The notes below the pieces were generated by a model. The model saw only the letters and a program-made list of their open reading frames with translations, had not been told where the DNA came from and ran no database searches. From positions 1 to 58,139 of the forward strand of contig JAFTTA010000204.1 in the NCBI GenBank assembly GCA_017467015.1: a stretch of 58,139 nt of DNA, in the 5' to 3' direction. Source of the stretch: Bacteroidaceae bacterium (GTDB taxonomy: Bacteria > Bacteroidota > Bacteroidia > Bacteroidales > Bacteroidaceae). Below, one piece after another: positions 1 through 58,139 of this stretch. The position numbers and the translations under genes are program-made. How positions within the stretch are numbered: the first letter of the stretch is position 1; each line of letters opens with the position of its first letter.

Positions 1-1
1 C

Positions 2-61
2 AATCAGGTATACAGCCGTATGTTGGAGGCAATGACTGCAAACATGAACAAACCTCAGTAA
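2..61 (+). CDS. 3' end of a CDS entering from upstream of the window; by position probably gldL/porL
   Basis: Frame 2 is open from the window edge (..NQVYSRMLEAMTANMNKPQ*) and stops at TAA 59-61, 21 nt before the gldM ATG. Only 19 codons are visible, so identity rests on the conserved gldK-L-M-N order. Confidence 0.4.
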   Translation, partial: NQVYSRMLEAMTANMNKPQ

Positions 62-82
62 CCATTCAGAATCCCGAAGAGC

Positions 83-1660
83 ATGAAAATAAAAAAGAAT
101 AAAGTCTCACCGCGTCAGAAGATGATTAACCTGATGTACGTTCTTCTGATGGCGATGTTGGCGCTGAATGTCTCGTCGGATGTTCTCAACGGCTTTACGC
201 TTGTAGACGAGAGCCTTACCAAGAGTACAGCCAATTCATCCGAGCAGAACCTTGCCCTTTATAGGGATTTTGCAGCCTTCATGGAGCAGAACCCCGAAAA
301 GGTGCACGAGTGGTTTAGTCGCGCACAGACGGTGAAGCAGATGTCCGACTCACTTTATGAATATGCCGACCTTCTGAAAGAACTAATAGCAAAGAAAGCT
401 GATGGTGCAGAAGGTGACCACGCTAAACTTATCAATCGCGAAGACCTTGAAGCATCTACTTTCGTGATGCTGAGCAAGAGCGAAAATCGTGGTCAGAAAC
501 TCTATGATGCTATCAACAACTATCGTGAACAGATACTTACGATGATAGACGACACCATACAGCGTCGTGTGGTGACCGACCTTTTCAGTACAGAAGTTCC
601 TAAACGCGACATATCACTGATGCGCAACTGGCAAGAGTACAACTTCGAAAATATGCCCGCTATTGCAGCCATCACATTGCTCACAAAATTGCAGAACGAT
701 ATACGTTACACCGAGGGTGAGGTGTTGCATACATTAGCAAAGAATATCGACGAGGGCGATGTCAGAGTAAACAAGATAAGTGCCCTTGTGATACCCAATT
801 CAAAGAATATCGTTCGTGGTAGCGACTTCAGTGCGCAGATAATTCTTGCGGCAGTAGATTCAACGCAGCGCCCCGAGATATATATCGACGACAAAAAACT
901 TGATGCCGAAAATGGTGAATACACAATCACTTGTAACCGCACGGGTGATTACACTCTTAATGGATATATGCTTGTTAACGATGGTGCAGGCACATCGTCT
1001 CGTTACGAATTCTCGCAGAAATACACAGTTGTTGACCCTACTGCCACCGTCAGCGCTTCGCTTATGAATGTGCTCTATGCCGGTTTTGAAAACCCGTTGA
1101 GTATATCCGTTCCCGGCGTTCCCGGTAAGAATATTTCGGCAAGCGTGGCAAATGGCAACGGTACACTACGTTCCGATGGAAAGGGAGGTTTTGTGGCAGT
1201 GCCCAAACAAATTGGAAAAAATATGGAGATAGAGGTGACAGCCAATCACGAGGGGGGACGTCGTCAAAGCATGGGTAAATATTCATTCCGTGTAAAGCAA
1301 CTGCCCGACCCCACACCTTTTATCGAATATAAGGATAAAGACGGACATACAAATCGCTATCGCGGTGGAACACCTTTTGCCAAGCGCGACCTCATGTCTA
1401 CAAACGGCATTGTGGCAGCTATCGACGACGGATTGTTGAACATAGGATTTAAAGTGCTCTCTTTCGAGACAGTCTTCTACGATAACATGGGAAATGCCGT
1501 GCCTATAATATCCGAAGGCGCGAACTTCTCTTCTCGTCAGAAAGATATGTTCCGTCGTCTATCCACCGGCAAACGATTCTACATATCACATGTGAAAGCT
1601 GTTGGTCCTGACGGTGTAGAGCGTGTGCTACCCACATCAATGGAAGTAATATTGAAATAA
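83..1660 (+). CDS. gldM: Type IX secretion / gliding motility protein GldM (PorM)
   Basis: 525 aa. The N-terminal SPRQKMINLMYVLLMAMLALNVS membrane-anchor motif is the GldM/PorM hallmark. The rest is long and beta-rich, and gldN follows directly. Confidence 0.9.
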   Translation: MKIKKNKVSPRQKMINLMYVLLMAMLALNVSSDVLNGFTLVDESLTKSTANSSEQNLALYRDFAAFMEQNPEKVHEWFSRAQTVKQMSDSLYEYADLLKELIAKKADGAEGDHAKLINREDLEASTFVMLSKSENRGQKLYDAINNYREQILTMIDDTIQRRVVTDLFSTEVPKRDISLMRNWQEYNFENMPAIAAITLLTKLQNDIRYTEGEVLHTLAKNIDEGDVRVNKISALVIPNSKNIVRGSDFSAQIILAAVDSTQRPEIYIDDKKLDAENGEYTITCNRTGDYTLNGYMLVNDGAGTSSRYEFSQKYTVVDPTATVSASLMNVLYAGFENPLSISVPGVPGKNISASVANGNGTLRSDGKGGFVAVPKQIGKNMEIEVTANHEGGRRQSMGKYSFRVKQLPDPTPFIEYKDKDGHTNRYRGGTPFAKRDLMSTNGIVAAIDDGLLNIGFKVLSFETVFYDNMGNAVPIISEGANFSSRQKDMFRRLSTGKRFYISHVKAVGPDGVERVLPTSMEVILK

Positions 1661-1672
1661 AACAAGAAAGCT

Positions 1673-2737
1673 ATGAAATATATCAGCAGAATTCTTTTGG
1701 TTATATGCATCTCTTTGTTGGGACAGAACCTTTCGGCGCAACCACCCAAACGTAAAAAAGAGGCAGCTGCCAAGAAAACAGTAACAGTCAATGTGCCTAT
1801 GAGCGAGCGTGCCAAAGCGCAGTACCCTGTGACAGCTACACCCGGAGAGGTGGTGTGGAAACGTGATGTCTATCGCACTCTCGACCTGAAAAAAGAGAAA
1901 AACGCTTCGTTGTACTATCCTGTGGAGCCTCAGGGTGAAAATATGAACCTGTTCACTTACATATTCAAACTGGTCGTTGCCGGAGATATACCGGCATATA
2001 TGTACAATCTCGATGGTAATGAATCGTTTGTTGCCGAAAACCGTGTAAGTCCCAAGGAGATGCTCGATGACTATGGCATATATTACGAGGAGAAAAATGG
2101 TACTTTGATGGTGGATCAGAGCGATATTCCCAGTGGTTTAGTGCTCAGCTATTACATTAAGGAGAGCAATTTCTTCGACCAACGTACAGCAACGTATAAT
2201 CGTCGGGTAACCGCTATCTGTCCTGTACTTCACAAATCAGGAGACTTCACGACGGAGGTTGTGAAATACCCCATGTTTTGGCTTAATTTCGACGAAATTT
2301 CTCCAGCTCTAAACAATCAAAAGGTGATGTCGAGCAGTTACAACAATGTTTCTACAATGACATTGAACGACTACTTTATGAAGAATTGCTACGACGGCGA
2401 GATATATAAGACAGTCAATCTGCGCAATCTTTCGTTGAACCAATATTGCAAAGATGACTCGGCCGTAAAAAAAGAGCAAAAGAACATAGAGAAACAACTT
2501 TCTGATTTCCGTGGAAATCTGTGGAAAGTGCAGATGGCTGCCGAAGGGAAAGATAGTACAGAGGTTGCGGCATCCGATAGCATAGCCGACAAAAAAACAG
2601 AGCAGGCGGTGAAAGAGGAGAAAACTAAACGCACGACAAAGAAAAAATCTGATGCTAAGGCAAGCAAGAAGAGCACAAAGAGTGGTGGTAAGAGCAGTGG
2701 CTCACCTCGAGTATCTGTGCGCCGTACACGTCGATAG
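1673..2737 (+). CDS. gldN: Type IX secretion / gliding motility protein GldN (PorN)
   Basis: 354 aa, signal peptide, starts 12 nt after gldM. WKRDVYRTLDL, LYYPVEP and NLFTYIF segments are typical of GldN/PorN. Lys/Ser-rich C-terminal tail. Confidence 0.85.
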   Translation: MKYISRILLVICISLLGQNLSAQPPKRKKEAAAKKTVTVNVPMSERAKAQYPVTATPGEVVWKRDVYRTLDLKKEKNASLYYPVEPQGENMNLFTYIFKLVVAGDIPAYMYNLDGNESFVAENRVSPKEMLDDYGIYYEEKNGTLMVDQSDIPSGLVLSYYIKESNFFDQRTATYNRRVTAICPVLHKSGDFTTEVVKYPMFWLNFDEISPALNNQKVMSSSYNNVSTMTLNDYFMKNCYDGEIYKTVNLRNLSLNQYCKDDSAVKKEQKNIEKQLSDFRGNLWKVQMAAEGKDSTEVAASDSIADKKTEQAVKEEKTKRTTKKKSDAKASKKSTKSGGKSSGSPRVSVRRTRR

Positions 2738-2755
2738 TTTTTAATATATACACAA

Positions 2756-2797
2756 AACCAATCATCCCCGAAATATTTCGGGGATGATTGGTTTTTA
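2756..2797 (+). terminator. Rho-independent terminator after gldN
   Basis: Perfect palindrome aaccaatcatccccgaaat/atttcggggatgattggtt (2756-2793) followed by a T run. Confidence 0.85.
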
Positions 2798-2870
2798 TCT
2801 TCTTACCTCAATCTCTGCTTTTTTAGTTGCTAAAATTGTTTAAAGTTGTGTTTTATCCGTTTTTTTTAAT

Positions 2871-2878
2871 TAAGTTTG
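2871..2878 (+). promoter_or_regulatory. Bacteroidota sigma-A -7 box (TAnnTTTG)
   Basis: TAAGTTTG lies 71 nt upstream of the ATG at 2949 and downstream of the gldN terminator. Confidence 0.5.
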
Positions 2879-2948
2879 CGATAATGGAAAATGAAGCACC
2901 ATTTAATGCTTCGGAACAGAGTTGTATAACCCACAAAAATCTGCAACT

Positions 2949-4592
2949 ATGATAAGGATATTTTGCAAAAACAACAACACATCCACCCTTTTCCCATCGG
3001 GATGTACGCTTTTGGATATATACAGCAATTTGGCGTTAGATATGCCATATGGTGCAGTTGCTGCACGAGTCAATAATCAGGTTGTAGGATTGATGTACCG
3101 TGTCTATCGCAACAAAGATGTAGAGTTTCTGAATATAACCTCTAAGGATGGCATGAAGATGTATGTGCGTTCACTCACTTTTGTGTTGATGAAAGCAATG
3201 CACGAACTGTTTCCGGGCAGAGTGGTGCGCTTTGAAAATCCCATTTCCAAAGGCTATTATTGCCGCATGGACGATGAATTGAGTGTTGCTGATGTAGAGG
3301 ATATAAAAAAGGCAATGCTCGAAATAATTGAACGCGACATACCATTCAAACGTGTGGAGTGCAGCACAGAAGAGGCTATAAAAGTCTTTTCATCTATCGG
3401 TCGCACCGATAAGGTGCGTCTGCTCGAAACATGTGGCTCGTTATATGCCGGATACTATCAGCTCGAAGATTATATCGACTACTACTATGGCGGTTTACTG
3501 CCCAGTACGGGCTATCTGAAATTGTTTGAAATAGAAAAGTTTGGCGATGGCATATTACTCCGTGTTCCCAATAGAGAAACTCCTATGTCGCTCGAGGATA
3601 AGGTGCCGCAAGAGAAACTGCAGGAACGCTTCGCCGAACGTCACCGTTGGCAGCAACTAATGGGGGTTGAGACAATTGGCGACTTTAACAAAGCTGTTCA
3701 AGAAGGCAAAGGTATCGACCTTGTTAATGTTTCCGAAGTGCTGCAAGAGAAAGCCATGACAAAAATAGCTGATGAAATATGCAACCGTGGTGCAAGAGTG
3801 GTACTTGTGGCAGGGCCATCATCATCGGGTAAGACCACATTTAGCAAGCGCATCAGCATACAGCTTATGGCGAGCGGTCTGCGTCCGGTTGCAATTTCTC
3901 TTGACGACTATTTTCTTAACCGTACAGAGACACCGCGTAAGGAGGATGGTGATTACGACTTTGAATCAATCTATTCCATCGACCTTGATTTCTTCAATAA
4001 ACAGTTGACACAGATACTGGCCGGTGAAGAGGTGGAATTGCCAAGATACAATTTCCAGACCGGTGAACGTGAGTTCCGCGGAAACATGCTGAAACTCGAG
4101 CCACAGATGGTGCTTGTTATTGAAGGTACTCACGGACTCAATCCCATGCTTACAGCACAGATACCCGAAAATGAAAAATATCGTATATATGTGTCGGCTC
4201 TAACATCTATTAAACTCGACTATCACAATTACATACCTACATCCGACAACCGACTGCTGCGCCGTATGCTTCGCGATTACAAATATCGCGGCTACTCAGC
4301 TGTGGAGACAATACAACGATGGCCCGATGTTCAGGCAGGTGAAGAGAAGTGGATATTTCCCTATCAAGAGAATGCCGACGCCATGTTTAACTCATCGTTG
4401 CTCTATGAGTTTGCAGTGCTGAAATGGAAAGTTGAACCACTGCTTCGTGGAGTGCCCGAAAAACTTCCCGAATATTCCGAAGCACGCCGATTGTTGCGTT
4501 TTCTCGATTATGTTGTACCTTTGCAGGACAATGAACTGCCTCCGACCTCTGTAATCAGGGAGTTCTTGGGCGGCAGCAGCTTCAAATATTGA
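2949..4592 (+). CDS. TGS-domain / uridine-kinase-like P-loop nucleoside kinase fusion protein
   Basis: Walker A motif GPSSSGKTT. The C-terminal half resembles PRK/uridine kinase and the N-terminus is TGS-like. The ORF-track start at 2922 is TTG; the first ATG at 2949 (MIRIFCKNN) is preferred. Confidence 0.7.
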   Translation: MIRIFCKNNNTSTLFPSGCTLLDIYSNLALDMPYGAVAARVNNQVVGLMYRVYRNKDVEFLNITSKDGMKMYVRSLTFVLMKAMHELFPGRVVRFENPISKGYYCRMDDELSVADVEDIKKAMLEIIERDIPFKRVECSTEEAIKVFSSIGRTDKVRLLETCGSLYAGYYQLEDYIDYYYGGLLPSTGYLKLFEIEKFGDGILLRVPNRETPMSLEDKVPQEKLQERFAERHRWQQLMGVETIGDFNKAVQEGKGIDLVNVSEVLQEKAMTKIADEICNRGARVVLVAGPSSSGKTTFSKRISIQLMASGLRPVAISLDDYFLNRTETPRKEDGDYDFESIYSIDLDFFNKQLTQILAGEEVELPRYNFQTGEREFRGNMLKLEPQMVLVIEGTHGLNPMLTAQIPENEKYRIYVSALTSIKLDYHNYIPTSDNRLLRRMLRDYKYRGYSAVETIQRWPDVQAGEEKWIFPYQENADAMFNSSLLYEFAVLKWKVEPLLRGVPEKLPEYSEARRLLRFLDYVVPLQDNELPPTSVIREFLGGSSFKY

Positions 4593-4621
4593 TGCTTATC
4601 ATCTACGTAAAATAGTCGAAA

Positions 4622-6088
4622 ATGGCAAAAAGAAACTCCAAACAAAAGTTAGCTCAGTCGCAGGCACAGGTGCAGAGCCTGTCGCCTCAACAGGTTATGT
4701 TCGTACGTTTGTTGGAACTGAACACTGTGGAATTGGAGGATAGGGTGCGCGGAGAGATTATAGACAATCCTGCCATTGAGACAACCCTACCTGAGGAGGA
4801 TACACATTTTGAAGAGGTGTCCGACAATGATCACGATGTAAACTCCATGGATGATTATCGTGTAGAGGATGATATCCCCGACTATAACGGATGGGATTAT
4901 CGCAGTTCCGCTCCTTCTGCCGTAGATATACCCTCGTCGGCAGATATCTCTTTTGGCGAAAGCCTACTTGAACAACTTGGCGAACTGCCGATGAACGACG
5001 AAGAGAGACGGTTGGGTGAATATCTGATAGGCTCACTGGAAGAGGATGGATTGCTATATAAACCACTGGAAGAGATTGTAGACGAACTGAATATTTACAA
5101 TGGAATGCATGTGACAGAGGAACAGCTGGAAAAAGTTCTGAAACTTATTCAGACTTTCGATCCGGCAGGGGTGGGGGCCCGTTCTCTGCAAGAGTGTCTA
5201 CTCATACAGATAGAACGTGGCGAAAAGAGTGATACAAGTGAACTTCAGCGCAGAATCATCATGGAGTATTACGATGATTTTTCGCATCGTCGTTGGGATG
5301 TTATCCCTGAAAAAGCTGGTTGCGACGAAGAACTTTGCATGGCTGCCATAGCAGAAATCGTAAAGCTCAACCCGCGTCCGGGTGCATCCATGAGTGAGGC
5401 TCTCGGACTAAGTCGTCAGCAGATAGTGCCCGACTTCACAATAGAGACCAATGGCGACTACATAACCATAACCTCTAATAGTGGTTCTCTGCCCGAACTG
5501 CGTGTGAGCGATGAGTATTGCAATTTGCTCGACAAGCAGGCACAAAGCGGTACCACAGAAGGAAAGGCCGCTGCACAATTCCTGAAACAGAAAATAGAGG
5601 CGGCAAAGAGTTTTATCGGTGCGGTGAAGCAACGTGAGCAGACACTTACACGCACAATGGAGGCAATCGTCGATTTCCAGAAGGAATTCTTTCTCGGTGG
5701 CGGCGATGAGTCGTTGCTTAAACCCATGATACTCGAGGATATAGCCAATAAGAGTGGGTACGACATCTCCACTGTGTCGCGCGTCAGCAACAATCGCTAC
5801 GTGCAATTGCCGTGGGGTGTGTTTTCGTTGAAATATTTCTTCAGCGATGGGGTTTCCACGGTAGATGGTGGCGAACGCTCGGCACGTGAACTCTATAAAT
5901 GCCTGCAGGAATTAGTCGATAGCGAAGATAAAAACAATCCGTTGAACGATACAGAACTGATGGAAAAACTGAAAGAACAAGGTTTTGCCTTGGCTCGACG
6001 TACTGTCGCAAAATATCGCGAGGCACTTCACATACCAGTGGCACGGCTTAGAAAAGAACAAAGGATAATAAAATATAACCAATTATGA
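4622..6088 (+). CDS. rpoN: RNA polymerase sigma-54 factor
   Basis: 488 aa. C-terminal RpoN box ARRTVAKYREAL, an HTH segment SGYDISTVSRVSNNRY, an acidic region II and a Gln-rich N-terminus. Confidence 0.95.
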   Translation: MAKRNSKQKLAQSQAQVQSLSPQQVMFVRLLELNTVELEDRVRGEIIDNPAIETTLPEEDTHFEEVSDNDHDVNSMDDYRVEDDIPDYNGWDYRSSAPSAVDIPSSADISFGESLLEQLGELPMNDEERRLGEYLIGSLEEDGLLYKPLEEIVDELNIYNGMHVTEEQLEKVLKLIQTFDPAGVGARSLQECLLIQIERGEKSDTSELQRRIIMEYYDDFSHRRWDVIPEKAGCDEELCMAAIAEIVKLNPRPGASMSEALGLSRQQIVPDFTIETNGDYITITSNSGSLPELRVSDEYCNLLDKQAQSGTTEGKAAAQFLKQKIEAAKSFIGAVKQREQTLTRTMEAIVDFQKEFFLGGGDESLLKPMILEDIANKSGYDISTVSRVSNNRYVQLPWGVFSLKYFFSDGVSTVDGGERSARELYKCLQELVDSEDKNNPLNDTELMEKLKEQGFALARRTVAKYREALHIPVARLRKEQRIIKYNQL

Positions 6089-6591
6089 AAGCGATTGTAA
6101 GTGTTATAATGGGAAGCACATCAGATCTTCCCGTGATGAAAAAAGCAACAGATTTTCTAAACGAAATGCAGATACCCTTCGAGGTGAACGCCCTCTCGGC
6201 ACACCGCACACCCGAAGCTGTGGAGGCTTTTGCAAAAGGTGCCAAAGAGCGTGGAATAAAAATCATTATTGCAGCGGCTGGAATGGCAGCCCATCTGCCC
6301 GGAGTAATTGCTGCAAGCACCACCTTGCCTGTCATCGGTGTGCCCATCAACAGCACTCTCGACGGCATGGATGCACTGCTTGCCATTGTTCAGATGCCTC
6401 CAGGAATACCGGTTGCCACTGTTGGTATCAATGCGTCGCTTAATGCTGCTATTCTTGCAGTGGAGATGCTTTCGCTTGCCGACGATGAACTCGCAACTCG
6501 TCTTGCTGCATACAAAGAGAATCTGAAGAAAAAAATTGAAAAGGCCAACGAAGATTTGAAAGAGCTTAAATATGAGTATAAAACAAACTAA
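6085..6591 (+). CDS. purE: 5-(carboxyamino)imidazole ribonucleotide mutase
   Basis: 168 aa with IMGSTSDLPVMKKA and AAGMAAHLPGV motifs. ATGA overlap with the rpoN stop codon. Confidence 0.93.
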   Translation: MKAIVSVIMGSTSDLPVMKKATDFLNEMQIPFEVNALSAHRTPEAVEAFAKGAKERGIKIIIAAAGMAAHLPGVIAASTTLPVIGVPINSTLDGMDALLAIVQMPPGIPVATVGINASLNAAILAVEMLSLADDELATRLAAYKENLKKKIEKANEDLKELKYEYKTN

Positions 6592-8359
6592 TCCCAATCT
6601 GTTCAACTACTCGCGTCGCAAGACACTCGCTGTGCAGGTTGGTGGGCTGATGCTCGGCGGTGAATATCCCGTTCGCGTGCAGTCCATGACAAATACCTCT
6701 ACCATGGATACCGAGGGTAGCGTTGCACAGATATTGCGCATTGTGGAACGTGGTGGCGAACTTGTGCGTCTTACCACTCAAGGTAGTCGCGAAGCGGTTA
6801 ACATGGGCGCAATTAAAGAGTCTGCCAGGGCTGTGGGATGCAATGTCCCCCTTGTGGCCGATGTTCACTTCAATGCTTCTGTTGCCGATGTTGCCGCACA
6901 ATATGCCGATAAGGTGAGGGTAAATCCCGGTAACTATGTCGATACTGCACGTACGTTTAAATACATAGAATATACCGACGAGGAGTATGCCCGTGAACTT
7001 GAACGACTGAGCGAACGTTTCACAGCCTTCCTTGCGCTGTGCAAACGCGAAGGCAAAGCTATACGAGTGGGGGTCAATCATGGCTCTCTATCAGACAGAA
7101 TAATGAGTCGCTACGGCGACACTCCGGAAGGAGTAGTTGAGTCGTGCATGGAGTTTCTTCGCATCTGCCACCGTGAGAACTTTAGCAACGTGGTAGTATC
7201 CATAAAAACAAGTAATACCCCGGTGATGGTCACCACGGTGCGTCTGCTCAATAGTGTTATGGCTTCCGAGGGCATATCTTATCCTTTGCATCTTGGTGTT
7301 ACCGAGGCTGGAGATGCCGAAGACGGACGCATTAAAAGTGCGGTGGGTATAGGTGCGTTGCTTGCCGATGGCATTGGCGATACGGTGCGTGTCTCCCTTG
7401 CCGAGGCTCCCGAGAACGAGATACCTGTTGCAAAGGAGCTTGTCGATTATATATCGTCGCGTGCCGGTCATCCTGCAATAGAGTCTCAGGCTGATGTAAC
7501 TTTCGATTATCTCAATCCCGTTCGTCGCAATACCCGTGCAGTGCTTTCTGTTGGTGGCGACAATGTACCTGTGGTGGTTTCTGCACCATTCGATTGCAAA
7601 GACGGGAACCTTTTACCCGATATTTTTGTATCAGATGGTGCGCTTGTTTGTGGTGGCGAAGAGTATCCTATTGTCAAGTCATCGCAGTTGCATGCAATGG
7701 CACCCGATGCGCTTTGTTTTGTGCTTTTGCAATATGCCGACCTCAGCGAGCAGACTGTTGCACGCTTGAAAGAACTGAAAAATTATGTAATTGTGGCAGA
7801 GAGTTATCACGACAATCCTGTGGGTGAGCTTCGCGCCATCGTTCATACATTGTCGCTTGCAGGTATTGATGCTCCTGTTATAATGCGTCGCAACTATCAG
7901 AAAGAAAGCGTGGAGAGCCTCAGAATAAAAGCTGCTGCCGACCTTGGTGTGCTGCTCATTGATGGTATAGCTGATGGTATCTGGATAGAAAACAATGGTG
8001 TTTCGGCTGCTGAGATTAACTGCATAGCGTTCGGCATTCTGCAGGCAACACGCCGCCGTATCAGCAAAACAGAATATATCGCCTGCCCCGGTTGTGGTCG
8101 CACCATGTACGACCTTCAAGGTACGCTTGCAAAGATAAAAGCTGCCACTGCTCACCTTAAAGGGTTGAAAATTGGTGTTATGGGTTGCATTGTCAACGGT
8201 CCCGGAGAGATGGCCGATGCCGACTATGGCTATGTTGGTGCTGCGCGTGGCAAAGTGAGCCTTTATCGTCGCAAAGAGTGTGTCGAAAAAAATATTCCCG
8301 AGGAGGAGGCTATAGCGCGTCTGCTTGCGCTCATTGAGAGTGATAAAAATAAAAATTGA
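6572..8359 (+). CDS. ispG: 4-hydroxy-3-methylbut-2-en-1-yl diphosphate synthase, long form with insert domain
   Basis: 595 aa. N-terminal TIM-barrel motifs (VRVQSMTNT, RVNPGN) and a C-terminal Fe-S domain (CPGCGRT ... GCIVNGPGE). The ATG lies 20 nt inside the purE 3' end. Confidence 0.93.
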   Translation: MSIKQTNPNLFNYSRRKTLAVQVGGLMLGGEYPVRVQSMTNTSTMDTEGSVAQILRIVERGGELVRLTTQGSREAVNMGAIKESARAVGCNVPLVADVHFNASVADVAAQYADKVRVNPGNYVDTARTFKYIEYTDEEYARELERLSERFTAFLALCKREGKAIRVGVNHGSLSDRIMSRYGDTPEGVVESCMEFLRICHRENFSNVVVSIKTSNTPVMVTTVRLLNSVMASEGISYPLHLGVTEAGDAEDGRIKSAVGIGALLADGIGDTVRVSLAEAPENEIPVAKELVDYISSRAGHPAIESQADVTFDYLNPVRRNTRAVLSVGGDNVPVVVSAPFDCKDGNLLPDIFVSDGALVCGGEEYPIVKSSQLHAMAPDALCFVLLQYADLSEQTVARLKELKNYVIVAESYHDNPVGELRAIVHTLSLAGIDAPVIMRRNYQKESVESLRIKAAADLGVLLIDGIADGIWIENNGVSAAEINCIAFGILQATRRRISKTEYIACPGCGRTMYDLQGTLAKIKAATAHLKGLKIGVMGCIVNGPGEMADADYGYVGAARGKVSLYRRKECVEKNIPEEEAIARLLALIESDKNKN

Positions 8360-8385
8360 CCACTCTGTTACAAGTAAATAGCTTT

Positions 8386-8425
8386 AATAGGCGCTTCATT
8401 CAAGAATGAAGCGCCTATTTCTTTG
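8386..8425 (+). terminator. Rho-independent terminator after ispG
   Basis: Perfect 15-bp stem aataggcgcttcatt / aatgaagcgcctatt with a 4-nt loop, followed by T-rich sequence. A second A/T-flanked hairpin lies at about 8431-8460. Confidence 0.85.
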
Positions 8426-8496
8426 TATATTTTTTTTCAATAGCAGCTATTGAAAAAAAGCATAAAACATTATATTCTTATACGGCTATTTGCCTT

Positions 8497-8504
8497 TACC
8501 TTTG
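8497..8504 (+). promoter_or_regulatory. Bacteroidota -7 box (TAnnTTTG)
   Basis: TACCTTTG lies 41 nt upstream of the ATG at 8545. Confidence 0.55.
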
Positions 8505-8544
8505 CAGCCGATTTAGGTAAATAGTTTAATTGAAACATAAAGTA

Positions 8545-10239
8545 ATGACAGAATTTTTTATTAATATGTTTGAGGGTAACCCCGCTCAATGGGGTGGAGG
8601 CGTTGCCCACTCTGTTCTCATTTTGTCGTTGGTCATAGCCTTTGGTGTTATGTTGGGCAAGATAAAGGTTGCCGGAGTATCGTTTGGTGTTACATGGATT
8701 CTTTTTGTGGGAATATTGTTTGGACACTTCGGATTCAATATTAACGAGCATCTGATTCATTTTATGAAAGAGTTCGGACTGATACTCTTTGTCTACTCTG
8801 TTGGTTTACAAGTTGGTCCGGGCTTTTTCTCTGCTTTTCGCAAAGGTGGGCTTTCGCTCAATATGGTAGCTGTTACGGTGGTTGTTTTAGGTGTGTTGCT
8901 TACGGTTACCTTGCACTACGTAACCGGTCTGCCCATTACCACGATGGTTGGAATATTGTCGGGCGCAGTGACAAATACCCCCGGGTTGGGTGCTGCACAG
9001 CAGGCAAACAGCGACCTTGCAGGTGTGGCTGCACCCGAGATTGCAATGGCATATGCTGTAGCATATCCATTGGGTGTTATAGGTTGTATTCTTGCCTTGT
9101 TGTTCATGCGCTATCTGTTTCGTGTGAATGTAAGTAACGAGGAACAGGAGGCTAAATGTGTCGGCGGAGGCGGTGGCGGCGAACAGGCAGTGCGCCCCTT
9201 TTCGCTTCTTATAAAGAATGCTGCTGTTGATGGCAAGAGACTCTCCGAGATTGAACCTTTGCTTCATTGCCGTTTCGTGGTGTCACGCATCTGCGTGGGT
9301 GGAGTACCCGAAAATATCATACCTGCTACGGCAGATAGTGTTCTGCATGTAGGCGACAAGGTGTTGGTAATCACCCGTCCTGTGGATGCTTCTATTATCA
9401 CCATGTTTTTGGGTGAGGAGTGCGAAATGAAGTGGGAGACACCCGATACAAAACTCATCTCGCGCCGTGTGCTTATAACTAAACCCGAACTTAATGGTAA
9501 AATGCTCTCTTCGTTGAAGATACGTAACAATTTTGGTGTAAATATCACCCGCGTCAATCGTTCGGGTGTCGACTTGGTCGCTAATCCTCACTTGCGTTTA
9601 CAGATGGGCGACCGTGTAACTATTGTGGGCAGTGAACTTGCCATAGGGCATGTCGAGAAGGTGCTGGGTAACTCATTGAAGCGTCTCGACCATCCCAACC
9701 TCATTCCTATATTCATAGGCATCGCACTTGGTTGTCTGTTGGGCAGCATACCATTTGTTTTCCCCGGTATACCCCAGCCTGTGAAGTTAGGCCTTGCCGG
9801 TGGACCTCTTATTGTGGCTATTCTTGTCAGTCGTTTCGGTCCCAACTATAAGCTGGTGACATATACTACCATGAGTGCCAATCTTATGATACGTGAGATA
9901 GGTATATCTCTTTTCCTTGCATGTGTGGGACTGGGTGCGGGTGAAGGCTTTGTCGATACGGTTGTCAATGGTGGAGGCTATGTGTGGATAGGTTATGGCG
10001 TGCTTATCACGGTTCTTCCACTGTTAATAGCCGGTTTTGTTGGTCGCCGTTTCTTCCGACTTAACTATTTTACATTGATAGGCGTACTCTCCGGCTCAAT
10101 GACTAATCCTCCGGCTCTTGCATATTCCAATGAGCAGACAAGCAGCGACGCTCCGGCAGTGGGTTATGCCACCGTATATCCGTTGACAATGTTTTTGCGT
10201 GTGTTGTCGGCGCAGTTGCTTATTATTTTCTTTATTTAA
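8545..10239 (+). CDS. YidE/YbjL-type (AAE family) putative transporter with two central TrkA-C/RCK_C-like domains
   Basis: Two multi-helix hydrophobic halves flank two soluble repeats of about 80 aa (..GKRLSEIE..VLVITRP.. and ..GKMLSSLK..VTIVGSE..). The ATG at 8545 (MTEFFINMFEG) is preferred over the TTG at 8530. Confidence 0.8.
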   Translation: MTEFFINMFEGNPAQWGGGVAHSVLILSLVIAFGVMLGKIKVAGVSFGVTWILFVGILFGHFGFNINEHLIHFMKEFGLILFVYSVGLQVGPGFFSAFRKGGLSLNMVAVTVVVLGVLLTVTLHYVTGLPITTMVGILSGAVTNTPGLGAAQQANSDLAGVAAPEIAMAYAVAYPLGVIGCILALLFMRYLFRVNVSNEEQEAKCVGGGGGGEQAVRPFSLLIKNAAVDGKRLSEIEPLLHCRFVVSRICVGGVPENIIPATADSVLHVGDKVLVITRPVDASIITMFLGEECEMKWETPDTKLISRRVLITKPELNGKMLSSLKIRNNFGVNITRVNRSGVDLVANPHLRLQMGDRVTIVGSELAIGHVEKVLGNSLKRLDHPNLIPIFIGIALGCLLGSIPFVFPGIPQPVKLGLAGGPLIVAILVSRFGPNYKLVTYTTMSANLMIREIGISLFLACVGLGAGEGFVDTVVNGGGYVWIGYGVLITVLPLLIAGFVGRRFFRLNYFTLIGVLSGSMTNPPALAYSNEQTSSDAPAVGYATVYPLTMFLRVLSAQLLIIFFI

Positions 10240-11153
10240 GGTTTTATGTTTGATGCTTCTATGTTGCGCATCAGCTGCCGGTAGCCGCAACGCTGTACGG
10301 CACTATCTGTGAACAACTTATCGAACTGTTCCCGGGTGAGGTTGCGCCATTCTTGTGGTTGCATGGCAAGTAATTGCTCACTCACAGCAAATGCTTTTTC
10401 CTCTGTGGGTGTGGCAAATTTGTTGTGCGGACATGCTTTTTGACATCTGTCGCACCCGTAAAAGCACTCTTGCAGGAGTGTGCCTATGTCATCAGATAAC
10501 TCACCGCGATATTCGATTGTTTTATAAGAGAGGCATCGACGTGCATCTATCCCTGTGGGGCTAAGTGCTCCTGTGGGGCAGCTATCTATGCAGGCGTTGC
10601 AGTTGCCGCAATGGTTTTTATCAAAAGGAGTGTCGTAGCTTAGTTCGGTGTCTATTAGCAGTTCGCCGAGAAAAATGTGCGTACCTGTATGTGGAATTAT
10701 AAGTTGTCTGTTTTTGCCGCACCATCCTATGCCTGCCTGTACAGCCCAATAGCGCTCGAGTACAGGCGCCGAGTCGCAAAAGGCGCGTCCGGTTGTCGGG
10801 GTCAGACTATCAATGTATTGCAGCAGTCTGTAGAGTTTGTCTTTTACCACACGATGATAGTCCTTGCCTTGTGCGTATCGTGAGAGGTGTGGGGTCGATT
10901 TCTCGGGGTAATAGTTCTGTGCAACAACCACAATGCTTTTGCATCCTTCGACAAGTAGAGTGGGGTTCATGCGTTTCTCCAAATTCCCTGCCATGTACGA
11001 CATTGTGCCATGAGCTTCCGATGCTATCCATGCTTCAAACTCCTCTCGCACAGAGGTGGCTACCTCTTCGGCACGTGCTATGCCACATGCAGTGAAACCA
11101 AGTTCCGTTGCACGTTGCTTGATTAGTGCCGACAGCTCTTCTTTATCAATCAT
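10236..11153 (-). CDS. queG: tRNA epoxyqueuosine(34) reductase
   Basis: 305 aa with ferredoxin-type motifs CGNCNACIDSCPTGAL and CDRCQKACPHN and a HEAT-like C-terminus. 4-nt convergent overlap with the transporter stop codon. Confidence 0.85.
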   Translation of the reverse strand: MIDKEELSALIKQRATELGFTACGIARAEEVATSVREEFEAWIASEAHGTMSYMAGNLEKRMNPTLLVEGCKSIVVVAQNYYPEKSTPHLSRYAQGKDYHRVVKDKLYRLLQYIDSLTPTTGRAFCDSAPVLERYWAVQAGIGWCGKNRQLIIPHTGTHIFLGELLIDTELSYDTPFDKNHCGNCNACIDSCPTGALSPTGIDARRCLSYKTIEYRGELSDDIGTLLQECFYGCDRCQKACPHNKFATPTEEKAFAVSEQLLAMQPQEWRNLTREQFDKLFTDSAVQRCGYRQLMRNIEASNIKP

Positions 11154-11761
11154 TCTATTACTTTGAAACTATATCCCTGTTCCAGCAGCCAATCTATAGA
11201 GCGTGGCAGAGCATATTTCAGGTTCGAGTAGGAACGCATGGAGTCGTGGAAGGTGATGATGGAACCGTTCCTGACGTAGCGCTTGATGTTTGCAAGCACG
11301 TCCTCGCCGTAGAGGCGGAAACTGTAGTCGCGTGTAACAAGATCCCACATGACTATTTTGTAGCGTTTACTCAGTTCGTTGTATTGTCTGCCACGTATTA
11401 TGCCGTGTGGTGGTCTGAACAGGTTGCTATGCAGAAATGCGTCGGCTCTGTCTACGTTGTCGATGTATTTTTTTGTGCTTGTGAAAAGCCCTTGAAGGTG
11501 GTTGAACGTATGGTTGCCTATGCGGTGTCCGCCTTCGACAACCATACGATATTCCTCGGGGAATTTGTGCACATTGTCGCCAACCATGAAGAATGTGGCT
11601 TTTATATTGTATCTGTCCAAATGTCCCAATACCCATGGAGTAACCTCGGGTATGGGGCCATCGTCAAAGGTCAGGTACACCGCTTTTTCATCCGGATTCA
11701 TTCTCCAGATGGCCTTGGGGTAAAGGTTGCGGAAAAACGGTGGTACCTGTTCTATGAACAT
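11150..11761 (-). CDS. Polysaccharide deacetylase (NodB homology domain)
   Basis: 203 aa with LTFDDGP and GNHTFNH motifs. 4-nt overlap with the queG start. Confidence 0.85.
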   Translation of the reverse strand: MFIEQVPPFFRNLYPKAIWRMNPDEKAVYLTFDDGPIPEVTPWVLGHLDRYNIKATFFMVGDNVHKFPEEYRMVVEGGHRIGNHTFNHLQGLFTSTKKYIDNVDRADAFLHSNLFRPPHGIIRGRQYNELSKRYKIVMWDLVTRDYSFRLYGEDVLANIKRYVRNGSIITFHDSMRSYSNLKYALPRSIDWLLEQGYSFKVIE

Positions 11762-11780
11762 ATCTTCGTCTGGTTGGTGT

Positions 11781-14700
11781 TTATGAACGATTTTTGCGCA
11801 GTTTCAGCTTCTCGAAGTATGTATTGAAAGCAGCTATGTACTTTTCGACTTCTGCCTTGTAAGGTTCGCCACCATCCTCGAGTATGCTTATTGCTGTCTG
11901 AAGCACCTGTAAGCATGTTGTATAGTCGCTTGATATTGCGGCATAGTGACGTTTGCTGAGGCTGTCGTACCATTTAAGGAACTCAAGCTGCTCGTCGGAG
12001 ATAAATCTCATTATCTCAATGGCTCTCTCGTGTTTGCCAAGCTTGATATATGTGTCGGCAATTGAGAATGCACCAAGCTGTGCCTGCTGACGTACCACGC
12101 TTTCGGGGATTACTTTCTCGGCATATTCAAGTACTTTCAGAGCTTTTTCGTTTTTGCCTTCTGAAACGAGGTTCTCGGCAAGTGATGCAAGCAGTACTCT
12201 ATGTGTGTAGACCATGCGCGATATTGTTTCGTCGATGTAGTAGTCTGGGTTTTCGGCAAGACCACCGAACTTGAAGTGGTTCATCACGTTGTCGTACATC
12301 TTATCGGTGTCGATAATAGTCTCATATTTCGTGCTGTAACCGAGTTTCTTCCAGTTGAAAGGGGTGATGCGGTGGGCAAGACCTTCTGTTATGAAGAAAT
12401 CCGACAGTGATGACAAGTAGTTCTCGCTGCCTACGGTGCGTGACATATATAGCGGACGCTCCCAGTTTGCTTCGGCAAGCATCTCCAGCAACATCATGTC
12501 GCCACGCAATAATGCGTCACGTCCCTTTAGTGAAATTTCCATGTATTTGGGCATGCTGTCGCTGTATTCGTGGGGTATTAACATACCCGAACGATGCACT
12601 GCTTCTGCATCAATGGGAATGTAGAGTGTGTCGGTGGGTATCACGTGCATTGCAGGCTCTTTAGAGCGAATCCAATGTTTTATGATGTTTTTCAGTTCAA
12701 ACGGATTTTCACCAAATGCCTTTTTGTATTTTTCGGGGTCTTTGGCATACATAGCCTTGATGCTCTCTTTCAGCTCGGGCTTAATCTCTATCGCTTCATT
12801 GGTGTTGCCGGCGTAATCTATGCGGTCCCATTTAATGGGCAGCGAGGGCGAATCGTATGCCGGACGACGCATTTGGTCGATATACCATGGTGTGTGCAGG
12901 TACGACAGGTTGCAGACACGTGCATCTGTGCGTACACCTTCAACCTCCTGATTGTACCACAAGGGGAATGTGTCGTTGTCGCCACAGGTAAATATTACAG
13001 GATCGTTGCCTTGTGGTATCGAGTACAAGTAGTTCTGACCGAAGTCGCGGCAGGCGTAACGTCCGCTGCGGTCGTGGTCGTCCCATGTCTGCGACACCAT
13101 TTGCAGGGGCACAAGCAGGCAGGCAATGCTTACCGCCGCGCTCGCAATGGCTTTTTTACTCTTTATCCACTCTGTGATTGCTGCTACTCCCATACCAATC
13201 CAGATGGCAAAGGCGTAGAACGAATCGGCATATGCGTAGTCGCGTTCACGAGGCTGATAGGGTGTCTGGTTAAGATAGAGAACAATTGCTATACCTGTCA
13301 TGAAGAAAAGGAAGAATACCACCCAGAACTGACGTATTCCGGCATCGCCTTTTTTGCACTGCCACAGCAGACCCAATATGCCGAGTATCAGTGGTAACGC
13401 AAAGAATACATTACGTCCTTTGTTCTCTTTAAGTACTTTTGGCAGGAACTCTTGGTTACCGACCAAAAGATTGTCTATAAAACTTATACCGGTTATCCAG
13501 TTTCCTCTGTCGAGGTCACCGTGACCTTGTAGGTCGTTCTGGCGTCCAACGAAGTTCCAGAAGAAATATCTCCAGTACATATAGTTCAGCTGGTAGTTAA
13601 GGAAGAATTTAAAGTTTTCCCATTGTGTGGGCATCTTTGCATCCATGTTGTGTCCGGCAACGTTGTATTTTACGGTGCGTCCTTTTATCTTGCTGCCTAC
13701 CCATTTTTCGTATACATTTGTTTGCTGAGGACCGAATGATGCGAATTTGGGGTCGTACATGCGTGGGAACAACATGTTTTGTGCATAGATGTATTCTTTC
13801 TTGTATCCCAACAATTCGTATGAGTCTTTCTCGTTGGGTGTGGCTTTCTCTTTTCTTCCATACTCTGCTGCACCTTCTTTATATGCTGCACGATAGTCTC
13901 TGCCATCTTTTACGTATTTTATTTTTGAGTCGTACGAGTGGCCATAGAAAAGAGGGCGTGTACCGTATTGTTCACGTCCGAGGTATTCGCCAAGGGTGAA
14001 TATGTCCTCGGGTGAGTTTTGGTCCATGGGGGTGTTTGCCGATGAACGTATCACGATGAGTGCATACGAAGAGTATCCTACCATTATCAGCAGCATGCAG
14101 AGCAGCGATGTGTTGAGCATGCGTGTGTTAACAAGTAGTCTGTTTTGCACCTTGCTGAAGAGTACAAATGCCAATATTGCAAGCACAACCAAGCCTATTA
14201 CTACACTTGAAAAACCATGACCATAGAAGGGTATTCCCAACATTCCTACTGTCAGCAGGAAGGCTGTGCCCAGACGTTTGCGGCTTCTGCCTGTTTCGCT
14301 TTCGTATATTGCCCACATGAGTGCGGCAAACATCAGCAGCAGATATACAATGAGACCGCTGTTGAATGGCAGTCCTAGTGTGTTGACGAAGAACAACTCA
14401 AACCAGCCGCCAACTTTTACAACGCCCGGAACGATACCATATAACACTGCAGCTACCAGCACCATAGACAGGGCAAGGGCTATGAGTGAGCCTTTCAGGT
14501 TGGCGTTAGGCGCTTTTCTGTAATAGGCTACCAATACAATAGCGGGGATGCATAGCAGGTTCAGCAGGTGTACACCTATTGATAGTCCCACAAGGTAGGC
14601 AATGAGTATGAGCCATCTGTCGCTGTGAGGCTCGTCGGCATTGTCTTCCCATTTGAGTATCAGCCAGAATACCACGGCGGTGAACAGTGATGAATATCCG

Positions 14701-15137
14701 TAAACCTCGCCCTCGACAGCACTGAACCAATATGTGTCGCTCCATGCGTAAGCAAGTGCACCTACCAGTCCCGAGCCAATGATTGTTATCATTTGTGAGG
14801 TGGTCATCTCAAATGTGCTGCCTACGATGAGTTTGCGCACAAGGTGAGTGATGCTCCAGAAAAGGAACATTATGCCGGCAGCGCTAAGTATGGCAGACAT
14901 TATGTTTACCATCAGTGCCACATTCTCAGGCGATGCAAACAGCGAGAAGAAGTTGGCTGTGAGCATGAAGAATGGTGCGCCGGGTGGGTGTCCAATCTCT
15001 AATTTGTGCCCTGAGAGTATAAACTCGGGGCAGTCCCAGAAGCTTGCGGTGGGTTCCACTGTCAGGCAGTATGTTGCTGTTGCGATGACAAAGCAGAGCC
15101 ATCCGAAGATGTTGTTTACGGTTTTGTAGCTTTTCAT
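11781..15137 (-). CDS. DUF2723-type polytopic membrane glycosyltransferase-like protein with C-terminal TPR-like region
   Basis: About 1118 aa counted from the ATG at 15137 (MKSYKTVNNIFGWLCFV). The ORF-track start at 15266 adds 43 aa lacking signal or TM character. The N-terminal half has many TM helices, with the FWDCPEFI segment typical of DUF2723. The C-terminus is helical-repeat. Confidence 0.75.
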   Translation of the reverse strand: MKSYKTVNNIFGWLCFVIATATYCLTVEPTASFWDCPEFILSGHKLEIGHPPGAPFFMLTANFFSLFASPENVALMVNIMSAILSAAGIMFLFWSITHLVRKLIVGSTFEMTTSQMITIIGSGLVGALAYAWSDTYWFSAVEGEVYGYSSLFTAVVFWLILKWEDNADEPHSDRWLILIAYLVGLSIGVHLLNLLCIPAIVLVAYYRKAPNANLKGSLIALALSMVLVAAVLYGIVPGVVKVGGWFELFFVNTLGLPFNSGLIVYLLLMFAALMWAIYESETGRSRKRLGTAFLLTVGMLGIPFYGHGFSSVVIGLVVLAILAFVLFSKVQNRLLVNTRMLNTSLLCMLLIMVGYSSYALIVIRSSANTPMDQNSPEDIFTLGEYLGREQYGTRPLFYGHSYDSKIKYVKDGRDYRAAYKEGAAEYGRKEKATPNEKDSYELLGYKKEYIYAQNMLFPRMYDPKFASFGPQQTNVYEKWVGSKIKGRTVKYNVAGHNMDAKMPTQWENFKFFLNYQLNYMYWRYFFWNFVGRQNDLQGHGDLDRGNWITGISFIDNLLVGNQEFLPKVLKENKGRNVFFALPLILGILGLLWQCKKGDAGIRQFWVVFFLFFMTGIAIVLYLNQTPYQPRERDYAYADSFYAFAIWIGMGVAAITEWIKSKKAIASAAVSIACLLVPLQMVSQTWDDHDRSGRYACRDFGQNYLYSIPQGNDPVIFTCGDNDTFPLWYNQEVEGVRTDARVCNLSYLHTPWYIDQMRRPAYDSPSLPIKWDRIDYAGNTNEAIEIKPELKESIKAMYAKDPEKYKKAFGENPFELKNIIKHWIRSKEPAMHVIPTDTLYIPIDAEAVHRSGMLIPHEYSDSMPKYMEISLKGRDALLRGDMMLLEMLAEANWERPLYMSRTVGSENYLSSLSDFFITEGLAHRITPFNWKKLGYSTKYETIIDTDKMYDNVMNHFKFGGLAENPDYYIDETISRMVYTHRVLLASLAENLVSEGKNEKALKVLEYAEKVIPESVVRQQAQLGAFSIADTYIKLGKHERAIEIMRFISDEQLEFLKWYDSLSKRHYAAISSDYTTCLQVLQTAISILEDGGEPYKAEVEKYIAAFNTYFEKLKLRKNRS

Positions 15138-15235
15138 ATATGTTTTTTGTAAATTTTTCAACCTGCTTGCACTCTTTGCCGAGTGTCTATTGTGTTGAGT
15201 TTCTTGCCATGTAGGCACAATACACAAAATTTCGG

Positions 15236-15243
15236 CAAATTTA
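15236..15243 (-). promoter_or_regulatory. Possible -7 box for the DUF2723 gene
   Basis: TAAATTTG on the minus strand, about 100 nt upstream of the ATG at 15137. Confidence 0.3.
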
Positions 15244-15573
15244 CTGATAAGGGGCGAAATGAGCAAATAATGTGTACTAAAATATATAAATTCCGGATTA
15301 TCTATAACCTCTCTATGATTGATATATGCTCCTTTTTGACGACGTCGATTAAAGGCTGCGAAATTGAAAATTTTTCAAACGGTAATGGACATAATTATGT
15401 ATCCTATAATGATAGTGAAATAATAAATTGTAGACGATTGTTTTTTTTATCCTAGCTTCTTTGAGAATAAGAGAGCGCTTATTGTTAATGTCTCGTCTTT
15501 CTTAAGGTATATCCCATTGTTAAACAATGTAATAATTTTGTGAAAAAAGATGTTTCCAAATGACTAAAAATGT

Positions 15574-15581
15574 TAACTTTG
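15574..15581 (+). promoter_or_regulatory. Bacteroidota -7 box for the three-gene giant surface-protein operon
   Basis: TAACTTTG lies 125 nt upstream of the ATG at 15706. It is the only exact plus-strand TAnnTTTG match I found in the 568-bp AT-rich intergenic region. Confidence 0.55.
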
Positions 15582-15705
15582 TTGCGAAAAAGGTGTAGTA
15601 CCGGATTAAAGAATGAATGAAGTGGTTGTAATGAATTGAAAACCACTCTTTTAGTGTGGTGTTATGCTTGGTAAACCAAAGAAGTAAAAAATAAATAATA
15701 TTACA

Positions 15706-18700
15706 ATGAAAAAGACCTTTTCAAGCACATTACTTATAAATGTGCTAATAGCGTTATTATGTGTAGAGAATTTATATGCTGAAGCAATCTTGCCATACGG
15801 ACAATTCACAAAAGAGCCTTGGCAAGGAAAATATTATTATGCACTAAACACAGAAGGGGCTGCTGCCGCTGATTGGTATACTTCTGATTTTGACGACGCC
15901 TCTTGGGGTGTAGTCAGCGGACCTATGAATACCTCTCTTTCGAACTACAAGTATGCCGCAACAAAATGGTCCGAAAATTATTCCACCTATTGGGTACGCC
16001 GCAATTTTACATTGACATCCATATCTGACGATGATGTATTTGCAATGTTTTTCATTCATGACGACGAATGTTCTGCATATCTGAATGGTCATCTTGTGTA
16101 TGAAAGCAATAATGTAAATTCAAACACAATCACAACTATTTTGACCGATGAGATGAAAAATTATCTCAAAACAGGTGAAAATGTATTGGCAGTAAAAACC
16201 TGCGACTCAGACGGTGGTGAAGCCTATATGGATTTTGGATTGTATAAATACGACAACGATGGTTGCATCTTCGGAATAACCGATGTAAATGTGGATATAA
16301 CCAACGATACAGAATATCCGTGGTGCGTAGACACTTCAAACCTATGCTCGGTCAACGGAAATAAAGGCAAAGCGAATTCGGTATCTTCAATCTCATTGAC
16401 TTTCGAGTCGGAATACAGAACAGAAATCATGTTTGATTGGTCGTGTTACAATAGTTCCAACCATTCACTGCAATGTTATGTCGATGGCGAGCTAAAGGCT
16501 ACTACCACAAATTCAGACTATTCAACCCCAAGGTTTTATCTCGAAGACGGCAAACACACGGTAACATTCCGCGACACAATAGGCAATTCGACAAGCCTTT
16601 ATAACGACAGTCGTGTCAGAAATTTCAGCGTTAAAGAAATAAAGCCCCTCGAATCGGCAGTGCTCTCACCTGCATCAAAGCAGATAAAATTCGCAAACGA
16701 CGTCACCTACCCATGGATAATAAAAAACGATTATATACAAAACACCAATTATGGTGTGGCAAATTCCATATCAACTTTCCACACCACATTTACCATAGAC
16801 GAAACCTCCAAACTTTCATTTGAACGTTTGGTTGCTCCATATGGCACATATTGGAACTCAACCACTTCTTCATGGGATAGCAACCAAGAATTGCGTACCA
16901 TAATCAACAACGAAACATACATAAGCGATGTCCGTGTCGAAGAATGGAGCAAATTCAGCCTTGTCCTTGAGCCCGGAACATACACCGTTGAATGGAAAGA
17001 CACCATAGCAAACACCACCAGCGATTACTACAGCCGCATTCGTAACATAGAACTCTCTTCGGAATGGCTTGAGGTGGAACTTGCCTCTGCCGGAACACTC
17101 GGTGTGGAAGTTTTGCATAAAGTAGATGTCCTTACAGATATAGACCTATTGAAAATCAGCGGAAAACTCAATGCGGATGATTGGGCAAAAATCAAACAGA
17201 TGAGTAATCTTGTGGCTCTTGACTTAAGCGAAGCAGTGTTTGATACACTCCCTGCAAGTGCATTTGAAAATCTTGCAGTTTTCACAAGTGTGAAACTTCG
17301 CGAAGGTGTGACTACGATTGGTGAAAATGCCTTCCGAGGAACAAATATCAGAAAAATATCTATACCTTCAACAGTTACATCAATAGGAGGGTTCGCATTC
17401 TACCGAACCCCTTTGCTAGAAGTCAATTTTGCAGCAGATTCAAAATTGAGCTTCCTTGGAGAAAACGTGTTTGCATATTGCGAACAGTTGAAAGGCATCG
17501 AATTGCCAAATTCACTCACAGTATTGCCCTCTCAGGCATTCTATGGGTGTAAAAAAATATCCAAACTCGTACTTCCTGCGAAAATAGAAGAGATAGGAAA
17601 CTATTGCTTCTATGGAAACGAAAGTTTGTCAAAACTAATCCTTCCCGAGTCACTGAGAACAATATCTGATTTTGCTTTTGCCGAATTGCATCTTTGCGAC
17701 ACAGTTATCCTGCCTGTGCGTCTTGCAACTTTGGAATATCGTGCTTTTGATAATTGCACCGGTTTGAAATATGTGGAATTACCCTCATACTTAAGCTCCA
17801 TTCAAAGTGTATTCAGTGGCTGCCCGAATATTGCGACCATTGTCTGCAAGGCGGCAACCCCCCTCTCGATTACATACAACGACCCATTCCCTTCTGTAAA
17901 CAAAAGCAATGTTACATTATGTGTACCCTCATTTGCGGTAGTAGACTATAAATTTGACGCATATTGGTATCAATTTGGTGCGATAACCGAAGGAGACGAT
18001 GTGGGATATTGGAAGATAGTCGATAAACTTGCGCTTACAAGCAATCGCCGTATGCAAGGCGCTCCCGACATCGATTTATATTATGGCGGTTCACTCACAG
18101 TCGGAGGCAATGCCCCCATGGAAGTATCAATGTTCAATATGTATATAAATGAAACCAACCCCGGTCAATTGTTGAACAATACAACCGATTTTACAGCCGA
18201 CAGTATAAATATCTATTTCGAGGTAGCTGCCGATATATGGTATTTCATAACCCCCATGTACGATGTTGATTTATCAGAAGTGACGCACAGCAACAATGCC
18301 TCATTCGTGTTCAGATACTACGACAGCGAAAGTCGTGCTGCAAATGGTGCCGGCGGTAGTTGGAAGAATGTAACAGATTCCAAACTTCTTGCAGGACAAG
18401 GATATATCTTCCAATGCAGCAGGCAGGGCGTTGTAACCTTCCCCACAGGAGCAGACGATGCTGTGCAGGCACAATTATTTGCATCTGCGGACATTAATAA
18501 AGCACTCACAGCACATGACGCCGAACTTTCTGCAAACAAAAACTGGAACTATGTAGGTAATCCCTATCCCTCATACTACGATATACATTATATTGACTTT
18601 ACCGCCCCCATCACAGTGTGGACAGGAAATACATACAAAGCATACTCGATAGCCGATGATGAATTGGTGCTTCGCCCGATGCAGTCGTTCTTTGTTCAGA

Positions 18701-19446
18701 AACCCGATGCAGTAGACAATATAATCTTCCGCAAGGAGGGACGACAATTGACACCGACTTCGCAAAAAGCAGACAATATTAATTCACGTCAGCCAAAATC
18801 AGCGTCAACGCGTTTCCTTTTCAATCTGCAAATAGCAAACGAAGAAGCATTGGGCGATGAAACCCGTGTGGTAATAAACGAAAAGGCATCTATCGGCTAC
18901 GACATGCAGTCCGATGCTGCCAAGTTCATGAGCATAAAGAACAATGTACCACAGATATTCACTGTAGATGCCGAAGGAAACAGCTATGCCATCAACGAAC
19001 GTCCCATTGTCGATAGTACCGTTAAACTGGGCTACTGCGTTTCGCAGACAGGCTTCTATACAATAAGCGCAATCGGTGCAGATGGAGAGATAGAACTCAT
19101 AGACAATTTGCTGAACAAAAGCATAGACCTTACCGAGCAGAGCTATCTGTTCCATTCGGGAGCAACAGCCGGCAACAACACCACACGTTTCACTCTGAAA
19201 ATAACAGTAGACAATAACGGGCTTACTAATGTCGACGATACCGATGTAACCGAAACAATTGTTAACGCAAGCAAAGGTATCATTAATATCATGACGGGCT
19301 CAACAATGCCGTACACCGTATACACGCTTGACGGTCGAGTAGTGGCAAGTGGCGAGACAGAAACAGCGCCTGTGAAAGTGGCACTTCCCGCAGGCACTTA
19401 CGTTGTACGCCTTGATAACAAAGTGCTCAAAACAATTGTATTTTAA
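15706..19446 (+). CDS. BspA-like leucine-rich-repeat surface protein, T9SS cargo
   Basis: 1246 aa with a signal peptide. GH2-N-like galactose-binding jelly roll (DDASWGVV, YWVRRNFTL, NGHLVYE, GENVLAVK). Two paralogous modules of about 120 aa (..TYPW..). BspA-type LRRs (IGENAF, IGGFAF, LPSQAFYGC, IGNYCFYG, ISDFAF, LEYRAFDNC). C-terminal T9SS CTD (YTVYTLDGRVV..GTYVVRLDNKVLKTIVF). Confidence 0.88.
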   Translation: MKKTFSSTLLINVLIALLCVENLYAEAILPYGQFTKEPWQGKYYYALNTEGAAAADWYTSDFDDASWGVVSGPMNTSLSNYKYAATKWSENYSTYWVRRNFTLTSISDDDVFAMFFIHDDECSAYLNGHLVYESNNVNSNTITTILTDEMKNYLKTGENVLAVKTCDSDGGEAYMDFGLYKYDNDGCIFGITDVNVDITNDTEYPWCVDTSNLCSVNGNKGKANSVSSISLTFESEYRTEIMFDWSCYNSSNHSLQCYVDGELKATTTNSDYSTPRFYLEDGKHTVTFRDTIGNSTSLYNDSRVRNFSVKEIKPLESAVLSPASKQIKFANDVTYPWIIKNDYIQNTNYGVANSISTFHTTFTIDETSKLSFERLVAPYGTYWNSTTSSWDSNQELRTIINNETYISDVRVEEWSKFSLVLEPGTYTVEWKDTIANTTSDYYSRIRNIELSSEWLEVELASAGTLGVEVLHKVDVLTDIDLLKISGKLNADDWAKIKQMSNLVALDLSEAVFDTLPASAFENLAVFTSVKLREGVTTIGENAFRGTNIRKISIPSTVTSIGGFAFYRTPLLEVNFAADSKLSFLGENVFAYCEQLKGIELPNSLTVLPSQAFYGCKKISKLVLPAKIEEIGNYCFYGNESLSKLILPESLRTISDFAFAELHLCDTVILPVRLATLEYRAFDNCTGLKYVELPSYLSSIQSVFSGCPNIATIVCKAATPLSITYNDPFPSVNKSNVTLCVPSFAVVDYKFDAYWYQFGAITEGDDVGYWKIVDKLALTSNRRMQGAPDIDLYYGGSLTVGGNAPMEVSMFNMYINETNPGQLLNNTTDFTADSINIYFEVAADIWYFITPMYDVDLSEVTHSNNASFVFRYYDSESRAANGAGGSWKNVTDSKLLAGQGYIFQCSRQGVVTFPTGADDAVQAQLFASADINKALTAHDAELSANKNWNYVGNPYPSYYDIHYIDFTAPITVWTGNTYKAYSIADDELVLRPMQSFFVQKPDAVDNIIFRKEGRQLTPTSQKADNINSRQPKSASTRFLFNLQIANEEALGDETRVVINEKASIGYDMQSDAAKFMSIKNNVPQIFTVDAEGNSYAINERPIVDSTVKLGYCVSQTGFYTISAIGADGEIELIDNLLNKSIDLTEQSYLFHSGATAGNNTTRFTLKITVDNNGLTNVDDTDVTETIVNASKGIINIMTGSTMPYTVYTLDGRVVASGETETAPVKVALPAGTYVVRLDNKVLKTIVF
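17068..17870 (+). repeat. BspA-type (LRR_5-like) leucine-rich repeat array
   Basis: About 10 degenerate units of roughly 23-25 aa, each with an I/L-x-x-x-A-F-x-x-C/T core. Confidence 0.75.
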
Positions 19447-19472
19447 TAATTTAAACAATTAAATCTTTCAAC

Positions 19473-22400
19473 ATGAGAGGTTACAAAAGCATACTCTTGC
19501 TGCTGACGCTGATATTTTGCGTCGGCATACAGGGGCAATACATACAAGCAAAGCCATCAGCAACTACGGGTGAATATGGTACAAATACCATGTTCATAGA
19601 AAATATATCCGGAATGCAAGACAGCCTTATAACCATAGATGTAAATATGGTTAACGATGTCGATGTGACAGCATTCCAATTCGACCTTTACCTTCCCGAT
19701 GGTCTTACCATCGTCGAAAATGAAGGCTCTCCGCTTATAACCCTCTCGAATGATAGGAAAACCCCTTCCCACACAATCGAATGCTACACGCAACCATCCG
19801 GTGCAATGAGTGTAATCTCCTATTCCATGGATAGCTCTGTCTACAAACTCAGCGAAGGCACCATCGTCAAAATACAGGCAAAAGTATCATCGTCCATGAG
19901 TGTCGGCGAGCACAACATAACGATGAAAAACATTCGTTTGGTAAAGCCTGACGCCAAGGAACTGGTAACAGTATCGCGCACCTCTCTTTTCACTGTAAAA
20001 GGGCTGACCCCTTCGGTTTATACACTGACACTTAGGTCCATCCCCGAGGATGCCGGAAGTTTCAATATAAATACGGAAACAACCTACACACGAGAGACCA
20101 ATGTGTCGTTGCGAGCATACAAAAACAACGGGTTCGACTTTGTCGGATGGGAACTCGATGGAGAAATAATATCAACATCCATGTCGTTAGTATACACCAT
20201 GCCTACAAAAAACATACAGCTCACTGCACGATACGAGTATAATCCCGACAATCCCTCGGAGCCCGATGTGCCTGTGATACCCCTCTATAGCACCCTGAAC
20301 TTAGCAGTAACACCAAGTGAGGCGGGATACATAAGCTTGATAACAGGTAACAAGTACGAAGTAGGTACAATAGTCAATATCAGTGCCTACAACTATACGA
20401 ACTTTAAATTCAAGAACTGGACATGCAATGGCGTGGTAATCTCCACCGACTATTCATTCAGCTACACCATGCAATCGGGAAATCCCACATTGGTGGCAAA
20501 TTATGAATATGCTCCCGACAACCCCGGGGAACCACAAGAACCATTGCTATATCACACCCTGACCATTGAAAGTAATCCGGTCGAAGGTGGATATTTCAAT
20601 ATCCCATCCGGTAACAAATATCAGGCAAACAGCATCGTAAACTTGTCTGCGTATTCCCACCGATGGTACAAATTTAAAAACTGGACAATAGGTGACAGTG
20701 TTATATCAACATCCGGTAATTTTAGTTACAAAATGCCGGCATGTAATGTGACGCTGACGGCAAATTACACCTACGACTACAATCCCGACGACCCCGACGA
20801 CCCCGATAAACCCACTACGAAAAATACAATCTACGGTATGACCGAAAATGGTGTCCGTGGTCAAAAAATAGTTTACCCTATATATCTTGAGAACACGCCA
20901 TCTGTACGAGATGTAAGTTTCACAATTCAATTTCCCGAAGGCTTTATAGTAACCAAAAATGAAATACAACTTGCAGGACGCGCTTCGGCACACACAATGA
21001 CAATCGATTCGTTGGGTGACAATAAATACAGTTTTAAACTGACAAGCGAAAATGTTTTTGACAATGCCAATGGGAAAATATTAGATATTCCTGTCAACAT
21101 CCCCGACACGGCAGCTATGGCATTCAGTCACCCTGTTACAATCACCAATGCCATTGTTACCGACACGCTTAACGCAATGTCGGCAGGCTCCATCCGCAGT
21201 GGATATATATATGTCGAAAAGGCAACCGAAGAGGGATTATATGCGAAATTCTCGTATGACAAACTGCACGGAAGAGTGAAGTTCACCAACCTCTCTTCCG
21301 AAAAAGCCATCAGCTACACATGGGATTTCGGTGACGGCAATACAAGCAGCGAGAAATCGCCTATGCACACATACAGCAGCTCAGGATATTATACCGTCAA
21401 ACTGAAAGTAACCGGAGCAACGACAGAAGATACGGCTGAATCCATCATTCTCATAAACGACGAAAGCACATGGAAAGCCGGTGGAACATATTTCCTTGCC
21501 GACAAGGAGTACAGTGTGCGCCATTTTACATCTGCCGAATCATTACTTGACTTTATCTCTGTTTCACAAACAGTTACCGAAGATATAAATATCAAAGTCG
21601 GTTCCGACCGAGTTTATATGTTGGATATAAACGACGACAATCTTTCCAATCTCGAAGATATGCGTTCTAAAATATCCTCATCGTCAAATACTCTCCATTT
21701 CACTCCCATTGAAGAGGACGACACCTCTGTAGTGGCATTGGGCAGCGCCGAAGATGATATAACCCCTGCCCTCATAGAGCTCTTCAATAATTTTGCCGGT
21801 TTCACAACAAGTGAAAATGTGAAAATGATGCTCTGTGGAATAGAGTTCAATCCCGGTATGATAAAAACATATTCCGACCAGACAGTTGCATCGGGCGTTC
21901 CAACAAAAGCATTCAACTTTGCAAAAATCAGTCGTGATATTGATTTTCAATGGACATTGGTCACTGTGCCCGACACAACAACCGTCAACGGATTTTTGAC
22001 CTCCGGAGCGGACTCAATACCCTCTATGACAATAATAAACATTGGCACAGAGAGCGTTACACTCACATACCACATTGTAGCCGCATACAACGGAACAACA
22101 TTCTGTGAATTTGACAAGAATATAACCATAATCAGTGCAGATGATTTTGTCTATGAGAGCGAGTGGAACATATTAGTGGCGATAAAAGAACATTTGACCG
22201 CGGGCGGATGGAACACTCCATGGAATATGTCGGCAGGCATTGCATCCGTAGGCTCTCTACACGGAGTGACTATCGACCATGGCTACGTCGTGGATATAGA
22301 TTTATCAATGCAAGGAATAACAAGCACATTCCCTGTCGCAGCATTGCAATTGCAACGTCTGAAATCTCTGTCGTTCGCCCATAATAAAATGAGTGGCGAT

Positions 22401-23639
22401 GTTGCGCGTGACATATTGCAGGCAATGACAATAATAATGGAAAGCAATCCGGAATATGTGTCGCAATTAACCAACCTCAATCTTTCCGACAATAAATTCA
22501 GTGGCAACATAGGATTGCTATCGTCGCTATCATCCGTGTTTGCAAATCTTGAAACCCTGAACGCATCAGGTAACCTTTTTGCCGACCTGTATCCGGTGCT
22601 CCCATTGAGTATCACAAACCTTAATCTTTCCGGACAATCAACCGATGCGATTGTAAATACAGATATCAACAATATTACCACAGAGACCGTTCGTTCGTTG
22701 CCTCGCATTCTCACCTACAACCATAAAGAGCAGATGTACAATCTTCTCCCATCGCTACGACTGACAAACTATCGTCCGACAGATGCCACGGCGAGCGGCT
22801 CATGGGGAATAGAAGCAGATGCCTCCTCGGGAACGACTACTCTGAGAGGGCTTGAAGACTATGTATATAAAGGTCAGAGCGGTGACACCCTCTACCTCTC
22901 ATATCCCGATGCCGACGTAGAAGTTGAAAATTCATATTGTCGAACAATATTTAATTTCAGCATAGGTGACGCAAACTTTTTGGGAGGAGTGGATGCAACC
23001 GATCTCCAAAGTACCATACTATATATCTTTGGAGAATATGCCAATCGACCTTTCAACTTCACAGCTGCAAATACGTATGTCGACAACAACATAAATGTAC
23101 AAGATGTAATAAAAACTGTCGATATACTGCTGCAACAAAATGCAGAAGATACTATCACTCAAATAGAAAACAGTCCGATGCCGCAAGCAACCTCAGACGC
23201 GCTCGAAGCAGCAGCGGAGATAATAGCAGAAAACGGACAGATTAAATTGCGTACATCCACCCCCGTGGCTGCCATCTGCATACACACCGCAGGTGATGTA
23301 CAGTGGAATATAAAACCCTACGGGCTGGAGCAGACAACAAGCAAAGGAACGCTGGTTGGATACTCCTTCATGGGAGGGACGTTACCGGCAGGCGAGAACA
23401 TAATAGGAACATACAACGGCGAAATAAACATTAACCGAGTATCACTATCGGATAATAATGCAGATAATATCCCAGTGAACGTCAAGAACGGTCAAATAAC
23501 CTCAATAGATAATATCATGCAGGAGAACGGCGAAGTCACAATATATGACCTCACCGGCGGCAAGCACGATAAGATGAACAAGGGAATAAATATAATAAAG
23601 AGTAGAAGCAATATCATTAAGATATATAACAACAAATAA
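19473..23639 (+). CDS. Scaffoldin-like multidomain T9SS cargo: 2 cohesin-like, 3 InlB-B-type repeats, PKD, LRR and a dockerin-like module
   Basis: 1388 aa with a signal peptide, starting 26 nt after the previous gene. PKD motif YTWDFGDGNTSSEKSPMHTYSSSGYYTVKLKV. C-terminal CTD-like end (VTIYDLTGGKH..INIIKSRSNIIKIY). Module coordinates are listed as separate features. Confidence 0.88.
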   Translation: MRGYKSILLLLTLIFCVGIQGQYIQAKPSATTGEYGTNTMFIENISGMQDSLITIDVNMVNDVDVTAFQFDLYLPDGLTIVENEGSPLITLSNDRKTPSHTIECYTQPSGAMSVISYSMDSSVYKLSEGTIVKIQAKVSSSMSVGEHNITMKNIRLVKPDAKELVTVSRTSLFTVKGLTPSVYTLTLRSIPEDAGSFNINTETTYTRETNVSLRAYKNNGFDFVGWELDGEIISTSMSLVYTMPTKNIQLTARYEYNPDNPSEPDVPVIPLYSTLNLAVTPSEAGYISLITGNKYEVGTIVNISAYNYTNFKFKNWTCNGVVISTDYSFSYTMQSGNPTLVANYEYAPDNPGEPQEPLLYHTLTIESNPVEGGYFNIPSGNKYQANSIVNLSAYSHRWYKFKNWTIGDSVISTSGNFSYKMPACNVTLTANYTYDYNPDDPDDPDKPTTKNTIYGMTENGVRGQKIVYPIYLENTPSVRDVSFTIQFPEGFIVTKNEIQLAGRASAHTMTIDSLGDNKYSFKLTSENVFDNANGKILDIPVNIPDTAAMAFSHPVTITNAIVTDTLNAMSAGSIRSGYIYVEKATEEGLYAKFSYDKLHGRVKFTNLSSEKAISYTWDFGDGNTSSEKSPMHTYSSSGYYTVKLKVTGATTEDTAESIILINDESTWKAGGTYFLADKEYSVRHFTSAESLLDFISVSQTVTEDINIKVGSDRVYMLDINDDNLSNLEDMRSKISSSSNTLHFTPIEEDDTSVVALGSAEDDITPALIELFNNFAGFTTSENVKMMLCGIEFNPGMIKTYSDQTVASGVPTKAFNFAKISRDIDFQWTLVTVPDTTTVNGFLTSGADSIPSMTIINIGTESVTLTYHIVAAYNGTTFCEFDKNITIISADDFVYESEWNILVAIKEHLTAGGWNTPWNMSAGIASVGSLHGVTIDHGYVVDIDLSMQGITSTFPVAALQLQRLKSLSFAHNKMSGDVARDILQAMTIIMESNPEYVSQLTNLNLSDNKFSGNIGLLSSLSSVFANLETLNASGNLFADLYPVLPLSITNLNLSGQSTDAIVNTDINNITTETVRSLPRILTYNHKEQMYNLLPSLRLTNYRPTDATASGSWGIEADASSGTTTLRGLEDYVYKGQSGDTLYLSYPDADVEVENSYCRTIFNFSIGDANFLGGVDATDLQSTILYIFGEYANRPFNFTAANTYVDNNINVQDVIKTVDILLQQNAEDTITQIENSPMPQATSDALEAAAEIIAENGQIKLRTSTPVAAICIHTAGDVQWNIKPYGLEQTTSKGTLVGYSFMGGTLPAGENIIGTYNGEININRVSLSDNNADNIPVNVKNGQITSIDNIMQENGEVTIYDLTGGKHDKMNKGINIIKSRSNIIKIYNNK
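19581..20000 (+). other. Cohesin-like module 1
   Basis: ISGMQDSLITIDVNMVNDVDVTAFQFDLYLPDGLTIVEN ... GTIVKIQAKVS ... HNITMKNIRLV matches the cohesin pattern (a set of strands, the 'FQFDL.LP.G' core, then a final 'I.L.N....' strand). Confidence 0.6.
20016..20800 (+). repeat. Three tandem ~85-aa InlB-B-type (Listeria-Bacteroides) repeats with NPDNPxEP / NPDDPDDPD linkers
   Basis: YTLTLRSIPEDAGSF..FDFVGWELDGEIIS..IQLTARYEYNPDNPSEPD; YSTLNLAVTPSEAGYI..FKFKNWTCNGVVIS..PTLVANYEYAPDNPGEPQ; YHTLTIESNPVEGGYF..YKFKNWTIGDSVIS..VTLTANYTYDYNPDDPDDPD. Confidence 0.8.
20821..21164 (+). other. Cohesin-like module 2
   Basis: IYGMTENGVRGQKIVYPIYLENTPSVRDVSFTIQFPEGFIV ... GKILDIPVNIP ... HPVTITNAIVTD. Confidence 0.55.
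22338..22640 (+). repeat. Short LRR array with LxLSxNxFSGxI-type units
   Basis: LQRLKSLSFAHNKMSGDV .. LTNLNLSDNKFSGNIGLLSSL .. LETLNASGNLFADLYP .. ITNLNLSGQ. Confidence 0.6.
22956..23137 (+). other. Dockerin-like module (two degenerate Ca-loop/helix segments)
   Basis: GDANFLGGVDATDLQSTILYIFG ... ANTYVDNNINVQDVIKTVDILLQQ. These are two 12-residue D/N-rich loops, each ending in D and each followed by an amphipathic helix, spaced as in type I dockerins. Confidence 0.55.
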
Positions 23640-23643
23640 TGCC

Positions 23644-26600
23644 ATGAGCACAAACAAGATAATAACCACAATAACATTTCTGTTGCTTAATACCATTGCA
23701 CTGTTTGCTCAGAATGTGTTGTCCGTTCCGGATGTAACAGTCGCAGCAGGAGAAACCATACGCATTCCCATCAATCTTGACAATACGGAAGATGTGGTGG
23801 CGGCTCAGTTTACCCTCACTGTGCCCGATGGCATAACACTCTCTCCCACATCGGCAACAATGTCGGAGCGTTCAAACGGACACTCAGTCACCATGCGTCG
23901 CATGGCATCCGGAAAGTACATGGTGATGATATTCTCATCAGAGAACAAAGCAATCTTGGGACGTACCGGAAAAATAATGACGGTTAATATCAGTGCCGCC
24001 GCCTCAATGCAGGAAGATTCTCAACACGAAATGAGCCTTTCAGACGTCATCATAGGTGCTCGTGATGGCTCTAATATAGTATCCTCGTTCAATACAGGAA
24101 AAATAATTATAGCACCAGCCCCCGACCTCGCAGTGTCTAATGTCTCAACAGACAGACAAGAATTCAATCCTGCGGAAAGAATAACAGTCTCATGGACGGT
24201 AACAAACGTGGGAGGCAGCACAACGCGAGGCGGATGGAGCGAGCAAATCACACTTGTATCGACAGATGGAGAAACAACCACCCTCATCGGGCGAGTGTAT
24301 CACAACGAAAAACTTGCCATAGCAACACCACTCACTCGTCAGGTAGATATAGAACTGCCTAAAATATTAGAAATGGATGGCAACTGTCGTCTACAAGTGA
24401 AACTTATAGCAAACAGCGATGCAGGCGAACACTCCGAATCGACCGATAACAATGTGGCACATACAGATGTCACAACAGGTAAAAAAATATACCTTAGCAT
24501 CCCCGACGTTCCTATAGAAGAAAATATCGGCACGCCCGTTCGTTGCAAACTTTCACGTAGTGGAAATCGTGACAGCGAAGAACTTTTTACATTAAACTGC
24601 TCCAACAACGCGCGAGTAAAAATACCCTCAACAGTTACCATCCCCGATAAAAGTTCCGAGGTCTACTTCTATGCCGAAGTAGTAGACAATGACACCATTG
24701 ATGGGCAGACCCGTGTCGCAATAACCGCAACAAACAACGATTATCTTCCCGTAGAAGCAGAGATGCTTATAAAAGATAATGAATATCCTACTTTGAGCGT
24801 AGCATCGTCAAAATCAATAATCACGGAAGGAGAAAAATTCACACTGACAATAACCACTGAAAAAGCCTCTGTCGAACCTATAAACATAACACTGACAAGC
24901 GAGTATAGTAAAAAATTCAGCTTCCCATCACAAATAATCATACTGCCCGGCGAAAAAGAGACCACTGTTGAAGTCGCTACAGTAGACGACGACATCCCCG
25001 ATGCCTCGGTTGGTGCAACATTCTATGTATCCTCTACCGACTGTAACAATGGCGAAACGGTAGTCTTGTTGCACGACAACGACCTGCCCGAAATAGAGCT
25101 GACATTTGCTCCCGACACCGTTAGTGAGTCTGCCGGAGCAACAGCGGTAGTTGCAATATTGCGTCGATTGACAAACTGCGATAAAAAAGCAACCATCAAC
25201 CTCAGCGACAATTCAGAAGGCAAACTTTTGTATTCTACAAAAAGTGTCACTATGGATGCAGGAATAAGCGAACAGCAGATAACTATCGGCGTCATAGACG
25301 ATAATACGATAAACGGCGAACAGAAATATACAATAACAGCAGCGCTTTATCTCACTTCATGTAATTGCTCCGCCACAGGAACCAATGGAGGCGTGGTAAC
25401 ACGTACATTGACAATCCTCGACGACGATGCTGCATCGCTTGCCCTTGCCTCCTCAAAGTCAATGCTTGTAGAAGGGGCCGAAGAAGCAACCACACTTACC
25501 ATTACCCGCAACACAGACACGTCAGCTCCTCTCGTTGTTACCCTCACAAGCAGCAACGACGAAAAACTCATCTATGAGAGAACCGTGGAAATTCCCGTAG
25601 GAGAATCATCTGTCACCACGCTTGTATCGGTAAAAGGTGATGATGTTGTAACCCCCGACCAAACAGTAACATTCACAGCCGTTGCTGATGGACATACTAA
25701 AGGAACATGTTGGGCAATGGTTACCGATAATAGTTATCCCGATGTCATCATTGACAGTCTGCGCGTACAGTCCTTAACAATGGAGGCATCGTCTATTGCA
25801 GAAATTGCTCTCACCATCAAAAACGATGGCGTGACCACCATGCCCTCAAATGCAAAGGCTGAAATATATATAAACAACATATTAACCACAACCCTATACA
25901 CACTTGATTGCCTTGAACCGGGCGAGAGCACCACTTTGGTCAAACAAGTGGCAATGCCTGCCACACCCGGCACCCATACACTTCATGCCACAATAAATAA
26001 CGACAAGAAAATCAAAGAACTGACATATCTAAACAATACATCGGAAAAAGTTCTCTTGACATTGCTCTCGCAATATACCTTAACGGCAAATACAGATAAG
26101 GCAATATATCAGTCGGGCGAAAATATCAAGATAAGTGGTGAAGCGACAGGAACAAATACCACAAACGCCCAAGTTGAAATATACATCATAAACAGTGGTG
26201 TCCGCCGGACAATGACAACCACCACAGATGCCACCGGTAAGTACTCGGTAACATGGAAACCATATAGCAATCAATCGGGACATTTTGTTGTAGGTGCGTG
26301 TCAGCCCGGTGAAAATTCCATGGAAGAACAAACTGCATTCGATGTTTATGGACTGAAGTTAGCAACAACATCGCCCATTCTTTGCGAAACATTTGTCGAT
26401 GAACCGTATAATGGAGTAGTACCCCTCGTCAATCCCGGACAATTGGCACTCACTAATATAAAAGCAGAAATTATTTCGGCACCAGAGGGATGCTCTGTGG
26501 AATTTACTCCAATAGAGAAAATAGAAGGCGATGCAACGGCAAACCTTGCATTCACCATCAATAGTCAAGCACCCTCTACAGCAAGTGATTGGGAACAAAT

Positions 26601-29600
26601 CAAAGTTCGTGTGACAACTGCCGAAGGGGCATCTGCCGATATTACCCTATACTACTACAGCTGTTCTCCTAAAGGATTGCTAAAGGCAAACATTACCGGC
26701 ATCAACACCACAGCAACCAAAGGAACATATCGCGACTACTCGTTCACCATCACAAATGTAGGTGCAGGCAAGACAGGGAAAATAACATTGGCACTTCCCG
26801 ACGTTGAGTGGATGAGCGCAGTGACATCCAAAGAAATGACATCTCTTGAACAAGGAGAGGCAACAACAGTCATTCTGCGTCTGTCGCCCACAGAGGATAT
26901 GCAACTAAATGTACCTCGTACAGGTAAAATAGGCATAAATTGTGAAAACGGGACCGGACTGTCATTGAACTACAAGGTAGAGGCTGTTTCCCAGACAACC
27001 GGTATACTCGTTGTTGATGTATGCGACGAATACACCTATTATACCGCTGAGGCTCCACATCTTGCAGGTGCAAAAGTCGTGTTACGCCATCCGGTAACAA
27101 AAGAACTTGTCTTCGAGGGAATCACCGGTCCCGATGGCTTATATAAAGTGGAACTTCCCGAAGGTTATTATCAATTAGAGGTTAGTGCAGATAAACATGA
27201 TACATATACAAATACCATACTTGTCGACCCGGGTAAGGAAACTCCTATAACAGTAGACCTCAGTTTTCAAGCTATAACAGTTGATTGGGATGTACAAGAG
27301 ACAGAGGTGAAAGACGAATACAGATTAGTCTCCACAGTAAAATATGAGACAAATGTACCCGCCCCGGTGGTGATACTAAATATCCCCGAGCGTATAGATG
27401 GCGACGACATGGCTGCCGGCGAGAGCACTCTGGTATATTTCACCGTTACAAACAAAGGTTTGGTAACCGCTTTCAACGTGGAGGTATATATACCGGAAAA
27501 CAGTGCAGAGTGGAAGTTTGAAGCATTGGAAAATGCCGGTCCTTTCAATCTCGCAGCACATCAAGCCGTCACCATCCCCGTGCTTATAACTCACCTGACC
27601 GATGGCACAAGCAGCAGTAGGAGCAAAAGCAATATCTCTCGTGCCGGGGGTTACAACTATTTCGGCAGTTGCATGGCGCAAGCATCTGCAGCCTACGAAA
27701 TAATATGTGGCAAAACCATAAAAACAAACAAATACACTCAAACAATGGCTCTCAAAATGTGTGGAACGGCAGCCATTGGAGCCACCATATTAGATGTCCT
27801 TAACGATATATACCGTGGCGGTTGGGGACGTGTAAACCCACCATCGTATGTGGTTCCGCCAACAAATAATGTAGAATACAAACCTGTCGATAAAAAAGTG
27901 GTAGTAACTACAGGTGAAATGTTCTCGCTTTGTGATACCTGTGACGCTCAGAAAGCCTCTGATTTGGTCGAAGTGGTAATAGGTCTTTCAAGCCTTAGCA
28001 CACTTAACGATGCTGCAAACATGGCCATAGAGGATATAAACAGAATGAAAGAGGGTAAACAATCCGAATACAAGATAACAATAACCAAAAAAGCTCTTAA
28101 ATCTCTCATCAGCGAGATAGCCAAAGCAAACAGTCAGGTTATTGAGATAGGCTTCGGCGTCATCGAATGGATAAAGAATGTCAAAGATTTGGTTGATGCT
28201 CTCACAAAAGAGTGCCCCTCCACCCAAAATAAGAAAAGCAAGCTACGCGGCGTTGAGTATGCTTCGGAACGCAGCTGGCAGGAACAACTCAATGTTGTAG
28301 GGAAGGAATTCTCTCACTATATATCACTTGTGCCAGCAATGATGGGAGAATTGTTTGGCGACTCAGTGTGGTTCGACAGGGAACTGGATGCAAAGGTCGA
28401 ATTCTTTAACTATCTCGTAGAGCACGATTCAGTGACACTCGACGAACTCCTCTTGGTGAAACCCGACGATGTAACAGATGAACAGGTGGAAGCACTCGTA
28501 AATAGAATAGAGAATTTTGCAACAGGCGCATCAGATGACAATACAATAGATATAAATCTCTTGGACTCATTGAGTAATGAAGCTGCAACGCTTAACGAAG
28601 CAGCCATGCGTGCAGGTTACGAATCACTCTATGCACAATTTGTTGACGCCCATGAGACAGCCATGGACTTTTATCGTGGCGCATCTTCGTCGGTCTGTGC
28701 ATCCGTCACCTTGCAATTCTCACAAGAGATGACAATGACTCGCCAAGCATTCCGTGGTACACTCACCGTCTTTAATGGTCACGAAACAAAAGCAATGGAA
28801 AATGTCAAACTCATCCTTGACGTGACAGACGAAAATGGCACAACTGCAACCTCGCGCGAATTCCAAATAAATGTTGAGGGTCTAAGCCAATTTGACGGGG
28901 CATTGAAACTCGACGGCGGTTGGTCGTTGCAGGCAAACGAGAAAGGTATTGCTACAATCCTCTTTATACCTACAAAGTATGCAGCACCCACAGAAGACGT
29001 AAAATACTCCTTCGGTGGTAGATTGTCGTACCTCGACCCATTTACCGGGCTCGAAGTAACTCGTAATCTCACGCCTGTTACCATGACGGTTAAACCATCG
29101 CCTCAGTTAGACCTTACCTATTTCATGCAGCGCGACATTTATGGTGATGATCCGCTTACTACTGCTGTTGAACCAATAAAGGAAGCTGAATTCTCATTGC
29201 TCATAAACAATGTAGGCAACGGCATCGCAAAAGATGTCAGAATGATGACCGAGCAACCCAAAATTATAGACAACGAGAAGGGATTGCTTGTGAACTTTGA
29301 GATACTCGGCAGTCTGCTCAACGGTAAAGAAAAGAGCATGGCTATGGGTGGCGATGTAGCAACCGACTTCGGAACCATAGCACCCGGTAACACAGCATAT
29401 GCACAGTGGTGGTTGACAAGCACTCTGTTGGGACACTTTGTCGATTATGATGTTGAAGCAACCCATGTCACAAGCTACGATAATCCCGAACTTACGCTGC
29501 TCAATAACGTTACCATACGCGAACTCATCCGCAGTTTGAATGTTGTCGAAGGTCCTGATACCATGGTCGGATTTATGGTAAATGACATCGGGGATGCTTA

Positions 29601-31737
29601 TGATTTGCCCGATATGCTATATCTTTCCAACGGCGAGGTTGAAAAGGTGCAAATCGCTGCTTCTTCAAATATCTCAAAAATATCCGACAATGAATATCTG
29701 TTGAGTGTAACTCCTTCGGATAGCGGTTGGAACTATGGACATATTTCAGACCCCACATACGGTGTTGCCGAACTCGACAAGATAATACGTAAAAGCGACA
29801 ATCGTGAAATAAGCCTGAGAAATATTTGGCAAACAGACCGAACATTGCGCGATGGCAAAGAACCATTGTATGAAAACAGAATACATTTTGCAGATAAATT
29901 TGCAGCATTGGCAGGCGAAGAATATTTGTTGATATTCAAACCTTCTCCCTCACCTCTGCTCGAAGTTCAAAGCTTTGTCGGAGTTCCCGCAGCCGAAGAT
30001 GTATGCACCAAACAACTTACCGACATCACGCTGTTGTTCAACAAAGAAATCAACGATACTACATTTACTGTTGATGATATAACATTGACTTGTCAAGGTA
30101 ATAAGGTAGATAATGCAGATATCACAATTGAAAAAATCTCTGTAAAAGAGTATAAACTCATACTCTCAAAGGTTACCTTGAATGATGGCTACTATGTGCT
30201 TACCGTTCAAACAGCAGGCATCATTGATGGTGAAGGATTCTATGGCAAGAGCGGAAAGCAGGCAGCATGGACACAGTTTGTTCATGGCAAGCTGCCATTA
30301 AAAGTCGCAATCTCCCCGGTCGAAGGCGGTACAGTATCACACACCTCCGGTCACTACCCATGCGATACCACCATTGTGGTAAAGGCCGTACCCGCAGAAG
30401 CATACACATTCAGTCATTGGATGGTTAATGCCGATACATACAGTAACGACACGGTTTGCAACCTCACACTCACGGACAACACAGAGCTTACCGCAGTATT
30501 TGCAAAAAAATTCTATAAGTTGACCATAGAGTGCGATACAACCAAAGGTGTCGTAAACAACGCCGCAACAGGTATCTATGAGTATGGTAGTGAGTTTACA
30601 CTTAAAGCCGAACCCTTGGAAGATTGTGTGTTTGAGGGTTGGATAGTGAACGGTGTCGCAGGTGGTACCCAAGATACACTTTGCGTGAAGATGGACACCA
30701 CCCTCAACGTAACGGCAAATTATAAACGTGTAAGATATCATCAGAAACAAAAAGTTTACAAAGGCTGGAACTGGCTATCCAGCTACATTGGCGATGAAAT
30801 CTCCATAGATGTCTTTGAATCGGGTGTCAACAGAGTACTGACCCAGATTAGCGAACTCATACGTGACCCGGAGCTCGGTCTCGTAGGTGATATAACCTCC
30901 ATAAAATGCGGTGAAGGCTATAAAATAGAAGCAATATACTCTTCACTACGAACAATGAGTGGCGTTCTCCACAATACTGAAAAAACCCCGATAGTTCTGC
31001 GTAAAGGCTGGAATTGGATATCTTATCCCTATAATGAGGAGCGCACCATCTCATCAGTGATACAAAATCCCGAGGAGGGCGACTTCATTGTTTCACAAGA
31101 GGGATTCACTGAGTATGCCGACGGATACTGGGAAGGTACCATCCAAAATTTTGTTCCCGGAGCCGGCTACATATACAAATCGATGGCAAAGAAAGAGCTT
31201 GCTTTCAATTTTGTGAAAAAATCGTCACAAAACCGACTCAAAGCAAGAAACATGCAGTCTGTAACCTATGCTCACGAGGTTGATATAAGAAAGTATCCAT
31301 CGACCATGAATATCACAGCTCGCATGTATAAAGACAATATGGAATATGGCGATGAAACATGTATACTCTATGCCATGGACGGAAACGAGTGTCGCGGAAT
31401 AGGTAAACTCATAGGTAAGAATTACTACATAACCATATATGGCGACAAGCCGGTCGATATATCGTTCATTGTAGAAAATACCTCCACCGGCGATACATAT
31501 CTGGCAAATGAAACATTGCAGTTCAGCGAGGATGTGGTCGGCAGCAGAAAATCACCTTACACAATAACAATAGACAATCCAACAGGTATTAACTCTGTGG
31601 ATGATGGCAAACAAAGAATGAAAGTATATAGTATCGAAGGTGTATTGATAGAACCTGCGGCAGACAAGGAGGCACTCAAACGCTTGCCAAAAGGTATATA
31701 CATCATAGACGGTAAAAAGTATCGTATAAACAAGTAG
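23644..31737 (+). CDS. Giant (2697 aa) multidomain T9SS cargo: cohesin-like, CARDB, 4 Calx-beta-like, Ig-like/CarboxypepD_reg-like, central helical region, 2 InlB-B-type repeats, GWNW cassette and CTD
   Basis: Starts 4 nt after the previous stop. Signal peptide MSTNKIITTITFLLLNTIALFAQ. CARDB-like PDLAVSNVS..VSWTVTNVGG and PDVIIDSLRV..IKNDG. C-terminal CTD MKVYSIEGVLI..GIYIIDGKKYRINK. Confidence 0.9.
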   Translation: MSTNKIITTITFLLLNTIALFAQNVLSVPDVTVAAGETIRIPINLDNTEDVVAAQFTLTVPDGITLSPTSATMSERSNGHSVTMRRMASGKYMVMIFSSENKAILGRTGKIMTVNISAAASMQEDSQHEMSLSDVIIGARDGSNIVSSFNTGKIIIAPAPDLAVSNVSTDRQEFNPAERITVSWTVTNVGGSTTRGGWSEQITLVSTDGETTTLIGRVYHNEKLAIATPLTRQVDIELPKILEMDGNCRLQVKLIANSDAGEHSESTDNNVAHTDVTTGKKIYLSIPDVPIEENIGTPVRCKLSRSGNRDSEELFTLNCSNNARVKIPSTVTIPDKSSEVYFYAEVVDNDTIDGQTRVAITATNNDYLPVEAEMLIKDNEYPTLSVASSKSIITEGEKFTLTITTEKASVEPINITLTSEYSKKFSFPSQIIILPGEKETTVEVATVDDDIPDASVGATFYVSSTDCNNGETVVLLHDNDLPEIELTFAPDTVSESAGATAVVAILRRLTNCDKKATINLSDNSEGKLLYSTKSVTMDAGISEQQITIGVIDDNTINGEQKYTITAALYLTSCNCSATGTNGGVVTRTLTILDDDAASLALASSKSMLVEGAEEATTLTITRNTDTSAPLVVTLTSSNDEKLIYERTVEIPVGESSVTTLVSVKGDDVVTPDQTVTFTAVADGHTKGTCWAMVTDNSYPDVIIDSLRVQSLTMEASSIAEIALTIKNDGVTTMPSNAKAEIYINNILTTTLYTLDCLEPGESTTLVKQVAMPATPGTHTLHATINNDKKIKELTYLNNTSEKVLLTLLSQYTLTANTDKAIYQSGENIKISGEATGTNTTNAQVEIYIINSGVRRTMTTTTDATGKYSVTWKPYSNQSGHFVVGACQPGENSMEEQTAFDVYGLKLATTSPILCETFVDEPYNGVVPLVNPGQLALTNIKAEIISAPEGCSVEFTPIEKIEGDATANLAFTINSQAPSTASDWEQIKVRVTTAEGASADITLYYYSCSPKGLLKANITGINTTATKGTYRDYSFTITNVGAGKTGKITLALPDVEWMSAVTSKEMTSLEQGEATTVILRLSPTEDMQLNVPRTGKIGINCENGTGLSLNYKVEAVSQTTGILVVDVCDEYTYYTAEAPHLAGAKVVLRHPVTKELVFEGITGPDGLYKVELPEGYYQLEVSADKHDTYTNTILVDPGKETPITVDLSFQAITVDWDVQETEVKDEYRLVSTVKYETNVPAPVVILNIPERIDGDDMAAGESTLVYFTVTNKGLVTAFNVEVYIPENSAEWKFEALENAGPFNLAAHQAVTIPVLITHLTDGTSSSRSKSNISRAGGYNYFGSCMAQASAAYEIICGKTIKTNKYTQTMALKMCGTAAIGATILDVLNDIYRGGWGRVNPPSYVVPPTNNVEYKPVDKKVVVTTGEMFSLCDTCDAQKASDLVEVVIGLSSLSTLNDAANMAIEDINRMKEGKQSEYKITITKKALKSLISEIAKANSQVIEIGFGVIEWIKNVKDLVDALTKECPSTQNKKSKLRGVEYASERSWQEQLNVVGKEFSHYISLVPAMMGELFGDSVWFDRELDAKVEFFNYLVEHDSVTLDELLLVKPDDVTDEQVEALVNRIENFATGASDDNTIDINLLDSLSNEAATLNEAAMRAGYESLYAQFVDAHETAMDFYRGASSSVCASVTLQFSQEMTMTRQAFRGTLTVFNGHETKAMENVKLILDVTDENGTTATSREFQINVEGLSQFDGALKLDGGWSLQANEKGIATILFIPTKYAAPTEDVKYSFGGRLSYLDPFTGLEVTRNLTPVTMTVKPSPQLDLTYFMQRDIYGDDPLTTAVEPIKEAEFSLLINNVGNGIAKDVRMMTEQPKIIDNEKGLLVNFEILGSLLNGKEKSMAMGGDVATDFGTIAPGNTAYAQWWLTSTLLGHFVDYDVEATHVTSYDNPELTLLNNVTIRELIRSLNVVEGPDTMVGFMVNDIGDAYDLPDMLYLSNGEVEKVQIAASSNISKISDNEYLLSVTPSDSGWNYGHISDPTYGVAELDKIIRKSDNREISLRNIWQTDRTLRDGKEPLYENRIHFADKFAALAGEEYLLIFKPSPSPLLEVQSFVGVPAAEDVCTKQLTDITLLFNKEINDTTFTVDDITLTCQGNKVDNADITIEKISVKEYKLILSKVTLNDGYYVLTVQTAGIIDGEGFYGKSGKQAAWTQFVHGKLPLKVAISPVEGGTVSHTSGHYPCDTTIVVKAVPAEAYTFSHWMVNADTYSNDTVCNLTLTDNTELTAVFAKKFYKLTIECDTTKGVVNNAATGIYEYGSEFTLKAEPLEDCVFEGWIVNGVAGGTQDTLCVKMDTTLNVTANYKRVRYHQKQKVYKGWNWLSSYIGDEISIDVFESGVNRVLTQISELIRDPELGLVGDITSIKCGEGYKIEAIYSSLRTMSGVLHNTEKTPIVLRKGWNWISYPYNEERTISSVIQNPEEGDFIVSQEGFTEYADGYWEGTIQNFVPGAGYIYKSMAKKELAFNFVKKSSQNRLKARNMQSVTYAHEVDIRKYPSTMNITARMYKDNMEYGDETCILYAMDGNECRGIGKLIGKNYYITIYGDKPVDISFIVENTSTGDTYLANETLQFSEDVVGSRKSPYTITIDNPTGINSVDDGKQRMKVYSIEGVLIEPAADKEALKRLPKGIYIIDGKKYRINK
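23710..24115 (+). other. Cohesin-like module 3
   Basis: LSVPDVTVAAGETIRIPINLDNTEDVVAAQFTLTVPDGITLS ... GKIMTVNISAA ... HEMSLSDVIIG. Confidence 0.6.
24480..25740 (+). repeat. Four tandem ~105-aa Calx-beta-like modules
   Basis: Each unit shows the pattern '..E..G....L.I.R.......V.L......(K/R)........V.I..G.S......V.DD...(D/E)......' and ends in DN(D/E/S)(Y/L)P or DDDAA. Examples: LIKDNEYPTLSVASS, LLHDNDLPEIELTFA, ILDDDAASLALASS, MVTDNSYPD. Confidence 0.65.
30291..30733 (+). repeat. Two InlB-B-type repeats in the 2697-aa protein
   Basis: LPLKVAISPVEGGTVSH..YTFSHWMVNADTYS..ELTAVFAKK and YKLTIECDTTKGVVNN..CVFEGWIVNGVAGG..LNVTANYKRV. Confidence 0.7.
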
Positions 31738-31763
31738 ACGATAATACTCAAACTCAACAAATC

Positions 31764-31806
31764 ACAGAAAGCAAGAAATTTTCTTGCTTTCTGTATCTTT
31801 TTTTAA
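31764..31806 (+). terminator. Rho-independent terminator of the three-gene operon
   Basis: acagaaagcaagaaa / tttcttgctttctgt palindrome (31764-31794) followed by a long T run. Confidence 0.85.
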
Positions 31807-31869
31807 TGTCCGTTAGGTATATATATGCAAAATTATTAAGAAAATGTAACAGCTTAAAAATAAAAGTTG

Positions 31870-31877
31870 TAACTTTG
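31870..31877 (+). promoter_or_regulatory. Bacteroidota -7 box
   Basis: TAACTTTG lies 60 nt upstream of the ATG at 31938. Confidence 0.55.
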
Positions 31878-31937
31878 CGCCGCAATTTTCGATAAAGATA
31901 TATAACACATTATTATAATTTAAAATCGACACAAATC

Positions 31938-33179
31938 ATGAGAAAGTTTTTTTCATTCTTTGCAGCATCGGTGCTTGTTGCCGTAATGTTGACATCTTGC
32001 CAGCAGGCTGCGCAGCCTAACACGCTTACAGAGGCTGAGGTTGCCGAGGGTTGGCAGCTCCTTTTTGATGGTCAGACACTTGATGGCTGGCGCAGTTACA
32101 ACCGCGATACTCTTGCTGGCGGTTGGCATGTGGTTGACGGTTGCATCCAGGCTTCAGGCGAGGGTAGCGACGGTCATGGTTATATCGTAACAGACAAGAA
32201 GTTCTCTAACTTCGAACTTGTTTGGGATTGGAAACTTACAAACGGTGGTAACAGCGGTATGCTCTATCACGTAGTTGAGCGTCCCCAGTTCAGTGTACCT
32301 TATGTAACAGCTCCCGAGTATCAGCTTATCGATGTTGAGGGTTGGGAACAGAAAAATGCTCCTGCCAAATTGGAAGATTGGCAGAAAATAGGCGTCGACT
32401 ACGCTATGCACCTCCCCGATTACAGCAAAATGCACATCAATCCTGTTGGCGAGTGGAACTCATCAAAAATCGTATTCGACAATGGTCATGTTGAGCACTG
32501 GCTAAATGGTGAGAAAATTGTTGAGTTCGAGGCATGGACAGATGATTGGTTTGTAAGAAAGGCAAGCGGCAAATGGACAATGGCTCCCGAGTATGGTCTT
32601 TGCAACACAGGTCTTCTCTGCTTGCAGGATCATGGCGACCCCGCATCTTTCCGCAATATCAAAATCAAAGAGCTTCCTGCCAAAGAGAGTGCTGCGGCTC
32701 CTATGTTCAATGGCAAAGACCTCACAGGTTGGGATACATTCGGCTGCGTGAAGGCTTCTGTTGACGCTGAAGGCAACCTCGTTGTCGAGAATGGCGATGA
32801 GAAGAAGGCCGGTTATGTGGGTACACGTAACTACATCGAAGACTTTGACTTCTCAGTTGACGTAAAGAGCGAGGGCAAAGATTGCGCTCCTCTCTACTTC
32901 CGCGCATTTGTTCCCAAGAAAAAGAACGAGTGGGGCGAGATTGCAGGTTGGAAGTTTGAAATCCCTGAGGAGAAAGTTTCTCTCTTGAAGAAAGGCGATT
33001 GGAACACTTTCCGCATCACAGTTAAAGAGGGCAATGTTAAGACATTTATCAACGGTGAGGCTGTTGCCGAGTACACCGACGAGGCTCTTAAAACAGTTCC
33101 CGGACGTATCATGATGATGGTTAACGAGGGTGCAGAGACAAAGGTTCTCTACAAAAACTTCCAGCTGTCTAATATTTAA
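31938..33179 (+). CDS. Lipoprotein with two DUF1080 (3-keto-disaccharide hydrolase-like) domains
   Basis: 413 aa with lipobox LTSC. First domain: LFDGQTLDGWRSY..GNSGMLYHV..EYQLID..LCLQDHGDPASFRNIKIKEL. Second domain starts MFNGKDLTGWDTF and ends VLYKNFQL. Confidence 0.75.
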   Translation: MRKFFSFFAASVLVAVMLTSCQQAAQPNTLTEAEVAEGWQLLFDGQTLDGWRSYNRDTLAGGWHVVDGCIQASGEGSDGHGYIVTDKKFSNFELVWDWKLTNGGNSGMLYHVVERPQFSVPYVTAPEYQLIDVEGWEQKNAPAKLEDWQKIGVDYAMHLPDYSKMHINPVGEWNSSKIVFDNGHVEHWLNGEKIVEFEAWTDDWFVRKASGKWTMAPEYGLCNTGLLCLQDHGDPASFRNIKIKELPAKESAAAPMFNGKDLTGWDTFGCVKASVDAEGNLVVENGDEKKAGYVGTRNYIEDFDFSVDVKSEGKDCAPLYFRAFVPKKKNEWGEIAGWKFEIPEEKVSLLKKGDWNTFRITVKEGNVKTFINGEAVAEYTDEALKTVPGRIMMMVNEGAETKVLYKNFQLSNI

Positions 33180-33272
33180 TAAGGAAGTTGTCGATATATA
33201 GTAGCTGAATAAAAAGTCTGTTTTTCGAATTTGGAAACCTTATAACTTCATCTTTTTATTCAACCGCTTGAC

Positions 33273-33309
33273 AAAAAAACGACCAAGTAATTTACTTGGT
33301 CGTTTTTTG
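33273..33309. terminator. Bidirectional terminator between convergent genes
   Basis: aaaaaaacgaccaagt-aattt-acttggtcgtttttt: a 10-bp GC-containing stem flanked by an A run on one side and a T run on the other. Confidence 0.8.
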
Positions 33310-33326
33310 TTTTTTCGGTGTTGTAT

Positions 33327-34385
33327 TTATCTGCCTAATTTTTTCAGTATCTTGTCTACAACCGTTTGCGGGTCAATTTGCATGCAAGTGTAGTTGCCCG
33401 AGCGGCAAGGCTTATTGCCGAAGATGGAACATGGTCGGCAGGGGAGTTCAAGCTGTACGCAGTCTTCGTCTTTCTGACGCCATCCAAGAAAACCTGCCAA
33501 TGGTGATGTTGCTCCCCAAATAGAGATTACCGGTGTGTTGACAAGCGATGCAATGTGCATGTTTGCCGAGTCCATACTCACCATTAGTTCGAGGTTGCTT
33601 ATAAGAGTTAGTTCTCCACGAAAATCGCTTTTGCCTATGAACGACATTACATTGGGGTAGCGCTCGCACCAACCATTTACCACTGTCTCTTCTTCTTTGC
33701 CGTTTCCGAAACAGAAAATTTTTAATCTTGGTTGTGAGGAAAGTGTCTCAATCACTTTCTCCAATTTTTCTATGGGGTAAATTTTCCCGTTGTGGCGTGC
33801 AAAGGGGGCAATCCCTATCCATTGCTCTCCTTCTTTTTGTGGAAGTATGTTTGCCAGTGTTGCGAGGTCGCCTTTTTTGTTGTTGCCGAAGAGTGAGACA
33901 AAGTCGGTGGCAAATTCCAATCCCAACTTCGCAAAAACCTCTTTGTATCGCTCAAATGTACTTTTCAGTTGTTGGCGATTGTTATTGTCGGGGCTTGTGA
34001 GGCGTCGTTTCTCGGCTCTGCCTTTTTCTATTGAGGCGCAACGTACTCCCTCTGTCTTCAAAAATGTCCTTAATATTTTTGTACGCAACACATTGTGTAG
34101 GTCGGCAATGGCATCGGGTCGGTGTTTCATTAACCTGCTTTTTAGTTTCCACAATCCTGCTAGTCCTTTATATTCATCAAGGTTGATGCCCTCGAAAATG
34201 ACGTTTTCGGGGGCATTTACCAAAAATTGTCCAAACCTTTCGCGGCTGACAAATATAAAGGTCTTGTCGCTGTATGTGGCGGCAATCGAGTATAGCAATG
34301 GTATTGTCATTGCTATGTCGCCTACCGCAGAAAAGCGTGTTATGAGAATCCTTCCCGGAGTGTTTCTATTTTTTTCCTGCACCAT
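33327..34385 (-). CDS. Glycosyltransferase family 9 (LPS heptosyltransferase-like)
   Basis: 352 aa. RILITRFSAVGDIAMTIPLL N-terminus and a C-terminal GNGKEEE..SMDSANMH..VISIWG pattern typical of GT9. Confidence 0.8.
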   Translation of the reverse strand: MVQEKNRNTPGRILITRFSAVGDIAMTIPLLYSIAATYSDKTFIFVSRERFGQFLVNAPENVIFEGINLDEYKGLAGLWKLKSRLMKHRPDAIADLHNVLRTKILRTFLKTEGVRCASIEKGRAEKRRLTSPDNNNRQQLKSTFERYKEVFAKLGLEFATDFVSLFGNNKKGDLATLANILPQKEGEQWIGIAPFARHNGKIYPIEKLEKVIETLSSQPRLKIFCFGNGKEEETVVNGWCERYPNVMSFIGKSDFRGELTLISNLELMVSMDSANMHIASLVNTPVISIWGATSPLAGFLGWRQKDEDCVQLELPCRPCSIFGNKPCRSGNYTCMQIDPQTVVDKILKKLGR

Positions 34386-34962
34386 AGAGTACCGGGTTGA
34401 GCGAGGGGTCGTTGTACATCTTCATCTGACGATATACTTTCATGTATTTGCGTCCTGCCGCGATGTCGGCAAGTAGTTCGTCTATTGCTGTTGTCAAGTC
34501 TTTTTTCTGCTCAAGCAGCACGGCGAGTTTTGCTTCGCACTGTTTGTTTCCGCGGTTAACCTCTTCCTGCATGTGGTATATTTTCAGTGCAAGGATTGAA
34601 TAGCGGTCTATTGCCCATGCGGGACTTTCGGTGTTGATGGTTGCATCGGCTGTAGGAATGACATCTTTGTTTGTGTCGAGGAAGTAGCTGTCGATTAGCT
34701 CCACGAGGTCTGTTCTGTCCTGGTTCGATTTGTCGATGCGGCGTTTCAGTGTAAGAGCCTCGGTGGGGTCAATTTCGGGGTCGCGGATTATGTCCTCGAA
34801 GTGCCACTGAACAGTGTCTATCCAGCATTTGAGATAGAGATAATATTCAATGCTTTTTACGGGATAGGGGTTCTGTATAGGGGTGTCTACATTGTCGGTC
34901 TTGTGATAATCAAGAATAGCCTCGTTGAAGATGGGCCAGCTTAACTGAGTGAATGTTTTCAT
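34366..34962 (-). CDS. DUF4254-like protein (commonly paired with GT9 in Bacteroidota)
   Basis: 198 aa, helical, with a TVQWHFEDIIRD segment. Its stop overlaps the GT9 start by 20 nt. The family call is from memory of the motif and the pairing. Confidence 0.55.
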   Translation of the reverse strand: MKTFTQLSWPIFNEAILDYHKTDNVDTPIQNPYPVKSIEYYLYLKCWIDTVQWHFEDIIRDPEIDPTEALTLKRRIDKSNQDRTDLVELIDSYFLDTNKDVIPTADATINTESPAWAIDRYSILALKIYHMQEEVNRGNKQCEAKLAVLLEQKKDLTTAIDELLADIAAGRKYMKVYRQMKMYNDPSLNPVLYGAGKK

Positions 34963-34993
34963 GTTTAAACTCTTTTTTTTGTTTATTATCCTA

Positions 34994-35001
34994 CAAAATT
35001 A
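34994..35001 (-). promoter_or_regulatory. -7 box for the DUF4254/GT9 unit
   Basis: TAATTTTG on the minus strand, 32 nt upstream of the ATG at 34962. Confidence 0.5.
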
Positions 35002-35043
35002 AGCAAAGTTTATGAGTTTGCAAATAGTTTTTTAAAAACTAAT

Positions 35044-35051
35044 TATCTTTG
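35044..35051 (+). promoter_or_regulatory. -7 box for pdxB
   Basis: TATCTTTG lies 22 nt upstream of the ATG at 35073. Confidence 0.5.
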
Positions 35052-35072
35052 CATCATAAATATGCTGTTTTT

Positions 35073-36110
35073 ATGAAAATTGTTATCGACGAAAAGATAC
35101 CTTATTTGCGCGATGCGCTTGAGGCTATGGGGCACCAAGTGGTGGCAAAAGCTGGAACGGATATAGTGGCGAACGATGTAAGGGAAGCCGGTGCGCTTTT
35201 TGTGCGCACACGCACCTGTTGCAATGCTTCGCTCCTCGATGGCAGCAGTGTGCGTTTCATTGCCACTGCTACCATTGGCTACGATCATATCGACGATGCT
35301 TATTGTCGCAGTAATGGCATCTTTTGGTGCAGTGCTCCTGCTTGCAATGCAGGCGGTGTGGTGCAATATGTGCAATCGGTTATATATAGTCGTTACTCAG
35401 TCAAAGCGTTATGTGGAATGACGCTCGGCGTGGTGGGGGCAGGTGCCATAGGCTCGCGTGTAGCTGCTTGGGCTAAGCAGGCAGGTATGCGGGTGTTGCT
35501 CAACGATCCTCCCCTTGAGGCTGCCGGCAGGGGCGGTTTTGTTTCGCTTGAAACTATTGTTCGTGAGTGCGATGTAATAACTTTTCATCCTACATTGACG
35601 CGCAACGGAGCGTATCCCTCATATCATCTTGCCGACGAAAATTTCTTTGCATCCTTAGTGCGTAAACCTTTAGTGATAAACGCATCGCGCGGTGCTGTGG
35701 TGGACAATATCGCTTTGTTGCATGCATATAAGGAAGGCTATATATCTGATTTTGTCCTCGATGTGTGGGAGGGTGAACCCGAAATAAATAAGGAACTTCT
35801 TGCTGCCGCATATGTTGCCACTCCTCACATCGCCGGGTATTCGGCAGAAGGAAAATTCAATGCCACGCACATTGTTTTACAGCGTTTCGCTGAATACACA
35901 GGCTTCTCAGATGAGCTTCCTTTGCCTCCTTTGCCTGCTCCTGAAAACCCCATTGTGAATGCTGTTGATTATGCCGATGCCGCTTTGAAAATATACAATC
36001 CACTTGCCGAAACATCTGTTTTGAAAGGCTCTCCGCATCTTTTCGAGGAGTTGCGCAACAATTATAAATTTCGTCGCGAACCTGCTGCATACAGCATAGT
36101 TTTGTCATGA
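35073..36110 (+). CDS. pdxB: 4-phosphoerythronate dehydrogenase
   Basis: MKIVIDEKIPYL N-terminus, NAD-binding GVVGAGAIGSRV, catalytic-region INASRGAVVD and TPHIAGYS, plus a PdxB-type C-terminal dimerisation extension. The ORF-track start at 35049 is TTG. Confidence 0.85.
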   Translation: MKIVIDEKIPYLRDALEAMGHQVVAKAGTDIVANDVREAGALFVRTRTCCNASLLDGSSVRFIATATIGYDHIDDAYCRSNGIFWCSAPACNAGGVVQYVQSVIYSRYSVKALCGMTLGVVGAGAIGSRVAAWAKQAGMRVLLNDPPLEAAGRGGFVSLETIVRECDVITFHPTLTRNGAYPSYHLADENFFASLVRKPLVINASRGAVVDNIALLHAYKEGYISDFVLDVWEGEPEINKELLAAAYVATPHIAGYSAEGKFNATHIVLQRFAEYTGFSDELPLPPLPAPENPIVNAVDYADAALKIYNPLAETSVLKGSPHLFEELRNNYKFRREPAAYSIVLS

Positions 36111-36206
36111 TTTATCAATGCTAATGGTTATTTATGATTAGTAAAATGGCTTTTTAATGGTAATTAATAATTAAAAAGTGTGATTGTGGGGTCTTTTTAA
36201 AAATCT

Positions 36207-36214
36207 TAACTTTG
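36207..36214 (+). promoter_or_regulatory. -7 box for the TonB-dependent receptor
   Basis: TAACTTTG lies 25 nt upstream of the ATG at 36239. Confidence 0.55.
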
Positions 36215-36238
36215 CAGCAGATTTCCAAATAAAAGACA

Positions 36239-38572
36239 ATGATGAAAAAACTTATTATTTCACTTATCATAGCGATGATAAGTGCTACGACTTTATGTGC
36301 AGCAGAGGTGCATGTGCCCACCGAAGAACAGGCGATGCCCAATGTTAAAAAAGGAGGAATAATCTCCGGACATGTTATAGAGAAAGGAAGTGAGGAGGAT
36401 ATCCCTTATGCCAACATTTATGTTTCCGAGATAAAAAATGGAACAGCCACAAATGAGACGGGTCATTTTGAACTCAAGAATCTTGCTCCCGGAAAGTATA
36501 CATTGCGCGTTTCTGCGCTCGGATATCGCACTCAGACGAAAGAGGTGACAGTGAGCAAAGAGTATGCAACAGTTGTGCATTTCGAAATGATTGCCGAGGC
36601 TTTGGAAATGGAAGAAGTGGTTGTCTCTGCCAATCGCAACGAGGTGAACAGACGCGAAGCTCCTGTGGTGGTAAATATTGCCGGTCCCAAACTCATAGAA
36701 ACAGTTAACTCCACCGATCTTGCCAAGACACTCAACTATCTGCCTGGTTTGCGTGTGGAGAATAACTGTCAGAATTGTGGTTTCCCTCAGGTGCGAATAA
36801 ATGGTCTCGAAGGTCCCTATTCACAAATCCTTATAAACAGTCGTCCGGTGGTCAGCGCTCTCAGCGGTGTATATGGCTTGGAGCAGATTCCTGTGAATAT
36901 GATTGAACGTGTAGAGGTAGTGCGTGGTGGCGGTTCGGCTCTGTTTGGCGCAAATGCCGTGGGTGGTACCATCAACATCATCACTAAAGATCCCATTAAC
37001 AATTCGTTCAAGATTTCGTCTAATTTTGCAAATATGAACGGCGATGCATGGGAGCAGTATATGGGTGCAAATGCTTCGCTTGTGTCGAAAGATAATTCAT
37101 ACGGCATTGCTGTCTATGAGAGCTATCGCAACCGTAATGCTTACGACCACGACGGCGACGGCTTCTCGGAACTTGGTAAGCTGAATATGAATACCTTCGG
37201 TTTGCGCACATACTACCGCCCCAACCACTCGAGTCGCATCAATCTCGAATATCACACCACGAACGAGACACGTCGTGGTGGTAACAAATTCGACCTGCAA
37301 CCCCATGAGTCGGACATTACCGAACAGACTAAACATATAATAAACAGCGGAGGTGTATCTTATGACAAGTTCTGGAACGAATATAAGCATAAACTTTCTG
37401 TTTATGGTTATGTTCAGCACATCGACCGCAACAGCTACTATGGTGCTCAGCGCGACCCTAATGCCTATGGAAAGACCGACGACCTTACATGGGTGACAGG
37501 TGCTACATACACCGGCAATATGGATAAGTGCTTCTTCTCGCCTGCCACATTCACCGGTGGATTGGAATATCAAGAGAATAAACTGCACGACATTATGACA
37601 GGCTACAACCGCGACATGCAGCAGAATGTGCGCATTGCCAGCATGTTTGTGCAGAATGAGTGGAATATGAATCTTTTCTCGCTGCTTGTGGGTGCCCGTA
37701 TGGACAAGCACAATCTTATTGACGACCCTATCCTTAGTCCGCGTGTAAACCTCTTGTTCAAGCCTAATGACAATCTACAAGCTCGACTCACATATTCAAC
37801 AGGCTTCCGTGCTCCTCAGGCATACGATGAGGATCTTCATGTGACAGCTGTTGGTGGCGAGGGCGTGCAGATTACGCTTGCCGACAATCTCAAAGAGGAG
37901 CGTTCAAACAGTTTCAGCGGCTCTATAGATTGGACAACGCAGCTGGGACATTGGCAATCGAACATCCTTCTCGAAGGCTTCTACACCGGACTCGACGACG
38001 TATTTGTGCTCGAAGATATTGGTGAAAATGCTGAAGGCTTCGTGTTAAAGGAACGTCGCAATGGTAGCGGTGCAAAGGTCTATGGATTGAATTTGGAGGC
38101 AAAATTTGCTCATGGCAAAGATGTTGTATTGCAGATGGGTGCAACTGCCCAGCGCAGTCGCTACAACCGTCCCGAGGTGTGGACCGAGGTTGATGGAGTG
38201 GAACTTACCACGCGACGCATGCCCCGTACTCCCGATTTCTATGCCTATATGACGCTCACTACATCGCCTTTCAAGAATTTCGAGGCGTCGCTGTCAGGAA
38301 CATACACCGGCGAGATGATTGTTCCCCACTATGCGGGGTATATTGAAAAGGATTGCATGGAGAATACTCCAGATTTCTTCGATATCAACCTGAAACTGAA
38401 CTACACATTTGTTCTTCGCGACCACATAAAATTGCAGTTGAACACAGGTGTTCAGAACATCTTCGATAGTTTCCAGAAAGACCTCGACAAAGGCGAGTTT
38501 CGCGACTCGGGGTATTTCTATGGTCCCACACAGCCGCGAACATTCTTCATAGGGCTTAATATTATGAATTGA
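36239..38572 (+). CDS. TonB-dependent receptor with N-terminal CarboxypepD_reg-like domain
   Basis: 777 aa with a signal peptide. GIISGHVIEK..ANIYV..TNETGHFELKNLAPGKYTLRVSALGY. Plug motifs (IERVEVVRGGGSALFGANAVGGTINIITK). Long beta-barrel ending ..PRTFFIGLNIMN. Confidence 0.9.
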   Translation: MMKKLIISLIIAMISATTLCAAEVHVPTEEQAMPNVKKGGIISGHVIEKGSEEDIPYANIYVSEIKNGTATNETGHFELKNLAPGKYTLRVSALGYRTQTKEVTVSKEYATVVHFEMIAEALEMEEVVVSANRNEVNRREAPVVVNIAGPKLIETVNSTDLAKTLNYLPGLRVENNCQNCGFPQVRINGLEGPYSQILINSRPVVSALSGVYGLEQIPVNMIERVEVVRGGGSALFGANAVGGTINIITKDPINNSFKISSNFANMNGDAWEQYMGANASLVSKDNSYGIAVYESYRNRNAYDHDGDGFSELGKLNMNTFGLRTYYRPNHSSRINLEYHTTNETRRGGNKFDLQPHESDITEQTKHIINSGGVSYDKFWNEYKHKLSVYGYVQHIDRNSYYGAQRDPNAYGKTDDLTWVTGATYTGNMDKCFFSPATFTGGLEYQENKLHDIMTGYNRDMQQNVRIASMFVQNEWNMNLFSLLVGARMDKHNLIDDPILSPRVNLLFKPNDNLQARLTYSTGFRAPQAYDEDLHVTAVGGEGVQITLADNLKEERSNSFSGSIDWTTQLGHWQSNILLEGFYTGLDDVFVLEDIGENAEGFVLKERRNGSGAKVYGLNLEAKFAHGKDVVLQMGATAQRSRYNRPEVWTEVDGVELTTRRMPRTPDFYAYMTLTTSPFKNFEASLSGTYTGEMIVPHYAGYIEKDCMENTPDFFDINLKLNYTFVLRDHIKLQLNTGVQNIFDSFQKDLDKGEFRDSGYFYGPTQPRTFFIGLNIMN

Positions 38573-38603
38573 TAAGTGGGATATGTGAAATATCAACAGT
38601 AAT

Positions 38604-38650
38604 ACAAATCACCTCCACCGCATTTTTATTCTGTGGTGGAGGTGATTTGT
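38604..38650. terminator. Strong hairpin between convergent genes; 3' boundary of the seven-gene operon
   Basis: 16-bp perfect stem acaaatcacctccacc / ggtggaggtgatttgt with a 15-nt T-rich loop. Confidence 0.7.
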
Positions 38651-38719
38651 ATCTCCTTGCATCCATTTTTTTGTCCAGGTAACCAAAAATATAGACGTCG
38701 GATTGGATTATCAGTGTTG

Positions 38720-39139
38720 TCACTTGGATATAACTCCTTTAACGAAAATGCGAGTATAGGAGCGTGGGTCGTTGCTGTATACCGTAATGGATTTTCTGTA
38801 TCGTCCTATGGGGCGCTGTTTGGCATTGAATTCAATGTCAATGTATCCTTTCTCTCCGGGCGGAACAGCCTTTTTGCTGTATTTGGGTGTGGTGCATCCG
38901 CAACCGGTGGCAATGTGCAATATGTACAAATCTTTCTCTCCCTTATTCGTAAAAGAAAAACGATGGGTGCGCCGTGTCTCGCCCGACAAGGATATTGTAT
39001 CATATTCGTGTTCGACCTTTTCGAACACTATTTTTGCTTGCTTTATATTTTGCTGCTTTGCATCGTTGCTTCCATCATTTGCAAAAACATTATACGAAAG
39101 CAGGATGAACATTAAAGCCGATAACACTCCTTTTATCAT
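38720..39139 (-). CDS. DUF1573 domain protein (secreted); operon gene 7
   Basis: 139 aa with a signal peptide. FEKVEHEYDTI..HRFSFTNKGEKDLYI..TGCGCTTPKYSKKAVPPGEKGYIDIEF is the DUF1573 core, including the CGCT motif. Its ATG lies 2 nt after the upstream stop codon. Confidence 0.8.
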   Translation of the reverse strand: MIKGVLSALMFILLSYNVFANDGSNDAKQQNIKQAKIVFEKVEHEYDTISLSGETRRTHRFSFTNKGEKDLYILHIATGCGCTTPKYSKKAVPPGEKGYIDIEFNAKQRPIGRYRKSITVYSNDPRSYTRIFVKGVISK

Positions 39140-39141
39140 TG

Positions 39142-41523
39142 CTATAAATTAACGTCTACTACAGTGCCGCTCTCTCCACTGCTTTTGTGCTTGTCGGGTG
39201 GCAACGACAGCATTATTGTTTTTCTTTGCTCATTATCTGCTGTCTCCATGAAAGGACGTATGCTCACATCCAATATGTCTCCATCATTGACATCTACATC
39301 GGAGACGAACTTGAAGTTTAGCGTGTATCGTTTCGCTTTGTAGCGGTTTATAAACATCCATTCATTGCATAGTTCTTGCATCCCGTTACGCATGATATTA
39401 ACGACAATGCCCCATCCATCCTTTATGTGTGAAGCATACGATAAATCCACCACCACCGCAAAACCATACTCATATAACTTATGTGAAGCAGTGTCGCTTA
39501 TATATGCATTTAAATCGTCATCGGTAAAGTCGAAAGAGTTTGGTTTATATTCTTTACCAACATTCTGGTAGAATTCGACAATTTCCACTCGTGGCTCAGG
39601 CTTGCCATATTTGTGCTTGTAATCGGTGTAAAGGAAACGTGCTTTTGTCTCTGTGTTATACAAAAGAGGAATAGATATATATTCTACATCCACACTATCC
39701 TTGGGGATGTCTTGTTCGAATCTATATTCGACATTTGTTCTGGCAAACTCGTTTGCACCGATATAGAGGTCGGCGAAATGATTCTTACTATTAACCTCGT
39801 TCTTATACACTGCTAACAACGGTTGATACTTGTCCGGGTCAGGAGATACACCTAAATCCGATATTGAATATGCATATATAAGTTTTGTATAGTCCGGGTA
39901 GTCTATCTTTGTAGCGGGCATGGATGCTAATGACAATTTCGGCGCTACGGGATGTTTCTTCTCGTAAAAAGGTATTGAACCCAGTTCGGTACTTGCATCC
40001 CAGACATCCAATCCTAAAGGACTGAAGAATATCTCCAGATTTGCCGTTAAATCGCAGTAAGGCGATATTTCGCCTTCATATATTTTCCCATCCTCATCGT
40101 CTTCCTCTTCTTCATTCTCTTCCTTGTTTTCAAGGAATTTAAACTGTGCCTCACCCTTTACACCGGCAGAAAGGGTGGCGCTAATTGCAGAACCGATTGA
40201 TTCAAAAAATATCACAGATGCCTTTGCCTCTGCTTTAAATCCAATATCGAAACCTCCAGAAAGCAGAAACGTAAAGTCTGTATCCTTGTTAGGTTCTTTC
40301 TTGTTGTTTATGGGGTAGACAACATCATCTTTGATTTCGTAACCGGTAATGCTTTTTGTTGTGGTTGTCCAACATGCCGACACGGTTCCTTGTACCGATA
40401 CATTGAAAGCAATATTTATCTCGAATTGCCAACTGATGGGTACAGGTCCCGGCATTCTTATCTTTATCTTTGATGAAACAGCCTCTATTGCCTCTGATGT
40501 CATACCCTTAAGTTTAGCAGATGCCGATGTCAGTTTTTTTGCAAATTTCGAGTCTGCAAGTTTCTTCATTCGATTGCTGTTCATCGCTTTAGCAATCTTC
40601 TCATTGTTAAGGGCGGCAGTGTCCTTTTCCCAACCCACTTCCAATCCGGCATCTATGGCAAAAACCTGCTCATTAATCTCTTCGGTGGCATTATATTCAT
40701 AGTCTGTACGTGTGTCGAGGCGGCTTAATATCCTTATCCTGTTTTTGTTTTCTATTCGTACAGCGATAAATGGGGACATGTCGATGTTTTTGTCATTACA
40801 GAATTTTACCATTTTCTGTAGGTAGGCTTTCATCCTTCTCTTTATGAAATCTTTTTCTGCGATGCCACCCATGTGTACTCTGCTATCGAAACTAAAGCCA
40901 TATTCGCTCACAGAATCCTTTTCGCTGGTTACAATGGTATCGGTCTTTGCCCGTGTAAGAAAACTGCTATACTCCGATGTGCCGAAGAGCGACCAATCGT
41001 CAATGGCTTCACATTCACCTATGCTCTCCAGACTGTCGCGATAGCTTTGTGAAGGATAGAACTCACCATATTGTGGCGCAACGGATGCATCGATGTCGTA
41101 TGTCAACATCTCGTAAACGTCCTTTATATCTACTCTGGTGGTCACCACTTTGTAGAGTCCGTTGATGTTTGTCACCGACAACACCTTATTGTTTAGTCCT
41201 TCGGGGATTTTCGGGTGACAACCGCATGCAAGATATTCACCTCTTTCGGGCAGCATATCCGAAGGAATGTTGTCGAAGAAGTATATTATGGTGTCTGCCT
41301 CCACCGATGCTATGTAATCTTTCATGTTAGTGGTGACAGGTCGCACACCTTCGTTATATTTGTAGGTGGTGGTGATTACTCCGGGAATGACCTCGGTGTA
41401 TGGTTCGTCTATACCTCTCTGCTCCTCGGGTACATAATTCTCCATCTCATCCAGAACGAGTGTACAACCGCCGATTAAACAGGTGGAAAGGAATAGTATG
41501 ATGATGTAATATAATTTTCTCAT
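39142..41523 (-). CDS. 793-aa lipoprotein of unknown family; operon gene 6
   Basis: Lipobox LIGGC at aa 16-20. Beta-rich, with an acidic insert ENKEENEEEEDDEDGK. I recognise no motif. Confidence 0.8.
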   Translation of the reverse strand: MRKLYYIIILFLSTCLIGGCTLVLDEMENYVPEEQRGIDEPYTEVIPGVITTTYKYNEGVRPVTTNMKDYIASVEADTIIYFFDNIPSDMLPERGEYLACGCHPKIPEGLNNKVLSVTNINGLYKVVTTRVDIKDVYEMLTYDIDASVAPQYGEFYPSQSYRDSLESIGECEAIDDWSLFGTSEYSSFLTRAKTDTIVTSEKDSVSEYGFSFDSRVHMGGIAEKDFIKRRMKAYLQKMVKFCNDKNIDMSPFIAVRIENKNRIRILSRLDTRTDYEYNATEEINEQVFAIDAGLEVGWEKDTAALNNEKIAKAMNSNRMKKLADSKFAKKLTSASAKLKGMTSEAIEAVSSKIKIRMPGPVPISWQFEINIAFNVSVQGTVSACWTTTTKSITGYEIKDDVVYPINNKKEPNKDTDFTFLLSGGFDIGFKAEAKASVIFFESIGSAISATLSAGVKGEAQFKFLENKEENEEEEDDEDGKIYEGEISPYCDLTANLEIFFSPLGLDVWDASTELGSIPFYEKKHPVAPKLSLASMPATKIDYPDYTKLIYAYSISDLGVSPDPDKYQPLLAVYKNEVNSKNHFADLYIGANEFARTNVEYRFEQDIPKDSVDVEYISIPLLYNTETKARFLYTDYKHKYGKPEPRVEIVEFYQNVGKEYKPNSFDFTDDDLNAYISDTASHKLYEYGFAVVVDLSYASHIKDGWGIVVNIMRNGMQELCNEWMFINRYKAKRYTLNFKFVSDVDVNDGDILDVSIRPFMETADNEQRKTIMLSLPPDKHKSSGESGTVVDVNL

Positions 41524-41544
41524 TCTTATAAGTTTTACGGGTTG

Positions 41545-42234
41545 TTATGGGATGGTCAACTCGAATAAATTGCTTAATGTGCCGTGGGTCTCTCCATCGA
41601 ACTCTATACGTTGTTTGAATTGTCTCAGTTTGAATTGTTCCCTGTCGTAATAGAGGAAACGAATGCGTTCGCGGCTATTGATGTCGCTTCCGTCGTAGTC
41701 GCTCTGAATTCTGAACTCCATGTATTTCACACCTTTCCATTCGCGCCAAACACCCAAACTGCGGAACTCATTTCCTCTGAATGCACCTATCAATATGTTT
41801 TCATCAGGAGTTTCTCCGTTTATTTTCACATCGGCATAGACAACTGTTTCATAGGGAGTGTCGCCGGGACTTGTCTCCCACTTCGGCATTACATACACAT
41901 AGCATGAGTCGGTAATACCTTTGAACATTGACGAGGCTATTATGTATGTTTCGCCTTGTGCCGACGCTACAATTGTTTCATCGTTTATATAGGCTATGCT
42001 GTCGTTGTTCGACCAAAAGAAGACCTCTTTAAATTTTATGGTGTCGGGGGTGAATATAGGCAACAGTTTGAATGTGTCGTCGAGCATTACATAAACCGAG
42101 TCGTGATTAAGACACATATCATACAGCTTCAAATCATCTTCATTTATATCAATGTCAATGATTCCGCACGACACGATGAGCTGCGACATTGCAACCGTGC
42201 ATGAGAATATTAATATATGTATGAGCCTCTTCAT
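41545..42234 (-). CDS. 229-aa lipoprotein: Big_2-like domain plus the shared 'GAFxGxExR' module; operon gene 5
   Basis: Lipobox IVSC. Big_2-like segment (VYVMLDDTFKLLPIFTPD..VFFWSNNDSIAYINDETIVASAQGETYIIASS). The C-terminal ~100 aa resemble modules in the 1097-aa and 2697-aa proteins. Confidence 0.8.
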   Translation of the reverse strand: MKRLIHILIFSCTVAMSQLIVSCGIIDIDINEDDLKLYDMCLNHDSVYVMLDDTFKLLPIFTPDTIKFKEVFFWSNNDSIAYINDETIVASAQGETYIIASSMFKGITDSCYVYVMPKWETSPGDTPYETVVYADVKINGETPDENILIGAFRGNEFRSLGVWREWKGVKYMEFRIQSDYDGSDINSRERIRFLYYDREQFKLRQFKQRIEFDGETHGTLSNLFELTIP

Positions 42235-42238
42235 GATA

Positions 42239-44557
42239 TCACTTTTTTGTTTTTTTATCCTCTTTTTCTATGGGTGCGGTCACTTTGACGATATTCGAGG
42301 GCTTGCTCTCGCGTCCATCGGCAAATTGTATGGTAATGTAATATTCTGCACTCTCTCCTGGTCGCAGAAGATAGTCGTTGAACATGCGTTCGTCGGGGGC
42401 TGCCGACATAAGGAAACCGAATGTGCGCTCTTTTGACCCTTTGCGGTATATACAGAAGTACCACTCTCCTTTGTATGGTAATTTGCCATCTGTCTCCCAT
42501 GCAATTTTTGTTTCGCGTTTACGCTTGTCGTATGCTCCTGTAAGTTTTATGGGCCAAGAGAAAACAATCTCTCCTTCGAACTTAACAGAGTATACCAGAC
42601 TGAGCCCGCTCGTTATTCCTGCATACGAATAGCTCTCGATGGCATATTCGTAGCGGTTGCTGCGGTTGTATTCGGGAACATCGAAAATATTCAGAATGTT
42701 TCTTTGCTTGCGCACGGAGTCGCCATCGAATGTGGCAATATTTTTCCATACGTTGCCTTTGCCTGCCATTCGACGCTTGAGTACGTGGTGCGAAATCTGT
42801 TCCTCGTTGCTGCAAATCCATCGCATGCTTATGCCCTTTGTCTGGTCCACCCACACCGAGTCGATGTGCGCCTTTCCGGGTATTATCATGCTGGGACGCA
42901 ACACCTGTAATGGTGCGCTATATTCACCTATGTTGGTTGAGTAGTCAATAGCTCTCACCTTGTAATAGATATATTTCTGGTTTACATCCACAGCCAACGT
43001 GTCTGTAAATTCTGTCCCACGCAACAATCCTATTGTACGCTGTTTGTACTGTTCTGTGGAGTCGTTGGCAAATACCACTTCATAGTAGTCGACATCTACG
43101 CTGGGCTCGTCCCACGACAAACGTACTATACCTCTTGCATTATCCACCACTTCGCAGCGCAGGTTGGCAGGCGCGTCAGGTGCTTTTACATCAGTGATGC
43201 GTACCACCTGAGGCAGTGAATAGCTCACATTGCCCTCTGCGTCGTATGCGGCAACAACCATCTGGCTTGTTGCTATGCCTGTAACCTCTATGGTGCATTT
43301 GTTTTGTCCTGCAGGAATAAGTTCTTTGGTCAACTCACGCCATTTTACGCTGTCCTTAGGTGCGTAATAGAGGATTTTGCAGCCTGTAAAGTCGCTCTCT
43401 ATGGTGTCTTTTTCGAAATAGAATGTTGCAAAAACATCGAGCGACAAGTCGTCGGGGTTGCGACGGTCGATGACTACTTTCACAAGGTTCGCAGGACGGG
43501 GAGCATCAATGTCGGGCACCTTTACGGTGTGTATGTGCGAAGGTTGTGTGAGGTCACCGAAGGGATCGTATGCCATTACCCTGTATTCATAGGTGCCCGG
43601 CGATGGCACAACGTCGCCAATGAAATTGTCGAGTGCTTCGTTTTCGACATTTTGCATCATCATGTATGGCTTTTTGTTTACACGTGTCCATTGTGTCTCG
43701 CCTTTTCTGCGTCGCTCTATTGCATAGGTGGAGTATTTCCTGTTGTTGCTCCACCACAGACGTACGCTGTTTATGCCGGTGAGTGTGTCGCCAATCTCGG
43801 GGTCGAATTTCTCGGGGACATATTTTTTATTCTCCACCGAAGGTATGTGCCCGGCGCGGAAACTGTAAACACCGGTTGTGTCTATCACTGTGGGTCTTAC
43901 GATATACTCATATTTCTCGCCGTTTTTCACTCTATAATCGACAAAGCGCATCGCCAGGTTGTCGGCAACGTCGCGTCGCCACTCAGAGGCAAGCACTGCC
44001 ATGGCAAAGCGCATCTGCTGGTCATCGTGCACATCCATCATTGCGCCCAATGATCCTTTCCCATATTTCGATTGTTCTTGTGTAAATCCTCCGGCACTGT
44101 AAAGAGCACCCATCGCCATCACGGCAACAGAGTCGGTGGTAAGATATTGTGAACGCCATTCGGTGAGGGTTGCCGGTTTCAAACCATATGCAAGCGTGTC
44201 GACCTTGAAAATATTGCCAACCTTGTAGCGCAAAACGTTTACGCCAACTCGGTTCAGGTAGCGCCATGCTGCATAGTCGTTGGGTGCCCAACGCAGCACA
44301 ATACTATCGCCGTAGGTGCGTACAAGCAAATTTATCTGCGAAGTTTCTGCTACGCGTTCTTTCTTACCGTTTTTAAGCTCTTTTATTTCGGTGCTGTCGC
44401 TTACTTCGCCTGCCAATATCTTCTTTCTGTTTATGGTGTCGGCTGCTATGTACTCTTTTCCTGTGACATTTCCTGTGAGTGGGAGTGTCTCGGATGCCGA
44501 TACGCCGAAAAACAGCATTGTGCCTGTTATATATCCTATAATGCGTTTCATCTTCAT
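42239..44557 (-). CDS. 772-aa secreted protein of about six FN3-like modules; operon gene 4
   Basis: Signal peptide. Recurrent FN3-like signatures (SIVLRWAP, SVRLWWSN..YEYRVMAYD, IVRLSWDEP..YYKVRAIDYS, ISMRWIC..YEYAIESYS, TKIAWET..YYITIQFADG). Inter-module PDIDAPRPA and DVKAPDAPA linkers. Lys-rich tail. Confidence 0.85.
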   Translation of the reverse strand: MKMKRIIGYITGTMLFFGVSASETLPLTGNVTGKEYIAADTINRKKILAGEVSDSTEIKELKNGKKERVAETSQINLLVRTYGDSIVLRWAPNDYAAWRYLNRVGVNVLRYKVGNIFKVDTLAYGLKPATLTEWRSQYLTTDSVAVMAMGALYSAGGFTQEQSKYGKGSLGAMMDVHDDQQMRFAMAVLASEWRRDVADNLAMRFVDYRVKNGEKYEYIVRPTVIDTTGVYSFRAGHIPSVENKKYVPEKFDPEIGDTLTGINSVRLWWSNNRKYSTYAIERRRKGETQWTRVNKKPYMMMQNVENEALDNFIGDVVPSPGTYEYRVMAYDPFGDLTQPSHIHTVKVPDIDAPRPANLVKVVIDRRNPDDLSLDVFATFYFEKDTIESDFTGCKILYYAPKDSVKWRELTKELIPAGQNKCTIEVTGIATSQMVVAAYDAEGNVSYSLPQVVRITDVKAPDAPANLRCEVVDNARGIVRLSWDEPSVDVDYYEVVFANDSTEQYKQRTIGLLRGTEFTDTLAVDVNQKYIYYKVRAIDYSTNIGEYSAPLQVLRPSMIIPGKAHIDSVWVDQTKGISMRWICSNEEQISHHVLKRRMAGKGNVWKNIATFDGDSVRKQRNILNIFDVPEYNRSNRYEYAIESYSYAGITSGLSLVYSVKFEGEIVFSWPIKLTGAYDKRKRETKIAWETDGKLPYKGEWYFCIYRKGSKERTFGFLMSAAPDERMFNDYLLRPGESAEYYITIQFADGRESKPSNIVKVTAPIEKEDKKTKK

Positions 44558-44572
44558 CTGTTGCTGACGTTT

Positions 44573-47500
44573 TTATTGTTCAATCAATGGCTGGTTCAAC
44601 AAACTTCTTCCCCAAGTGTTTCCATTGCGAAGCTCACCTCCATGGTTCACCACATACTCTTTTTTGTTGAAGTCGTATGCATTTACACGGTAGCATTGCA
44701 ATATGGCTTTTGTCATCGCTTCCCGTTTACCTTTGTAGTTATATCGACAAGCAGGAACAATCTTTGTCTGCTGACCATTATAATATGTTTCGTAATCAAG
44801 TTCTCCGCCAATGAAACTATACCATATATTCTCGCACAGTTCCTCTTGAGGACGGGCGTCGTCGTCGCTGTCGAATGCATCGAAACTTGCCCACATGTTT
44901 ATTGCCTTTGCATCGCCGCTGTTACGGAACTGCGAACCCCATAGCACAGCAAACTGATAATATGGAACTTGTGCCATGGCACCATAGCTCGAAGCGAAGG
45001 TCGCGTATGTTCCTGTGCGGTTCTCTGCCCATTGCTTCACTTTGTCCACATTTGAGCCATTGTATTGGTTGCCACCAAGTTCTTGTACCTCTTGAGCATA
45101 TGACGTGCAGAGAGCGTCCATGTTTCTTGCCACTGAGTATATGGCACCAAGGCTCTCGGTAATGTTCCTATAGTTGTCGCGGGAGTTGCTTGCAGGAATA
45201 TATTCGCATATTCTCTCAAGACCATCCTGCATGTAAGAGTAGCGTGGGTCGCTCGGGACAGGCAAAGGATATTGTGCATATCTTTGCCACTGTTTCTTGT
45301 CGTAAATGGAGATGTCGCGTATCTTCGAAACTCCGTTGACAATTCCATAGGCAAGTGCTTTGCTTTTAGCGCAGAATCCTTCATACACGCCTCCATTGTC
45401 GGTGTATATTAACGATTGCGAGGTCGTTGCCATACATCCCAGACGGCTGTTGGTGAGTTTGTAGCCACCTACAAAGGCATAGTTGCTGAGGTAACTCAGA
45501 TATATGTATGGGTCGTTCAGACGCAACATTTCACCCTTGTCGTTCTTGGGGCATGAGTATAGTGACAGGGTAATGTCGTCCCAATTGTCAGGGTCTTTGT
45601 AGTCAAATTCCACCTCTTCTATACACGCACCGATGAAGGGCTTTTCATACTCAAGGTTTATTCTTGAACCATCAGCAAGTTTATATCCTGTGCGCCAATT
45701 GCCGTCAACCGCTTTCAGTTCCATATGTGCAAGTGTGGTGGTGTCTACCACTATCACGTTCTTTGTTTCGTATGTGACTGTAGTCCTGCGCGACAATGTG
45801 GTGGTGCTCAATTCGGGTGTTATTGGCGACTTAATTCTTTTTACCGATGATTTCAGATAGACAAGCTTAAGCAAATATCTTTCGTTCTCCTCTATGTCGG
45901 TAAATTCCTCTTGAGGCTGCATGTTGCAAGTACTATCTGTTACAATCCATTTATTTTCGGATTTCTGTTTCAGTTCGTAGACAATATTTATATTATCTTT
46001 TGTGTTTATTAAACCGGATTTAGAGGAACCGGATTTTACCGTATATAGCTGCCACTCCAGCTTGCCTTCGTTGTAGCACTTGCCTTGCAGGTTCTTGCGA
46101 AGAGCAATGTTGGGGTTGTTTATATCTTTTATATACGCTTTCTGTATGCTGCTCTCTGTTTTCAGCTTGTTGAAGTACGATGGGTAGGCGATGGCAACAT
46201 ACTCCTCAAGGTTGGGGCAATCTTCAATTGCTTCCTCATCCTTTGTGCAGAAGTAGTACTCTTTTTCCTGGTACCAAGGAACACGCTTGTATTCGTGTGC
46301 TTCTTCGTCCCACTTCAACGGGTCGTCTTCTATACCATCGTATAGCTCCATTGCATATCCACCTACAATAAGCTTGTAGTAACAGCCGGGGTTCAGCTCT
46401 TTTATGTTCATTATATGCTCTGTACGCTCCGATCTCTTCAGCGCAAAAATACGTGTCGTTGGGTTCTCATCATCTTCGCTCTTGTATTCAATCAGTGAAA
46501 CAAATGGCATTGCATGGAACACAAATGTGCGGCTGGCTTGTGCTTTGAGATTTTCTTTGTCTCCTTCATAGTCGTGGGCGAGGATGTTTAGCTCTGTCTC
46601 GTCCAAAACTCTGAAATGTTCATCGACTGTAGCCTGTGTGTAGAATTTGGGCAACGATGCTATTTCGGAGTTAATGGCATTGTCTTTGTTCCAACCATTG
46701 CTCTTTATTGTATCGCCTATCGAGCAGTCGCCCAGCAGTTCGAAATTGTCGAGCGCATTTCCATAGAATACATCGCAGACATCGCCACATTCAAACTCGA
46801 ATTTGCGGTTTATAGATACCAATCCCGAGAGCAATCTCAGTTTTACGCGTGCAGCTCCTGTGAAGTATGTGGGGTTGGGACCACCCATGCGCAGTACACC
46901 ACCGATACCTGCGTCGAGTATGTCGAGACGTGTATCCCAGAATCCCAAGTCAATCTTCAATCCAAATTTTGCATATAGGTAGGCATACAGTTGTCCTTCG
47001 CCGTACCAACCGTTGTATCCGGGTGTGCGGCTTATATTCATACAGCTTGCGTTGGAGAGGTGTCGCAATGACATGTCGAAGCCGGCAATGGCTCCCATTT
47101 CGCCATAGAATAGTCCGAGGTCTACGTCAACATATCCCCACATCGATGCACCAAGCATCAAACCGCCGTTAACCTGTGCTTTGAAGTTGGCAAGTGCCTC
47201 TGTACGTGCTTTGTTGGCTTTTGACATGTCGTCGCTCTGCACACCCGACCCTTTTGTCGAGCCATCGAGGAATTGCTGTATCTTTTCGGGGATGGGTGGT
47301 AGCTCGCCGTCGCCGGGAAGTTCGTTTCCTAAGCAGAGATATGCATTTGCACCGATGTTCACCGATACTATCGGCGATTTAAAATCAATCCATGTAAATG
47401 TACAACGTTTGTCCTCAGCCGGTTCTCCTATGTACACATGCCATTTTGCCTTTGGCAGTTCCTTGCCTTCTGCTTTTGTGGTCACTTTAAAATCAAGTTG

Positions 47501-50500
47501 TATTGAGGCTCCCCCGACCTTCATCGAAGTCGATTTCTGTGCCTCTTCTTTCTTCTTCTCGGCCTCTTTCTTTGTGTCGCTGTCGGCTTCGCTATCCGAG
47601 GCATCGGCAAAGTCGCTAAGCCCTGCCGTCACTCCGGTTACAATGCTTTCGGCTTCGCTGTTTAGCTCTTTCAGTTTGCTTTCGAAATCACCCAATTGCT
47701 CTTCACCAATAATGTCGCTTACACCATCAATGCCTGTATCAACTGTGATGTTCAGCGAAAAGTATTCGTCGCTCTCATCGTGTTGATAGACGATACTTGC
47801 TTTGGAATCGACAAGGCCACCGATGACCTTGATGCCTCCCGTGAAAATAAATGTTGACAGACGGTCATTCTTATTATCATAGACGACAGTCATCTCAAAG
47901 CTACCGTTTAGTGTGTTTTCACCAGCCGATGTAGATAGTTTCATTCCGGCAATGACACCGATAATGCCCTTTTTCGGTGTTGCTTCGGTGTCGGATTTCT
48001 TTACGCAGTTGAAATAGAAACCTCCTTTTATCTCGTTCAGCACGACTGGGTCAAATCGTACACCCGCGGAACTGCCCAGCAAAATGTTGAAATATCCCCA
48101 AGTATAATCCTCAAGTTCGAAGTATCCTCCATTGGCATCCACGGTGAACAAATCGCCAGGCATTGTGAATTTAAGGCTTCCGCTGTAGCCTTTGCCGCGT
48201 GCGTCACCACCGCTGGCGACATTCAGTTCTCCTTTGAGTGTCATTCCGGCAAATGAGGAATTGAATGCGGCCTTGTTGAATTCCAAACCGTCGTATTCTA
48301 TTCCTATTTTCGAGAAATCTATCTCTCCGCTTATTCCTGTAATCTTCGACTTTATGGAAAGTCCGGCTGTTGCACTAAGGTCTATGCCTTCGATGAGTTT
48401 CACTGTTCCTTCGAGGTATAGCTTCATACCGGTGCCTTCAAAATCGAATTTGTAGTCGTCGAGTGAGAAGTTGAACGGGCCGAGTGATTGGCTTGCTACG
48501 CTCTTTTTCTCCTCTGCCCGTGCCGGGGCATAAGGCGATGGACCGTGTGTTGCGTAGAGTGTCTCTTCGCTGTTTTGTGTAAATGCTTGATCGTCGCTTT
48601 CGGGGCGCGATGCAAGTGACCAGTCACCTGAGTTGAAGTAGAAATTGTCGCCTACCTTGAACTGTTTGTTTTTGCACAGTTCCATGAGTATCTCGGCATT
48701 GTCCTTGCCGTTTTGCAGCTCTTTCTCATACTTCGACTCCCATAGGTCGCAGTTGGCAATGCGCATCTTTGCAAAATGTATGCCGGGGATGCTGAAACTG
48801 AGTCCTAGGTCGTTTACTTTATCTTGCAAATAGTCTGTGCCGCCAATGGTGAGTGTTCCTCCCATCAGCAACTCTACCTTAGTTTTCAGTTTTTCGCCTT
48901 CGGGCTCAGCCTCCAGAAGCAGATAGGTCAGGTTCTTGTCTATGTCGGCTTCGGCAAGAATGAAGTCGAAGTTTATATTGTCAATCTGTTGTGTCTTGAA
49001 AATGTAGGCATAGTCGCCTGCCTTGCTTTTTGTGCTGTCGCCGAGGTTTATTATGCGACATTCGTATCCTACGGTGCCTTCTACAAGGGGCACGTCGAAT
49101 TTTCCGCTGAAATTACAGTAGTTGAAGTTGTTCTGTATAAATTCGAGGTTCACCTTGTCGAGTGAGAACGACCAACCGCCTGCCTTGCCGGTTGTCGCCG
49201 ACAGGATGTTTTTTGCACCCACCATCAATGTGGCTCCCGACTTGTCGATGAACATCTCTTCGGCGCTGATAGAGCAACGTTTGTCGCTGCTTTCGCCGAA
49301 CTCGAGCGCTTCGGGCATCTTCACGCCCACTTTCTTTATGTACAATCCCTGCCAGGAGTCTATGTCACCCACCGTCAGCGACTTCTCTTTGTCGTAGGCG
49401 TCGGGGAACTTGCCCATGTGTGTCGAGTTGCGATAGCTCGAGTGGTCGTAGACGATATCTTCGGCTGTGAAGGTCCATCCCGGCATATCCTCTGCCTGGA
49501 AGGGGTCTATGGTCACTTGGTCCACCATCCAATCGTCCCAGCTGCCTATGCTTGTCTTTATTTTTAGTACAGGCATTTCGTCGGTGACCTTGCCGGCTAC
49601 CTCTTTCTTCAGTCCGGGGATTTTCATCTCCACGTCGAGTCCCAGTAACTCCAACGAATAGTCTTTCCATGCTATGTAGCAGCCATCGTTGGGCTTCAGT
49701 ACATTCTCGGGCGCGTTGAACGTCATTTCGTATGACGATTTCGGGTCGAGTATAGTGAAGTCGGAGAGCAATGCAAGTGTTCCTCCCTCGGGAATAATCT
49801 TGTCGGGCGAAACGCAAAGACGCGGTGCACCGAATATCAGAATGTCATTTTTCAGGTAGTTTGAGCCGGGGAGGGTAAACTCGCCGATGAGGTCCATGGT
49901 GGCATATTCTGCCGAGAATTTCATTGATGAAATCTGAATATCCACAGGGGTTGAGTTTATCTCTTTGGGCAGTGCCACTGGGAAATACAGTTCGTCTACG
50001 TCGCCTTTACCTATAAGGTCGCACACAACGCCGCCTTTCTTTACATAAGAGTAGTATTTGCTTATGTCTATCTTTTTGGCAAGGTCCTTTACTGCTCCTG
50101 TTGCTGACGATTGCAGATACTCGGCATAGGGGATGCCTGTGTCGGCAATGAGGTTGTCGATGCCCCAGTCGCTGAATAGTGAGTCGACCACTTGTGAGTC
50201 GCCTATGCTCGACTCGGCATATGTGGTGGCTGTTCCTTCATAAACAGCGTAGTCGCTGTTGATTTTCAGGTCGCTGAACTTAACGCACACCATGACGGTG
50301 GTTCCCATCGGGTTCCACTCGATGCGTCCTTTGCCTTTCCAGGTATTCTCGCTTGCACTGCTAATGTCGTCGAGCGTGAGCTGATATTCGCCTATGGATA
50401 TTGTTTTCCCTTTCAATTCGTCGGCTTTGGCTTTGATGGGCTCTTTGTTGCTGATTTCTACCATGTTCGAGCACTCGAAGTATTTTCTGCTCAGCTGCTC

Positions 50501-51982
50501 GGCTATGGCAAAATCGACAATGTTCTGGTCGCCGGTGAACGCTACCGACTTGCCGTTCACGCACTCGGGCACAATGCGCAATACCATGTAGTCGCCATCT
50601 TTTGTTATGTTCTTAAGGCTGTCCCATGGTATGCTGTCGCTTAGTTGTGTGCTGTGTTCATCGAAATATTTTGTGTATATGGGCTTGCCTTGCAGTGTTG
50701 CCTCTTTGTCGGCAGTGCCGCCGTTGTTGAAGAGCTCCAGTTTGTAGGCAAATTTAAGCGTGTCGGCACGCTGACCCTCGCCGCCAATGAAAAAGACATT
50801 GTCCCACGACATTTTCAGAGGTTTGCTCATCAGATGTTTGCGAGCTGCTATTGAAAGGAATGTGGGTGATGTTATCTTGGGGTTGCGGAATGTATAGAGC
50901 GAGTCGGCGCAGATGCTGTCCGTGACATCTACGTTACCAAGCAGTTTGAAATATCCTTTGCCGCTGTCGTCATCATCGCTGCTACTGCCGCCGCCGGTCT
51001 TGTTGTTGTCGTCGTCATCGTCATTATCATCGTCATCATTGCCTTTGCTTGTCTTTATGCGGAACTGACGGTAGTTGCTCTTGCCGTTGTTTTCGATTTG
51101 CACGTAGCTCATGGCAGCATTCTTGCTGCTCTTGGCAGTAACACAGGCAACGTATGTCTTGTCGGCGTAGAATTTATTTGTTATGATGTTTGTGGGTATA
51201 ACACATGAAGGGACAACCAATGATGTTGCCTGAAAAGCTATGGGGTTGTTGTCCATTGCGTAGTCGGGCTGTTGTCCGGGTGTCAACTCCACAACCTTGA
51301 AGTCGTATGTGTAGGAACTGAAGTCCGATGCACAAGGGATGACCGGTGCGCTCCATGTGAATTGGGCAAAAAGAGGGTCGAGGTCGGCTATTTCGCTATT
51401 CTCAGTGCCAATGAGCATGGGGGTGAGTATTTGCGGCGCTTGTGCATTGTAGCATACTCTAAAAGTGGCAATACCACCGGCCGGGTTACTCATTGCCAAT
51501 GGGTTGGTGGCGGGTGTCTCGTTCCATTTGTAGGCGTTGATGTGTATCTTGTAGTATCCCTCGGGCAGCAAACCGAATGAGCCGCTCTCGTAGTCGGAGA
51601 AAAGGTTTACCGGGCAGCTTATTTCGTTAGCCGGTATATGGTTGAACAGTTTCTTCATCTCCACCGTTGTCAACTGATATGTAGAGTTAGGTTGTATGGT
51701 GAAGGGTGTCTTTGGTTGGCGCTTGGGTGGGGTAGTAATAGAAAGGTCCGATGCCGGCGCGGTCTGCTCCATGTGCAGAGCAAGATATACCTGTTGTGCT
51801 TCGGCACCGGTGTTTGTAAGTGATATGTTGAAATATTTTCCCGGGTCGTTTATGTAGAGAAGCACCTGTGGTGGCAACACCTGCTGCACGGGAGTGACAT
51901 TGACCACAATCTCTTGTGCTACGATGCTGATGCTGCATAGTAGTGCTATAAGAAGTGTCGCAATGAATTTATATATTCTCAT
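44573..51982 (-). CDS. 2469-aa secreted giant protein of unknown family, no T9SS CTD; operon gene 3
   Basis: ATG at 51982. Signal peptide MRIYKFIATLLIALLCSISIVAQ. N-terminal Ig-like modules, a poly-Asp/Asn linker, then a long beta-rich body with a Lys/Glu/Asp-rich linker. The C-terminus (..GNTWGRSLLNQPLIEQ) does not resemble a CTD. Confidence 0.88.
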   Translation of the reverse strand: MRIYKFIATLLIALLCSISIVAQEIVVNVTPVQQVLPPQVLLYINDPGKYFNISLTNTGAEAQQVYLALHMEQTAPASDLSITTPPKRQPKTPFTIQPNSTYQLTTVEMKKLFNHIPANEISCPVNLFSDYESGSFGLLPEGYYKIHINAYKWNETPATNPLAMSNPAGGIATFRVCYNAQAPQILTPMLIGTENSEIADLDPLFAQFTWSAPVIPCASDFSSYTYDFKVVELTPGQQPDYAMDNNPIAFQATSLVVPSCVIPTNIITNKFYADKTYVACVTAKSSKNAAMSYVQIENNGKSNYRQFRIKTSKGNDDDDNDDDDDNNKTGGGSSSDDDDSGKGYFKLLGNVDVTDSICADSLYTFRNPKITSPTFLSIAARKHLMSKPLKMSWDNVFFIGGEGQRADTLKFAYKLELFNNGGTADKEATLQGKPIYTKYFDEHSTQLSDSIPWDSLKNITKDGDYMVLRIVPECVNGKSVAFTGDQNIVDFAIAEQLSRKYFECSNMVEISNKEPIKAKADELKGKTISIGEYQLTLDDISSASENTWKGKGRIEWNPMGTTVMVCVKFSDLKINSDYAVYEGTATTYAESSIGDSQVVDSLFSDWGIDNLIADTGIPYAEYLQSSATGAVKDLAKKIDISKYYSYVKKGGVVCDLIGKGDVDELYFPVALPKEINSTPVDIQISSMKFSAEYATMDLIGEFTLPGSNYLKNDILIFGAPRLCVSPDKIIPEGGTLALLSDFTILDPKSSYEMTFNAPENVLKPNDGCYIAWKDYSLELLGLDVEMKIPGLKKEVAGKVTDEMPVLKIKTSIGSWDDWMVDQVTIDPFQAEDMPGWTFTAEDIVYDHSSYRNSTHMGKFPDAYDKEKSLTVGDIDSWQGLYIKKVGVKMPEALEFGESSDKRCSISAEEMFIDKSGATLMVGAKNILSATTGKAGGWSFSLDKVNLEFIQNNFNYCNFSGKFDVPLVEGTVGYECRIINLGDSTKSKAGDYAYIFKTQQIDNINFDFILAEADIDKNLTYLLLEAEPEGEKLKTKVELLMGGTLTIGGTDYLQDKVNDLGLSFSIPGIHFAKMRIANCDLWESKYEKELQNGKDNAEILMELCKNKQFKVGDNFYFNSGDWSLASRPESDDQAFTQNSEETLYATHGPSPYAPARAEEKKSVASQSLGPFNFSLDDYKFDFEGTGMKLYLEGTVKLIEGIDLSATAGLSIKSKITGISGEIDFSKIGIEYDGLEFNKAAFNSSFAGMTLKGELNVASGGDARGKGYSGSLKFTMPGDLFTVDANGGYFELEDYTWGYFNILLGSSAGVRFDPVVLNEIKGGFYFNCVKKSDTEATPKKGIIGVIAGMKLSTSAGENTLNGSFEMTVVYDNKNDRLSTFIFTGGIKVIGGLVDSKASIVYQHDESDEYFSLNITVDTGIDGVSDIIGEEQLGDFESKLKELNSEAESIVTGVTAGLSDFADASDSEADSDTKKEAEKKKEEAQKSTSMKVGGASIQLDFKVTTKAEGKELPKAKWHVYIGEPAEDKRCTFTWIDFKSPIVSVNIGANAYLCLGNELPGDGELPPIPEKIQQFLDGSTKGSGVQSDDMSKANKARTEALANFKAQVNGGLMLGASMWGYVDVDLGLFYGEMGAIAGFDMSLRHLSNASCMNISRTPGYNGWYGEGQLYAYLYAKFGLKIDLGFWDTRLDILDAGIGGVLRMGGPNPTYFTGAARVKLRLLSGLVSINRKFEFECGDVCDVFYGNALDNFELLGDCSIGDTIKSNGWNKDNAINSEIASLPKFYTQATVDEHFRVLDETELNILAHDYEGDKENLKAQASRTFVFHAMPFVSLIEYKSEDDENPTTRIFALKRSERTEHIMNIKELNPGCYYKLIVGGYAMELYDGIEDDPLKWDEEAHEYKRVPWYQEKEYYFCTKDEEAIEDCPNLEEYVAIAYPSYFNKLKTESSIQKAYIKDINNPNIALRKNLQGKCYNEGKLEWQLYTVKSGSSKSGLINTKDNINIVYELKQKSENKWIVTDSTCNMQPQEEFTDIEENERYLLKLVYLKSSVKRIKSPITPELSTTTLSRRTTVTYETKNVIVVDTTTLAHMELKAVDGNWRTGYKLADGSRINLEYEKPFIGACIEEVEFDYKDPDNWDDITLSLYSCPKNDKGEMLRLNDPYIYLSYLSNYAFVGGYKLTNSRLGCMATTSQSLIYTDNGGVYEGFCAKSKALAYGIVNGVSKIRDISIYDKKQWQRYAQYPLPVPSDPRYSYMQDGLERICEYIPASNSRDNYRNITESLGAIYSVARNMDALCTSYAQEVQELGGNQYNGSNVDKVKQWAENRTGTYATFASSYGAMAQVPYYQFAVLWGSQFRNSGDAKAINMWASFDAFDSDDDARPQEELCENIWYSFIGGELDYETYYNGQQTKIVPACRYNYKGKREAMTKAILQCYRVNAYDFNKKEYVVNHGGELRNGNTWGRSLLNQPLIEQ
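50962..51043 (-). repeat. GAY/AAY trinucleotide-rich tract encoding NDDDDNDDDDDNNKTGGGSSSDDDDS
   Basis: Runs of gtc/atc/gtt triplets on the plus strand, inside the 2469-aa CDS. Confidence 0.9.
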
Positions 51983-52033
51983 ACCTGTTTCTCTTTTTTA
52001 CTATAGTGTGTATAATCCAAATCCCCGCCTTAT

Positions 52034-53749
52034 TTACAACGCGGCTCTTTCCTTGCTTTTCTTTTTTATGCTGAACAGACTGAATGTGTAGAGATAATTC
52101 AGACTGATGGTGGTGTCGGTACAGTCGAGTCCGCTGCGTGTTTGCGAAATGTTTACATCGCCATATTTACTGAACCCTGCCATTGCCGAGAATACATGTA
52201 CTTTTTTATATGTGTAGCTTGCCGATAGGTCGGTTGCGAGCGACAGGCTTTTCGATGTGTATCTCATTTCGTTGTAGCATAGCGACAGACTAGCCGACAG
52301 GTTCAGACTGTTGTCTTTCAGGAACGAGCGTGATGCCGACAGTGAGGCTACATCGCTTATGTATTCCGACCTGTATCCTGCGGATTGTTGATGGCTGTAA
52401 GTGATTGTGAAGTCTGTGACCCAGGGCTTCACGTCTATGTTGTATGAGCAACCGATGGCTTTGGTCTTTACATCGCCTATGCCGGTTGCGTATTTGTTCA
52501 GGTCTTCGTTCTTTGAGTAGTTCAGCGACAGGCTTGCATTGTGTCCCAGATTGTCGGTTTCGTACATGAATGAGGGTGTGAGGCTTATTCCCGACATCAG
52601 ACGCTTTATCTTTATGCTGTCGTTTATGTGCATTGTTCCGTCGCGCTGTGTCTGCAGGTAGCCGTTATAGGATGCGCTGAGGTTGAAATAATCGTTTATG
52701 CGGGTCGATGCACTGAGGGCATATATGTAGCCGCAGGTGGTGTACATCTGTTCTCCCGAGAGGTTGTCCTCCTGCCCCGAGAATATTGCCGAAAGGGCTA
52801 TCCTTTTAAACAGGAAGGTGTTTACCGACACAGCAAGGCTGTGATAGTTGTTTGATATGTGGTAGGTACCCAATGATGTGTAGTCGGGTTGTATCATTCT
52901 GTAGCTGAGGCTTGCATTGAAGCCGGGCAGCATGAAGTTTGCGTTCACGTCGCCGGCAAAGCGCACGAGTGAACTGTATCGTGTGTCGAATACTTTGTCA
53001 AATGATGTGGAGGTGGCTATTTTTTCGGCTTCGCTGTCTTTGTTCAGAATCGATGTGGCAGCGTTTGCCGTCAGCGAGAACCATGACAGCGGTGTCACGC
53101 AGCCTTTTACTCCGAGAACAAGGTTTTCTTGCGGTCGCACTATCTCGCGCCACTCTTGGTCGAGTGAATGTCTGCTGTCGTATGCACGTAACAGATATAC
53201 ATCTATATAATTCTTGCCACTTCCATAACCGCTTTTTATTCCCCAACCCATTCTCTTGTATTGTGGGGCGCGGGCAAACGGGTCTGTGGGGTCGTCGTTA
53301 ATGGCGTTGCGCAGTCGTCCGTAGAATGCTCCGGCGCGCCATTTGTCGTCGTTATACTCTATGCCTACTCCGTTGAACGACATGTTCATCACATAGTTGC
53401 TCATGGATATGTTTGAAAGACCTATGTGACCTGTCCAGTTCTTATACGATGGGGTGAGGTTGAAAGATATTTTCGGATAGTTGAAGTTGAGGTTGTCGTT
53501 GCTGTAATAAAATGAGAATGGCATGTTTATGCCGAATGTACTGATGTTGAGCGTTGCATATACTGTGTTGCTCATGGGCGAAGCATATCCGTTACCTACC
53601 GATGAGTTGCGGTAGGTATTCATAGTTCCTATTGTACCCGATATTATCAATGGGTCGCTGTTGGCTATGTCAGATATGTTCTGTCCTGCCAGTGGTATAT
53701 GTAGCAGGAACAACATAGCCGTTGTTAGGCAAAGGATATGTTTGCGCAT
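52034..53749 (-). CDS. Predicted outer-membrane beta-barrel protein (~571 aa), family unknown; operon gene 2
   Basis: The ATG at 53749 gives MRKHILCLTTAMLFLLHIPLAGQ, a signal peptide. The ORF-track TTG at 53809 adds 20 non-signal residues. The whole length shows alternating hydrophobic/polar ~10-aa strands rich in Y/S/N/G (..ASLSYRMIQ.., ..LSASYNGYLQ.., ..ASLSLNYSK.., ..TISLNYLYTF..). Confidence 0.75.
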   Translation of the reverse strand: MRKHILCLTTAMLFLLHIPLAGQNISDIANSDPLIISGTIGTMNTYRNSSVGNGYASPMSNTVYATLNISTFGINMPFSFYYSNDNLNFNYPKISFNLTPSYKNWTGHIGLSNISMSNYVMNMSFNGVGIEYNDDKWRAGAFYGRLRNAINDDPTDPFARAPQYKRMGWGIKSGYGSGKNYIDVYLLRAYDSRHSLDQEWREIVRPQENLVLGVKGCVTPLSWFSLTANAATSILNKDSEAEKIATSTSFDKVFDTRYSSLVRFAGDVNANFMLPGFNASLSYRMIQPDYTSLGTYHISNNYHSLAVSVNTFLFKRIALSAIFSGQEDNLSGEQMYTTCGYIYALSASTRINDYFNLSASYNGYLQTQRDGTMHINDSIKIKRLMSGISLTPSFMYETDNLGHNASLSLNYSKNEDLNKYATGIGDVKTKAIGCSYNIDVKPWVTDFTITYSHQQSAGYRSEYISDVASLSASRSFLKDNSLNLSASLSLCYNEMRYTSKSLSLATDLSASYTYKKVHVFSAMAGFSKYGDVNISQTRSGLDCTDTTISLNYLYTFSLFSIKKKSKERAAL

Positions 53750-53778
53750 ATTTTTTCTATGGTTTATAGAAACATAGT

Positions 53779-53810
53779 ATTGCAGTACCGGACTACTCCG
53801 GTACTGCAAT
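53779..53810 (-). promoter_or_regulatory. Perfect 13-bp stem-loop between operon genes 1 and 2
   Basis: attgcagtaccgg-actact-ccggtactgcaat starts 6 nt after the gene-1 stop codon (TAA at 53817-53819 on the minus strand). No U tract follows it on the minus strand. Confidence 0.8.
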
Positions 53811-53816
53811 GTTTGG

Positions 53817-56800
53817 TTACTTTTTCACTTTCTTGGTTACAATGGTGTCGCCCTGACGAATTTTGAGTATGTAGATACCCTCACTCATCTCAGTAACACG
53901 ACGGCCTTTCATGTCGTATATTGCTACTATGGCTGCTTCATCAATCGTGTTGATGTCGTTGATGTCGGTTGTGCCCAATACGGCGCCCATATCTATAGGT
54001 TCTTTGTATGAGCCGACCATTTCGGCAAATGCCACCTCTGCCTCTACCGCGTAGTACTCTTTGGTCCATTTGTTGTAGAGTCGGAATGTTACCTGCTCAC
54101 CGGCAGTTCCTGAGGCTGTTACATATACACGACCATTGATTATTTTACCTTCGCCACGACAATCGTCGCCTACGAATGCACCGATAGAATAGTCGTCGGC
54201 ATCTTCAATGTCCATTTTGCCTATTATTGCCATGGTGTTTGCGAAGCGGCTTGCATCGTACATCCACACTGTATCTCTGTTGCCACGGATGGCGGCAAGG
54301 GTCGACTTTGTGCCTTGAGGAAGTGTGAATCTTCCGGGCATCTCCAACTCAATTGTCTCTTCGCTGTTGGAGTATATCAGATATCCCTCATAGGGGTTAA
54401 GCTCGGTGAGTGAACCTTCCCATGTGCCTTCCGATGTAACCATTGCAAAACCTCTCGATTGCGACAGGATGATGTCGCCCTCGCTCAGTTTAGATGCATC
54501 GAAGATATCGGCAACGGCATATTTGTATTCATAGGGGTATGAAACCCAGTTCCAGCCTTTTTCAAGGATTTTGCTTTCAATGTCGCCATTCTCGCTGAAT
54601 GACATCTCGCCGGCGAGGTCGAGTGTGAAGCTTGTTTTGGCATTCAGCTTGTATGCTTCACGATGGTCCATGTTCTCGAGTGTGCCGAAGAAGCCCCATA
54701 GCGGGTCGTTGTAAACAAGATCCAACTTGCTACGCACCTCTTGTATCTCGTTGGAATAGTTATGGAGCCCGTAGAAGTATGAAGCAACGAATGATATCCA
54801 GTTCCAGCCGCTTGCAACCTCCATTCTTTCTGCAATGGTAGTATATGTTGTGGCTTGGAGCTGCTCTGAATCGCCCTGCTCCGATGTGTCGTAGTTGGCT
54901 TCTATGTTCACTGTCGACCACAGACAATTTGCTTTGATGCTGTATGTTTCCATGCCGTCAGCAGTGGTAACGTGCTCAAATGAAATAACGTCCCATCCGT
55001 CGGGGAATATTTCGCTCTCCGCAACGCCGATGTTCAGCATCTCGGGGTCGAAGTCGGCATCAGTGGGGTAGTAGGCAATGTCGAAGTTAACGGGTGTTCC
55101 GTCGTTGTACAATTGCTCACCCAGCATGTCGGGCATTGCAATGCCTGTAACCTTCTTCTTCGCAGTGACAACGCATGTTGCAGTTACTTCGGGGTTCGAC
55201 TCGCTTGTGAATGTAATTGTCGCTGTTCCCTTGCCGACAACGCTAAATACATGATTGTCGTTCACCGTTACAACCTCTTCGTTGTCCGATGCAATGATGA
55301 TATTCCCGTTGGTTGCATCCTCGGGCACAATGGTTGCTGTTATTGTGAAATCAGTGGTGTTGCCCTCGCTGAACCATACGGTCTTTTCTGTCTCTGAGAG
55401 TTCAATGGCTGTTACGTCTGTTGTGATGTTCAGTGACACATAGTCGTTGAACTGCTCGTCGGCGGTTACACATAGTCTCACCTGGTCAACAGGCTTCTCA
55501 ACTATCTTAAAGATGTATGTAAGCACGTTGTTCTCGATAGTTGATGAGATAACTTCCACCATGGGAGATTGTGCAATGTCCATGCCATCGGAATTCAATA
55601 TCGACATGCTGAATGTGTTATAGTCTGCGTCCTCGGGGTTCAATCTTGCAATGGCTGTAACCTCGCGTCCCAATGAGATGTTTACCACAGGTTCTGTCAC
55701 ACTGACACTTGGTATTTCAACACCGTTTACAGATATAAACTCAACGCTCTCGATTTTTCGTTTTACTGTTATTGTGAATTCTACTTTCTTAGAATTGTCG
55801 TATAACGATTCGTATGTGATGGTTGCTGTTCCACATTTCAGAGGAACTGCTATATGTTCTATGCCGGCTTCGCCTACGATTTCATTAATCTCGATAATTT
55901 CGGGGTCGCTGCTTGTAACGGTATATTGTTCATGCGACTCTATGTCTATAACGGGGTTGCCATTTGCATCTTTTATCCAATCGAATGTGGGTGTCGGCAA
56001 GGTGAGTCGATTGTCCATGTACAGCTCGGCGCTTGCCTCGGGCAATGTGATACCATTTAGAGCTGAGACTACAGTTATTGTGAATGTGGTTGACACATTC
56101 TCATTGTCGACAGCTGTGGCAGTGATGGTTGTCTGACCGATGCGGGCGGGCATGAGCTCTCCGTCTACAACAGATACTACAAATTGGTTCTCTGTGGTGA
56201 ATGTTACCCCCGGAGTGGTAGGTTGGCTCTCTCCGTTGTTATATACTATATTGGGTGTTATCTTAAAAGTTCCTAAGTAGGTGCTTATATCTTCAATGGC
56301 TATGCTCTCAACGTTGATGTATTTGGGCTCAACTTTAGCATACATCTCCTTGAAAAAGTCATTATTTGCACCAATATGGTAATAACCAATAAGTTCGAAC
56401 AGATATTCGCCACTCTCGTCAGAGTAGGTGGAAGTGCCGTTAGCCTGCACATAATCCACTCCATCGATGTTTACCTTTTCGACAATGGTTCCCTTCTGAC
56501 CTTCGATGATGAATTCACCATCCTCTTCGGGGGTTGTGGCCTCTTGGCCATCAATATCGAGAAGTCTGACACTGAAGTCGCTCATGGGTTTTTTGTCGCC
56601 CACTTCCATCACAAATCTGTCCGTTTCCACCTCGTCAATGTACAATTTTACCTCGTTGATAGGCTTAAAGGCAAGAGTGAAATAGTTTGATGGTTCTACA
56701 AGTGTCTTGTCACCGCTCCACTTTATCTCTGTTTGGAAAGTGCCATCACTTGTTGTGTACATTGGAGTTAAGGGGTAGGTCAGTCCACGATTATTGTCGT

Positions 56801-57110
56801 AGAGTTTGAAACTAATGACTTTATCATCGTCATCATCGCTTACACCTCCTATACGCAGAGTGTACAAACGTAATTTGTTTTCTCCAACCACATCATATTG
56901 GGTGGTGAGGGCTCGAATTTCTCCATCGATGAAAGCTGCAATAGCGGGGGCTTCGTTGCTTAGATATAGTTCCTCATTATTGCCACAGTCTACAACGGCA
57001 TAAACAACGGTTTCCGTCTGATATTTTCCGGAGGGGTCGTTCCAGCCACTTTGTGCCCATGAAGTCGTCCCGACAAGCATAAGCATGATTGAAAGTAGTA
57101 ATTTTTTCAC
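53817..57110 (-). CDS. 1097-aa Big_2-rich surface protein, T9SS cargo; operon gene 1
   Basis: A GTG start at 57110 gives MKKLLLSIMLMLVGTTSWAQ. Several Big_2-like modules (e.g. VTFTTENQFVVSVVDGELMPARIGQTTITATAV, YTVTSSDPEIIEINE..GTATITYES, FTITATIVPEDATNGNIIIASDNEEVVTV..GKGTATITFTS). Two GWNW modules and a GAFVGDDCRG module. CTD IYDMKGRRV..GIYILKIRQGDTIVTKKVKK. Confidence 0.88.
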   Translation of the reverse strand: MKKLLLSIMLMLVGTTSWAQSGWNDPSGKYQTETVVYAVVDCGNNEELYLSNEAPAIAAFIDGEIRALTTQYDVVGENKLRLYTLRIGGVSDDDDDKVISFKLYDNNRGLTYPLTPMYTTSDGTFQTEIKWSGDKTLVEPSNYFTLAFKPINEVKLYIDEVETDRFVMEVGDKKPMSDFSVRLLDIDGQEATTPEEDGEFIIEGQKGTIVEKVNIDGVDYVQANGTSTYSDESGEYLFELIGYYHIGANNDFFKEMYAKVEPKYINVESIAIEDISTYLGTFKITPNIVYNNGESQPTTPGVTFTTENQFVVSVVDGELMPARIGQTTITATAVDNENVSTTFTITVVSALNGITLPEASAELYMDNRLTLPTPTFDWIKDANGNPVIDIESHEQYTVTSSDPEIIEINEIVGEAGIEHIAVPLKCGTATITYESLYDNSKKVEFTITVKRKIESVEFISVNGVEIPSVSVTEPVVNISLGREVTAIARLNPEDADYNTFSMSILNSDGMDIAQSPMVEVISSTIENNVLTYIFKIVEKPVDQVRLCVTADEQFNDYVSLNITTDVTAIELSETEKTVWFSEGNTTDFTITATIVPEDATNGNIIIASDNEEVVTVNDNHVFSVVGKGTATITFTSESNPEVTATCVVTAKKKVTGIAMPDMLGEQLYNDGTPVNFDIAYYPTDADFDPEMLNIGVAESEIFPDGWDVISFEHVTTADGMETYSIKANCLWSTVNIEANYDTSEQGDSEQLQATTYTTIAERMEVASGWNWISFVASYFYGLHNYSNEIQEVRSKLDLVYNDPLWGFFGTLENMDHREAYKLNAKTSFTLDLAGEMSFSENGDIESKILEKGWNWVSYPYEYKYAVADIFDASKLSEGDIILSQSRGFAMVTSEGTWEGSLTELNPYEGYLIYSNSEETIELEMPGRFTLPQGTKSTLAAIRGNRDTVWMYDASRFANTMAIIGKMDIEDADDYSIGAFVGDDCRGEGKIINGRVYVTASGTAGEQVTFRLYNKWTKEYYAVEAEVAFAEMVGSYKEPIDMGAVLGTTDINDINTIDEAAIVAIYDMKGRRVTEMSEGIYILKIRQGDTIVTKKVKK

Positions 57111-57176
57111 AACCGTAGAGTTTAATAAAGTTTATAAATATTTTAATTTTATTTAAAGATTGACGTGTGATTGCCG

Positions 57177-57184
57177 CAAAATTA
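57177..57184 (-). promoter_or_regulatory. -7 box for the seven-gene operon
   Basis: TAATTTTG on the minus strand, 67 nt upstream of the GTG at 57110. Confidence 0.5.
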
Positions 57185-57255
57185 CTGGGATTAACTTATT
57201 TACCTTTTAACATCCTTAATTCCGCAACACTTTGATTTAACTTTATTTATAAGTT

Positions 57256-57280
57256 CCTGAGCAACAAAAAGTTGCTCAGG
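57256..57280. other. Perfect 10-bp hairpin in the operon/IS spacer
   Basis: cctgagcaac-aaaaa-gttgctcagg. It could be part of the IS left-end region or a transcriptional insulator. Confidence 0.6.
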
Positions 57281-57344
57281 ATTTTGCCATGTCAGAATTT
57301 TCACTTATCTTAGTGTTGCAAAAAGAAAACAAGCAAAACTCTAA

Positions 57345-58139
57345 TATGACAAGGTAAAAATACAAATTAAATCTGAGAAACTCACACCTTTTGGAGGAAT
57401 TTTTTCAATCATGGAGAAATTTGACTCCATGCTTTCACCCGTTATCGACTCAACACTGGGTCAGAGATGCAGCAGTATCTTCGGATATCAGTTCAGCGAG
57501 ATAGTCCGTTCGCTGATGAGCGTTTATTTCTGTGGCGGCTCATGCGTGGAAGATGTAACGTCACAACTGATGCGCCATCTCTCGTATCATCCTACCCTTC
57601 GTACATGCAGCTCTGATACCATCCTCAGAGCCATCAAGGAACTGACACAGGAAAACATCTCCTATACTTCCGACCAAGGCAAGACCTATGATTTCAATAC
57701 TGCAGACAAACTCAACACATTGCTTATAAACGCTTTGGTTTCTACAGGCGAGTTGAAGGAAATTGAGGAATACGATGTTGACTTTGACCATCAGTTCCTT
57801 GAAACGGAGAAGTATGATGCAAAACCGACCTACAAAAAGTTCCTCGGCTACAGGCCTGGCGTATATGTTATCGGTGACAAGATAGTCTATATCGAGAACA
57901 GCGATGGTAACACGAATGTGCGTTTTCATCAGGCAGACACCCATAAGAGATTCTTCGCTCTTCTGGAATCCCAGAACATCCGTGTAAATCGCTTCAGGGC
58001 AGACTGCGGTTCCTGCTCGAAGGAAATCGTCAGTGAGATAGAGAAGCATTGCAAACATTTCTACATCCGTGCCAACCGATGCAGTTCGCTCTACAATGAC
58101 ATCTTTGCTCTGAGAGGATGGAAGACGGAGGAGATTAAC
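57345..58139 (+). CDS. IS1380-like DDE transposase, 5' partial in window, with an N-terminal start-codon problem
   Basis: The frame is open from 57345 to the window end (..KVKIQIKSEKLTPFGGIFSIMEKFDSMLSPVIDSTLGQRC..VDFDHQF..RADCGSCSKEIV..). An ATG at 57346 is in a different frame and hits TAA after 3 codons. The first in-frame ATG is at 57411. Confidence 0.7.

Follow-up and report, generated by a model that had tools for sequence, protein, structure and literature searches.

Among the closest described systems, the cellulosomes and amylosomes of the Firmicutes (Acetivibrio/Clostridium thermocellum, Ruminococcus flavefaciens and R. bromii) carry their cohesins on large non-catalytic surface proteins, keep their scaffold genes clustered and include adaptor scaffoldins, ScaA and ScaB, in which cohesins and a dockerin sit on one protein. 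The Bacteroidota are generally regarded as relying on PULs, not on cohesin-dockerin assemblies. Dockerins have been repeatedly catalogued in rumen and gut Prevotella and Bacteroides, and the role of the Bacteroidetes dockerins is stated to be undefined (PMC6487960, PMC7480376). The non-cellulosomal cohesin- and dockerin-like modules, among them the dockerins of rumen Prevotella and Bacteroides (Peer et al. 2009; Bensoussan et al. 2017, PMC6487960; PMC7480376), resemble the modules described here in phylum, habitat and bioinformatic detection, but the reported modules are isolated, mostly dockerins on enzymes or in PULs. In the searchable literature, a conserved operon pairing a dockerin-bearing with a cohesin-bearing giant protein is not described. 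Two other kinds of surface protein come close to the locus: BspA of Tannerella forsythia, a recognised T9SS cargo (review PMC5445135), and the SprB-type gliding adhesins of Flavobacterium.

Here we analysed a 58,139-nt stretch of DNA from a gut Prevotella-type bacterium, the window, in which three genes, all on the + strand, encode proteins of 1246, 1388 and 2697 aa (5331 aa in sum), with gaps of 26 nt between genes 1 and 2 and 4 nt between genes 2 and 3 (Table 1). Sizes, strand and gaps are as the initial annotation had noted them, and so are the single TAACTTTG box, which we take to be a Bacteroidetes-type -7 promoter motif (TAnnTTTG; a putative promoter element), and the single strong terminator, with a stem of about 14-15 bp, the sole strong one on the + strand of the region. 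A phase-variable, invertible promoter was rejected, since no long inverted repeats were found around positions 15150-15800, and no Rfam family matched anywhere in the window. With its putative cohesins and dockerin, the operon resembles the Firmicutes systems in each of the traits listed above, with gene 2 in the place of the adaptor scaffoldin. It differs from them in that its host is a Gram-negative member of the Bacteroidota, its proteins are probably exported and anchored by T9SS-type C-terminal tails instead of SLH domains or sortase, the locus has neither a CBM nor a glycoside hydrolase, gene 3 carries one cohesin on a 2700-aa stalk and no tandem cohesins, and the gene-2 dockerin is internal, placed in a conserved LRR-dockerin-beta-tail cassette about 165 aa before the C-terminus. 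Homologues of the operon proteins are nearly all unnamed, the few names being hypothetical or generic domain labels; none of the 198 homologues of gene 2 has an informative name.

Table 1. Features of the operon and of the T9SS genes in the window
Feature	Position	Strand	Basis
gldM and gldN, T9SS core genes	83..2737	+	GldM_1st to GldM_4th E 6e-61 and below; GldN E 3.5e-53
TAACTTTG box	15574..15581	+	Direct sequence reading; 125 nt 5' of gene-1 ATG
Gene 1, 1246-aa BspA-type leucine-rich-repeat surface protein	15706..19446	+	ORF and Pfam
Gene 1 LRR_5 region, aa ~455-720	17068..17865	+	Pfam LRR_5, two stretches, 174.5 bits
Gene 1 CTD-like C-terminal domain, aa 1177-1246, below threshold	19234..19443	+	TIGR04183 15.3 bits, DUF6383 19 bits
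Gene 2, 1388-aa adaptor-like protein	19473..23639	+	ORF and Pfam
Cohesin-like module C1, gene 2 aa 31-180	19563..20012	+	Pfam Cohesin 20.7 bits, E 5e-4, below the 24.1 cut-off
Three Flg_new_2 domains (divergent InlB B-repeat)	20025..20807	+	Pfam E 2e-31, three stretches
Cohesin-like module C2, gene 2 aa 446-600	20808..21272	+	C3-family HMM 52 bits
PKD domain, gene 2	21273..21443	+	Pfam PKD_4 E 1.3e-13; ColH PKD structures E 6e-14
LRR region of C-terminal cassette, gene 2 aa ~896-1090	22158..22742	+	LRR_4 21.3 bits (weak); LRR structures match
Dockerin-like module, gene 2 aa 1160-1222	22950..23138	+	Orthologue Pfam matches, PDB profile, AlphaFold/Foldseek
Gene 2 short CTD-like tail (EVTIYDLTGGK...KGINIIK...KIYNNK)	23520..23636	+	No model match
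Gene 3, 2697-aa stalk-like protein, N-terminal cohesin, mostly beta-sandwich domains	23644..31737	+	ORF and Pfam
Cohesin module C3, gene 3 aa 21-165	23704..24138	+	Pfam Cohesin 29.4 bits, E 1e-6, scanned alone
Gene 3 N-terminal conserved core, aa 166-1320: CARDB-like, repeated ~100-aa, MG2/Big_7-like, CarboxypepD_reg	24139..27603	+	Pfam
Fast-evolving insert, gene 3 aa 1321-1680	27604..28683	+	Mean identity 23%
Highly conserved all-beta core, gene 3 aa 1681-2110	28684..29973	+	Mean identity 64%
Two Flg_new_2 domains, gene 3 aa ~2215-2360	30286..30723	+	Pfam E 8.8e-17
Pre-tail domain, gene 3 aa 2535-2655	31246..31608	+	Pre-tail HMM, C-termini comparison
Gene 3 short CTD-like tail (MKVYSIEGVLI...KGIYIIDGKKYRINK)	31609..31734	+	No model match in this copy
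Intrinsic terminator, hairpin and T-run, operon 3' end	31764..31806	+	14 pairs, loop 3, then ATCTTTTTTT

The modules of gene 2 follow the order cohesin, three InlB B-repeats, cohesin, PKD, middle domain, LRR, beta domain, dockerin, beta domain and short tail. Two cohesin-like modules and a dockerin-like module in this gene, with a third cohesin-like module opening gene 3, had been proposed before, and exactly this arrangement was found. Six-frame HMM scans counted three cohesin-like modules and one dockerin-like module in the 58-kb window, with no further cohesin or dockerin there and neither of the two in gene 1. The cohesin and dockerin assignments appear to hold up in silico, also against the refutation that the initial annotation had suggested: C3, scanned alone, scores 29.4 bits against the Pfam Cohesin (PF00963) gathering score of 24.1 bits, Dockerin_1 (Pfam PF00404) is matched by 15 of the 21 orthologous dockerin-like modules (best E 1.3e-5), and the AlphaFold model of the dockerin has dockerins only among its top 34 PDB matches. 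When scanned inside the full protein C3 reaches 21.2 bits. Its family profile has the cohesin 4uyp_A as best PDB match (E 0.0012, aligned end to end; cohesins were 8 of the 16 matches), and precomputed PF00963 matches exist in at least 11 gene-3 homologues as well as in P0241. The profile of the C2 family found the cohesin 2xdh_A best (E 0.0022; 4 of the top 6 matches were cohesins), while C2 scanned alone gave no match to Pfam. C1, like C2, is homologous to C3 (41 bits with the C3-family HMM) and, in the architecture census, is restricted to the source lineage (P0001 and P0002).

The window copy of the dockerin has no match to Dockerin_1 at E <= 10. Searched against the PDB, the family profile had dockerins as 9 of its 11 best matches (best E 0.098), and the family HMM recognises a canonical dockerin at the related locus L001 (25 bits). 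AlphaFold predicts helices at residues 16-26, 37-40 and 50-62 (pLDDT 93.3), consistent with the three-helix dockerin fold. All of the top 34 Foldseek matches of this model in the PDB are dockerins (TM 0.52-0.83, the first 24 at 0.73 or above), the best of them with probability 1.00. On type I dockerins the model superposes with TM 0.75-0.83 and rmsd 1.5-2.6 A (best matches), and it appears to share their duplicated loop-helix F-hand, its two repeats being DANFLGGVDATD-LQSTILYIF and NTYVDNNINVQD-VIKTVDILL. The EF-hand-type loops are degenerate: Leu occupies ligand position 5 in the first loop, and Tyr occupies ligand position 3 in the second. Unlike in the Firmicutes, each loop lacks one canonical calcium ligand. 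As the best-conserved segment of gene 2 (mean identity 65%), the dockerin is probably under purifying selection.

Besides the modules, their folds or homology and the operon structure, the analysis established in silico that dockerin and cohesin are co-conserved. At eleven of eleven loci (the window, L001, L002, L003, L004, L005, L006, L007, L009, L010 and L011), which are non-independent observations since the synteny is inherited, a dockerin is encoded by the gene that immediately precedes the gene-3 homologue, and the latter starts with a cohesin. Cohesins are missing from the upstream gene-2 homologue in L006, L007 and L010, which still keeps its dockerin. Comparative genomics favours pairing of the gene-2 dockerin with the gene-3 cohesin over pairing between gene-2 molecules, because the former pair is kept at every related locus, three of them devoid of a gene-2 cohesin. 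P0203 was rejected as a cohesin-less case: a frameshift or a stop merely interrupts its cohesin, and its locus, L011, has the upstream dockerin. L012 lies outside the count, its contig ending at the gene start with the upstream gene not visible, and neither P0203 nor L012 gave a true negative control for the dockerin-cohesin pair. Among the segments of gene 3, C3 ranks second in conservation (mean identity 51%), and a gene-1-type neighbour is kept upstream in L001, L004, L005, L007 and L009.

Gene 3 has 145 homologues, and its Pfam domains are CARDB, CarboxypepD_reg and Flg_new_2; conservation of the N-terminal core reaches homologues in Verrucomicrobia and Flavobacteriales. The insert that follows this core is Ala/Leu/Glu-rich, free of low complexity, helical-looking by eye and has conserved cysteines, and it has no match in Pfam or the PDB. 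About 15 homologues have, at this site, 600-800 aa that include lipase-like alpha/beta-hydrolase domains. The claim that the operon encodes no enzymes stands for the window, since catalytic domains gave no significant match in the three proteins (Pfam, NCBIfam), and it fails for the family, where there are lipase-like inserts in gene 3 and the LRR-dockerin-tail cassette of gene 2 occurs on S8, C10 and M6 peptidases. Scans of gene 3, whole and in isolated segments, against Pfam and NCBIfam returned nothing significant for a hidden enzyme, nor did searches of the PDB, whether started from the single sequence or from a profile of 19 sequences. An enzyme in the highly conserved core was rejected: the AlphaFold model (pLDDT 90.4, pTM 0.86) is predicted to contain strands only, and Foldseek returned integrin leg domains and pilins (TM < 0.22) and no enzyme fold. 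Glyco_hydro_66 (E 0.019) and Agarase_CBM (E 0.003) were dismissed, as they align to non-catalytic beta-sandwich parts of those models. A non-enzymatic lattice, as originally proposed, is one possible reading only, because the family includes lipase-like inserts, cassette-bearing peptidases and CBM26 proteins.

The gldM and gldN genes in the window show that the organism is equipped with a type IX secretion system. The signal peptides reported for all three proteins are plausible by eye (MKKTFSSTLLINVLIALLCVENLYA/EA, MRGYKSILLLLTLIFCVGIQG/QY and MSTNKIITTITFLLLNTIALFA/QN for genes 1, 2 and 3). A T9SS CTD in each of them was not confirmed by the models: gene 1 is below both cut-offs (TIGR04183, 23 bits; DUF6383, 23.7 bits), and the C-termini of genes 2 and 3 have zero matches to the TIGR04183/PF18962 CTD models. 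The tails of genes 2 and 3 are short (~40 aa) and CTD-like, and orthologues bear a canonical CTD of ~80 aa at the equivalent position (the gene-3-type P0160, P0161, P0163 and P0179, and the gene-2-type P0116, with Por_Secre_tail). Por_Secre_tail weakly touches 4 of 23 gene-3-type tails and none of 17 gene-2-type tails. In relatives, what comes after the pre-tail domain of gene 3 is either a canonical CTD (P0160) or a canonical dockerin. The dockerin case is a 195-aa protein made of these two domains, whose gene in L001 comes right after the gene-3 homologue. The pre-tail HMM scores 39 bits on this protein (L001:22286-22873) and 102 bits on a Por_Secre_tail protein of L008; pairwise BLAST of the 195-aa protein with the gene-3 C-terminus is weak (E 0.011), so the homology is seen only by profile. 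Among the gene-3 homologues themselves, P0204 ends in a canonical dockerin in place of the tail, and P0208-P0211 end in LRR_5 plus dockerin. This interchangeability of CTD, short tail and dockerin behind the pre-tail domain suggests that the dockerin may be an anchoring device.

With its LRR_5 match (E 1.1e-51), gene 1 is of BspA type, and solved Bacteroides LRR proteins match it in the PDB (4fs7_A at E 7e-31). It is like BspA and other T9SS-secreted LRR adhesins in this region and in its CTD-like C-terminus, but its CTD is below threshold and it has a fixed place beside two cohesin/dockerin-bearing proteins in an operon. We know of no described operon in which BspA is joined to cohesin- and dockerin-bearing proteins. 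The SprB-type adhesins are likewise multi-thousand-residue proteins with repeated beta-sandwich domains, from T9SS-bearing Bacteroidota and near gld genes. In contrast to them, the operon proteins have no type B CTD match (TIGR04131 absent at E <= 1), the locus has no sprF/porP-like partner gene, and cohesin and dockerin modules are present.

Our best explanation as a whole, to which we give an even chance, is that this operon, conserved in Prevotellaceae/Bacteroidales, encodes three secreted giant surface proteins, and that the gene-2 dockerin docks on the gene-3 cohesin, building a surface scaffold. Gene 1 would be a BspA-type LRR adhesin. Gene 3 would form a beta-sandwich stalk of ~2700 aa with the cohesin at its free N-terminal end, probably exiting via the T9SS and held by its C-terminal CTD-like tail. 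Gene 2 would be the adaptor, its C-terminal LRR-dockerin cassette docking on the gene-3 cohesin and its own two cohesins open to further docking, whether by additional gene-2 molecules or by other proteins of the cell that bear dockerins. The outcome would be a fibril or scaffold assembled by cohesin-dockerin contacts on the surface of a Gram-negative cell. In this scheme we infer that binding occurs and depends on calcium and that the T9SS exports and anchors the proteins. The geometry, inferred as well, counts against docking: with both C-termini anchored, the gene-2 dockerin would lie near the membrane and the gene-3 cohesin ~2600 residues from its own anchor, an awkward arrangement for such a pair on a single cell.

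More tentatively, and with the balance of probability against it, we raise the idea that surface assembly by cohesins and dockerins exists in the Bacteroidota as a system of their own, a counterpart of the Gram-positive cellulosome, in which the N-terminal cohesin of the T9SS-type gene-3 stalk would receive a widespread LRR-dockerin-tail cassette of ~500 aa carried by adaptors (gene 2), peptidases, glycan-binding proteins and adhesins. The cassette was found in 5391 clusters at E <= 1e-3, part of which are canonical multi-dockerin proteins of other phyla (for example in a Patescibacteria MAG), and in 565 at E <= 1e-10. In a sample of 31 cassette-bearing proteins, LRR_4 was matched by 19, Peptidase_S8 by 3, C10 and M6 by 1 each, and CBM26/X25 by 3. 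Related contigs encode a dockerin-bearing nuclease, an Endonuclease_1-Dockerin_1 protein (L006), and a hexosaminidase-associated 1453-aa Fn3_assoc/CHB_HEX_C_1/Dockerin_1 protein (L010).

This spread of the cassette and these dockerin-bearing neighbours, together with the small in-operon dockerin protein of L001 and the Prevotella/Bacteroidetes dockerins recorded without a known partner (PMC6487960, PMC7480376), would also fit a platform for display. The cohesins of genes 2 and 3 would then mainly recruit dockerin proteins encoded elsewhere (peptidases, nucleases, glycan-binding proteins and small dockerin proteins), with the contact between genes 2 and 3 as one of many, in a Gram-negative analogue of the cellulosome/amylosome scaffoldin. 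We consider this unlikely, since the window lacks a second dockerin, neither a carbohydrate-binding module nor an enzyme was found in the three proteins, and some of the 5391 clusters belong to the other phyla mentioned above.

The three proteins could instead be independent, co-expressed adhesins that do not bind one another, the cohesin-like modules being beta-sandwich spacers and the dockerin-like module a calcium-stabilised structural element, a role proposed for many non-cellulosomal dockerins. In the part of Peer et al. 2009 relayed through PMC6487960, cohesin- and dockerin-like modules are common outside cellulosomes and their partners unknown. Adhesin-type domains (LRR_5, InlB B-repeat, PKD and CARDB) make up the bulk of the three proteins, the gene-3 core is similar to pilin and integrin leg domains, C1, C2 and the gene-2 dockerin fall under the Pfam thresholds, and both calcium loops are degenerate. 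However, the dockerin and C3 are kept together at every locus, with other modules variably present, no part of gene 2 is more conserved than the dockerin, and the latter is exchanged with CTD and short tail behind a common pre-tail domain, all of which makes independent adhesins a doubtful account. We regard a role in interbacterial competition, with gene 3 as carrier and its insert as variable payload by analogy with polymorphic toxins, as very improbable: the insert evolves much faster than its flanks (23% against 64% identity), lipase-like domains replace or extend it in some homologues, and the paralogous cluster L008 (an LRR_5 protein, a cohesin-bearing protein, then an RHS/YD-shell protein) includes an RHS protein, but the window has no toxin, immunity or RHS gene, the insert matches no toxin family, and known polymorphic toxins carry their payload C-terminally, not internally.

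Docking of the gene-2 dockerin on the gene-3 cohesin would make the operon a candidate source of the partner bound by Bacteroidetes dockerins, and if the Bacteroidota do have an assembly system of their own, the long-unknown partner of the Prevotella/Bacteroidetes dockerins would be named. One dockerin and three cohesins of the locus can serve as clonable candidates, and the comparison of loci gives a strong prediction of the binding pair. If the interaction holds, it would provide protein engineers with a new orthogonal cohesin-dockerin pair. It would also mean that modular cohesin-dockerin assembly extends to the outer surface of a Gram-negative cell, where it would probably act downstream of the T9SS, and would bear on how adhesins and enzymes are organised on the surface of the abundant gut Prevotellaceae.

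The ORFs of the initial annotation, the gaps between them (26 nt between genes 1 and 2 and 4 nt between genes 2 and 3), the TAACTTTG box and the terminator were all confirmed, and the gene after the operon carries a TAACTTTG box of its own. A 99% identical locus is present in the NCBI MAG GCA_054265195.1 (L004). Among species-representative genomes, matches were restricted to Xylanibacter rodentium, a cultured relative whose related locus is L002, and to one Prevotella MAG from goat rumen, so the source belongs to the Prevotellaceae. Since gldM and gldN lie at the start of the window, a type IX secretion system (T9SS) is present in the organism. Gene 1 encodes a BspA-type LRR_5 protein (E 1e-51), BspA being a known T9SS LRR cargo (PMC5445135). 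Gene 2 contains three InlB B-repeat (Flg_new_2) domains, one PKD domain and a weakly matched LRR region, and gene 3 contains CARDB, CarboxypepD_reg and two Flg_new_2 domains. The divergent upstream neighbour, which also adjoins the operon in L004, encodes a TMEM260-like protein O-mannosyltransferase homologue (E 1e-75), conceivably tied to glycosylation of the surface proteins. The window also contains six co-directional ORFs nearly devoid of Pfam matches, which may form another operon encoding giant surface proteins of orphan type: the 1097-aa product matched Big_2 (25.6 bits) and, weakly, Por_Secre_tail (15.6 bits), the 772-aa product gave two sub-threshold matches (Glyco_hydro_39_C, 18.8 bits; fn3, 14.4 bits), and the 2469-aa product had zero Pfam matches.

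Features of the window and of related loci in other genomes (L numbers)
Feature	Coordinates	Strand	Remarks
TAACTTTG box	15574-15581		ahead of gene 1
Gene 1 ORF	15706-19446	+	1246 aa
Gene 2 ORF	19473-23639	+	1388 aa
Gene 3 ORF	23644-31737	+	2697 aa
Gene 3 insert	27604-28683		aa 1321-1680
Start of conserved core, gene 3	28684-28760		aa 1681-1705
Terminator	31764-31806	+	14-pair hairpin and T-run; sole strong + strand terminator
TMEM260-like gene	11781-15266	-	1161 aa
Six co-directional ORFs	39142-57110	-	793, 229, 772, 2469, 591, 1097 aa
L001, N-terminal cohesin	14214-14600		outside called gene-3 homologue
L001, small dockerin protein	22286-22873		195 aa
L006, Endonuclease_1-Dockerin_1 protein	1-1377		on contig of related operon
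L008, paralogous cluster	6521-23598		GCA_963634715.1, CAVHDC010000016.1
L010, Fn3_assoc/CHB_HEX_C_1/Dockerin_1 protein	18780-23141		1453 aa; on contig of related operon
L011, split cohesin	2505-2876		106-aa ORF and main ORF

Three cohesin-like modules had been proposed, here called C1 (aa 31-180) and C2 (aa 446-600) in gene 2 and C3 (aa 21-165) in gene 3. With the Pfam Cohesin model (cut-off 24.1 bits) this held only for C3, which scored 29.4 bits when scanned alone and 21.2 bits inside the full protein, whereas C1 remained below the cut-off (20.7 bits) and C2 gave no match. Family models supported all three: the C3-family HMM scored 41 bits on C1 and 52 bits on C2, and the C2-family HMM 62 bits on C3. 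Searched against the PDB, both family profiles found a solved cohesin as best match, 2xdh_A for C2 (E 0.0022; cohesins were 4 of the top 6 matches) and 4uyp_A for C3 (E 0.0012, with an alignment over the full length; cohesins were 8 of 16 matches), and precomputed PF00963 matches are present in many gene-3 homologues. From these sequence comparisons we accept C1, C2 and C3 as putative divergent cohesins; the family-HMM scan of the window detected these three and no more. Within gene 3, C3 ranks second in conservation (51% identity). In L001 the called start of the gene-3 homologue lies too far downstream, the open frame holding the whole cohesin, and in L011 a stop or frameshift splits the cohesin between a small ORF and the main ORF of the gene-3 homologue, so surveys using called proteins would miss such cohesins.

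The dockerin-like module of gene 2 (aa 1160-1222) is the only one in the window. Its own copy had no Pfam match, but 15 of the 21 orthologous modules matched Dockerin_1 (best E 1.3e-5), and its AlphaFold model (pLDDT 93.3), with a loop-helix, short helix, loop-helix layout, resembled dockerins only. A Foldseek search of the PDB gave dockerins alone as its top 34 matches, with TM scores of at least 0.73 for the first 24 (mostly 0.75-0.83; rmsd 1.5-2.6 Å) and of 0.52-0.72 thereafter. The two 12-residue loops each fall one canonical calcium ligand short: position 5 is Leu in loop 1, and position 3 is Tyr in loop 2. Dockerins made up 9 of 11 PDB matches of the dockerin-family profile, which also recognised a canonical dockerin at a related locus (25 bits), and no other part of the gene-2 family is as well conserved as this module (mean identity 65%). 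Canonical Dockerin_1 proteins adjoin or neighbour the related operons in L001, L006 and L010.

We then compared the window with loci L001 to L007 and L009 to L011. In 11 of 11 loci the gene-3 homologue starts with a cohesin and its direct upstream neighbour encodes the dockerin-like module; an LRR_5 protein followed by the gene-2 and then the gene-3 homologue is found again in L001, L004, L005, L007 and L009. The upstream protein of L006, L007 and L010 lacks any cohesin and retains the dockerin, and thus the invariant pair is the gene-2 dockerin and the gene-3 cohesin. That these are unrelated adhesins, merely co-expressed, seems unlikely to us. The sequence comparison favours pairing of the gene-2 dockerin with the gene-3 cohesin, and domain swaps in homologous proteins agree with this: P0204 has the gene-3 core with a canonical dockerin at its end, and in P0208-P0211 the gene-3 core is followed by LRR_5 and then a dockerin. 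The paralogous cluster L008 encodes, in order, an LRR_5 protein, a 2252-aa protein that has aa 183-889 of gene 2 in common with it (one cohesin included, dockerin absent), an RHS/YD-shell protein and a DUF7619/Por_Secre_tail protein in which the pre-tail domain of gene 3 (aa 2535-2655) is present.

All three proteins had initially been assigned a T9SS C-terminal domain (CTD). This assignment was less well supported: the gene 1 C-terminus fell under the cut-off on both TIGR04183 and DUF6383, and those of genes 2 and 3 matched no CTD model. Por_Secre_tail gave weak matches to 4 of 23 gene-3-type tails and to 0 of 17 gene-2-type tails. Orthologues P0160, P0161, P0163 and P0179 carry a canonical CTD of ~80 aa at the exact position of the ~40-aa tail of gene 3 (MKVYSIEGVLI...KGIYIIDGKKYRINK), and P0116, a gene-2 relative, ends in a canonical CTD. 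We read the gene 2 and gene 3 tails as putative shortened CTD-like signals, and T9SS export of the surface proteins is predicted as likely. In L001, the small protein encoded 3 nt 3' of the gene-3 homologue combines the pre-tail domain with a canonical dockerin; therefore CTD, short tail or dockerin each occur after one and the same domain, as if they were alternative anchoring devices. The features first described thus stand for the most part, the CTD call excepted, and the earlier interpretation survives in part: the modules of genes 2 and 3 hold up in silico, by sequence and, for the dockerin, by modelling, and their predicted pairing is favoured.

Homologues of gene 3 (145) extend to Flavobacteriales and Verrucomicrobia, where they lack the cohesin. 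A fast-evolving insert with conserved cysteines (23% identity versus 64% in the next domain) separates two conserved cores (aa 166-1320 and 1681-2230). The second core, modelled as packed beta-sandwiches (pLDDT 90.4, pTM 0.86), is similar only to integrin leg domains and pilins, so an enzyme there was rejected on the model. At the start of this core Gln (Q1694) and Arg (R1700) are invariant and Cys (C1685) is nearly so, a pattern extending to homologues of other phyla; the modelled core domains are similar to Gram-positive pilins with intramolecular cross-links. Scans of whole proteins and segments found no significant catalytic family in genes 1-3. About 15 homologues, P0168 and P0174 among them, have 600-800 aa at the insert site and bear lipase-like alpha/beta-hydrolase Pfam domains; therefore the original 'no enzymes' claim is true of the window but not of the family.

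When 1.84 billion cluster representatives were searched with a profile of the dockerin module of the gene-2 cassette (LRR, dockerin and beta-tail), it matched 565 proteins at E <= 1e-10 and 5391 at E <= 1e-3, the latter count being an upper bound because some high-scoring matches were canonical multi-dockerin proteins from other phyla. The module typically lies ~165-230 residues before the C-terminus. In a sample of 31 cassette proteins an upstream LRR was usual (LRR_4 in 19), and the passengers included Peptidase_S8 (3), C10 (1), M6 (1), CBM26/X25 (3) and Cohesin (1). A display platform, whose cohesins would receive enzymes encoded elsewhere in the genome, is in our judgement improbable. A role in competition or as a toxin carrier is very hard to credit.

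We give roughly even chances to an assembly, proposed from sequence, in which gene 3 would form a long surface stalk with its cohesin at the free end and gene 2 would attach to that cohesin through its own dockerin. The two gene-2 cohesins would offer additional sites for further gene-2 copies or other dockerin proteins, and gene 1 would be an LRR adhesin co-expressed with genes 2 and 3. If both proteins are C-terminally anchored, the dockerin would lie near the membrane and the gene-3 cohesin far from it, which is puzzling; such a topology would fit arches, cell-cell contacts or release of one partner. Dockerins and rare cohesins of Bacteroidetes and Prevotella have appeared in bioinformatic listings, their role explicitly undefined (PMC6487960, PMC4035507, PMC7480376); in the literature searched we found only such module listings and no description of this three-gene operon. 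The locus is a candidate for cohesin-dockerin assembly in a Gram-negative bacterium that has a T9SS, and its candidate gene-2/gene-3 pairing is open to direct test with recombinant modules.

Follow-up and report, generated by a model that had tools for sequence, protein, structure and literature searches.

A conserved Bacteroidota envelope module with a predicted barrel, a giant exported protein and an FN3-like protein: a candidate undescribed surface or outer-membrane apparatus

Comparison of a seven-gene locus of a Bacteroidaceae bacterium with its relatives indicates that it represents one copy of an envelope module that is conserved in Bacteroidota and corresponds to no described protein family or system; its two largest proteins have no annotated family. 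The predicted functional core, found across the phylum, is a module of three genes (g2, g3 and g4) encoding an outer-membrane (OM) beta-barrel, a giant exported protein and a protein of FN3-like modules, and it most likely builds a cell-surface structure, while g1, g5, g6 and g7 are accessories of a gut and rumen Bacteroidales clade. Our preferred reading, to which we assign a probability of roughly 0.45, is that the core acts as an ATP-independent device for exporting or anchoring a giant surface protein, analogous in its logic to two-partner and usher systems and homologous to neither. The original prediction of a candidate undescribed surface or OM apparatus stands, since profile and structure searches placed g2, g3, g5 and g6 in no characterised system and the gene neighbourhood is conserved.

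Organization of the locus and its conservation

In the window, meaning the whole stretch of 58,139 nt that was analysed, seven minus-strand ORFs run from 57110 down to 38720, separated by gaps of 67, 51, 15, 4, 21 and 2 nt. Coordinates and gaps agree with the original prediction, as does a TAnnTTTG box, TAATTTTG, found on the minus strand at 57177-57184, about 67 nt upstream of the g1 start codon. This predicted Bacteroidota-type -7 promoter box, at which transcription would probably start, is unchanged in a 99%-identical contig (L001), the motif by itself being weakly enriched across the window (60 found vs 44 expected). The strong hairpin proposed downstream of the genes is real (38601-38653, minus strand, 19-bp stem, z = -7.45 vs shuffles); it separates the convergent g7 and a TonB-dependent receptor gene and is a probable bidirectional terminator. 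A perfect 14-bp hairpin (53779-53810, minus strand, z = -9.9) sits inside the 67-nt g1-g2 gap and may serve as an attenuator, a partial terminator or a 3'-stabiliser. Of 22 orthologous g1-g2 gaps of at least 59 nt, 18 contain a long-stem hairpin of comparable kind but unrelated sequence; the hairpin after g1 is conserved in structure, not in sequence. Because of this strong hairpin, transcription of g1 may be partly uncoupled from that of g2-g7, and the outcome would be g1 made in excess over the other products.

Family scans and a motif search of g1-g7 bore out the proposed lack of any ATPase or enzyme motif, none of the seven proteins containing CxxCH, HExxH or Walker A. The companion claim, that the operon holds no regulator, needs a refinement, since in relatives a dedicated regulator belongs to the neighbourhood: TPR sensors or two-component regulators recur beside the module, and expression would be tied to them. 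In this window the regulator has been displaced by an insertion sequence, the end of which (57214-58139, plus strand, DDE transposase gene from 57411) lies where the sister contig has a response-regulator/AraC gene.

The order g2-g6 is colinear in 80 of 80 related genome loci, wherever DNA is present, and also in 5 metagenome contigs, with unrelated flanks and with orthology checked and confirmed position by position. A wider search with the g2 barrel profile retrieved 1,887 clusters at 50% identity, whose named members are all Bacteroidota. In nearly all metagenome loci with downstream DNA, the barrel gene is directly followed, often with overlap, by a large g3-like ORF in which the g3 N-terminal domain and, in many cases, D2b and D4 are recognised. 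Whether from soil, from sediment or from Chitinophaga sp. Cy-1792, these g3-like proteins measure 1,900-2,700 aa, and a third ORF, of 500-750 aa, usually comes next and scores as g4-like in about 25 loci. Remote g3 orthologues were recovered in Chitinophagia (hhalign E 1.6e-90), and the loci of Chitinophaga and Puia consist of the triad alone. Altogether the module is present in at least three classes of Bacteroidota, with a patchy distribution and often several copies per genome. Cultured carriers include Hallella seregens ATCC 51272 for the extended type and Chitinophaga sp. Cy-1792 for the minimal three-gene type.

The core and accessory proteins

The g2 product (52034-53749, minus strand, 571 aa from the ATG) was expected to be an OM beta-barrel, and it has the attributes of this class, namely a signal peptide, a predicted antiparallel barrel and a C-terminal aromatic beta-signal. 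Orthologue alignment and the L001 gene call both favour the ATG start, an alternative TTG giving 52034-53809. AlphaFold (AF2) models an all-beta barrel with no plug (pLDDT 76.5) and with about 26 strands, a count taken from one model built on a shallow alignment in which every row is at least 58% identical to the query. The strands begin right after the signal peptide, leaving no POTRA, periplasmic or other extra domains, and a YxYxF beta-signal is conserved at or near the C-terminus of the family (alignments A3, A9 and A10). Foldseek returned 320 matches at E<=1e-3, the best 50 listed being all OM barrel proteins; large barrels among the matches are FimD (E 1e-10), MtrB (TMq 0.52), LptD (TMq 0.28-0.31) and Deinococcus SlpA, a 30-strand S-layer-anchoring barrel. 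Sequence searches found no Pfam or NCBIfam family even at E<=5 and no PDB sequence. The long loops of g2 are conserved as much as its strands, which suggests that they contact partners rather than the environment.

The giant protein g3 (44573-51982, minus strand, 2469 aa) was predicted to carry a signal peptide and to lack a T9SS C-terminal domain (CTD), and both hold: the signal peptide is cleavable at a conserved A22-Q23 site, and there is no inner-membrane anchor. An N-terminal domain (1-310) is followed by an acidic linker, a beta-rich region (350-1100), an amphipathic beta-meander (about 1165-1420 and 1486-1732) and a variable C-terminal third. Residues 1-1100 and 1500-1800 are highly conserved and the C-terminal third poorly so, the N-terminal 300 residues or so being the most widely conserved part; the alignment contains 13 invariant cysteines and many invariant glycines, and some relatives carry C-terminal helical extensions of about 1,000 residues. 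In a structure model of low confidence (pLDDT 64, pTM 0.41), the core consists mostly of long amphipathic beta-hairpins, with about 24 long strands alternating aliphatic/Gly and polar/Tyr faces. Modelled in this way, the meander might not be a passenger but form a membrane barrel or a sheet that binds lipid.

No true fold match to this low-confidence core was returned by Foldseek; nearly all significant matches are OM barrels, the best being LptD, with the ApoB100 beta-belt and Deinococcus SlpA also present. No match to g3 was found in Pfam or NCBIfam, and its profile (A1) matched no PDB sequence. The g3 of the window gives no match to DUF6603 (PF20248), a family of which the literature search found no mention. 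Its relatives P0028 and P0062 come to 25-26 bits (E about 1e-6) where the Pfam gathering threshold is 27 bits, with an alignment that covers the initial 146 of 502 profile positions and lies at about residues 1130-1294.

The third core protein, g4 (42239-44557, minus strand, 772 aa), has a signal peptide and FN3-like modules, the latter in agreement with the FN3 similarity found. Its O-glycosylation sequons number 13 where 2.3 would be expected, and 8 of the 13 lie at conserved positions; this enrichment supports an extracytoplasmic location.

Among the accessories, g5 (41545-42234, minus strand, 229 aa, Cys23) and g6 (39142-41523, minus strand, 793 aa, Cys20 with acidic residues next) are predicted lipoproteins, as first proposed, with invariant lipobox cysteines; like g2 and g3, they have no match in Pfam, NCBIfam, PADLOC or PDB sequences. 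The first combines a Big_2-like Ig domain with a second domain common to the N- and C-terminal regions of g1, and the second conserves its N-terminal 130 residues or so, the remainder being hypervariable. The DUF1573 assignment of the Ig-like, signal peptide-bearing g7 (38720-39139, minus strand, 139 aa) was secure (PF07610, 93.1 bits, cut-off 26.1), and g7 was detected in just about one third of related loci.

For g1 (53817-57110, minus strand, 1097 aa, GTG start), the description as a Big_2-rich T9SS cargo protein was only in part sustained. After its signal peptide, it is made of Ig-like modules, of which one passes Pfam as Big_2 and two or three others show just weak similarity, of a conserved C-terminal region of about 400 aa and of a short T9SS tail; between orthologues, conservation is confined to the C-terminal half, at about 30% identity. 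By profile comparison, g1 qualifies as T9SS cargo with a type A sorting domain: the isolated tail (58 aa) passes TIGR04183 at 28.2 bits (cut-off 23), a match missed in the scan of the whole protein, and reaches 22.7 against 27 for the Pfam Por_Secre_tail. This tail is short, and among five orthologue tails three fall below the threshold; every orthologue ends in YDxxGRR...GvYI.nGkK. Proteins with T9SS tails adjoin the barrel gene in Bacteroidales and in one further locus (L089), while outside Bacteroidales the module shows no association with T9SS cargo.

Proposed mode of action and alternatives

The invariant core is three Sec-exported proteins encoded back to back, and in the export or anchoring reading they would work without ATP, the g2 barrel providing an OM socket or conduit. 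The g3 protein would dock into this barrel, or thread through it, by means of its conserved N-terminal and central parts, displaying its variable C-terminal third on the cell surface, and the O-glycosylated g4 would serve as adaptor or strut. The core of gut and rumen Bacteroidales has gained the lipoprotein g5, the hypervariable g6, the DUF1573 protein g7 and the T9SS-delivered g1, which has a domain in common with g5; the variability of g6 beyond residue 130 or so and the T9SS tail of g1 point to surface exposure of these accessories. Core and accessories together would form a composite surface structure, for example an adhesin, coat or filament, limited to Bacteroidales because T9SS cargo is unlinked to the module elsewhere. 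A bolder form of this reading is possible but doubtful: that the module represents an unrecognised, Bacteroidota-wide OM secretion or assembly pathway, independent of the T9SS, in which a plug-less barrel of about 26 strands both exports and holds a giant surface protein.

It is unlikely that g2, g3 and g4 form a static OM-anchored coat, S-layer-like lattice or envelope brace with no transport role. The Foldseek matches to the S-layer anchor SlpA, the long helical extensions of some g3 relatives, the predicted glycosylation of g4 and the absence of an encoded energy source are all consistent with such an element, but sensor-regulated, multi-copy and patchy loci are unlike a constitutive envelope layer. 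It overlaps, moreover, with the export or anchoring reading, the sole difference being whether the barrel exports g3.

The amphipathic strands of g3 give rise to two other explanations. A conduit for envelope lipid, LPS or a hydrophobic polymer, with the g3 sheet passing cargo to an LptD-like g2 in the manner of LptD/E or AsmA/TamB, appears quite improbable. The long, strongly amphipathic strands, LptD as the best g3 match with the ApoB100 beta-belt among the others, a g2 strand count equal to that of LptD and the fact that AsmA-like transfer requires no ATPase would fit, but TM-scores to LptD and ApoB are just 0.1-0.15 and no LptD/OstA, AsmA or DUF490 family was matched. AsmA/TamB lipid bridges were further rejected on the cleavable signal peptide of g3, with its conserved A-Q site and no inner-membrane anchor, and AsmA-like structures are absent from the Foldseek matches of the low-confidence g3 model. 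A multi-copy module under dedicated sensors is, in addition, atypical of housekeeping lipid transport, and the variable end of g3, like the hypervariability of g6, speaks for exposure at the surface.

Little probability is likewise given to a new protein translocon in which the central beta-region of g3 would be a giant OM barrel like SprA/Sov, with g2 as partner or shuttle and with g1 or unlinked cargo as substrates. The SprA-like size of g3, its alternating strand faces and invariant glycines, its Foldseek matches and the T9SS-tailed proteins adjoining the barrel gene agree with this explanation. Against it, there is no SprA_N or TIGR04189 match, turns are short at both strand ends, a C-terminal beta-signal is absent and about 700 residues follow the beta-region; AF2 closes no barrel from g3 (TMt <=0.33 to porins), and no gene of the minimal triad is an obvious cargo. 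Lastly, that the seven ORFs are chance neighbours or mis-called is scarcely credible, for despite the hairpin between g1 and g2 and the absence of g7 from most relatives, colinearity in 80 genomes, in metagenome loci and across classes of the phylum with differing flanks refutes it for g2-g6, gaps are tight or overlapping and all products are conserved as proteins.

In the communities of gut, rumen, soil and marine particles, Bacteroidota are dominant, and accounts of their surface biology now centre on SusCD systems, the T9SS, type V pili and surface lipoproteins. The three-gene envelope module described here, with diverged members in the thousands and with its own sensor regulators, would, if the export or anchoring reading is right, add a new route to the cell surface and a new class of candidates for adhesins, phage receptors or host-interaction factors. 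Should the T9SS-independent pathway be true, it would amount to a new secretion system type, whose barrels fall into about 1,900 diverged lineages.

Comparison with known systems

The original analogy with sprCDBF loci proved weak. These loci also belong to Bacteroidota and the T9SS-tailed g1 adjoins a barrel gene, but g2 has no PorP_SprF match, the g1 tail is of type A (TIGR04183) and not the type B CTD of the adhesins paired with PorP/SprF barrels, and the wider family has no link to T9SS cargo. The SprA/Sov translocon, equalled in size by g3, was discarded for lack of SprA_N or TIGR04189 matches in g3, P0028 and P0062. LptD/LptE resembles the module in its strand number (about 26), in the lipoproteins of the cluster and in the Foldseek matches of g2 and g3. 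It differs in that TM-scores are 0.1-0.3 (TMq 0.28-0.31 for g2, about 0.1 for g3), that LptD, OstA and LptE are not matched and that the minimal triad is devoid of lipoproteins. MtrCAB supplies the highest TM-score for g2, 0.52 to MtrB, whose 26 strands form a sheath about an OM-crossing protein that meets a surface lipoprotein. There is no sequence similarity, and an MtrAB-type porin-cytochrome system was rejected because the multihaem CxxCH partner is missing from g1-g7.

Chaperone-usher pili (FimD/PapC) differ in that g2, at about 10% sequence identity and TMq 0.3-0.42, has no plug and no N- or C-terminal usher domains, and in that no PapD-like chaperone or pilin-like subunits are encoded; no Usher, PapC_N, PapC_C or PapD match was found in g1-g7, and the g2 model has no extra domains. 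They nevertheless gave the best Foldseek E-values for g2 (1e-10), and the pore is of a width to admit folded Ig-like domains, the predicted partners here being strings of Ig/FN3-like modules. Pilus operons are also known to have a hairpin after the first gene, whose product is abundant, and the hairpin after g1 likewise follows a first, presumably abundant, gene.

Two-partner secretion (type Vb, TpsB/TpsA, as in FhaC/FHA and CdiB/CdiA) departs from the module in several respects. With about 26 strands and no POTRA domains, g2 is not an Omp85 protein, TpsB being a 16-strand Omp85 barrel with two POTRA domains (no ShlB or POTRA_2 match even at E<=5); g3 has no TPS/Haemagg_act domain in Pfam, its A1 profile hits no PDB sequence and no profile gives a beta-helix; and the module includes a third obligatory protein, of FN3 type. 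What both arrangements have in common is a barrel gene placed directly before that of a giant Sec-exported protein, a giant whose N-terminal domain is its most conserved part and whose C-terminus is variable, and operation with no ATPase.

Organisation and surroundings of the gene cluster

The cluster consists of seven minus-strand genes (57110 to 38720), named g1 to g7 in order of transcription, which encode an Ig-like protein with a T9SS tail (g1), a barrel (g2), a giant protein of 2469 aa (g3), an FN3 protein (g4), two lipoproteins (g5 and g6) and a DUF1573 protein (g7). The seven ORFs and their lengths were recovered as originally predicted, with the same intervening gaps (67, 51, 15, 4, 21 and 2 nt), and the two flanking signals listed in that prediction are also present, namely the Bacteroidota-type -7 promoter box TAATTTTG 5' of g1 (57177-57184, minus strand) and a downstream hairpin with a 19-bp stem (38601-38653, z = -7.45). 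The ATG start of g2 at 53749 (571 aa) is supported by the orthologue alignments, which begin at about residue 13, and by a 571-aa gene call in the 99%-identical sister contig L001. With a divergent plus-strand gene upstream and a convergent TonB-dependent receptor gene downstream, the cluster is well bounded.

Genes of the TPR, histidine-kinase, response-regulator or AraC/LuxR type recurrently adjoin the module, both in Bacteroidales and in distant loci, and in L001 a response-regulator/AraC gene is found 168 nt upstream of g1. Identity between the window and L001 (compared at L001:2380-2680) ends at about 57213, and the segment that follows (57214-58139, plus strand) carries a DDE transposase gene that starts at 57411 (one match weak) and runs off the window, indicating that an insertion sequence has entered the region some 30 nt 5' of the -7 box. 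This element may disconnect the cluster from its regulator or provide an outward-facing promoter. A second hairpin, with a perfect 14-bp stem (53779-53810, minus strand, z = -9.9), directly follows the g1 stop codon. As hairpins of similar strength and unrelated sequence occupy 18 of the 22 orthologous g1-g2 gaps of at least 59 nt (L009-L079), it represents a conserved structural element, which we infer to be an attenuator or 3'-stabiliser yielding more g1 than g2-g7.

The original prediction could not place g2, g3, g5 and g6 in any family and saw no enzyme or ATPase motif, and both statements stand. When the seven proteins were scanned against Pfam, NCBIfam, PADLOC and PHROGs, the sole signals were of the Ig/FN3, DUF1573 and T9SS-tail types: the Pfam and NCBIfam matches were confined to one Big_2 module of g1 and to the DUF1573 of g7, with none for g2, g3, g5 and g6 even at E <= 5, while PADLOC matched no cluster protein and PHROGs gave Ig and FN3 similarities only. 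No PDB sequence matched g2, g3 or g6 in profile searches or g1 in a single-sequence search, and g4 profiles retrieved just weak titin FN3 matches. CxxCH, HExxH and Walker A motifs are absent from all seven proteins. Homology was likewise not found between g6 and g3, between the g3 domains and the g2 barrel, between the g3 domains D3 and D4, or between the N-terminal domains of g3 and the g4 protein. The module, known here from sequence and models, is rated as new as a system, no description of it having been found in the open-access literature.

The window also contains, at 15706-31737 (plus strand), a second and unrelated group of genes for very large surface proteins. Its products are a 1246-aa protein with BspA-type LRR_5 repeats, a 1388-aa Flg_new_2/PKD protein and a 2697-aa protein with cohesin-like, CARDB, MG2 and CarboxypepD_reg domains; the C-terminal 100 aa of these giants gave no Por_Secre_tail match, and those of the LRR_5 protein matched DUF6383 weakly. 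Next to it, at 11781-15266 (minus strand), a 1161-aa protein contains a strong TMEM260-like protein O-mannosyltransferase domain (254 bits), a noteworthy neighbour for loci with many exported and possibly glycosylated products.

Conservation in Bacteroidales and across the phylum

The seven-gene order is kept, between unrelated flanks, on contigs whose g3 relatives are 35-49% identical to that of the window, with orthology confirmed at each of the seven positions. Identity to the window is highest for g2 (58-67%) and g4 (42-57%), followed by g3 (35-49%), g5 (33-44%), g1 (about 30%, C-terminal half only) and g6 (about 24%). A genome scan with the g4 alignment as query, at one genome per species, found 180 genomes. 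Eighty loci were kept, all of them colinear for g2-g6 as far as DNA is available, and g7 was detected in about 28 of them. The carriers are mainly rumen or gut MAGs of Prevotella, Bacteroidaceae and Muribaculaceae, the sole cultured strain being Hallella seregens ATCC 51272. Several genomes (MAGs) harbour the whole cluster in two or three paralogous copies.

In one MAG two such copies adjoin on contig JAZQOH010000044.1 (loci L031 and L052, with a further copy, L082), and other multi-copy pairs are L040/L065, L023/L053, L044/L070 and L022/L084. In locus L006 (Prevotellaceae UBA1746) a second g1-like protein of 1046 aa follows g6 (26899-30039); the gene calls of this locus list no DUF1573 gene, and tblastn on L037, from the same contig, gave a g7 match of 45% identity in that region.

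Beyond this clade, the g2 profile was searched against 1.84 billion representative proteins and retrieved 1,887 clusters at E <= 1e-3 (838 at E <= 1e-30), mostly of 555-580 aa and without a Pfam family. The gene after a distant barrel of Puia sp. (Chitinophagaceae) encodes a 2,027-aa g3 homologue (hhalign probability 100%, E 1.6e-90, 26% identity over 1,489 columns), and the third gene a 722-aa g4 homologue (E 3e-42). A metagenome scan with the distant barrels gave at least 582 loci, 80 of which were kept and scored with custom HMMs. Nearly all kept loci with downstream DNA present the barrel followed immediately by a large, often overlapping ORF, which measures 1,900-2,700 aa if complete and carries the g3 N-terminal domain, often together with domains D2b and D4; a few large ORFs had no g3 match. 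Most loci that are long enough continue with a third ORF of 500-750 aa (g4-like score in about 25), and two are ordered giant, FN3, barrel. All named barrel members belong to Bacteroidota (Chitinophagaceae, Chitinophaga sp. Cy-1792, Prolixibacteraceae, Xanthomarina).

In Chitinophaga sp. Cy-1792 the core triad of g2, g3 and g4 stands alone, and HMM scoring of the 80 kept metagenome loci detected no g5- or g6-like protein. A general link to T9SS was rejected, since none of the 47 C-terminal tails of ORFs upstream of distant barrels had a T9SS sorting domain among its top family matches. Given these observations, g1, g5, g6 and g7 are to be regarded, on gene content, as accessories of the Bacteroidales clade.

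On a 5.6-Mb genome contig (L089, 1-18245), a very distant barrel is preceded by a T9SS-tailed beta-helix/NosD/Big giant exceeding 5,500 aa and followed by a 2,143-aa FN3-rich giant. Because the latter resembles g3 at the N-terminus only, the architecture may be different in the most distant relatives, and this locus may represent the same system in another arrangement.

Features of the encoded proteins

The AlphaFold2 model of g2 (34 sequences, pLDDT 76.5, pTM 0.60) shows about 26 beta-strands starting right after the signal peptide, with neither plug nor periplasmic domain. The outer-membrane barrel proposed from its strand pattern agrees with Foldseek, whose matches are large outer-membrane barrels, all at about 10% identity: FimD/PapC ushers (E 1e-10), MtrB (best TMq, 0.52), LptD, SlpA and TonB-dependent transporters. 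The C-terminal beta-signal YxYxF is kept in the family alignments. The long loops are conserved to the same degree as the strands, the top stretch being loop 288-301, and this conservation, unusual for exposed loops, suggests contact with partner proteins.

The g3 protein begins with a signal peptide, whose A22-Q23 cleavage site is conserved, and has 13 invariant cysteines and linkers at about 301-350, 1101-1150 and 1451-1500. Conservation is high at residues 1-1100 and 1500-1800, and the C-terminal third is variable; relatives of 3,100-3,900 aa owe their length to helical, low-complexity sequence added at the C-terminus (up to 1,418 aa). At least 203 g3 relatives are among the matches listed, every one labelled 'hypothetical', and two relatives score just under the DUF6603 threshold. 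The AlphaFold2 model of residues 561-1760, of modest confidence (pLDDT 64, pTM 0.41), is nearly all beta, with about 24 long, strongly amphipathic strands (about 1165-1420 and 1486-1732) joined by short turns. Foldseek against the PDB returned LptD, SlpA, porins, ApoB100 and an RHS shell at TM-scores of 0.1-0.3, and BFVD gave no match. An LptD fold was rejected, E-values being significant yet TM only 0.1-0.15, and the modelled region is treated as a barrel-like beta-meander without fold assignment.

The orthologues P0106, P0113, P0118, P0090 and P0074 (loci L004, L005 and L006) carry 580-1,418 extra C-terminal residues, which are non-conserved, helical or coiled-coil-like and of low complexity, and the relatives P0056 and P0066 have Ser/Thr-rich C-terminal tails.

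The g4 protein is a string of FN3 modules with 13 copies of D(S/T)(A/I/L/V/M/T), the general O-glycosylation motif of Bacteroidota; 2.3 copies would be expected, and none of 2,000 shuffles attained 13. Its orthologues (n=80) contain 10-21 sequons each, and eight positions, roughly one per FN3 module, are kept in 5/5 aligned orthologues; such enrichment places g4 putatively outside the cytoplasm. When isolated, the C-terminal tail of g1 scores above the cut-off of the T9SS type A model (28.2 versus 23 bits), and a short YDxxGRR...GvYI.nGkK motif ends all g1 orthologues. In g5 an invariant lipobox Cys23 is accompanied by a Big_2-like domain, and the C-terminal domain recurs at both ends of g1. 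In g6 an invariant Cys20 is followed by acidic residues, and conservation is limited to the first ~130 residues, the remainder being hypervariable (18% column identity).

A possible envelope assembly

The module is a conserved, Sec-dependent, enzyme- and ATPase-free set of envelope proteins that combines a wide plug-less barrel with a giant beta-rich protein. In the reading that we favour, with a probability of about 0.45, the g2 barrel would be a dedicated socket or conduit for g3. The conserved N-terminal and central parts of g3 would touch the barrel and g4, its variable C-terminal part would be displayed outside, and the clade-specific lipoproteins and T9SS cargo would decorate the assembly.

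On the present models, a purely structural coat seems rather unlikely. Slightly less credence is given to a lipid or LPS conduit, an idea raised by the LptD matches of both g2 and g3 and weakened by the low TM-scores of the latter. Equally improbable is a g3 that itself forms a second giant barrel or serves as translocon, a role compatible with its amphipathic strands, modelled with modest confidence. In its logic the module is reminiscent of two-partner secretion, of usher pores, of the MtrCAB sheath and of LptDE, and it departs from these systems in each family-defining feature tested.

Follow-up and report, generated by a model that had tools for sequence, protein, structure and literature searches.

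The 2,469-aa protein encoded at 44573..51982 on the minus strand (ATG start) of the 58,139-nt stretch of Bacteroidaceae DNA analysed here (the window) is a predicted Sec-exported protein, termed the giant in the following, which appears to combine a 24-strand amphipathic beta-sheet with two conserved gene partners. Judging from gene order, the conserved partner set consists of a barrel (g2), the giant and an FN3-repeat protein (g4), and it is syntenic across orders. All three families of this triad are without a characterised relative. Our tentative reading is that the protein serves as the giant subunit of a new outer-membrane complex, which depends on Sec but not on the T9SS and is organised around a barrel of its own. 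Somewhat doubtful is the wider view that the triad as a whole represents a new Bacteroidota machine, Sec-dependent and T9SS-independent, for surface display via its own large barrel or as a conduit for hydrophobic cargo.

With more than 200 full-length homologues known, the open reading frame is by sequence comparison a genuine gene. A total of 203 homologues were found at E ≤ 0.001, the 120 best of which were listed, with 35–54% identity over the full length. A profile search yielded 1,546 cluster representatives at E < 1e-3 and 1,253 clusters (50% identity) at E < 1e-10, and all homologues with readable taxonomy belong to the Bacteroidota. The family is patchily distributed, with genomes containing several divergent copies. 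Gut and rumen Prevotella, Bacteroidaceae and Muribaculaceae commonly carry the module, and cultured carriers include Hallella seregens ATCC 51272 and Prevotella sp. 885.

The classical signal peptide noticed in the first-pass annotation was confirmed on several grounds. The N-terminus (MRIYKFIATLLIALLCSISIVAQ|E) starts with a basic n-region, and a hydropathy scan of the whole protein revealed a sole strongly hydrophobic 19-mer (KD 2.28), which is the signal-peptide segment (aa 1–22, 51917..51982, minus strand, predicted cleavage VAQ|E). Across 26 homologues there is little or no variation at the Ala22-Gln23 junction. The signal peptide is thus probably of the cleavable type, with cleavage inferred from the sequence. 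Neither a lipobox nor a transmembrane helix was found by sequence inspection and hydropathy scan.

The routes to the surface known in Bacteroidota are the T9SS, which needs a C-terminal domain (CTD), and surface lipoprotein export, which is not known to have an identified transporter. The giant had been described as lacking a CTD, unlike the other four large proteins of the window. We applied models for CTD type A (TIGR04183/PF18962), type B (CHU_C, PF13585) and type C (NF033708). None of them matched the whole giant at E ≤ 0.1 or its last 110 aa at E ≤ 10, so that a cryptic type B domain was absent at this threshold as well; the last 104 aa plus stop codon occupy 44573..44887 (minus strand). 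The same test on the last 110 aa detected type A domains in three neighbours, namely g1 (53817–57110; E 1.5e-5, 24.9 bits vs. a curated cut-off of 23) and the open reading frames at 15706–19446 (E 1.9e-4) and 23644–31737 (E 0.013), while the open reading frame at 19473–23639 gave no CTD match. The earlier description is therefore confirmed for the giant and for three of the four other proteins. Conservation of the giant is lowest at the C-terminus. Many homologues run 580–1,418 aa past it with helical sequence that does not resemble a T9SS CTD by eye, and distant homologues continue with unrelated sequence after this point. The lack of a CTD, the unconserved C-terminus and the long helical extensions support the conclusion that the giant cannot be recognised as a T9SS substrate.

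These findings also make it highly improbable that the giant is a cryptic T9SS substrate, be it an ordinary T9SS adhesin with a divergent signal or a protein exported together with the CTD-bearing g1 protein. This explanation would fit the presence of T9SS cargo in the window and of cargo genes that flank the triad in several classes. In Persicobacter a CHU_C cargo gene and a PorP/SprF gene adjoin the triad, and CTD proteins are encoded near it in two other distant loci (L084, L086). Nevertheless, no CTD was found in the giant by a test that detects three neighbours, and its C-terminus varies as described. The Persicobacter cargo shows no homology to g1. Since T9SS cargo genes are numerous in the genomes concerned, their position beside the triad in distant loci could be chance adjacency.

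The giant matched zero families of Pfam and NCBIfam at E ≤ 0.1 and no PHROG. Searches of PDB sequences with the single sequence, a full-length profile and a profile of the sheet module yielded nothing but coiled-coil noise, caused by the helical tails that long homologues carry, and no SprA entry appeared in the profile searches. Thus, the clear match to a known family that would have overturned the earlier view of the protein was not found in Pfam, NCBIfam, PHROG or PDB. The nearest family is the uncharacterised DUF6603 (PF20248), which scored 25.1–26.6 bits in three full-length homologues, below the cut-off of 27, and matched four of ten sheet-module sequences (best E 4.7e-5). These recurrent matches fall on the first sheet strands; they cover positions 2–146 of the 502 of the profile, less than one third, and none occurs in the giant of the window itself. 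A literature search retrieved no paper mentioning DUF6603/PF20248, and an incomplete check of the literature on DUF1573 and on giant proteins of Bacteroidota found nothing on a barrel-giant-FN3 module. Three other readings were tried and rejected. A phage origin was dismissed as only generic or weak matches of the second structural model were found in BFVD. An Rhs/YD-repeat or Tc-toxin cocoon was dismissed on the basis of no RHS Pfam match, one chance YxYD and a teneurin Foldseek probability ≤0.13. Finally, a bacterial alpha-2-macroglobulin was dismissed with no CxEQ thioester, no A2M Pfam match and a TM-score of about 0.13 for MG-like Foldseek matches.

For structure prediction by AlphaFold2 the giant was modelled as two halves, to aa 2365, from an alignment of 32 sequences (pLDDT about 75, pTM 0.47–0.54), and the confidence of both models is moderate. 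All segments of the giant lie on the minus strand. In model 1 the protein begins with two predicted Ig-like domains (aa 23–180 and 181–312, 51047..51916). The two N-terminal Ig-like modules that had been deduced from the motifs QVLPP (aa 34–38) and QILTP (aa 184–188) were both predicted to be beta-sandwiches with a pLDDT of about 75–90; no sequence repeat between them could be detected (BLASTP E 1.6), and Foldseek assigned them to generic Ig/FN3/MG-domain strings only. The acidic Asp/Asn/Gly/Ser linker reported to follow them could be placed at aa 313–345 (50948..51046, pLDDT about 30), which is a hot spot for insertions among homologues. More beta-sandwich domains and a helical bundle are predicted by the secondary structure of model 1 for aa 346–660 (50003..50947). 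The beta-rich region at aa 661–1124 (48611..50002, model 1) opens the core conserved across Bacteroidota; it shows 50–63% identity among Bacteroidales homologues, and amphipathicity is less marked in its strands than in the sheet module. A little conserved, disordered linker (aa 1125–1167, 48482..48610; identity about 0.22, pLDDT below 50) leads to the sheet. A mixed alpha/beta region (aa 1736–2365, 44888..46777) was predicted by model 2 for the C-terminal part with a pLDDT of mostly 80–95, and no Foldseek match stronger than weak barrel-type ones was obtained for it.

Comparison of homologues delimits the conserved part further. A Persicobacter homologue of 1,560 aa lacks the N-terminal Ig-like domains and aligns only to aa ~632–1760, and identity among homologues falls to 18–33% after aa ~1950. 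According to this, the alignments show a conserved core at aa ~630–1760, flanked by accessory, variable parts, namely an Ig-like arm at the N-terminus and the last third of the protein at the C-terminus. That the C-terminus varies need not mean that it is exposed; constraint on it may simply be relaxed.

Both the AlphaFold2 prediction and the coevolution data speak for a 24-strand amphipathic up-and-down sheet (aa 1168–1735), which gives a defined form to what had been noticed as a body rich in short beta-strand-like segments (the peptides quoted as examples begin at aa 936, 1270 and 1606). In model 2 the 24 strands are long and joined by turns of 2–5 residues, and one face of the sheet is nearly uncharged. 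Strands 1–14 (aa 1168–1417, 47732..48481) are indicated by model 2, by the strand faces and by coevolution, and it is here that the sub-threshold DUF6603 matches of the homologues lie. Strands 15–24 with an inserted helical segment (aa 1488–1735, 46778..47521, 53–65% identity) form a Gly-rich stretch that is the best conserved part across the superfamily, and several of the most distant relatives among the matches listed align to this stretch only. Between both parts lies a charged helical or disordered loop (aa 1418–1487, 47522..47731, pLDDT 24–42). It contains the second charged linker that had been thought to interrupt the body; the linker, SDSEADSDTKKEAEKKKEEAQKS, was indeed found near the expected position (aa 1462–1484, nt 47531–47599), but it is part of a loop within the sheet. 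As strands 14 and 15 covary across it, the loop sits inside the sheet and is no domain boundary, and an HMM of aa 1165–1765 matches relatives as one stretch.

Coevolution was calculated from an alignment filtered against gap artefacts. It pairs adjacent antiparallel strands from 1–2 to 9–10 and from 11–12 to 14–15 as well as 16–17, whereas non-adjacent pairs with 3–4 contacts each are at chance level. A hint that strands 11–14 face strands 17–20 is likewise near chance level, and there was no coevolution signal for a closure between strands 1 and 24. Conservation is higher on the hydrophobic face than on the polar face (1.72 vs. 2.14 bits); the former is rich in L/I/V/F/A/G, with only 3–5% Tyr plus Trp, while the polar face is K/D/E-rich. 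With its conservation and its low Trp and Tyr content, the hydrophobic face is more suggestive of a buried core or a groove than of a barrel wall facing lipid. Indirect tests for a lipid-facing signature of the sheet (aromatic girdles, a variable outer face, one-sided long loops, closure) gave no such signature. In the barrel g2, which served as a control, both faces are equally conserved and the lumen side is Ser/Asn-rich.

Foldseek searches of the PDB with both models returned generic Ig/FN3 strings and weak barrel-type matches. The top match of model 2 was LptD/LptDE (7omm_A; E 4.8e-4, probability 0.96, TM 0.15/0.23, rmsd 24.6 Å), and its top matches were all outer-membrane barrels (LptD, OccD, BcsC, PelB, FimD, TonB-dependent receptors); ApoB100 was also among the matches. 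The giant could accordingly be read as an integral outer-membrane protein, the 24 strands of which close as an LptD- or SprA-like translocon with domains at both ends. Besides these matches, the long amphipathic antiparallel strands with one nearly uncharged face and the alternating aromatics of the last strand (KFEFEC) would be in line with this. The giant also resembles SprA/Sov, proteins from the same phylum, in its size (about 2,400–2,500 aa), Sec signal, beta-rich nature, lack of a CTD and occurrence in a T9SS-containing genome. We nevertheless consider an integral barrel very unlikely. TM-scores of the model 2 matches were 0.1–0.29 at rmsd values of 15–35 Å, and SprA-family models did not match. 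Furthermore, the sheet faces do not look lipid-exposed: the hydrophobic one is Tyr/Trp-poor and Gly/Ala-rich and differs from g2 in being more conserved than the polar one. Short turns are found on both sides in model 2, as are the longer loops, and the closure signal is missing. Several divergent copies per genome are a further difference from SprA/Sov; structures of SprA, a 36-strand transmembrane barrel, were outside the top 50 Foldseek matches of either half-model.

A hydrophobic groove would agree better with a conduit of the Lpt, TamB or AsmA-like kind, in which the sheet of a periplasmic giant carries lipid, glycolipid or lipoprotein acyl chains to or through the barrel. The conserved, Tyr/Trp-poor hydrophobic face and the K/D/E-rich polar face expected of a solvent-exposed surface speak for this, as do the LptD/LptDE and ApoB100 matches, an operon with two lipoproteins and the hint, near chance level, of a folded-over sheet. 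The module is similar to LptD-LptE in combining a very large barrel, a hydrophobic-faced beta-sheet element and a small lipoprotein, and to TamA/TamL-TamB in pairing a giant beta-rich protein with an outer-membrane barrel. With AsmA-like proteins the giant shares amphipathic strands, short turns and a conserved hydrophobic face. However, sheet and barrel are separate gene products here, unlike in LptD-LptE, and the giant contains about 1,800 further residues with Ig-like and alpha/beta domains. Neither the LptD/OstA signature nor DUF490 or AsmA (Pfam, NCBIfam) was matched, and Foldseek TM-scores were low (0.10–0.23 for LptD-LptE, 0.1–0.25 for matches relevant to a conduit overall). TamB and AsmA-like proteins have an inner-membrane anchor, whereas close as well as distant homologues of the giant have a signal peptide that looks cleavable, and its Ala-Gln junction is conserved. 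The partner of TamB, TamA/TamL, is of the Omp85 type, whereas g2 shows no Omp85 or POTRA signature. LptD-LptE is universal and essential; a housekeeping lipid pathway would not be expected to show the patchy, multi-copy distribution of the triad, its dedicated regulator and the hypervariable C-terminus. In addition, Bacteroidota already have their own TamL-TamB (PMC12045153). A conduit thus appears unlikely.

The gene directly upstream of the giant, g2 (52034..53752, minus strand, 572 aa from the ATG at 53752), is a candidate dedicated outer-membrane beta-barrel. It has a signal peptide, a C-terminal YLYTF motif and about 30 amphipathic windows of 9 residues, from which 24–30 strands can be crudely estimated. 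Orthologues of g2 upstream of the giant are 48–69% identical. For g2 and 18 homologues there was no Pfam match, and no Omp85, POTRA or plug domain was detected; g2 did not match the PDB. A homology of g2 with the sheet of the giant was rejected (hhalign probability 0.6). No precedent among solved structures or their sequences was found for the barrel, the core of the giant or most of its C-terminal region.

Every locus with enough flank shows the barrel gene (~570 aa) first, then the giant and then the FN3 protein (~700–800 aa). The barrel gene is directly upstream of the giant in 74 of 74 related loci with an upstream flank, and g4 (42239..44557, minus strand; 772 aa, signal peptide, FN3 matches) is downstream in 73 loci; those without it appear to end too soon. 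The order is kept in the distant loci L084, L086, L087 and L089 (Persicobacter), which include a Cytophagales genome, and in L085 barrel and giant are kept as far as the contig end. For L084 and L089 the homology of barrel and FN3 protein was established by hhalign (probability 99.9–100). The barrel had been called private to the giant; its strict adjacency bears this out even in distant relatives, but the FN3 protein is an equally conserved partner. Intergenic gaps in the operon of the window are 2–64 nt, and starts and stops of the triad genes abut or overlap in L086, L087 and L089.

Such adjacency and tight spacing recall two-partner secretion (TpsB-TpsA, CdiB-CdiA), in which a barrel gene of this size directly precedes that of a giant Sec-dependent protein with a strain-variable C-terminus. 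The barrel would then be a dedicated translocon releasing or displaying the whole giant as an adhesin or exoprotein. Features of the giant that are typical for surface proteins are the Sec signal, Ig-like/FN3-like domains, acidic linkers and variable tails, and g2 appears large with no plug detected. We regard this as improbable all the same, as the giant has no TPS domain and no beta-helix, the barrel shows no POTRA or ShlB/Omp85 signature, the best-conserved part of the giant is a hydrophobic-faced sheet unlike a secreted beta-helix adhesin, and the third conserved partner, the FN3 protein, is left without a role.

In the outer-membrane complex that we favour, the giant would be held at the outer membrane through its cognate barrel after Sec export. 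The hydrophobic sheet may act as a docking or groove element and g2 as a socket or conduit. Part of the giant could be surface-exposed via g2 without the T9SS, most likely the variable C-terminal region and the helical extensions. That the barrel exports the giant we infer from synteny, which is no proof of contact. A periplasmic or envelope-associated giant is equally compatible; a Sec-exported protein without a further signal stays periplasmic by default, which speaks against a surface giant. Because there are several divergent copies per genome and a response-regulator/AraC gene adjoins the operon, the module would likely serve adhesion or interaction as a surface structure expressed under certain conditions, and not have a housekeeping function. 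Divergent copies, variable ends and T9SS-anchored neighbours suggest that it interacts with hosts, phages or particles. A very large barrel together with a Sec-exported giant devoid of CTD and lipobox is indicative of a further pathway or structure in the envelope. The two cultured carriers make the module accessible to experiment, and a purely structural study of the triad would already add new folds.

In Bacteroidales the complex may be completed by the products of four further operon genes, all on the minus strand: a T9SS-anchored Big_2 protein, two lipoproteins and a DUF1573 protein. The first gene, g1 (53817..57110, 1,097 aa, type A CTD), matches Big_2 with E 1.2e-5 and is syntenic in 71 loci; the CTD model was matched by 8 of 20 g1 homologues. 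The lipoproteins g5 (41545..42234, 229 aa, lipobox IVSC) and g6 (39142..41523, 793 aa, lipobox IGGC) are each syntenic in 68 loci. A weak Ig-like match was obtained for g5 (phrog_215, E 0.0014), and g6 is little conserved (16–30% identity between orthologues). A domain common to g5 and g1, suspected by eye, was not significant (E 0.08). The last gene, g7 (38720..39139), encodes a 139-aa DUF1573 Ig-like protein (PF07610, E 1.1e-26) and is present in L001, L003 and 29 loci of the synteny survey. In sister contigs the response-regulator/AraC gene adjoining the operon is divergently oriented and probably controls it. The g1-g2 intergenic region contains a 14-bp GC-rich stem-loop (53779..53810, minus strand; −28.2 kcal/mol, z = −7). 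At the same site in six related loci, perfect hairpins of 10–12 bp with unrelated sequence were present in three, and an imperfect AT-rich repeat was present in a fourth.

The gene neighbourhood is the strongest result of the analysis. Among 83 related loci, the gene of a candidate outer-membrane barrel (g2, 52034..53752, minus strand like the whole operon) lies upstream of the gene encoding the giant protein (44573-51982; 2,469 codons, ATG start) in 74, and in all nine loci lacking it the giant starts at most about 1.1 kb from the contig end. An FN3-repeat protein (g4, 42239..44557) is encoded downstream of the giant in 73 loci; in the remaining ones the sequence apparently stops too close behind the giant. 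The Big_2 protein g1 (53817..57110) is present in 71 loci, the lipoproteins g5 (41545..42234) and g6 (39142..41523) in 68 each and the DUF1573 protein g7 (38720..39139) in 29, with gene order and strand constant throughout. The best conserved gene of the operon is g2 (48-69% identity). Intergenic gaps measure 2-64 nt in the window, and starts and stops abut or overlap in distant loci. Distant relatives, too, have a barrel gene (product 566-637 aa) before and an FN3 gene (product 689-752 aa) after the giant, with giants of 2,158 aa (P0233), 3,278 aa (P0262), 3,095 aa (P0246) and 1,560 aa (Persicobacter); for homologue P0259 the barrel-giant order is kept and the contig ends at the giant, before any FN3 position. 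Profile comparison of the relatives tested gave probabilities of 100 and 99.9 for distant barrels against g2, and the same values for distant FN3 proteins against g4. The barrel-giant-FN3 gene triad is obligate. Since the Persicobacter giant aligns to the window giant at aa ~632-1760 only, the conserved core is the central region of the protein; the Ig-like arm at the N-terminus and the last third of the chain are accessory.

A word-indexed search returned 203 giant homologues at E<=0.001, of which the best 120 are mostly full-length, 35-54% identical and unnamed or annotated as 'hypothetical protein'. In an exhaustive HMM search with aa 1165-1765, the threshold E<1e-3 was passed by 1,546 cluster representatives and E<1e-10 by 1,253. 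For the most part the match covers the entire 602-position profile as a single stretch, and several of the most distant relatives among those listed match its second half only (about aa 1500-1760). Species-representative genomes contain 118 relatives, and the 80 of these 118 loci that were listed are essentially all from Bacteroidales (a few records being titled merely 'bacterium'), namely from Prevotella, Bacteroidaceae, Muribaculaceae, 'Porphyromonadaceae' and Phocaeicola MAGs, with Hallella seregens ATCC 51272 and Prevotella sp. 885 as cultured carriers. By tblastn, plasmid records yielded two more carriers, Persicobacter sp. JZB09 (Cytophagales) and Bergeyella porcorum (Flavobacteriales), the latter with a copy in fragments. 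Two or three family members occur together in some genomes.

The first-pass annotation had described a secreted protein with a classical signal peptide, and the N-terminus (MRIYKFIATLLIALLCSISIVAQ, followed by E at the predicted cleavage site) is indeed built like a type I signal peptide. This stretch is the sole strongly hydrophobic 19-residue segment of the whole protein, and the Ala-Gln junction of the predicted signal peptide shows no or almost no variation across 26 homologues. The strand-like peptides quoted in that annotation were located at aa 936, 1270 and 1606 (first residues), the acidic linker at aa 313-345 and the second, charged linker at aa 1462-1484 (nt 47531-47599). Of the two proposed N-terminal Ig-like modules the fold is supported by AlphaFold2 beta-sandwiches (aa 23-180 and 181-312), whereas the two are not sequence repeats (BLASTP non-significant).

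For detection of a T9SS C-terminal sorting domain (CTD) the type A model was applied to the last 110 residues, with the other large proteins of the window as control. As claimed earlier, the giant lacks such a domain: it gave no match at E<=10, while in the same test the model matched g1 (E 1.5e-5, above the curated cut-off), ORF 15706-19446 (E 1.9e-4) and ORF 23644-31737 (E 0.013). The claim that all four other large proteins show a CTD pattern was borne out by this model for three; ORF 19473-23639 (plus strand), a 1,388-aa InlB-repeat/PKD/LRR protein, gave no CTD HMM match in its last 110 aa. By eye, its C-terminus is still CTD-like (…VTIYDLTGG…IIKIYNNK). T9SS cargo genes repeatedly adjoin the triad: 8 of 20 g1 orthologues were matched by a CTD model, CTD proteins flank the triad in loci L084 and L086, and in Persicobacter a CHU_C (type B) cargo gene and a PorP/SprF-OmpA gene lie just upstream of it. 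Type B CTDs pair with PorP/SprF. These cargo proteins show no homology to each other. The giant itself carries a Sec-type signal and no T9SS, lipoprotein or TM-helix signal. That it is a cryptic T9SS substrate is highly improbable.

The giant resembles nothing characterised. The match to a known family that might have contradicted the earlier description was not found in Pfam, NCBIfam, PHROGs or PDB sequences, the latter searched with the single giant sequence and with two profiles, one from 26 sequences and one for the sheet module (aa 1168-1735). The sole family signal is PF20248 (DUF6603), an uncharacterised family of which no mention was found in the literature searched. Three full-length homologues score 25.1-26.6 bits (cut-off 27), always at profile positions 2-146 of 502. 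In the numbering of these homologues the matches lie at about aa 1130-1310, a segment equivalent to the opening strands of the sheet module. DUF6603 was also matched by 4 of 10 sheet-module sequences (best E 4.7e-5), and not by the window giant itself.

Two AlphaFold2 models of the giant were built, both from shallow alignments. The first (aa 23-1165; pLDDT 74.7, pTM 0.47) opens with two beta-sandwiches; after a disordered acidic linker come further sandwiches, a helical bundle (about aa 594-657) and a beta-rich region to aa ~1122. For this model Foldseek returned only strings of Ig/FN3/MG-type domains (TM <=0.15). The second (aa 1166-2365; pLDDT 74.8, pTM 0.54) has fourteen antiparallel strands, each 10-18 residues long and joined by turns of 2-5 residues (aa 1170-1417). 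A charged loop of low confidence (aa 1418-1487) follows, then ten further strands with an inserted helical segment (aa 1488-1733) and an alpha/beta region modelled with confidence (pLDDT 80-95). In the PDB this second model is matched best by outer-membrane barrels (LptD/LptDE, OccD, BcsC, PelB, FimD, TonB-dependent receptors), and ApoB100 is also among the matches, all at TM 0.1-0.29 and rmsd 15-35 A; a viral structure library gave nothing meaningful. An integral barrel formed by the giant would agree with the kind of structures matched and is improbable in view of the following checks.

In nearly every strand one face consists of L/I/V/F/A/G and is almost free of charge, and the opposite face is rich in K/D/E/N/S/T/Y. 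Mean-field direct-coupling analysis (206 sequences, effective number 163) recovered the adjacent antiparallel pairings 1-2 to 9-10, 11-12 to 14-15 and 16-17 as well as i/i+2 couplings. Because strands 14 and 15 pair across the charged loop, this loop is an insertion in one continuous sheet. For closure between strands 1 and 24 these sequences gave no coupling signal, and the remaining long-range strand pairs were at chance level. Family-wide, conservation is higher on the hydrophobic face than on the polar one (1.72 vs 2.14 bits), and the former contains only 3-5% Tyr+Trp and 22% Gly+Ala. In g2 the same analysis found equal conservation of the two faces and an abundance of Ser and Asn on the polar one. 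This indirect test speaks for a buried core or groove rather than a transmembrane surface exposed to lipid. The giant family combines a conserved amphipathic sheet core, variable ends and multiple copies per genome.

Our preferred, still tentative reading is that the cognate barrel keeps the giant at the outer membrane. The barrel, which has about 30 amphipathic windows in 572 aa and no POTRA or plug signature, would act as socket or conduit and may let part of the giant reach the surface independently of the T9SS. T9SS-anchored g1 and the lipoproteins would complete a conditionally expressed surface structure; a response-regulator/AraC gene adjoins the operon in sister contigs and other loci. 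For surface lipoproteins no exporter is known to have been identified. The module works most like systems of a barrel and a giant partner (LptDE, TamA/TamL-TamB, TpsB-TpsA). It fails the sequence-based tests for membership in them. According to PMC12045153, TamL-TamB already exists in Bacteroidota. A periplasmic giant forming an Lpt/TamB-like hydrophobic conduit would fit a groove and is unlikely in our estimate; full two-partner-like secretion of the giant, for which the gene pairing could speak, is less likely still. By the family searches and an incomplete literature search, the protein families and the gene module are apparently new, with three core families seemingly without characterised relative that are conserved together across orders of one phylum.

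Several features of single loci were also observed. One Prevotella MAG contains three divergent copies of the whole operon, two in tandem on contig JAZQOH010000044.1 (L026, L077) and one elsewhere (L054), and several other MAGs contain two. On the 70-kb Bergeyella porcorum plasmid pQD2021 (L088, 11165-20000 of the locus) the giant appears to be split over several short annotated ORFs, and its neighbours are two FN3-domain proteins and one deaminase-domain protein; this copy may be pseudogenised or mis-assembled and hints at mobility. Six homologues (P0074, P0090, P0106, P0107, P0113, P0118) reach 3,100-3,900 aa through 580-1,418 extra C-terminal residues, which are repetitive, predicted to be helical or coiled-coil, match only vimentin, dynein or dynactin-type chains in the PDB and by inspection have no CTD-like end. 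The Persicobacter sp. JZB09 locus (L089, CP012852.1 1297520-1322170), which bears no annotation in its record, comprises a minimal triad with the 1,560-aa giant, upstream the CHU_C type B cargo, a 707-aa unknown protein and a PorP/SprF-OmpA fusion, and downstream a 2,119-aa FN3 and PT-HINT polymorphic-toxin-like protein.

The 100% identity of the sister contigs L090 and L091 with the window extends no further than nt 57213, 103 nt upstream of g1, beyond which L090 encodes a divergent Response_reg+HTH_AraC regulator. Window positions 57214-58139 hold ORF 57345-58139 (plus strand, open at the window end), which weakly resembles a DDE transposase (E 0.0045, below cut-off). Possible explanations are an insertion sequence that separated the window operon from its regulator and a switch in the assembly at nt 57213.

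The mechanically called barrel ORF (52034-53809, minus strand) starts with TTG 53809 within a hairpin, and orthologue alignment and the signal peptide MRKHILCL… indicate ATG 53752 as true g2 start (572 aa). This hairpin is a perfect 14-bp GC-rich stem-loop (53779-53810; -28.2 kcal/mol, z -7) between the g1 stop at 53817 and the g2 ATG, and could be an internal attenuator or mRNA-stabilising element setting the g1:g2 ratio. L008, L014 and L064 each have a perfect hairpin of 10-12 bp at the same intergenic position, unrelated in sequence, and L026 has an imperfect AT-rich repeat there.
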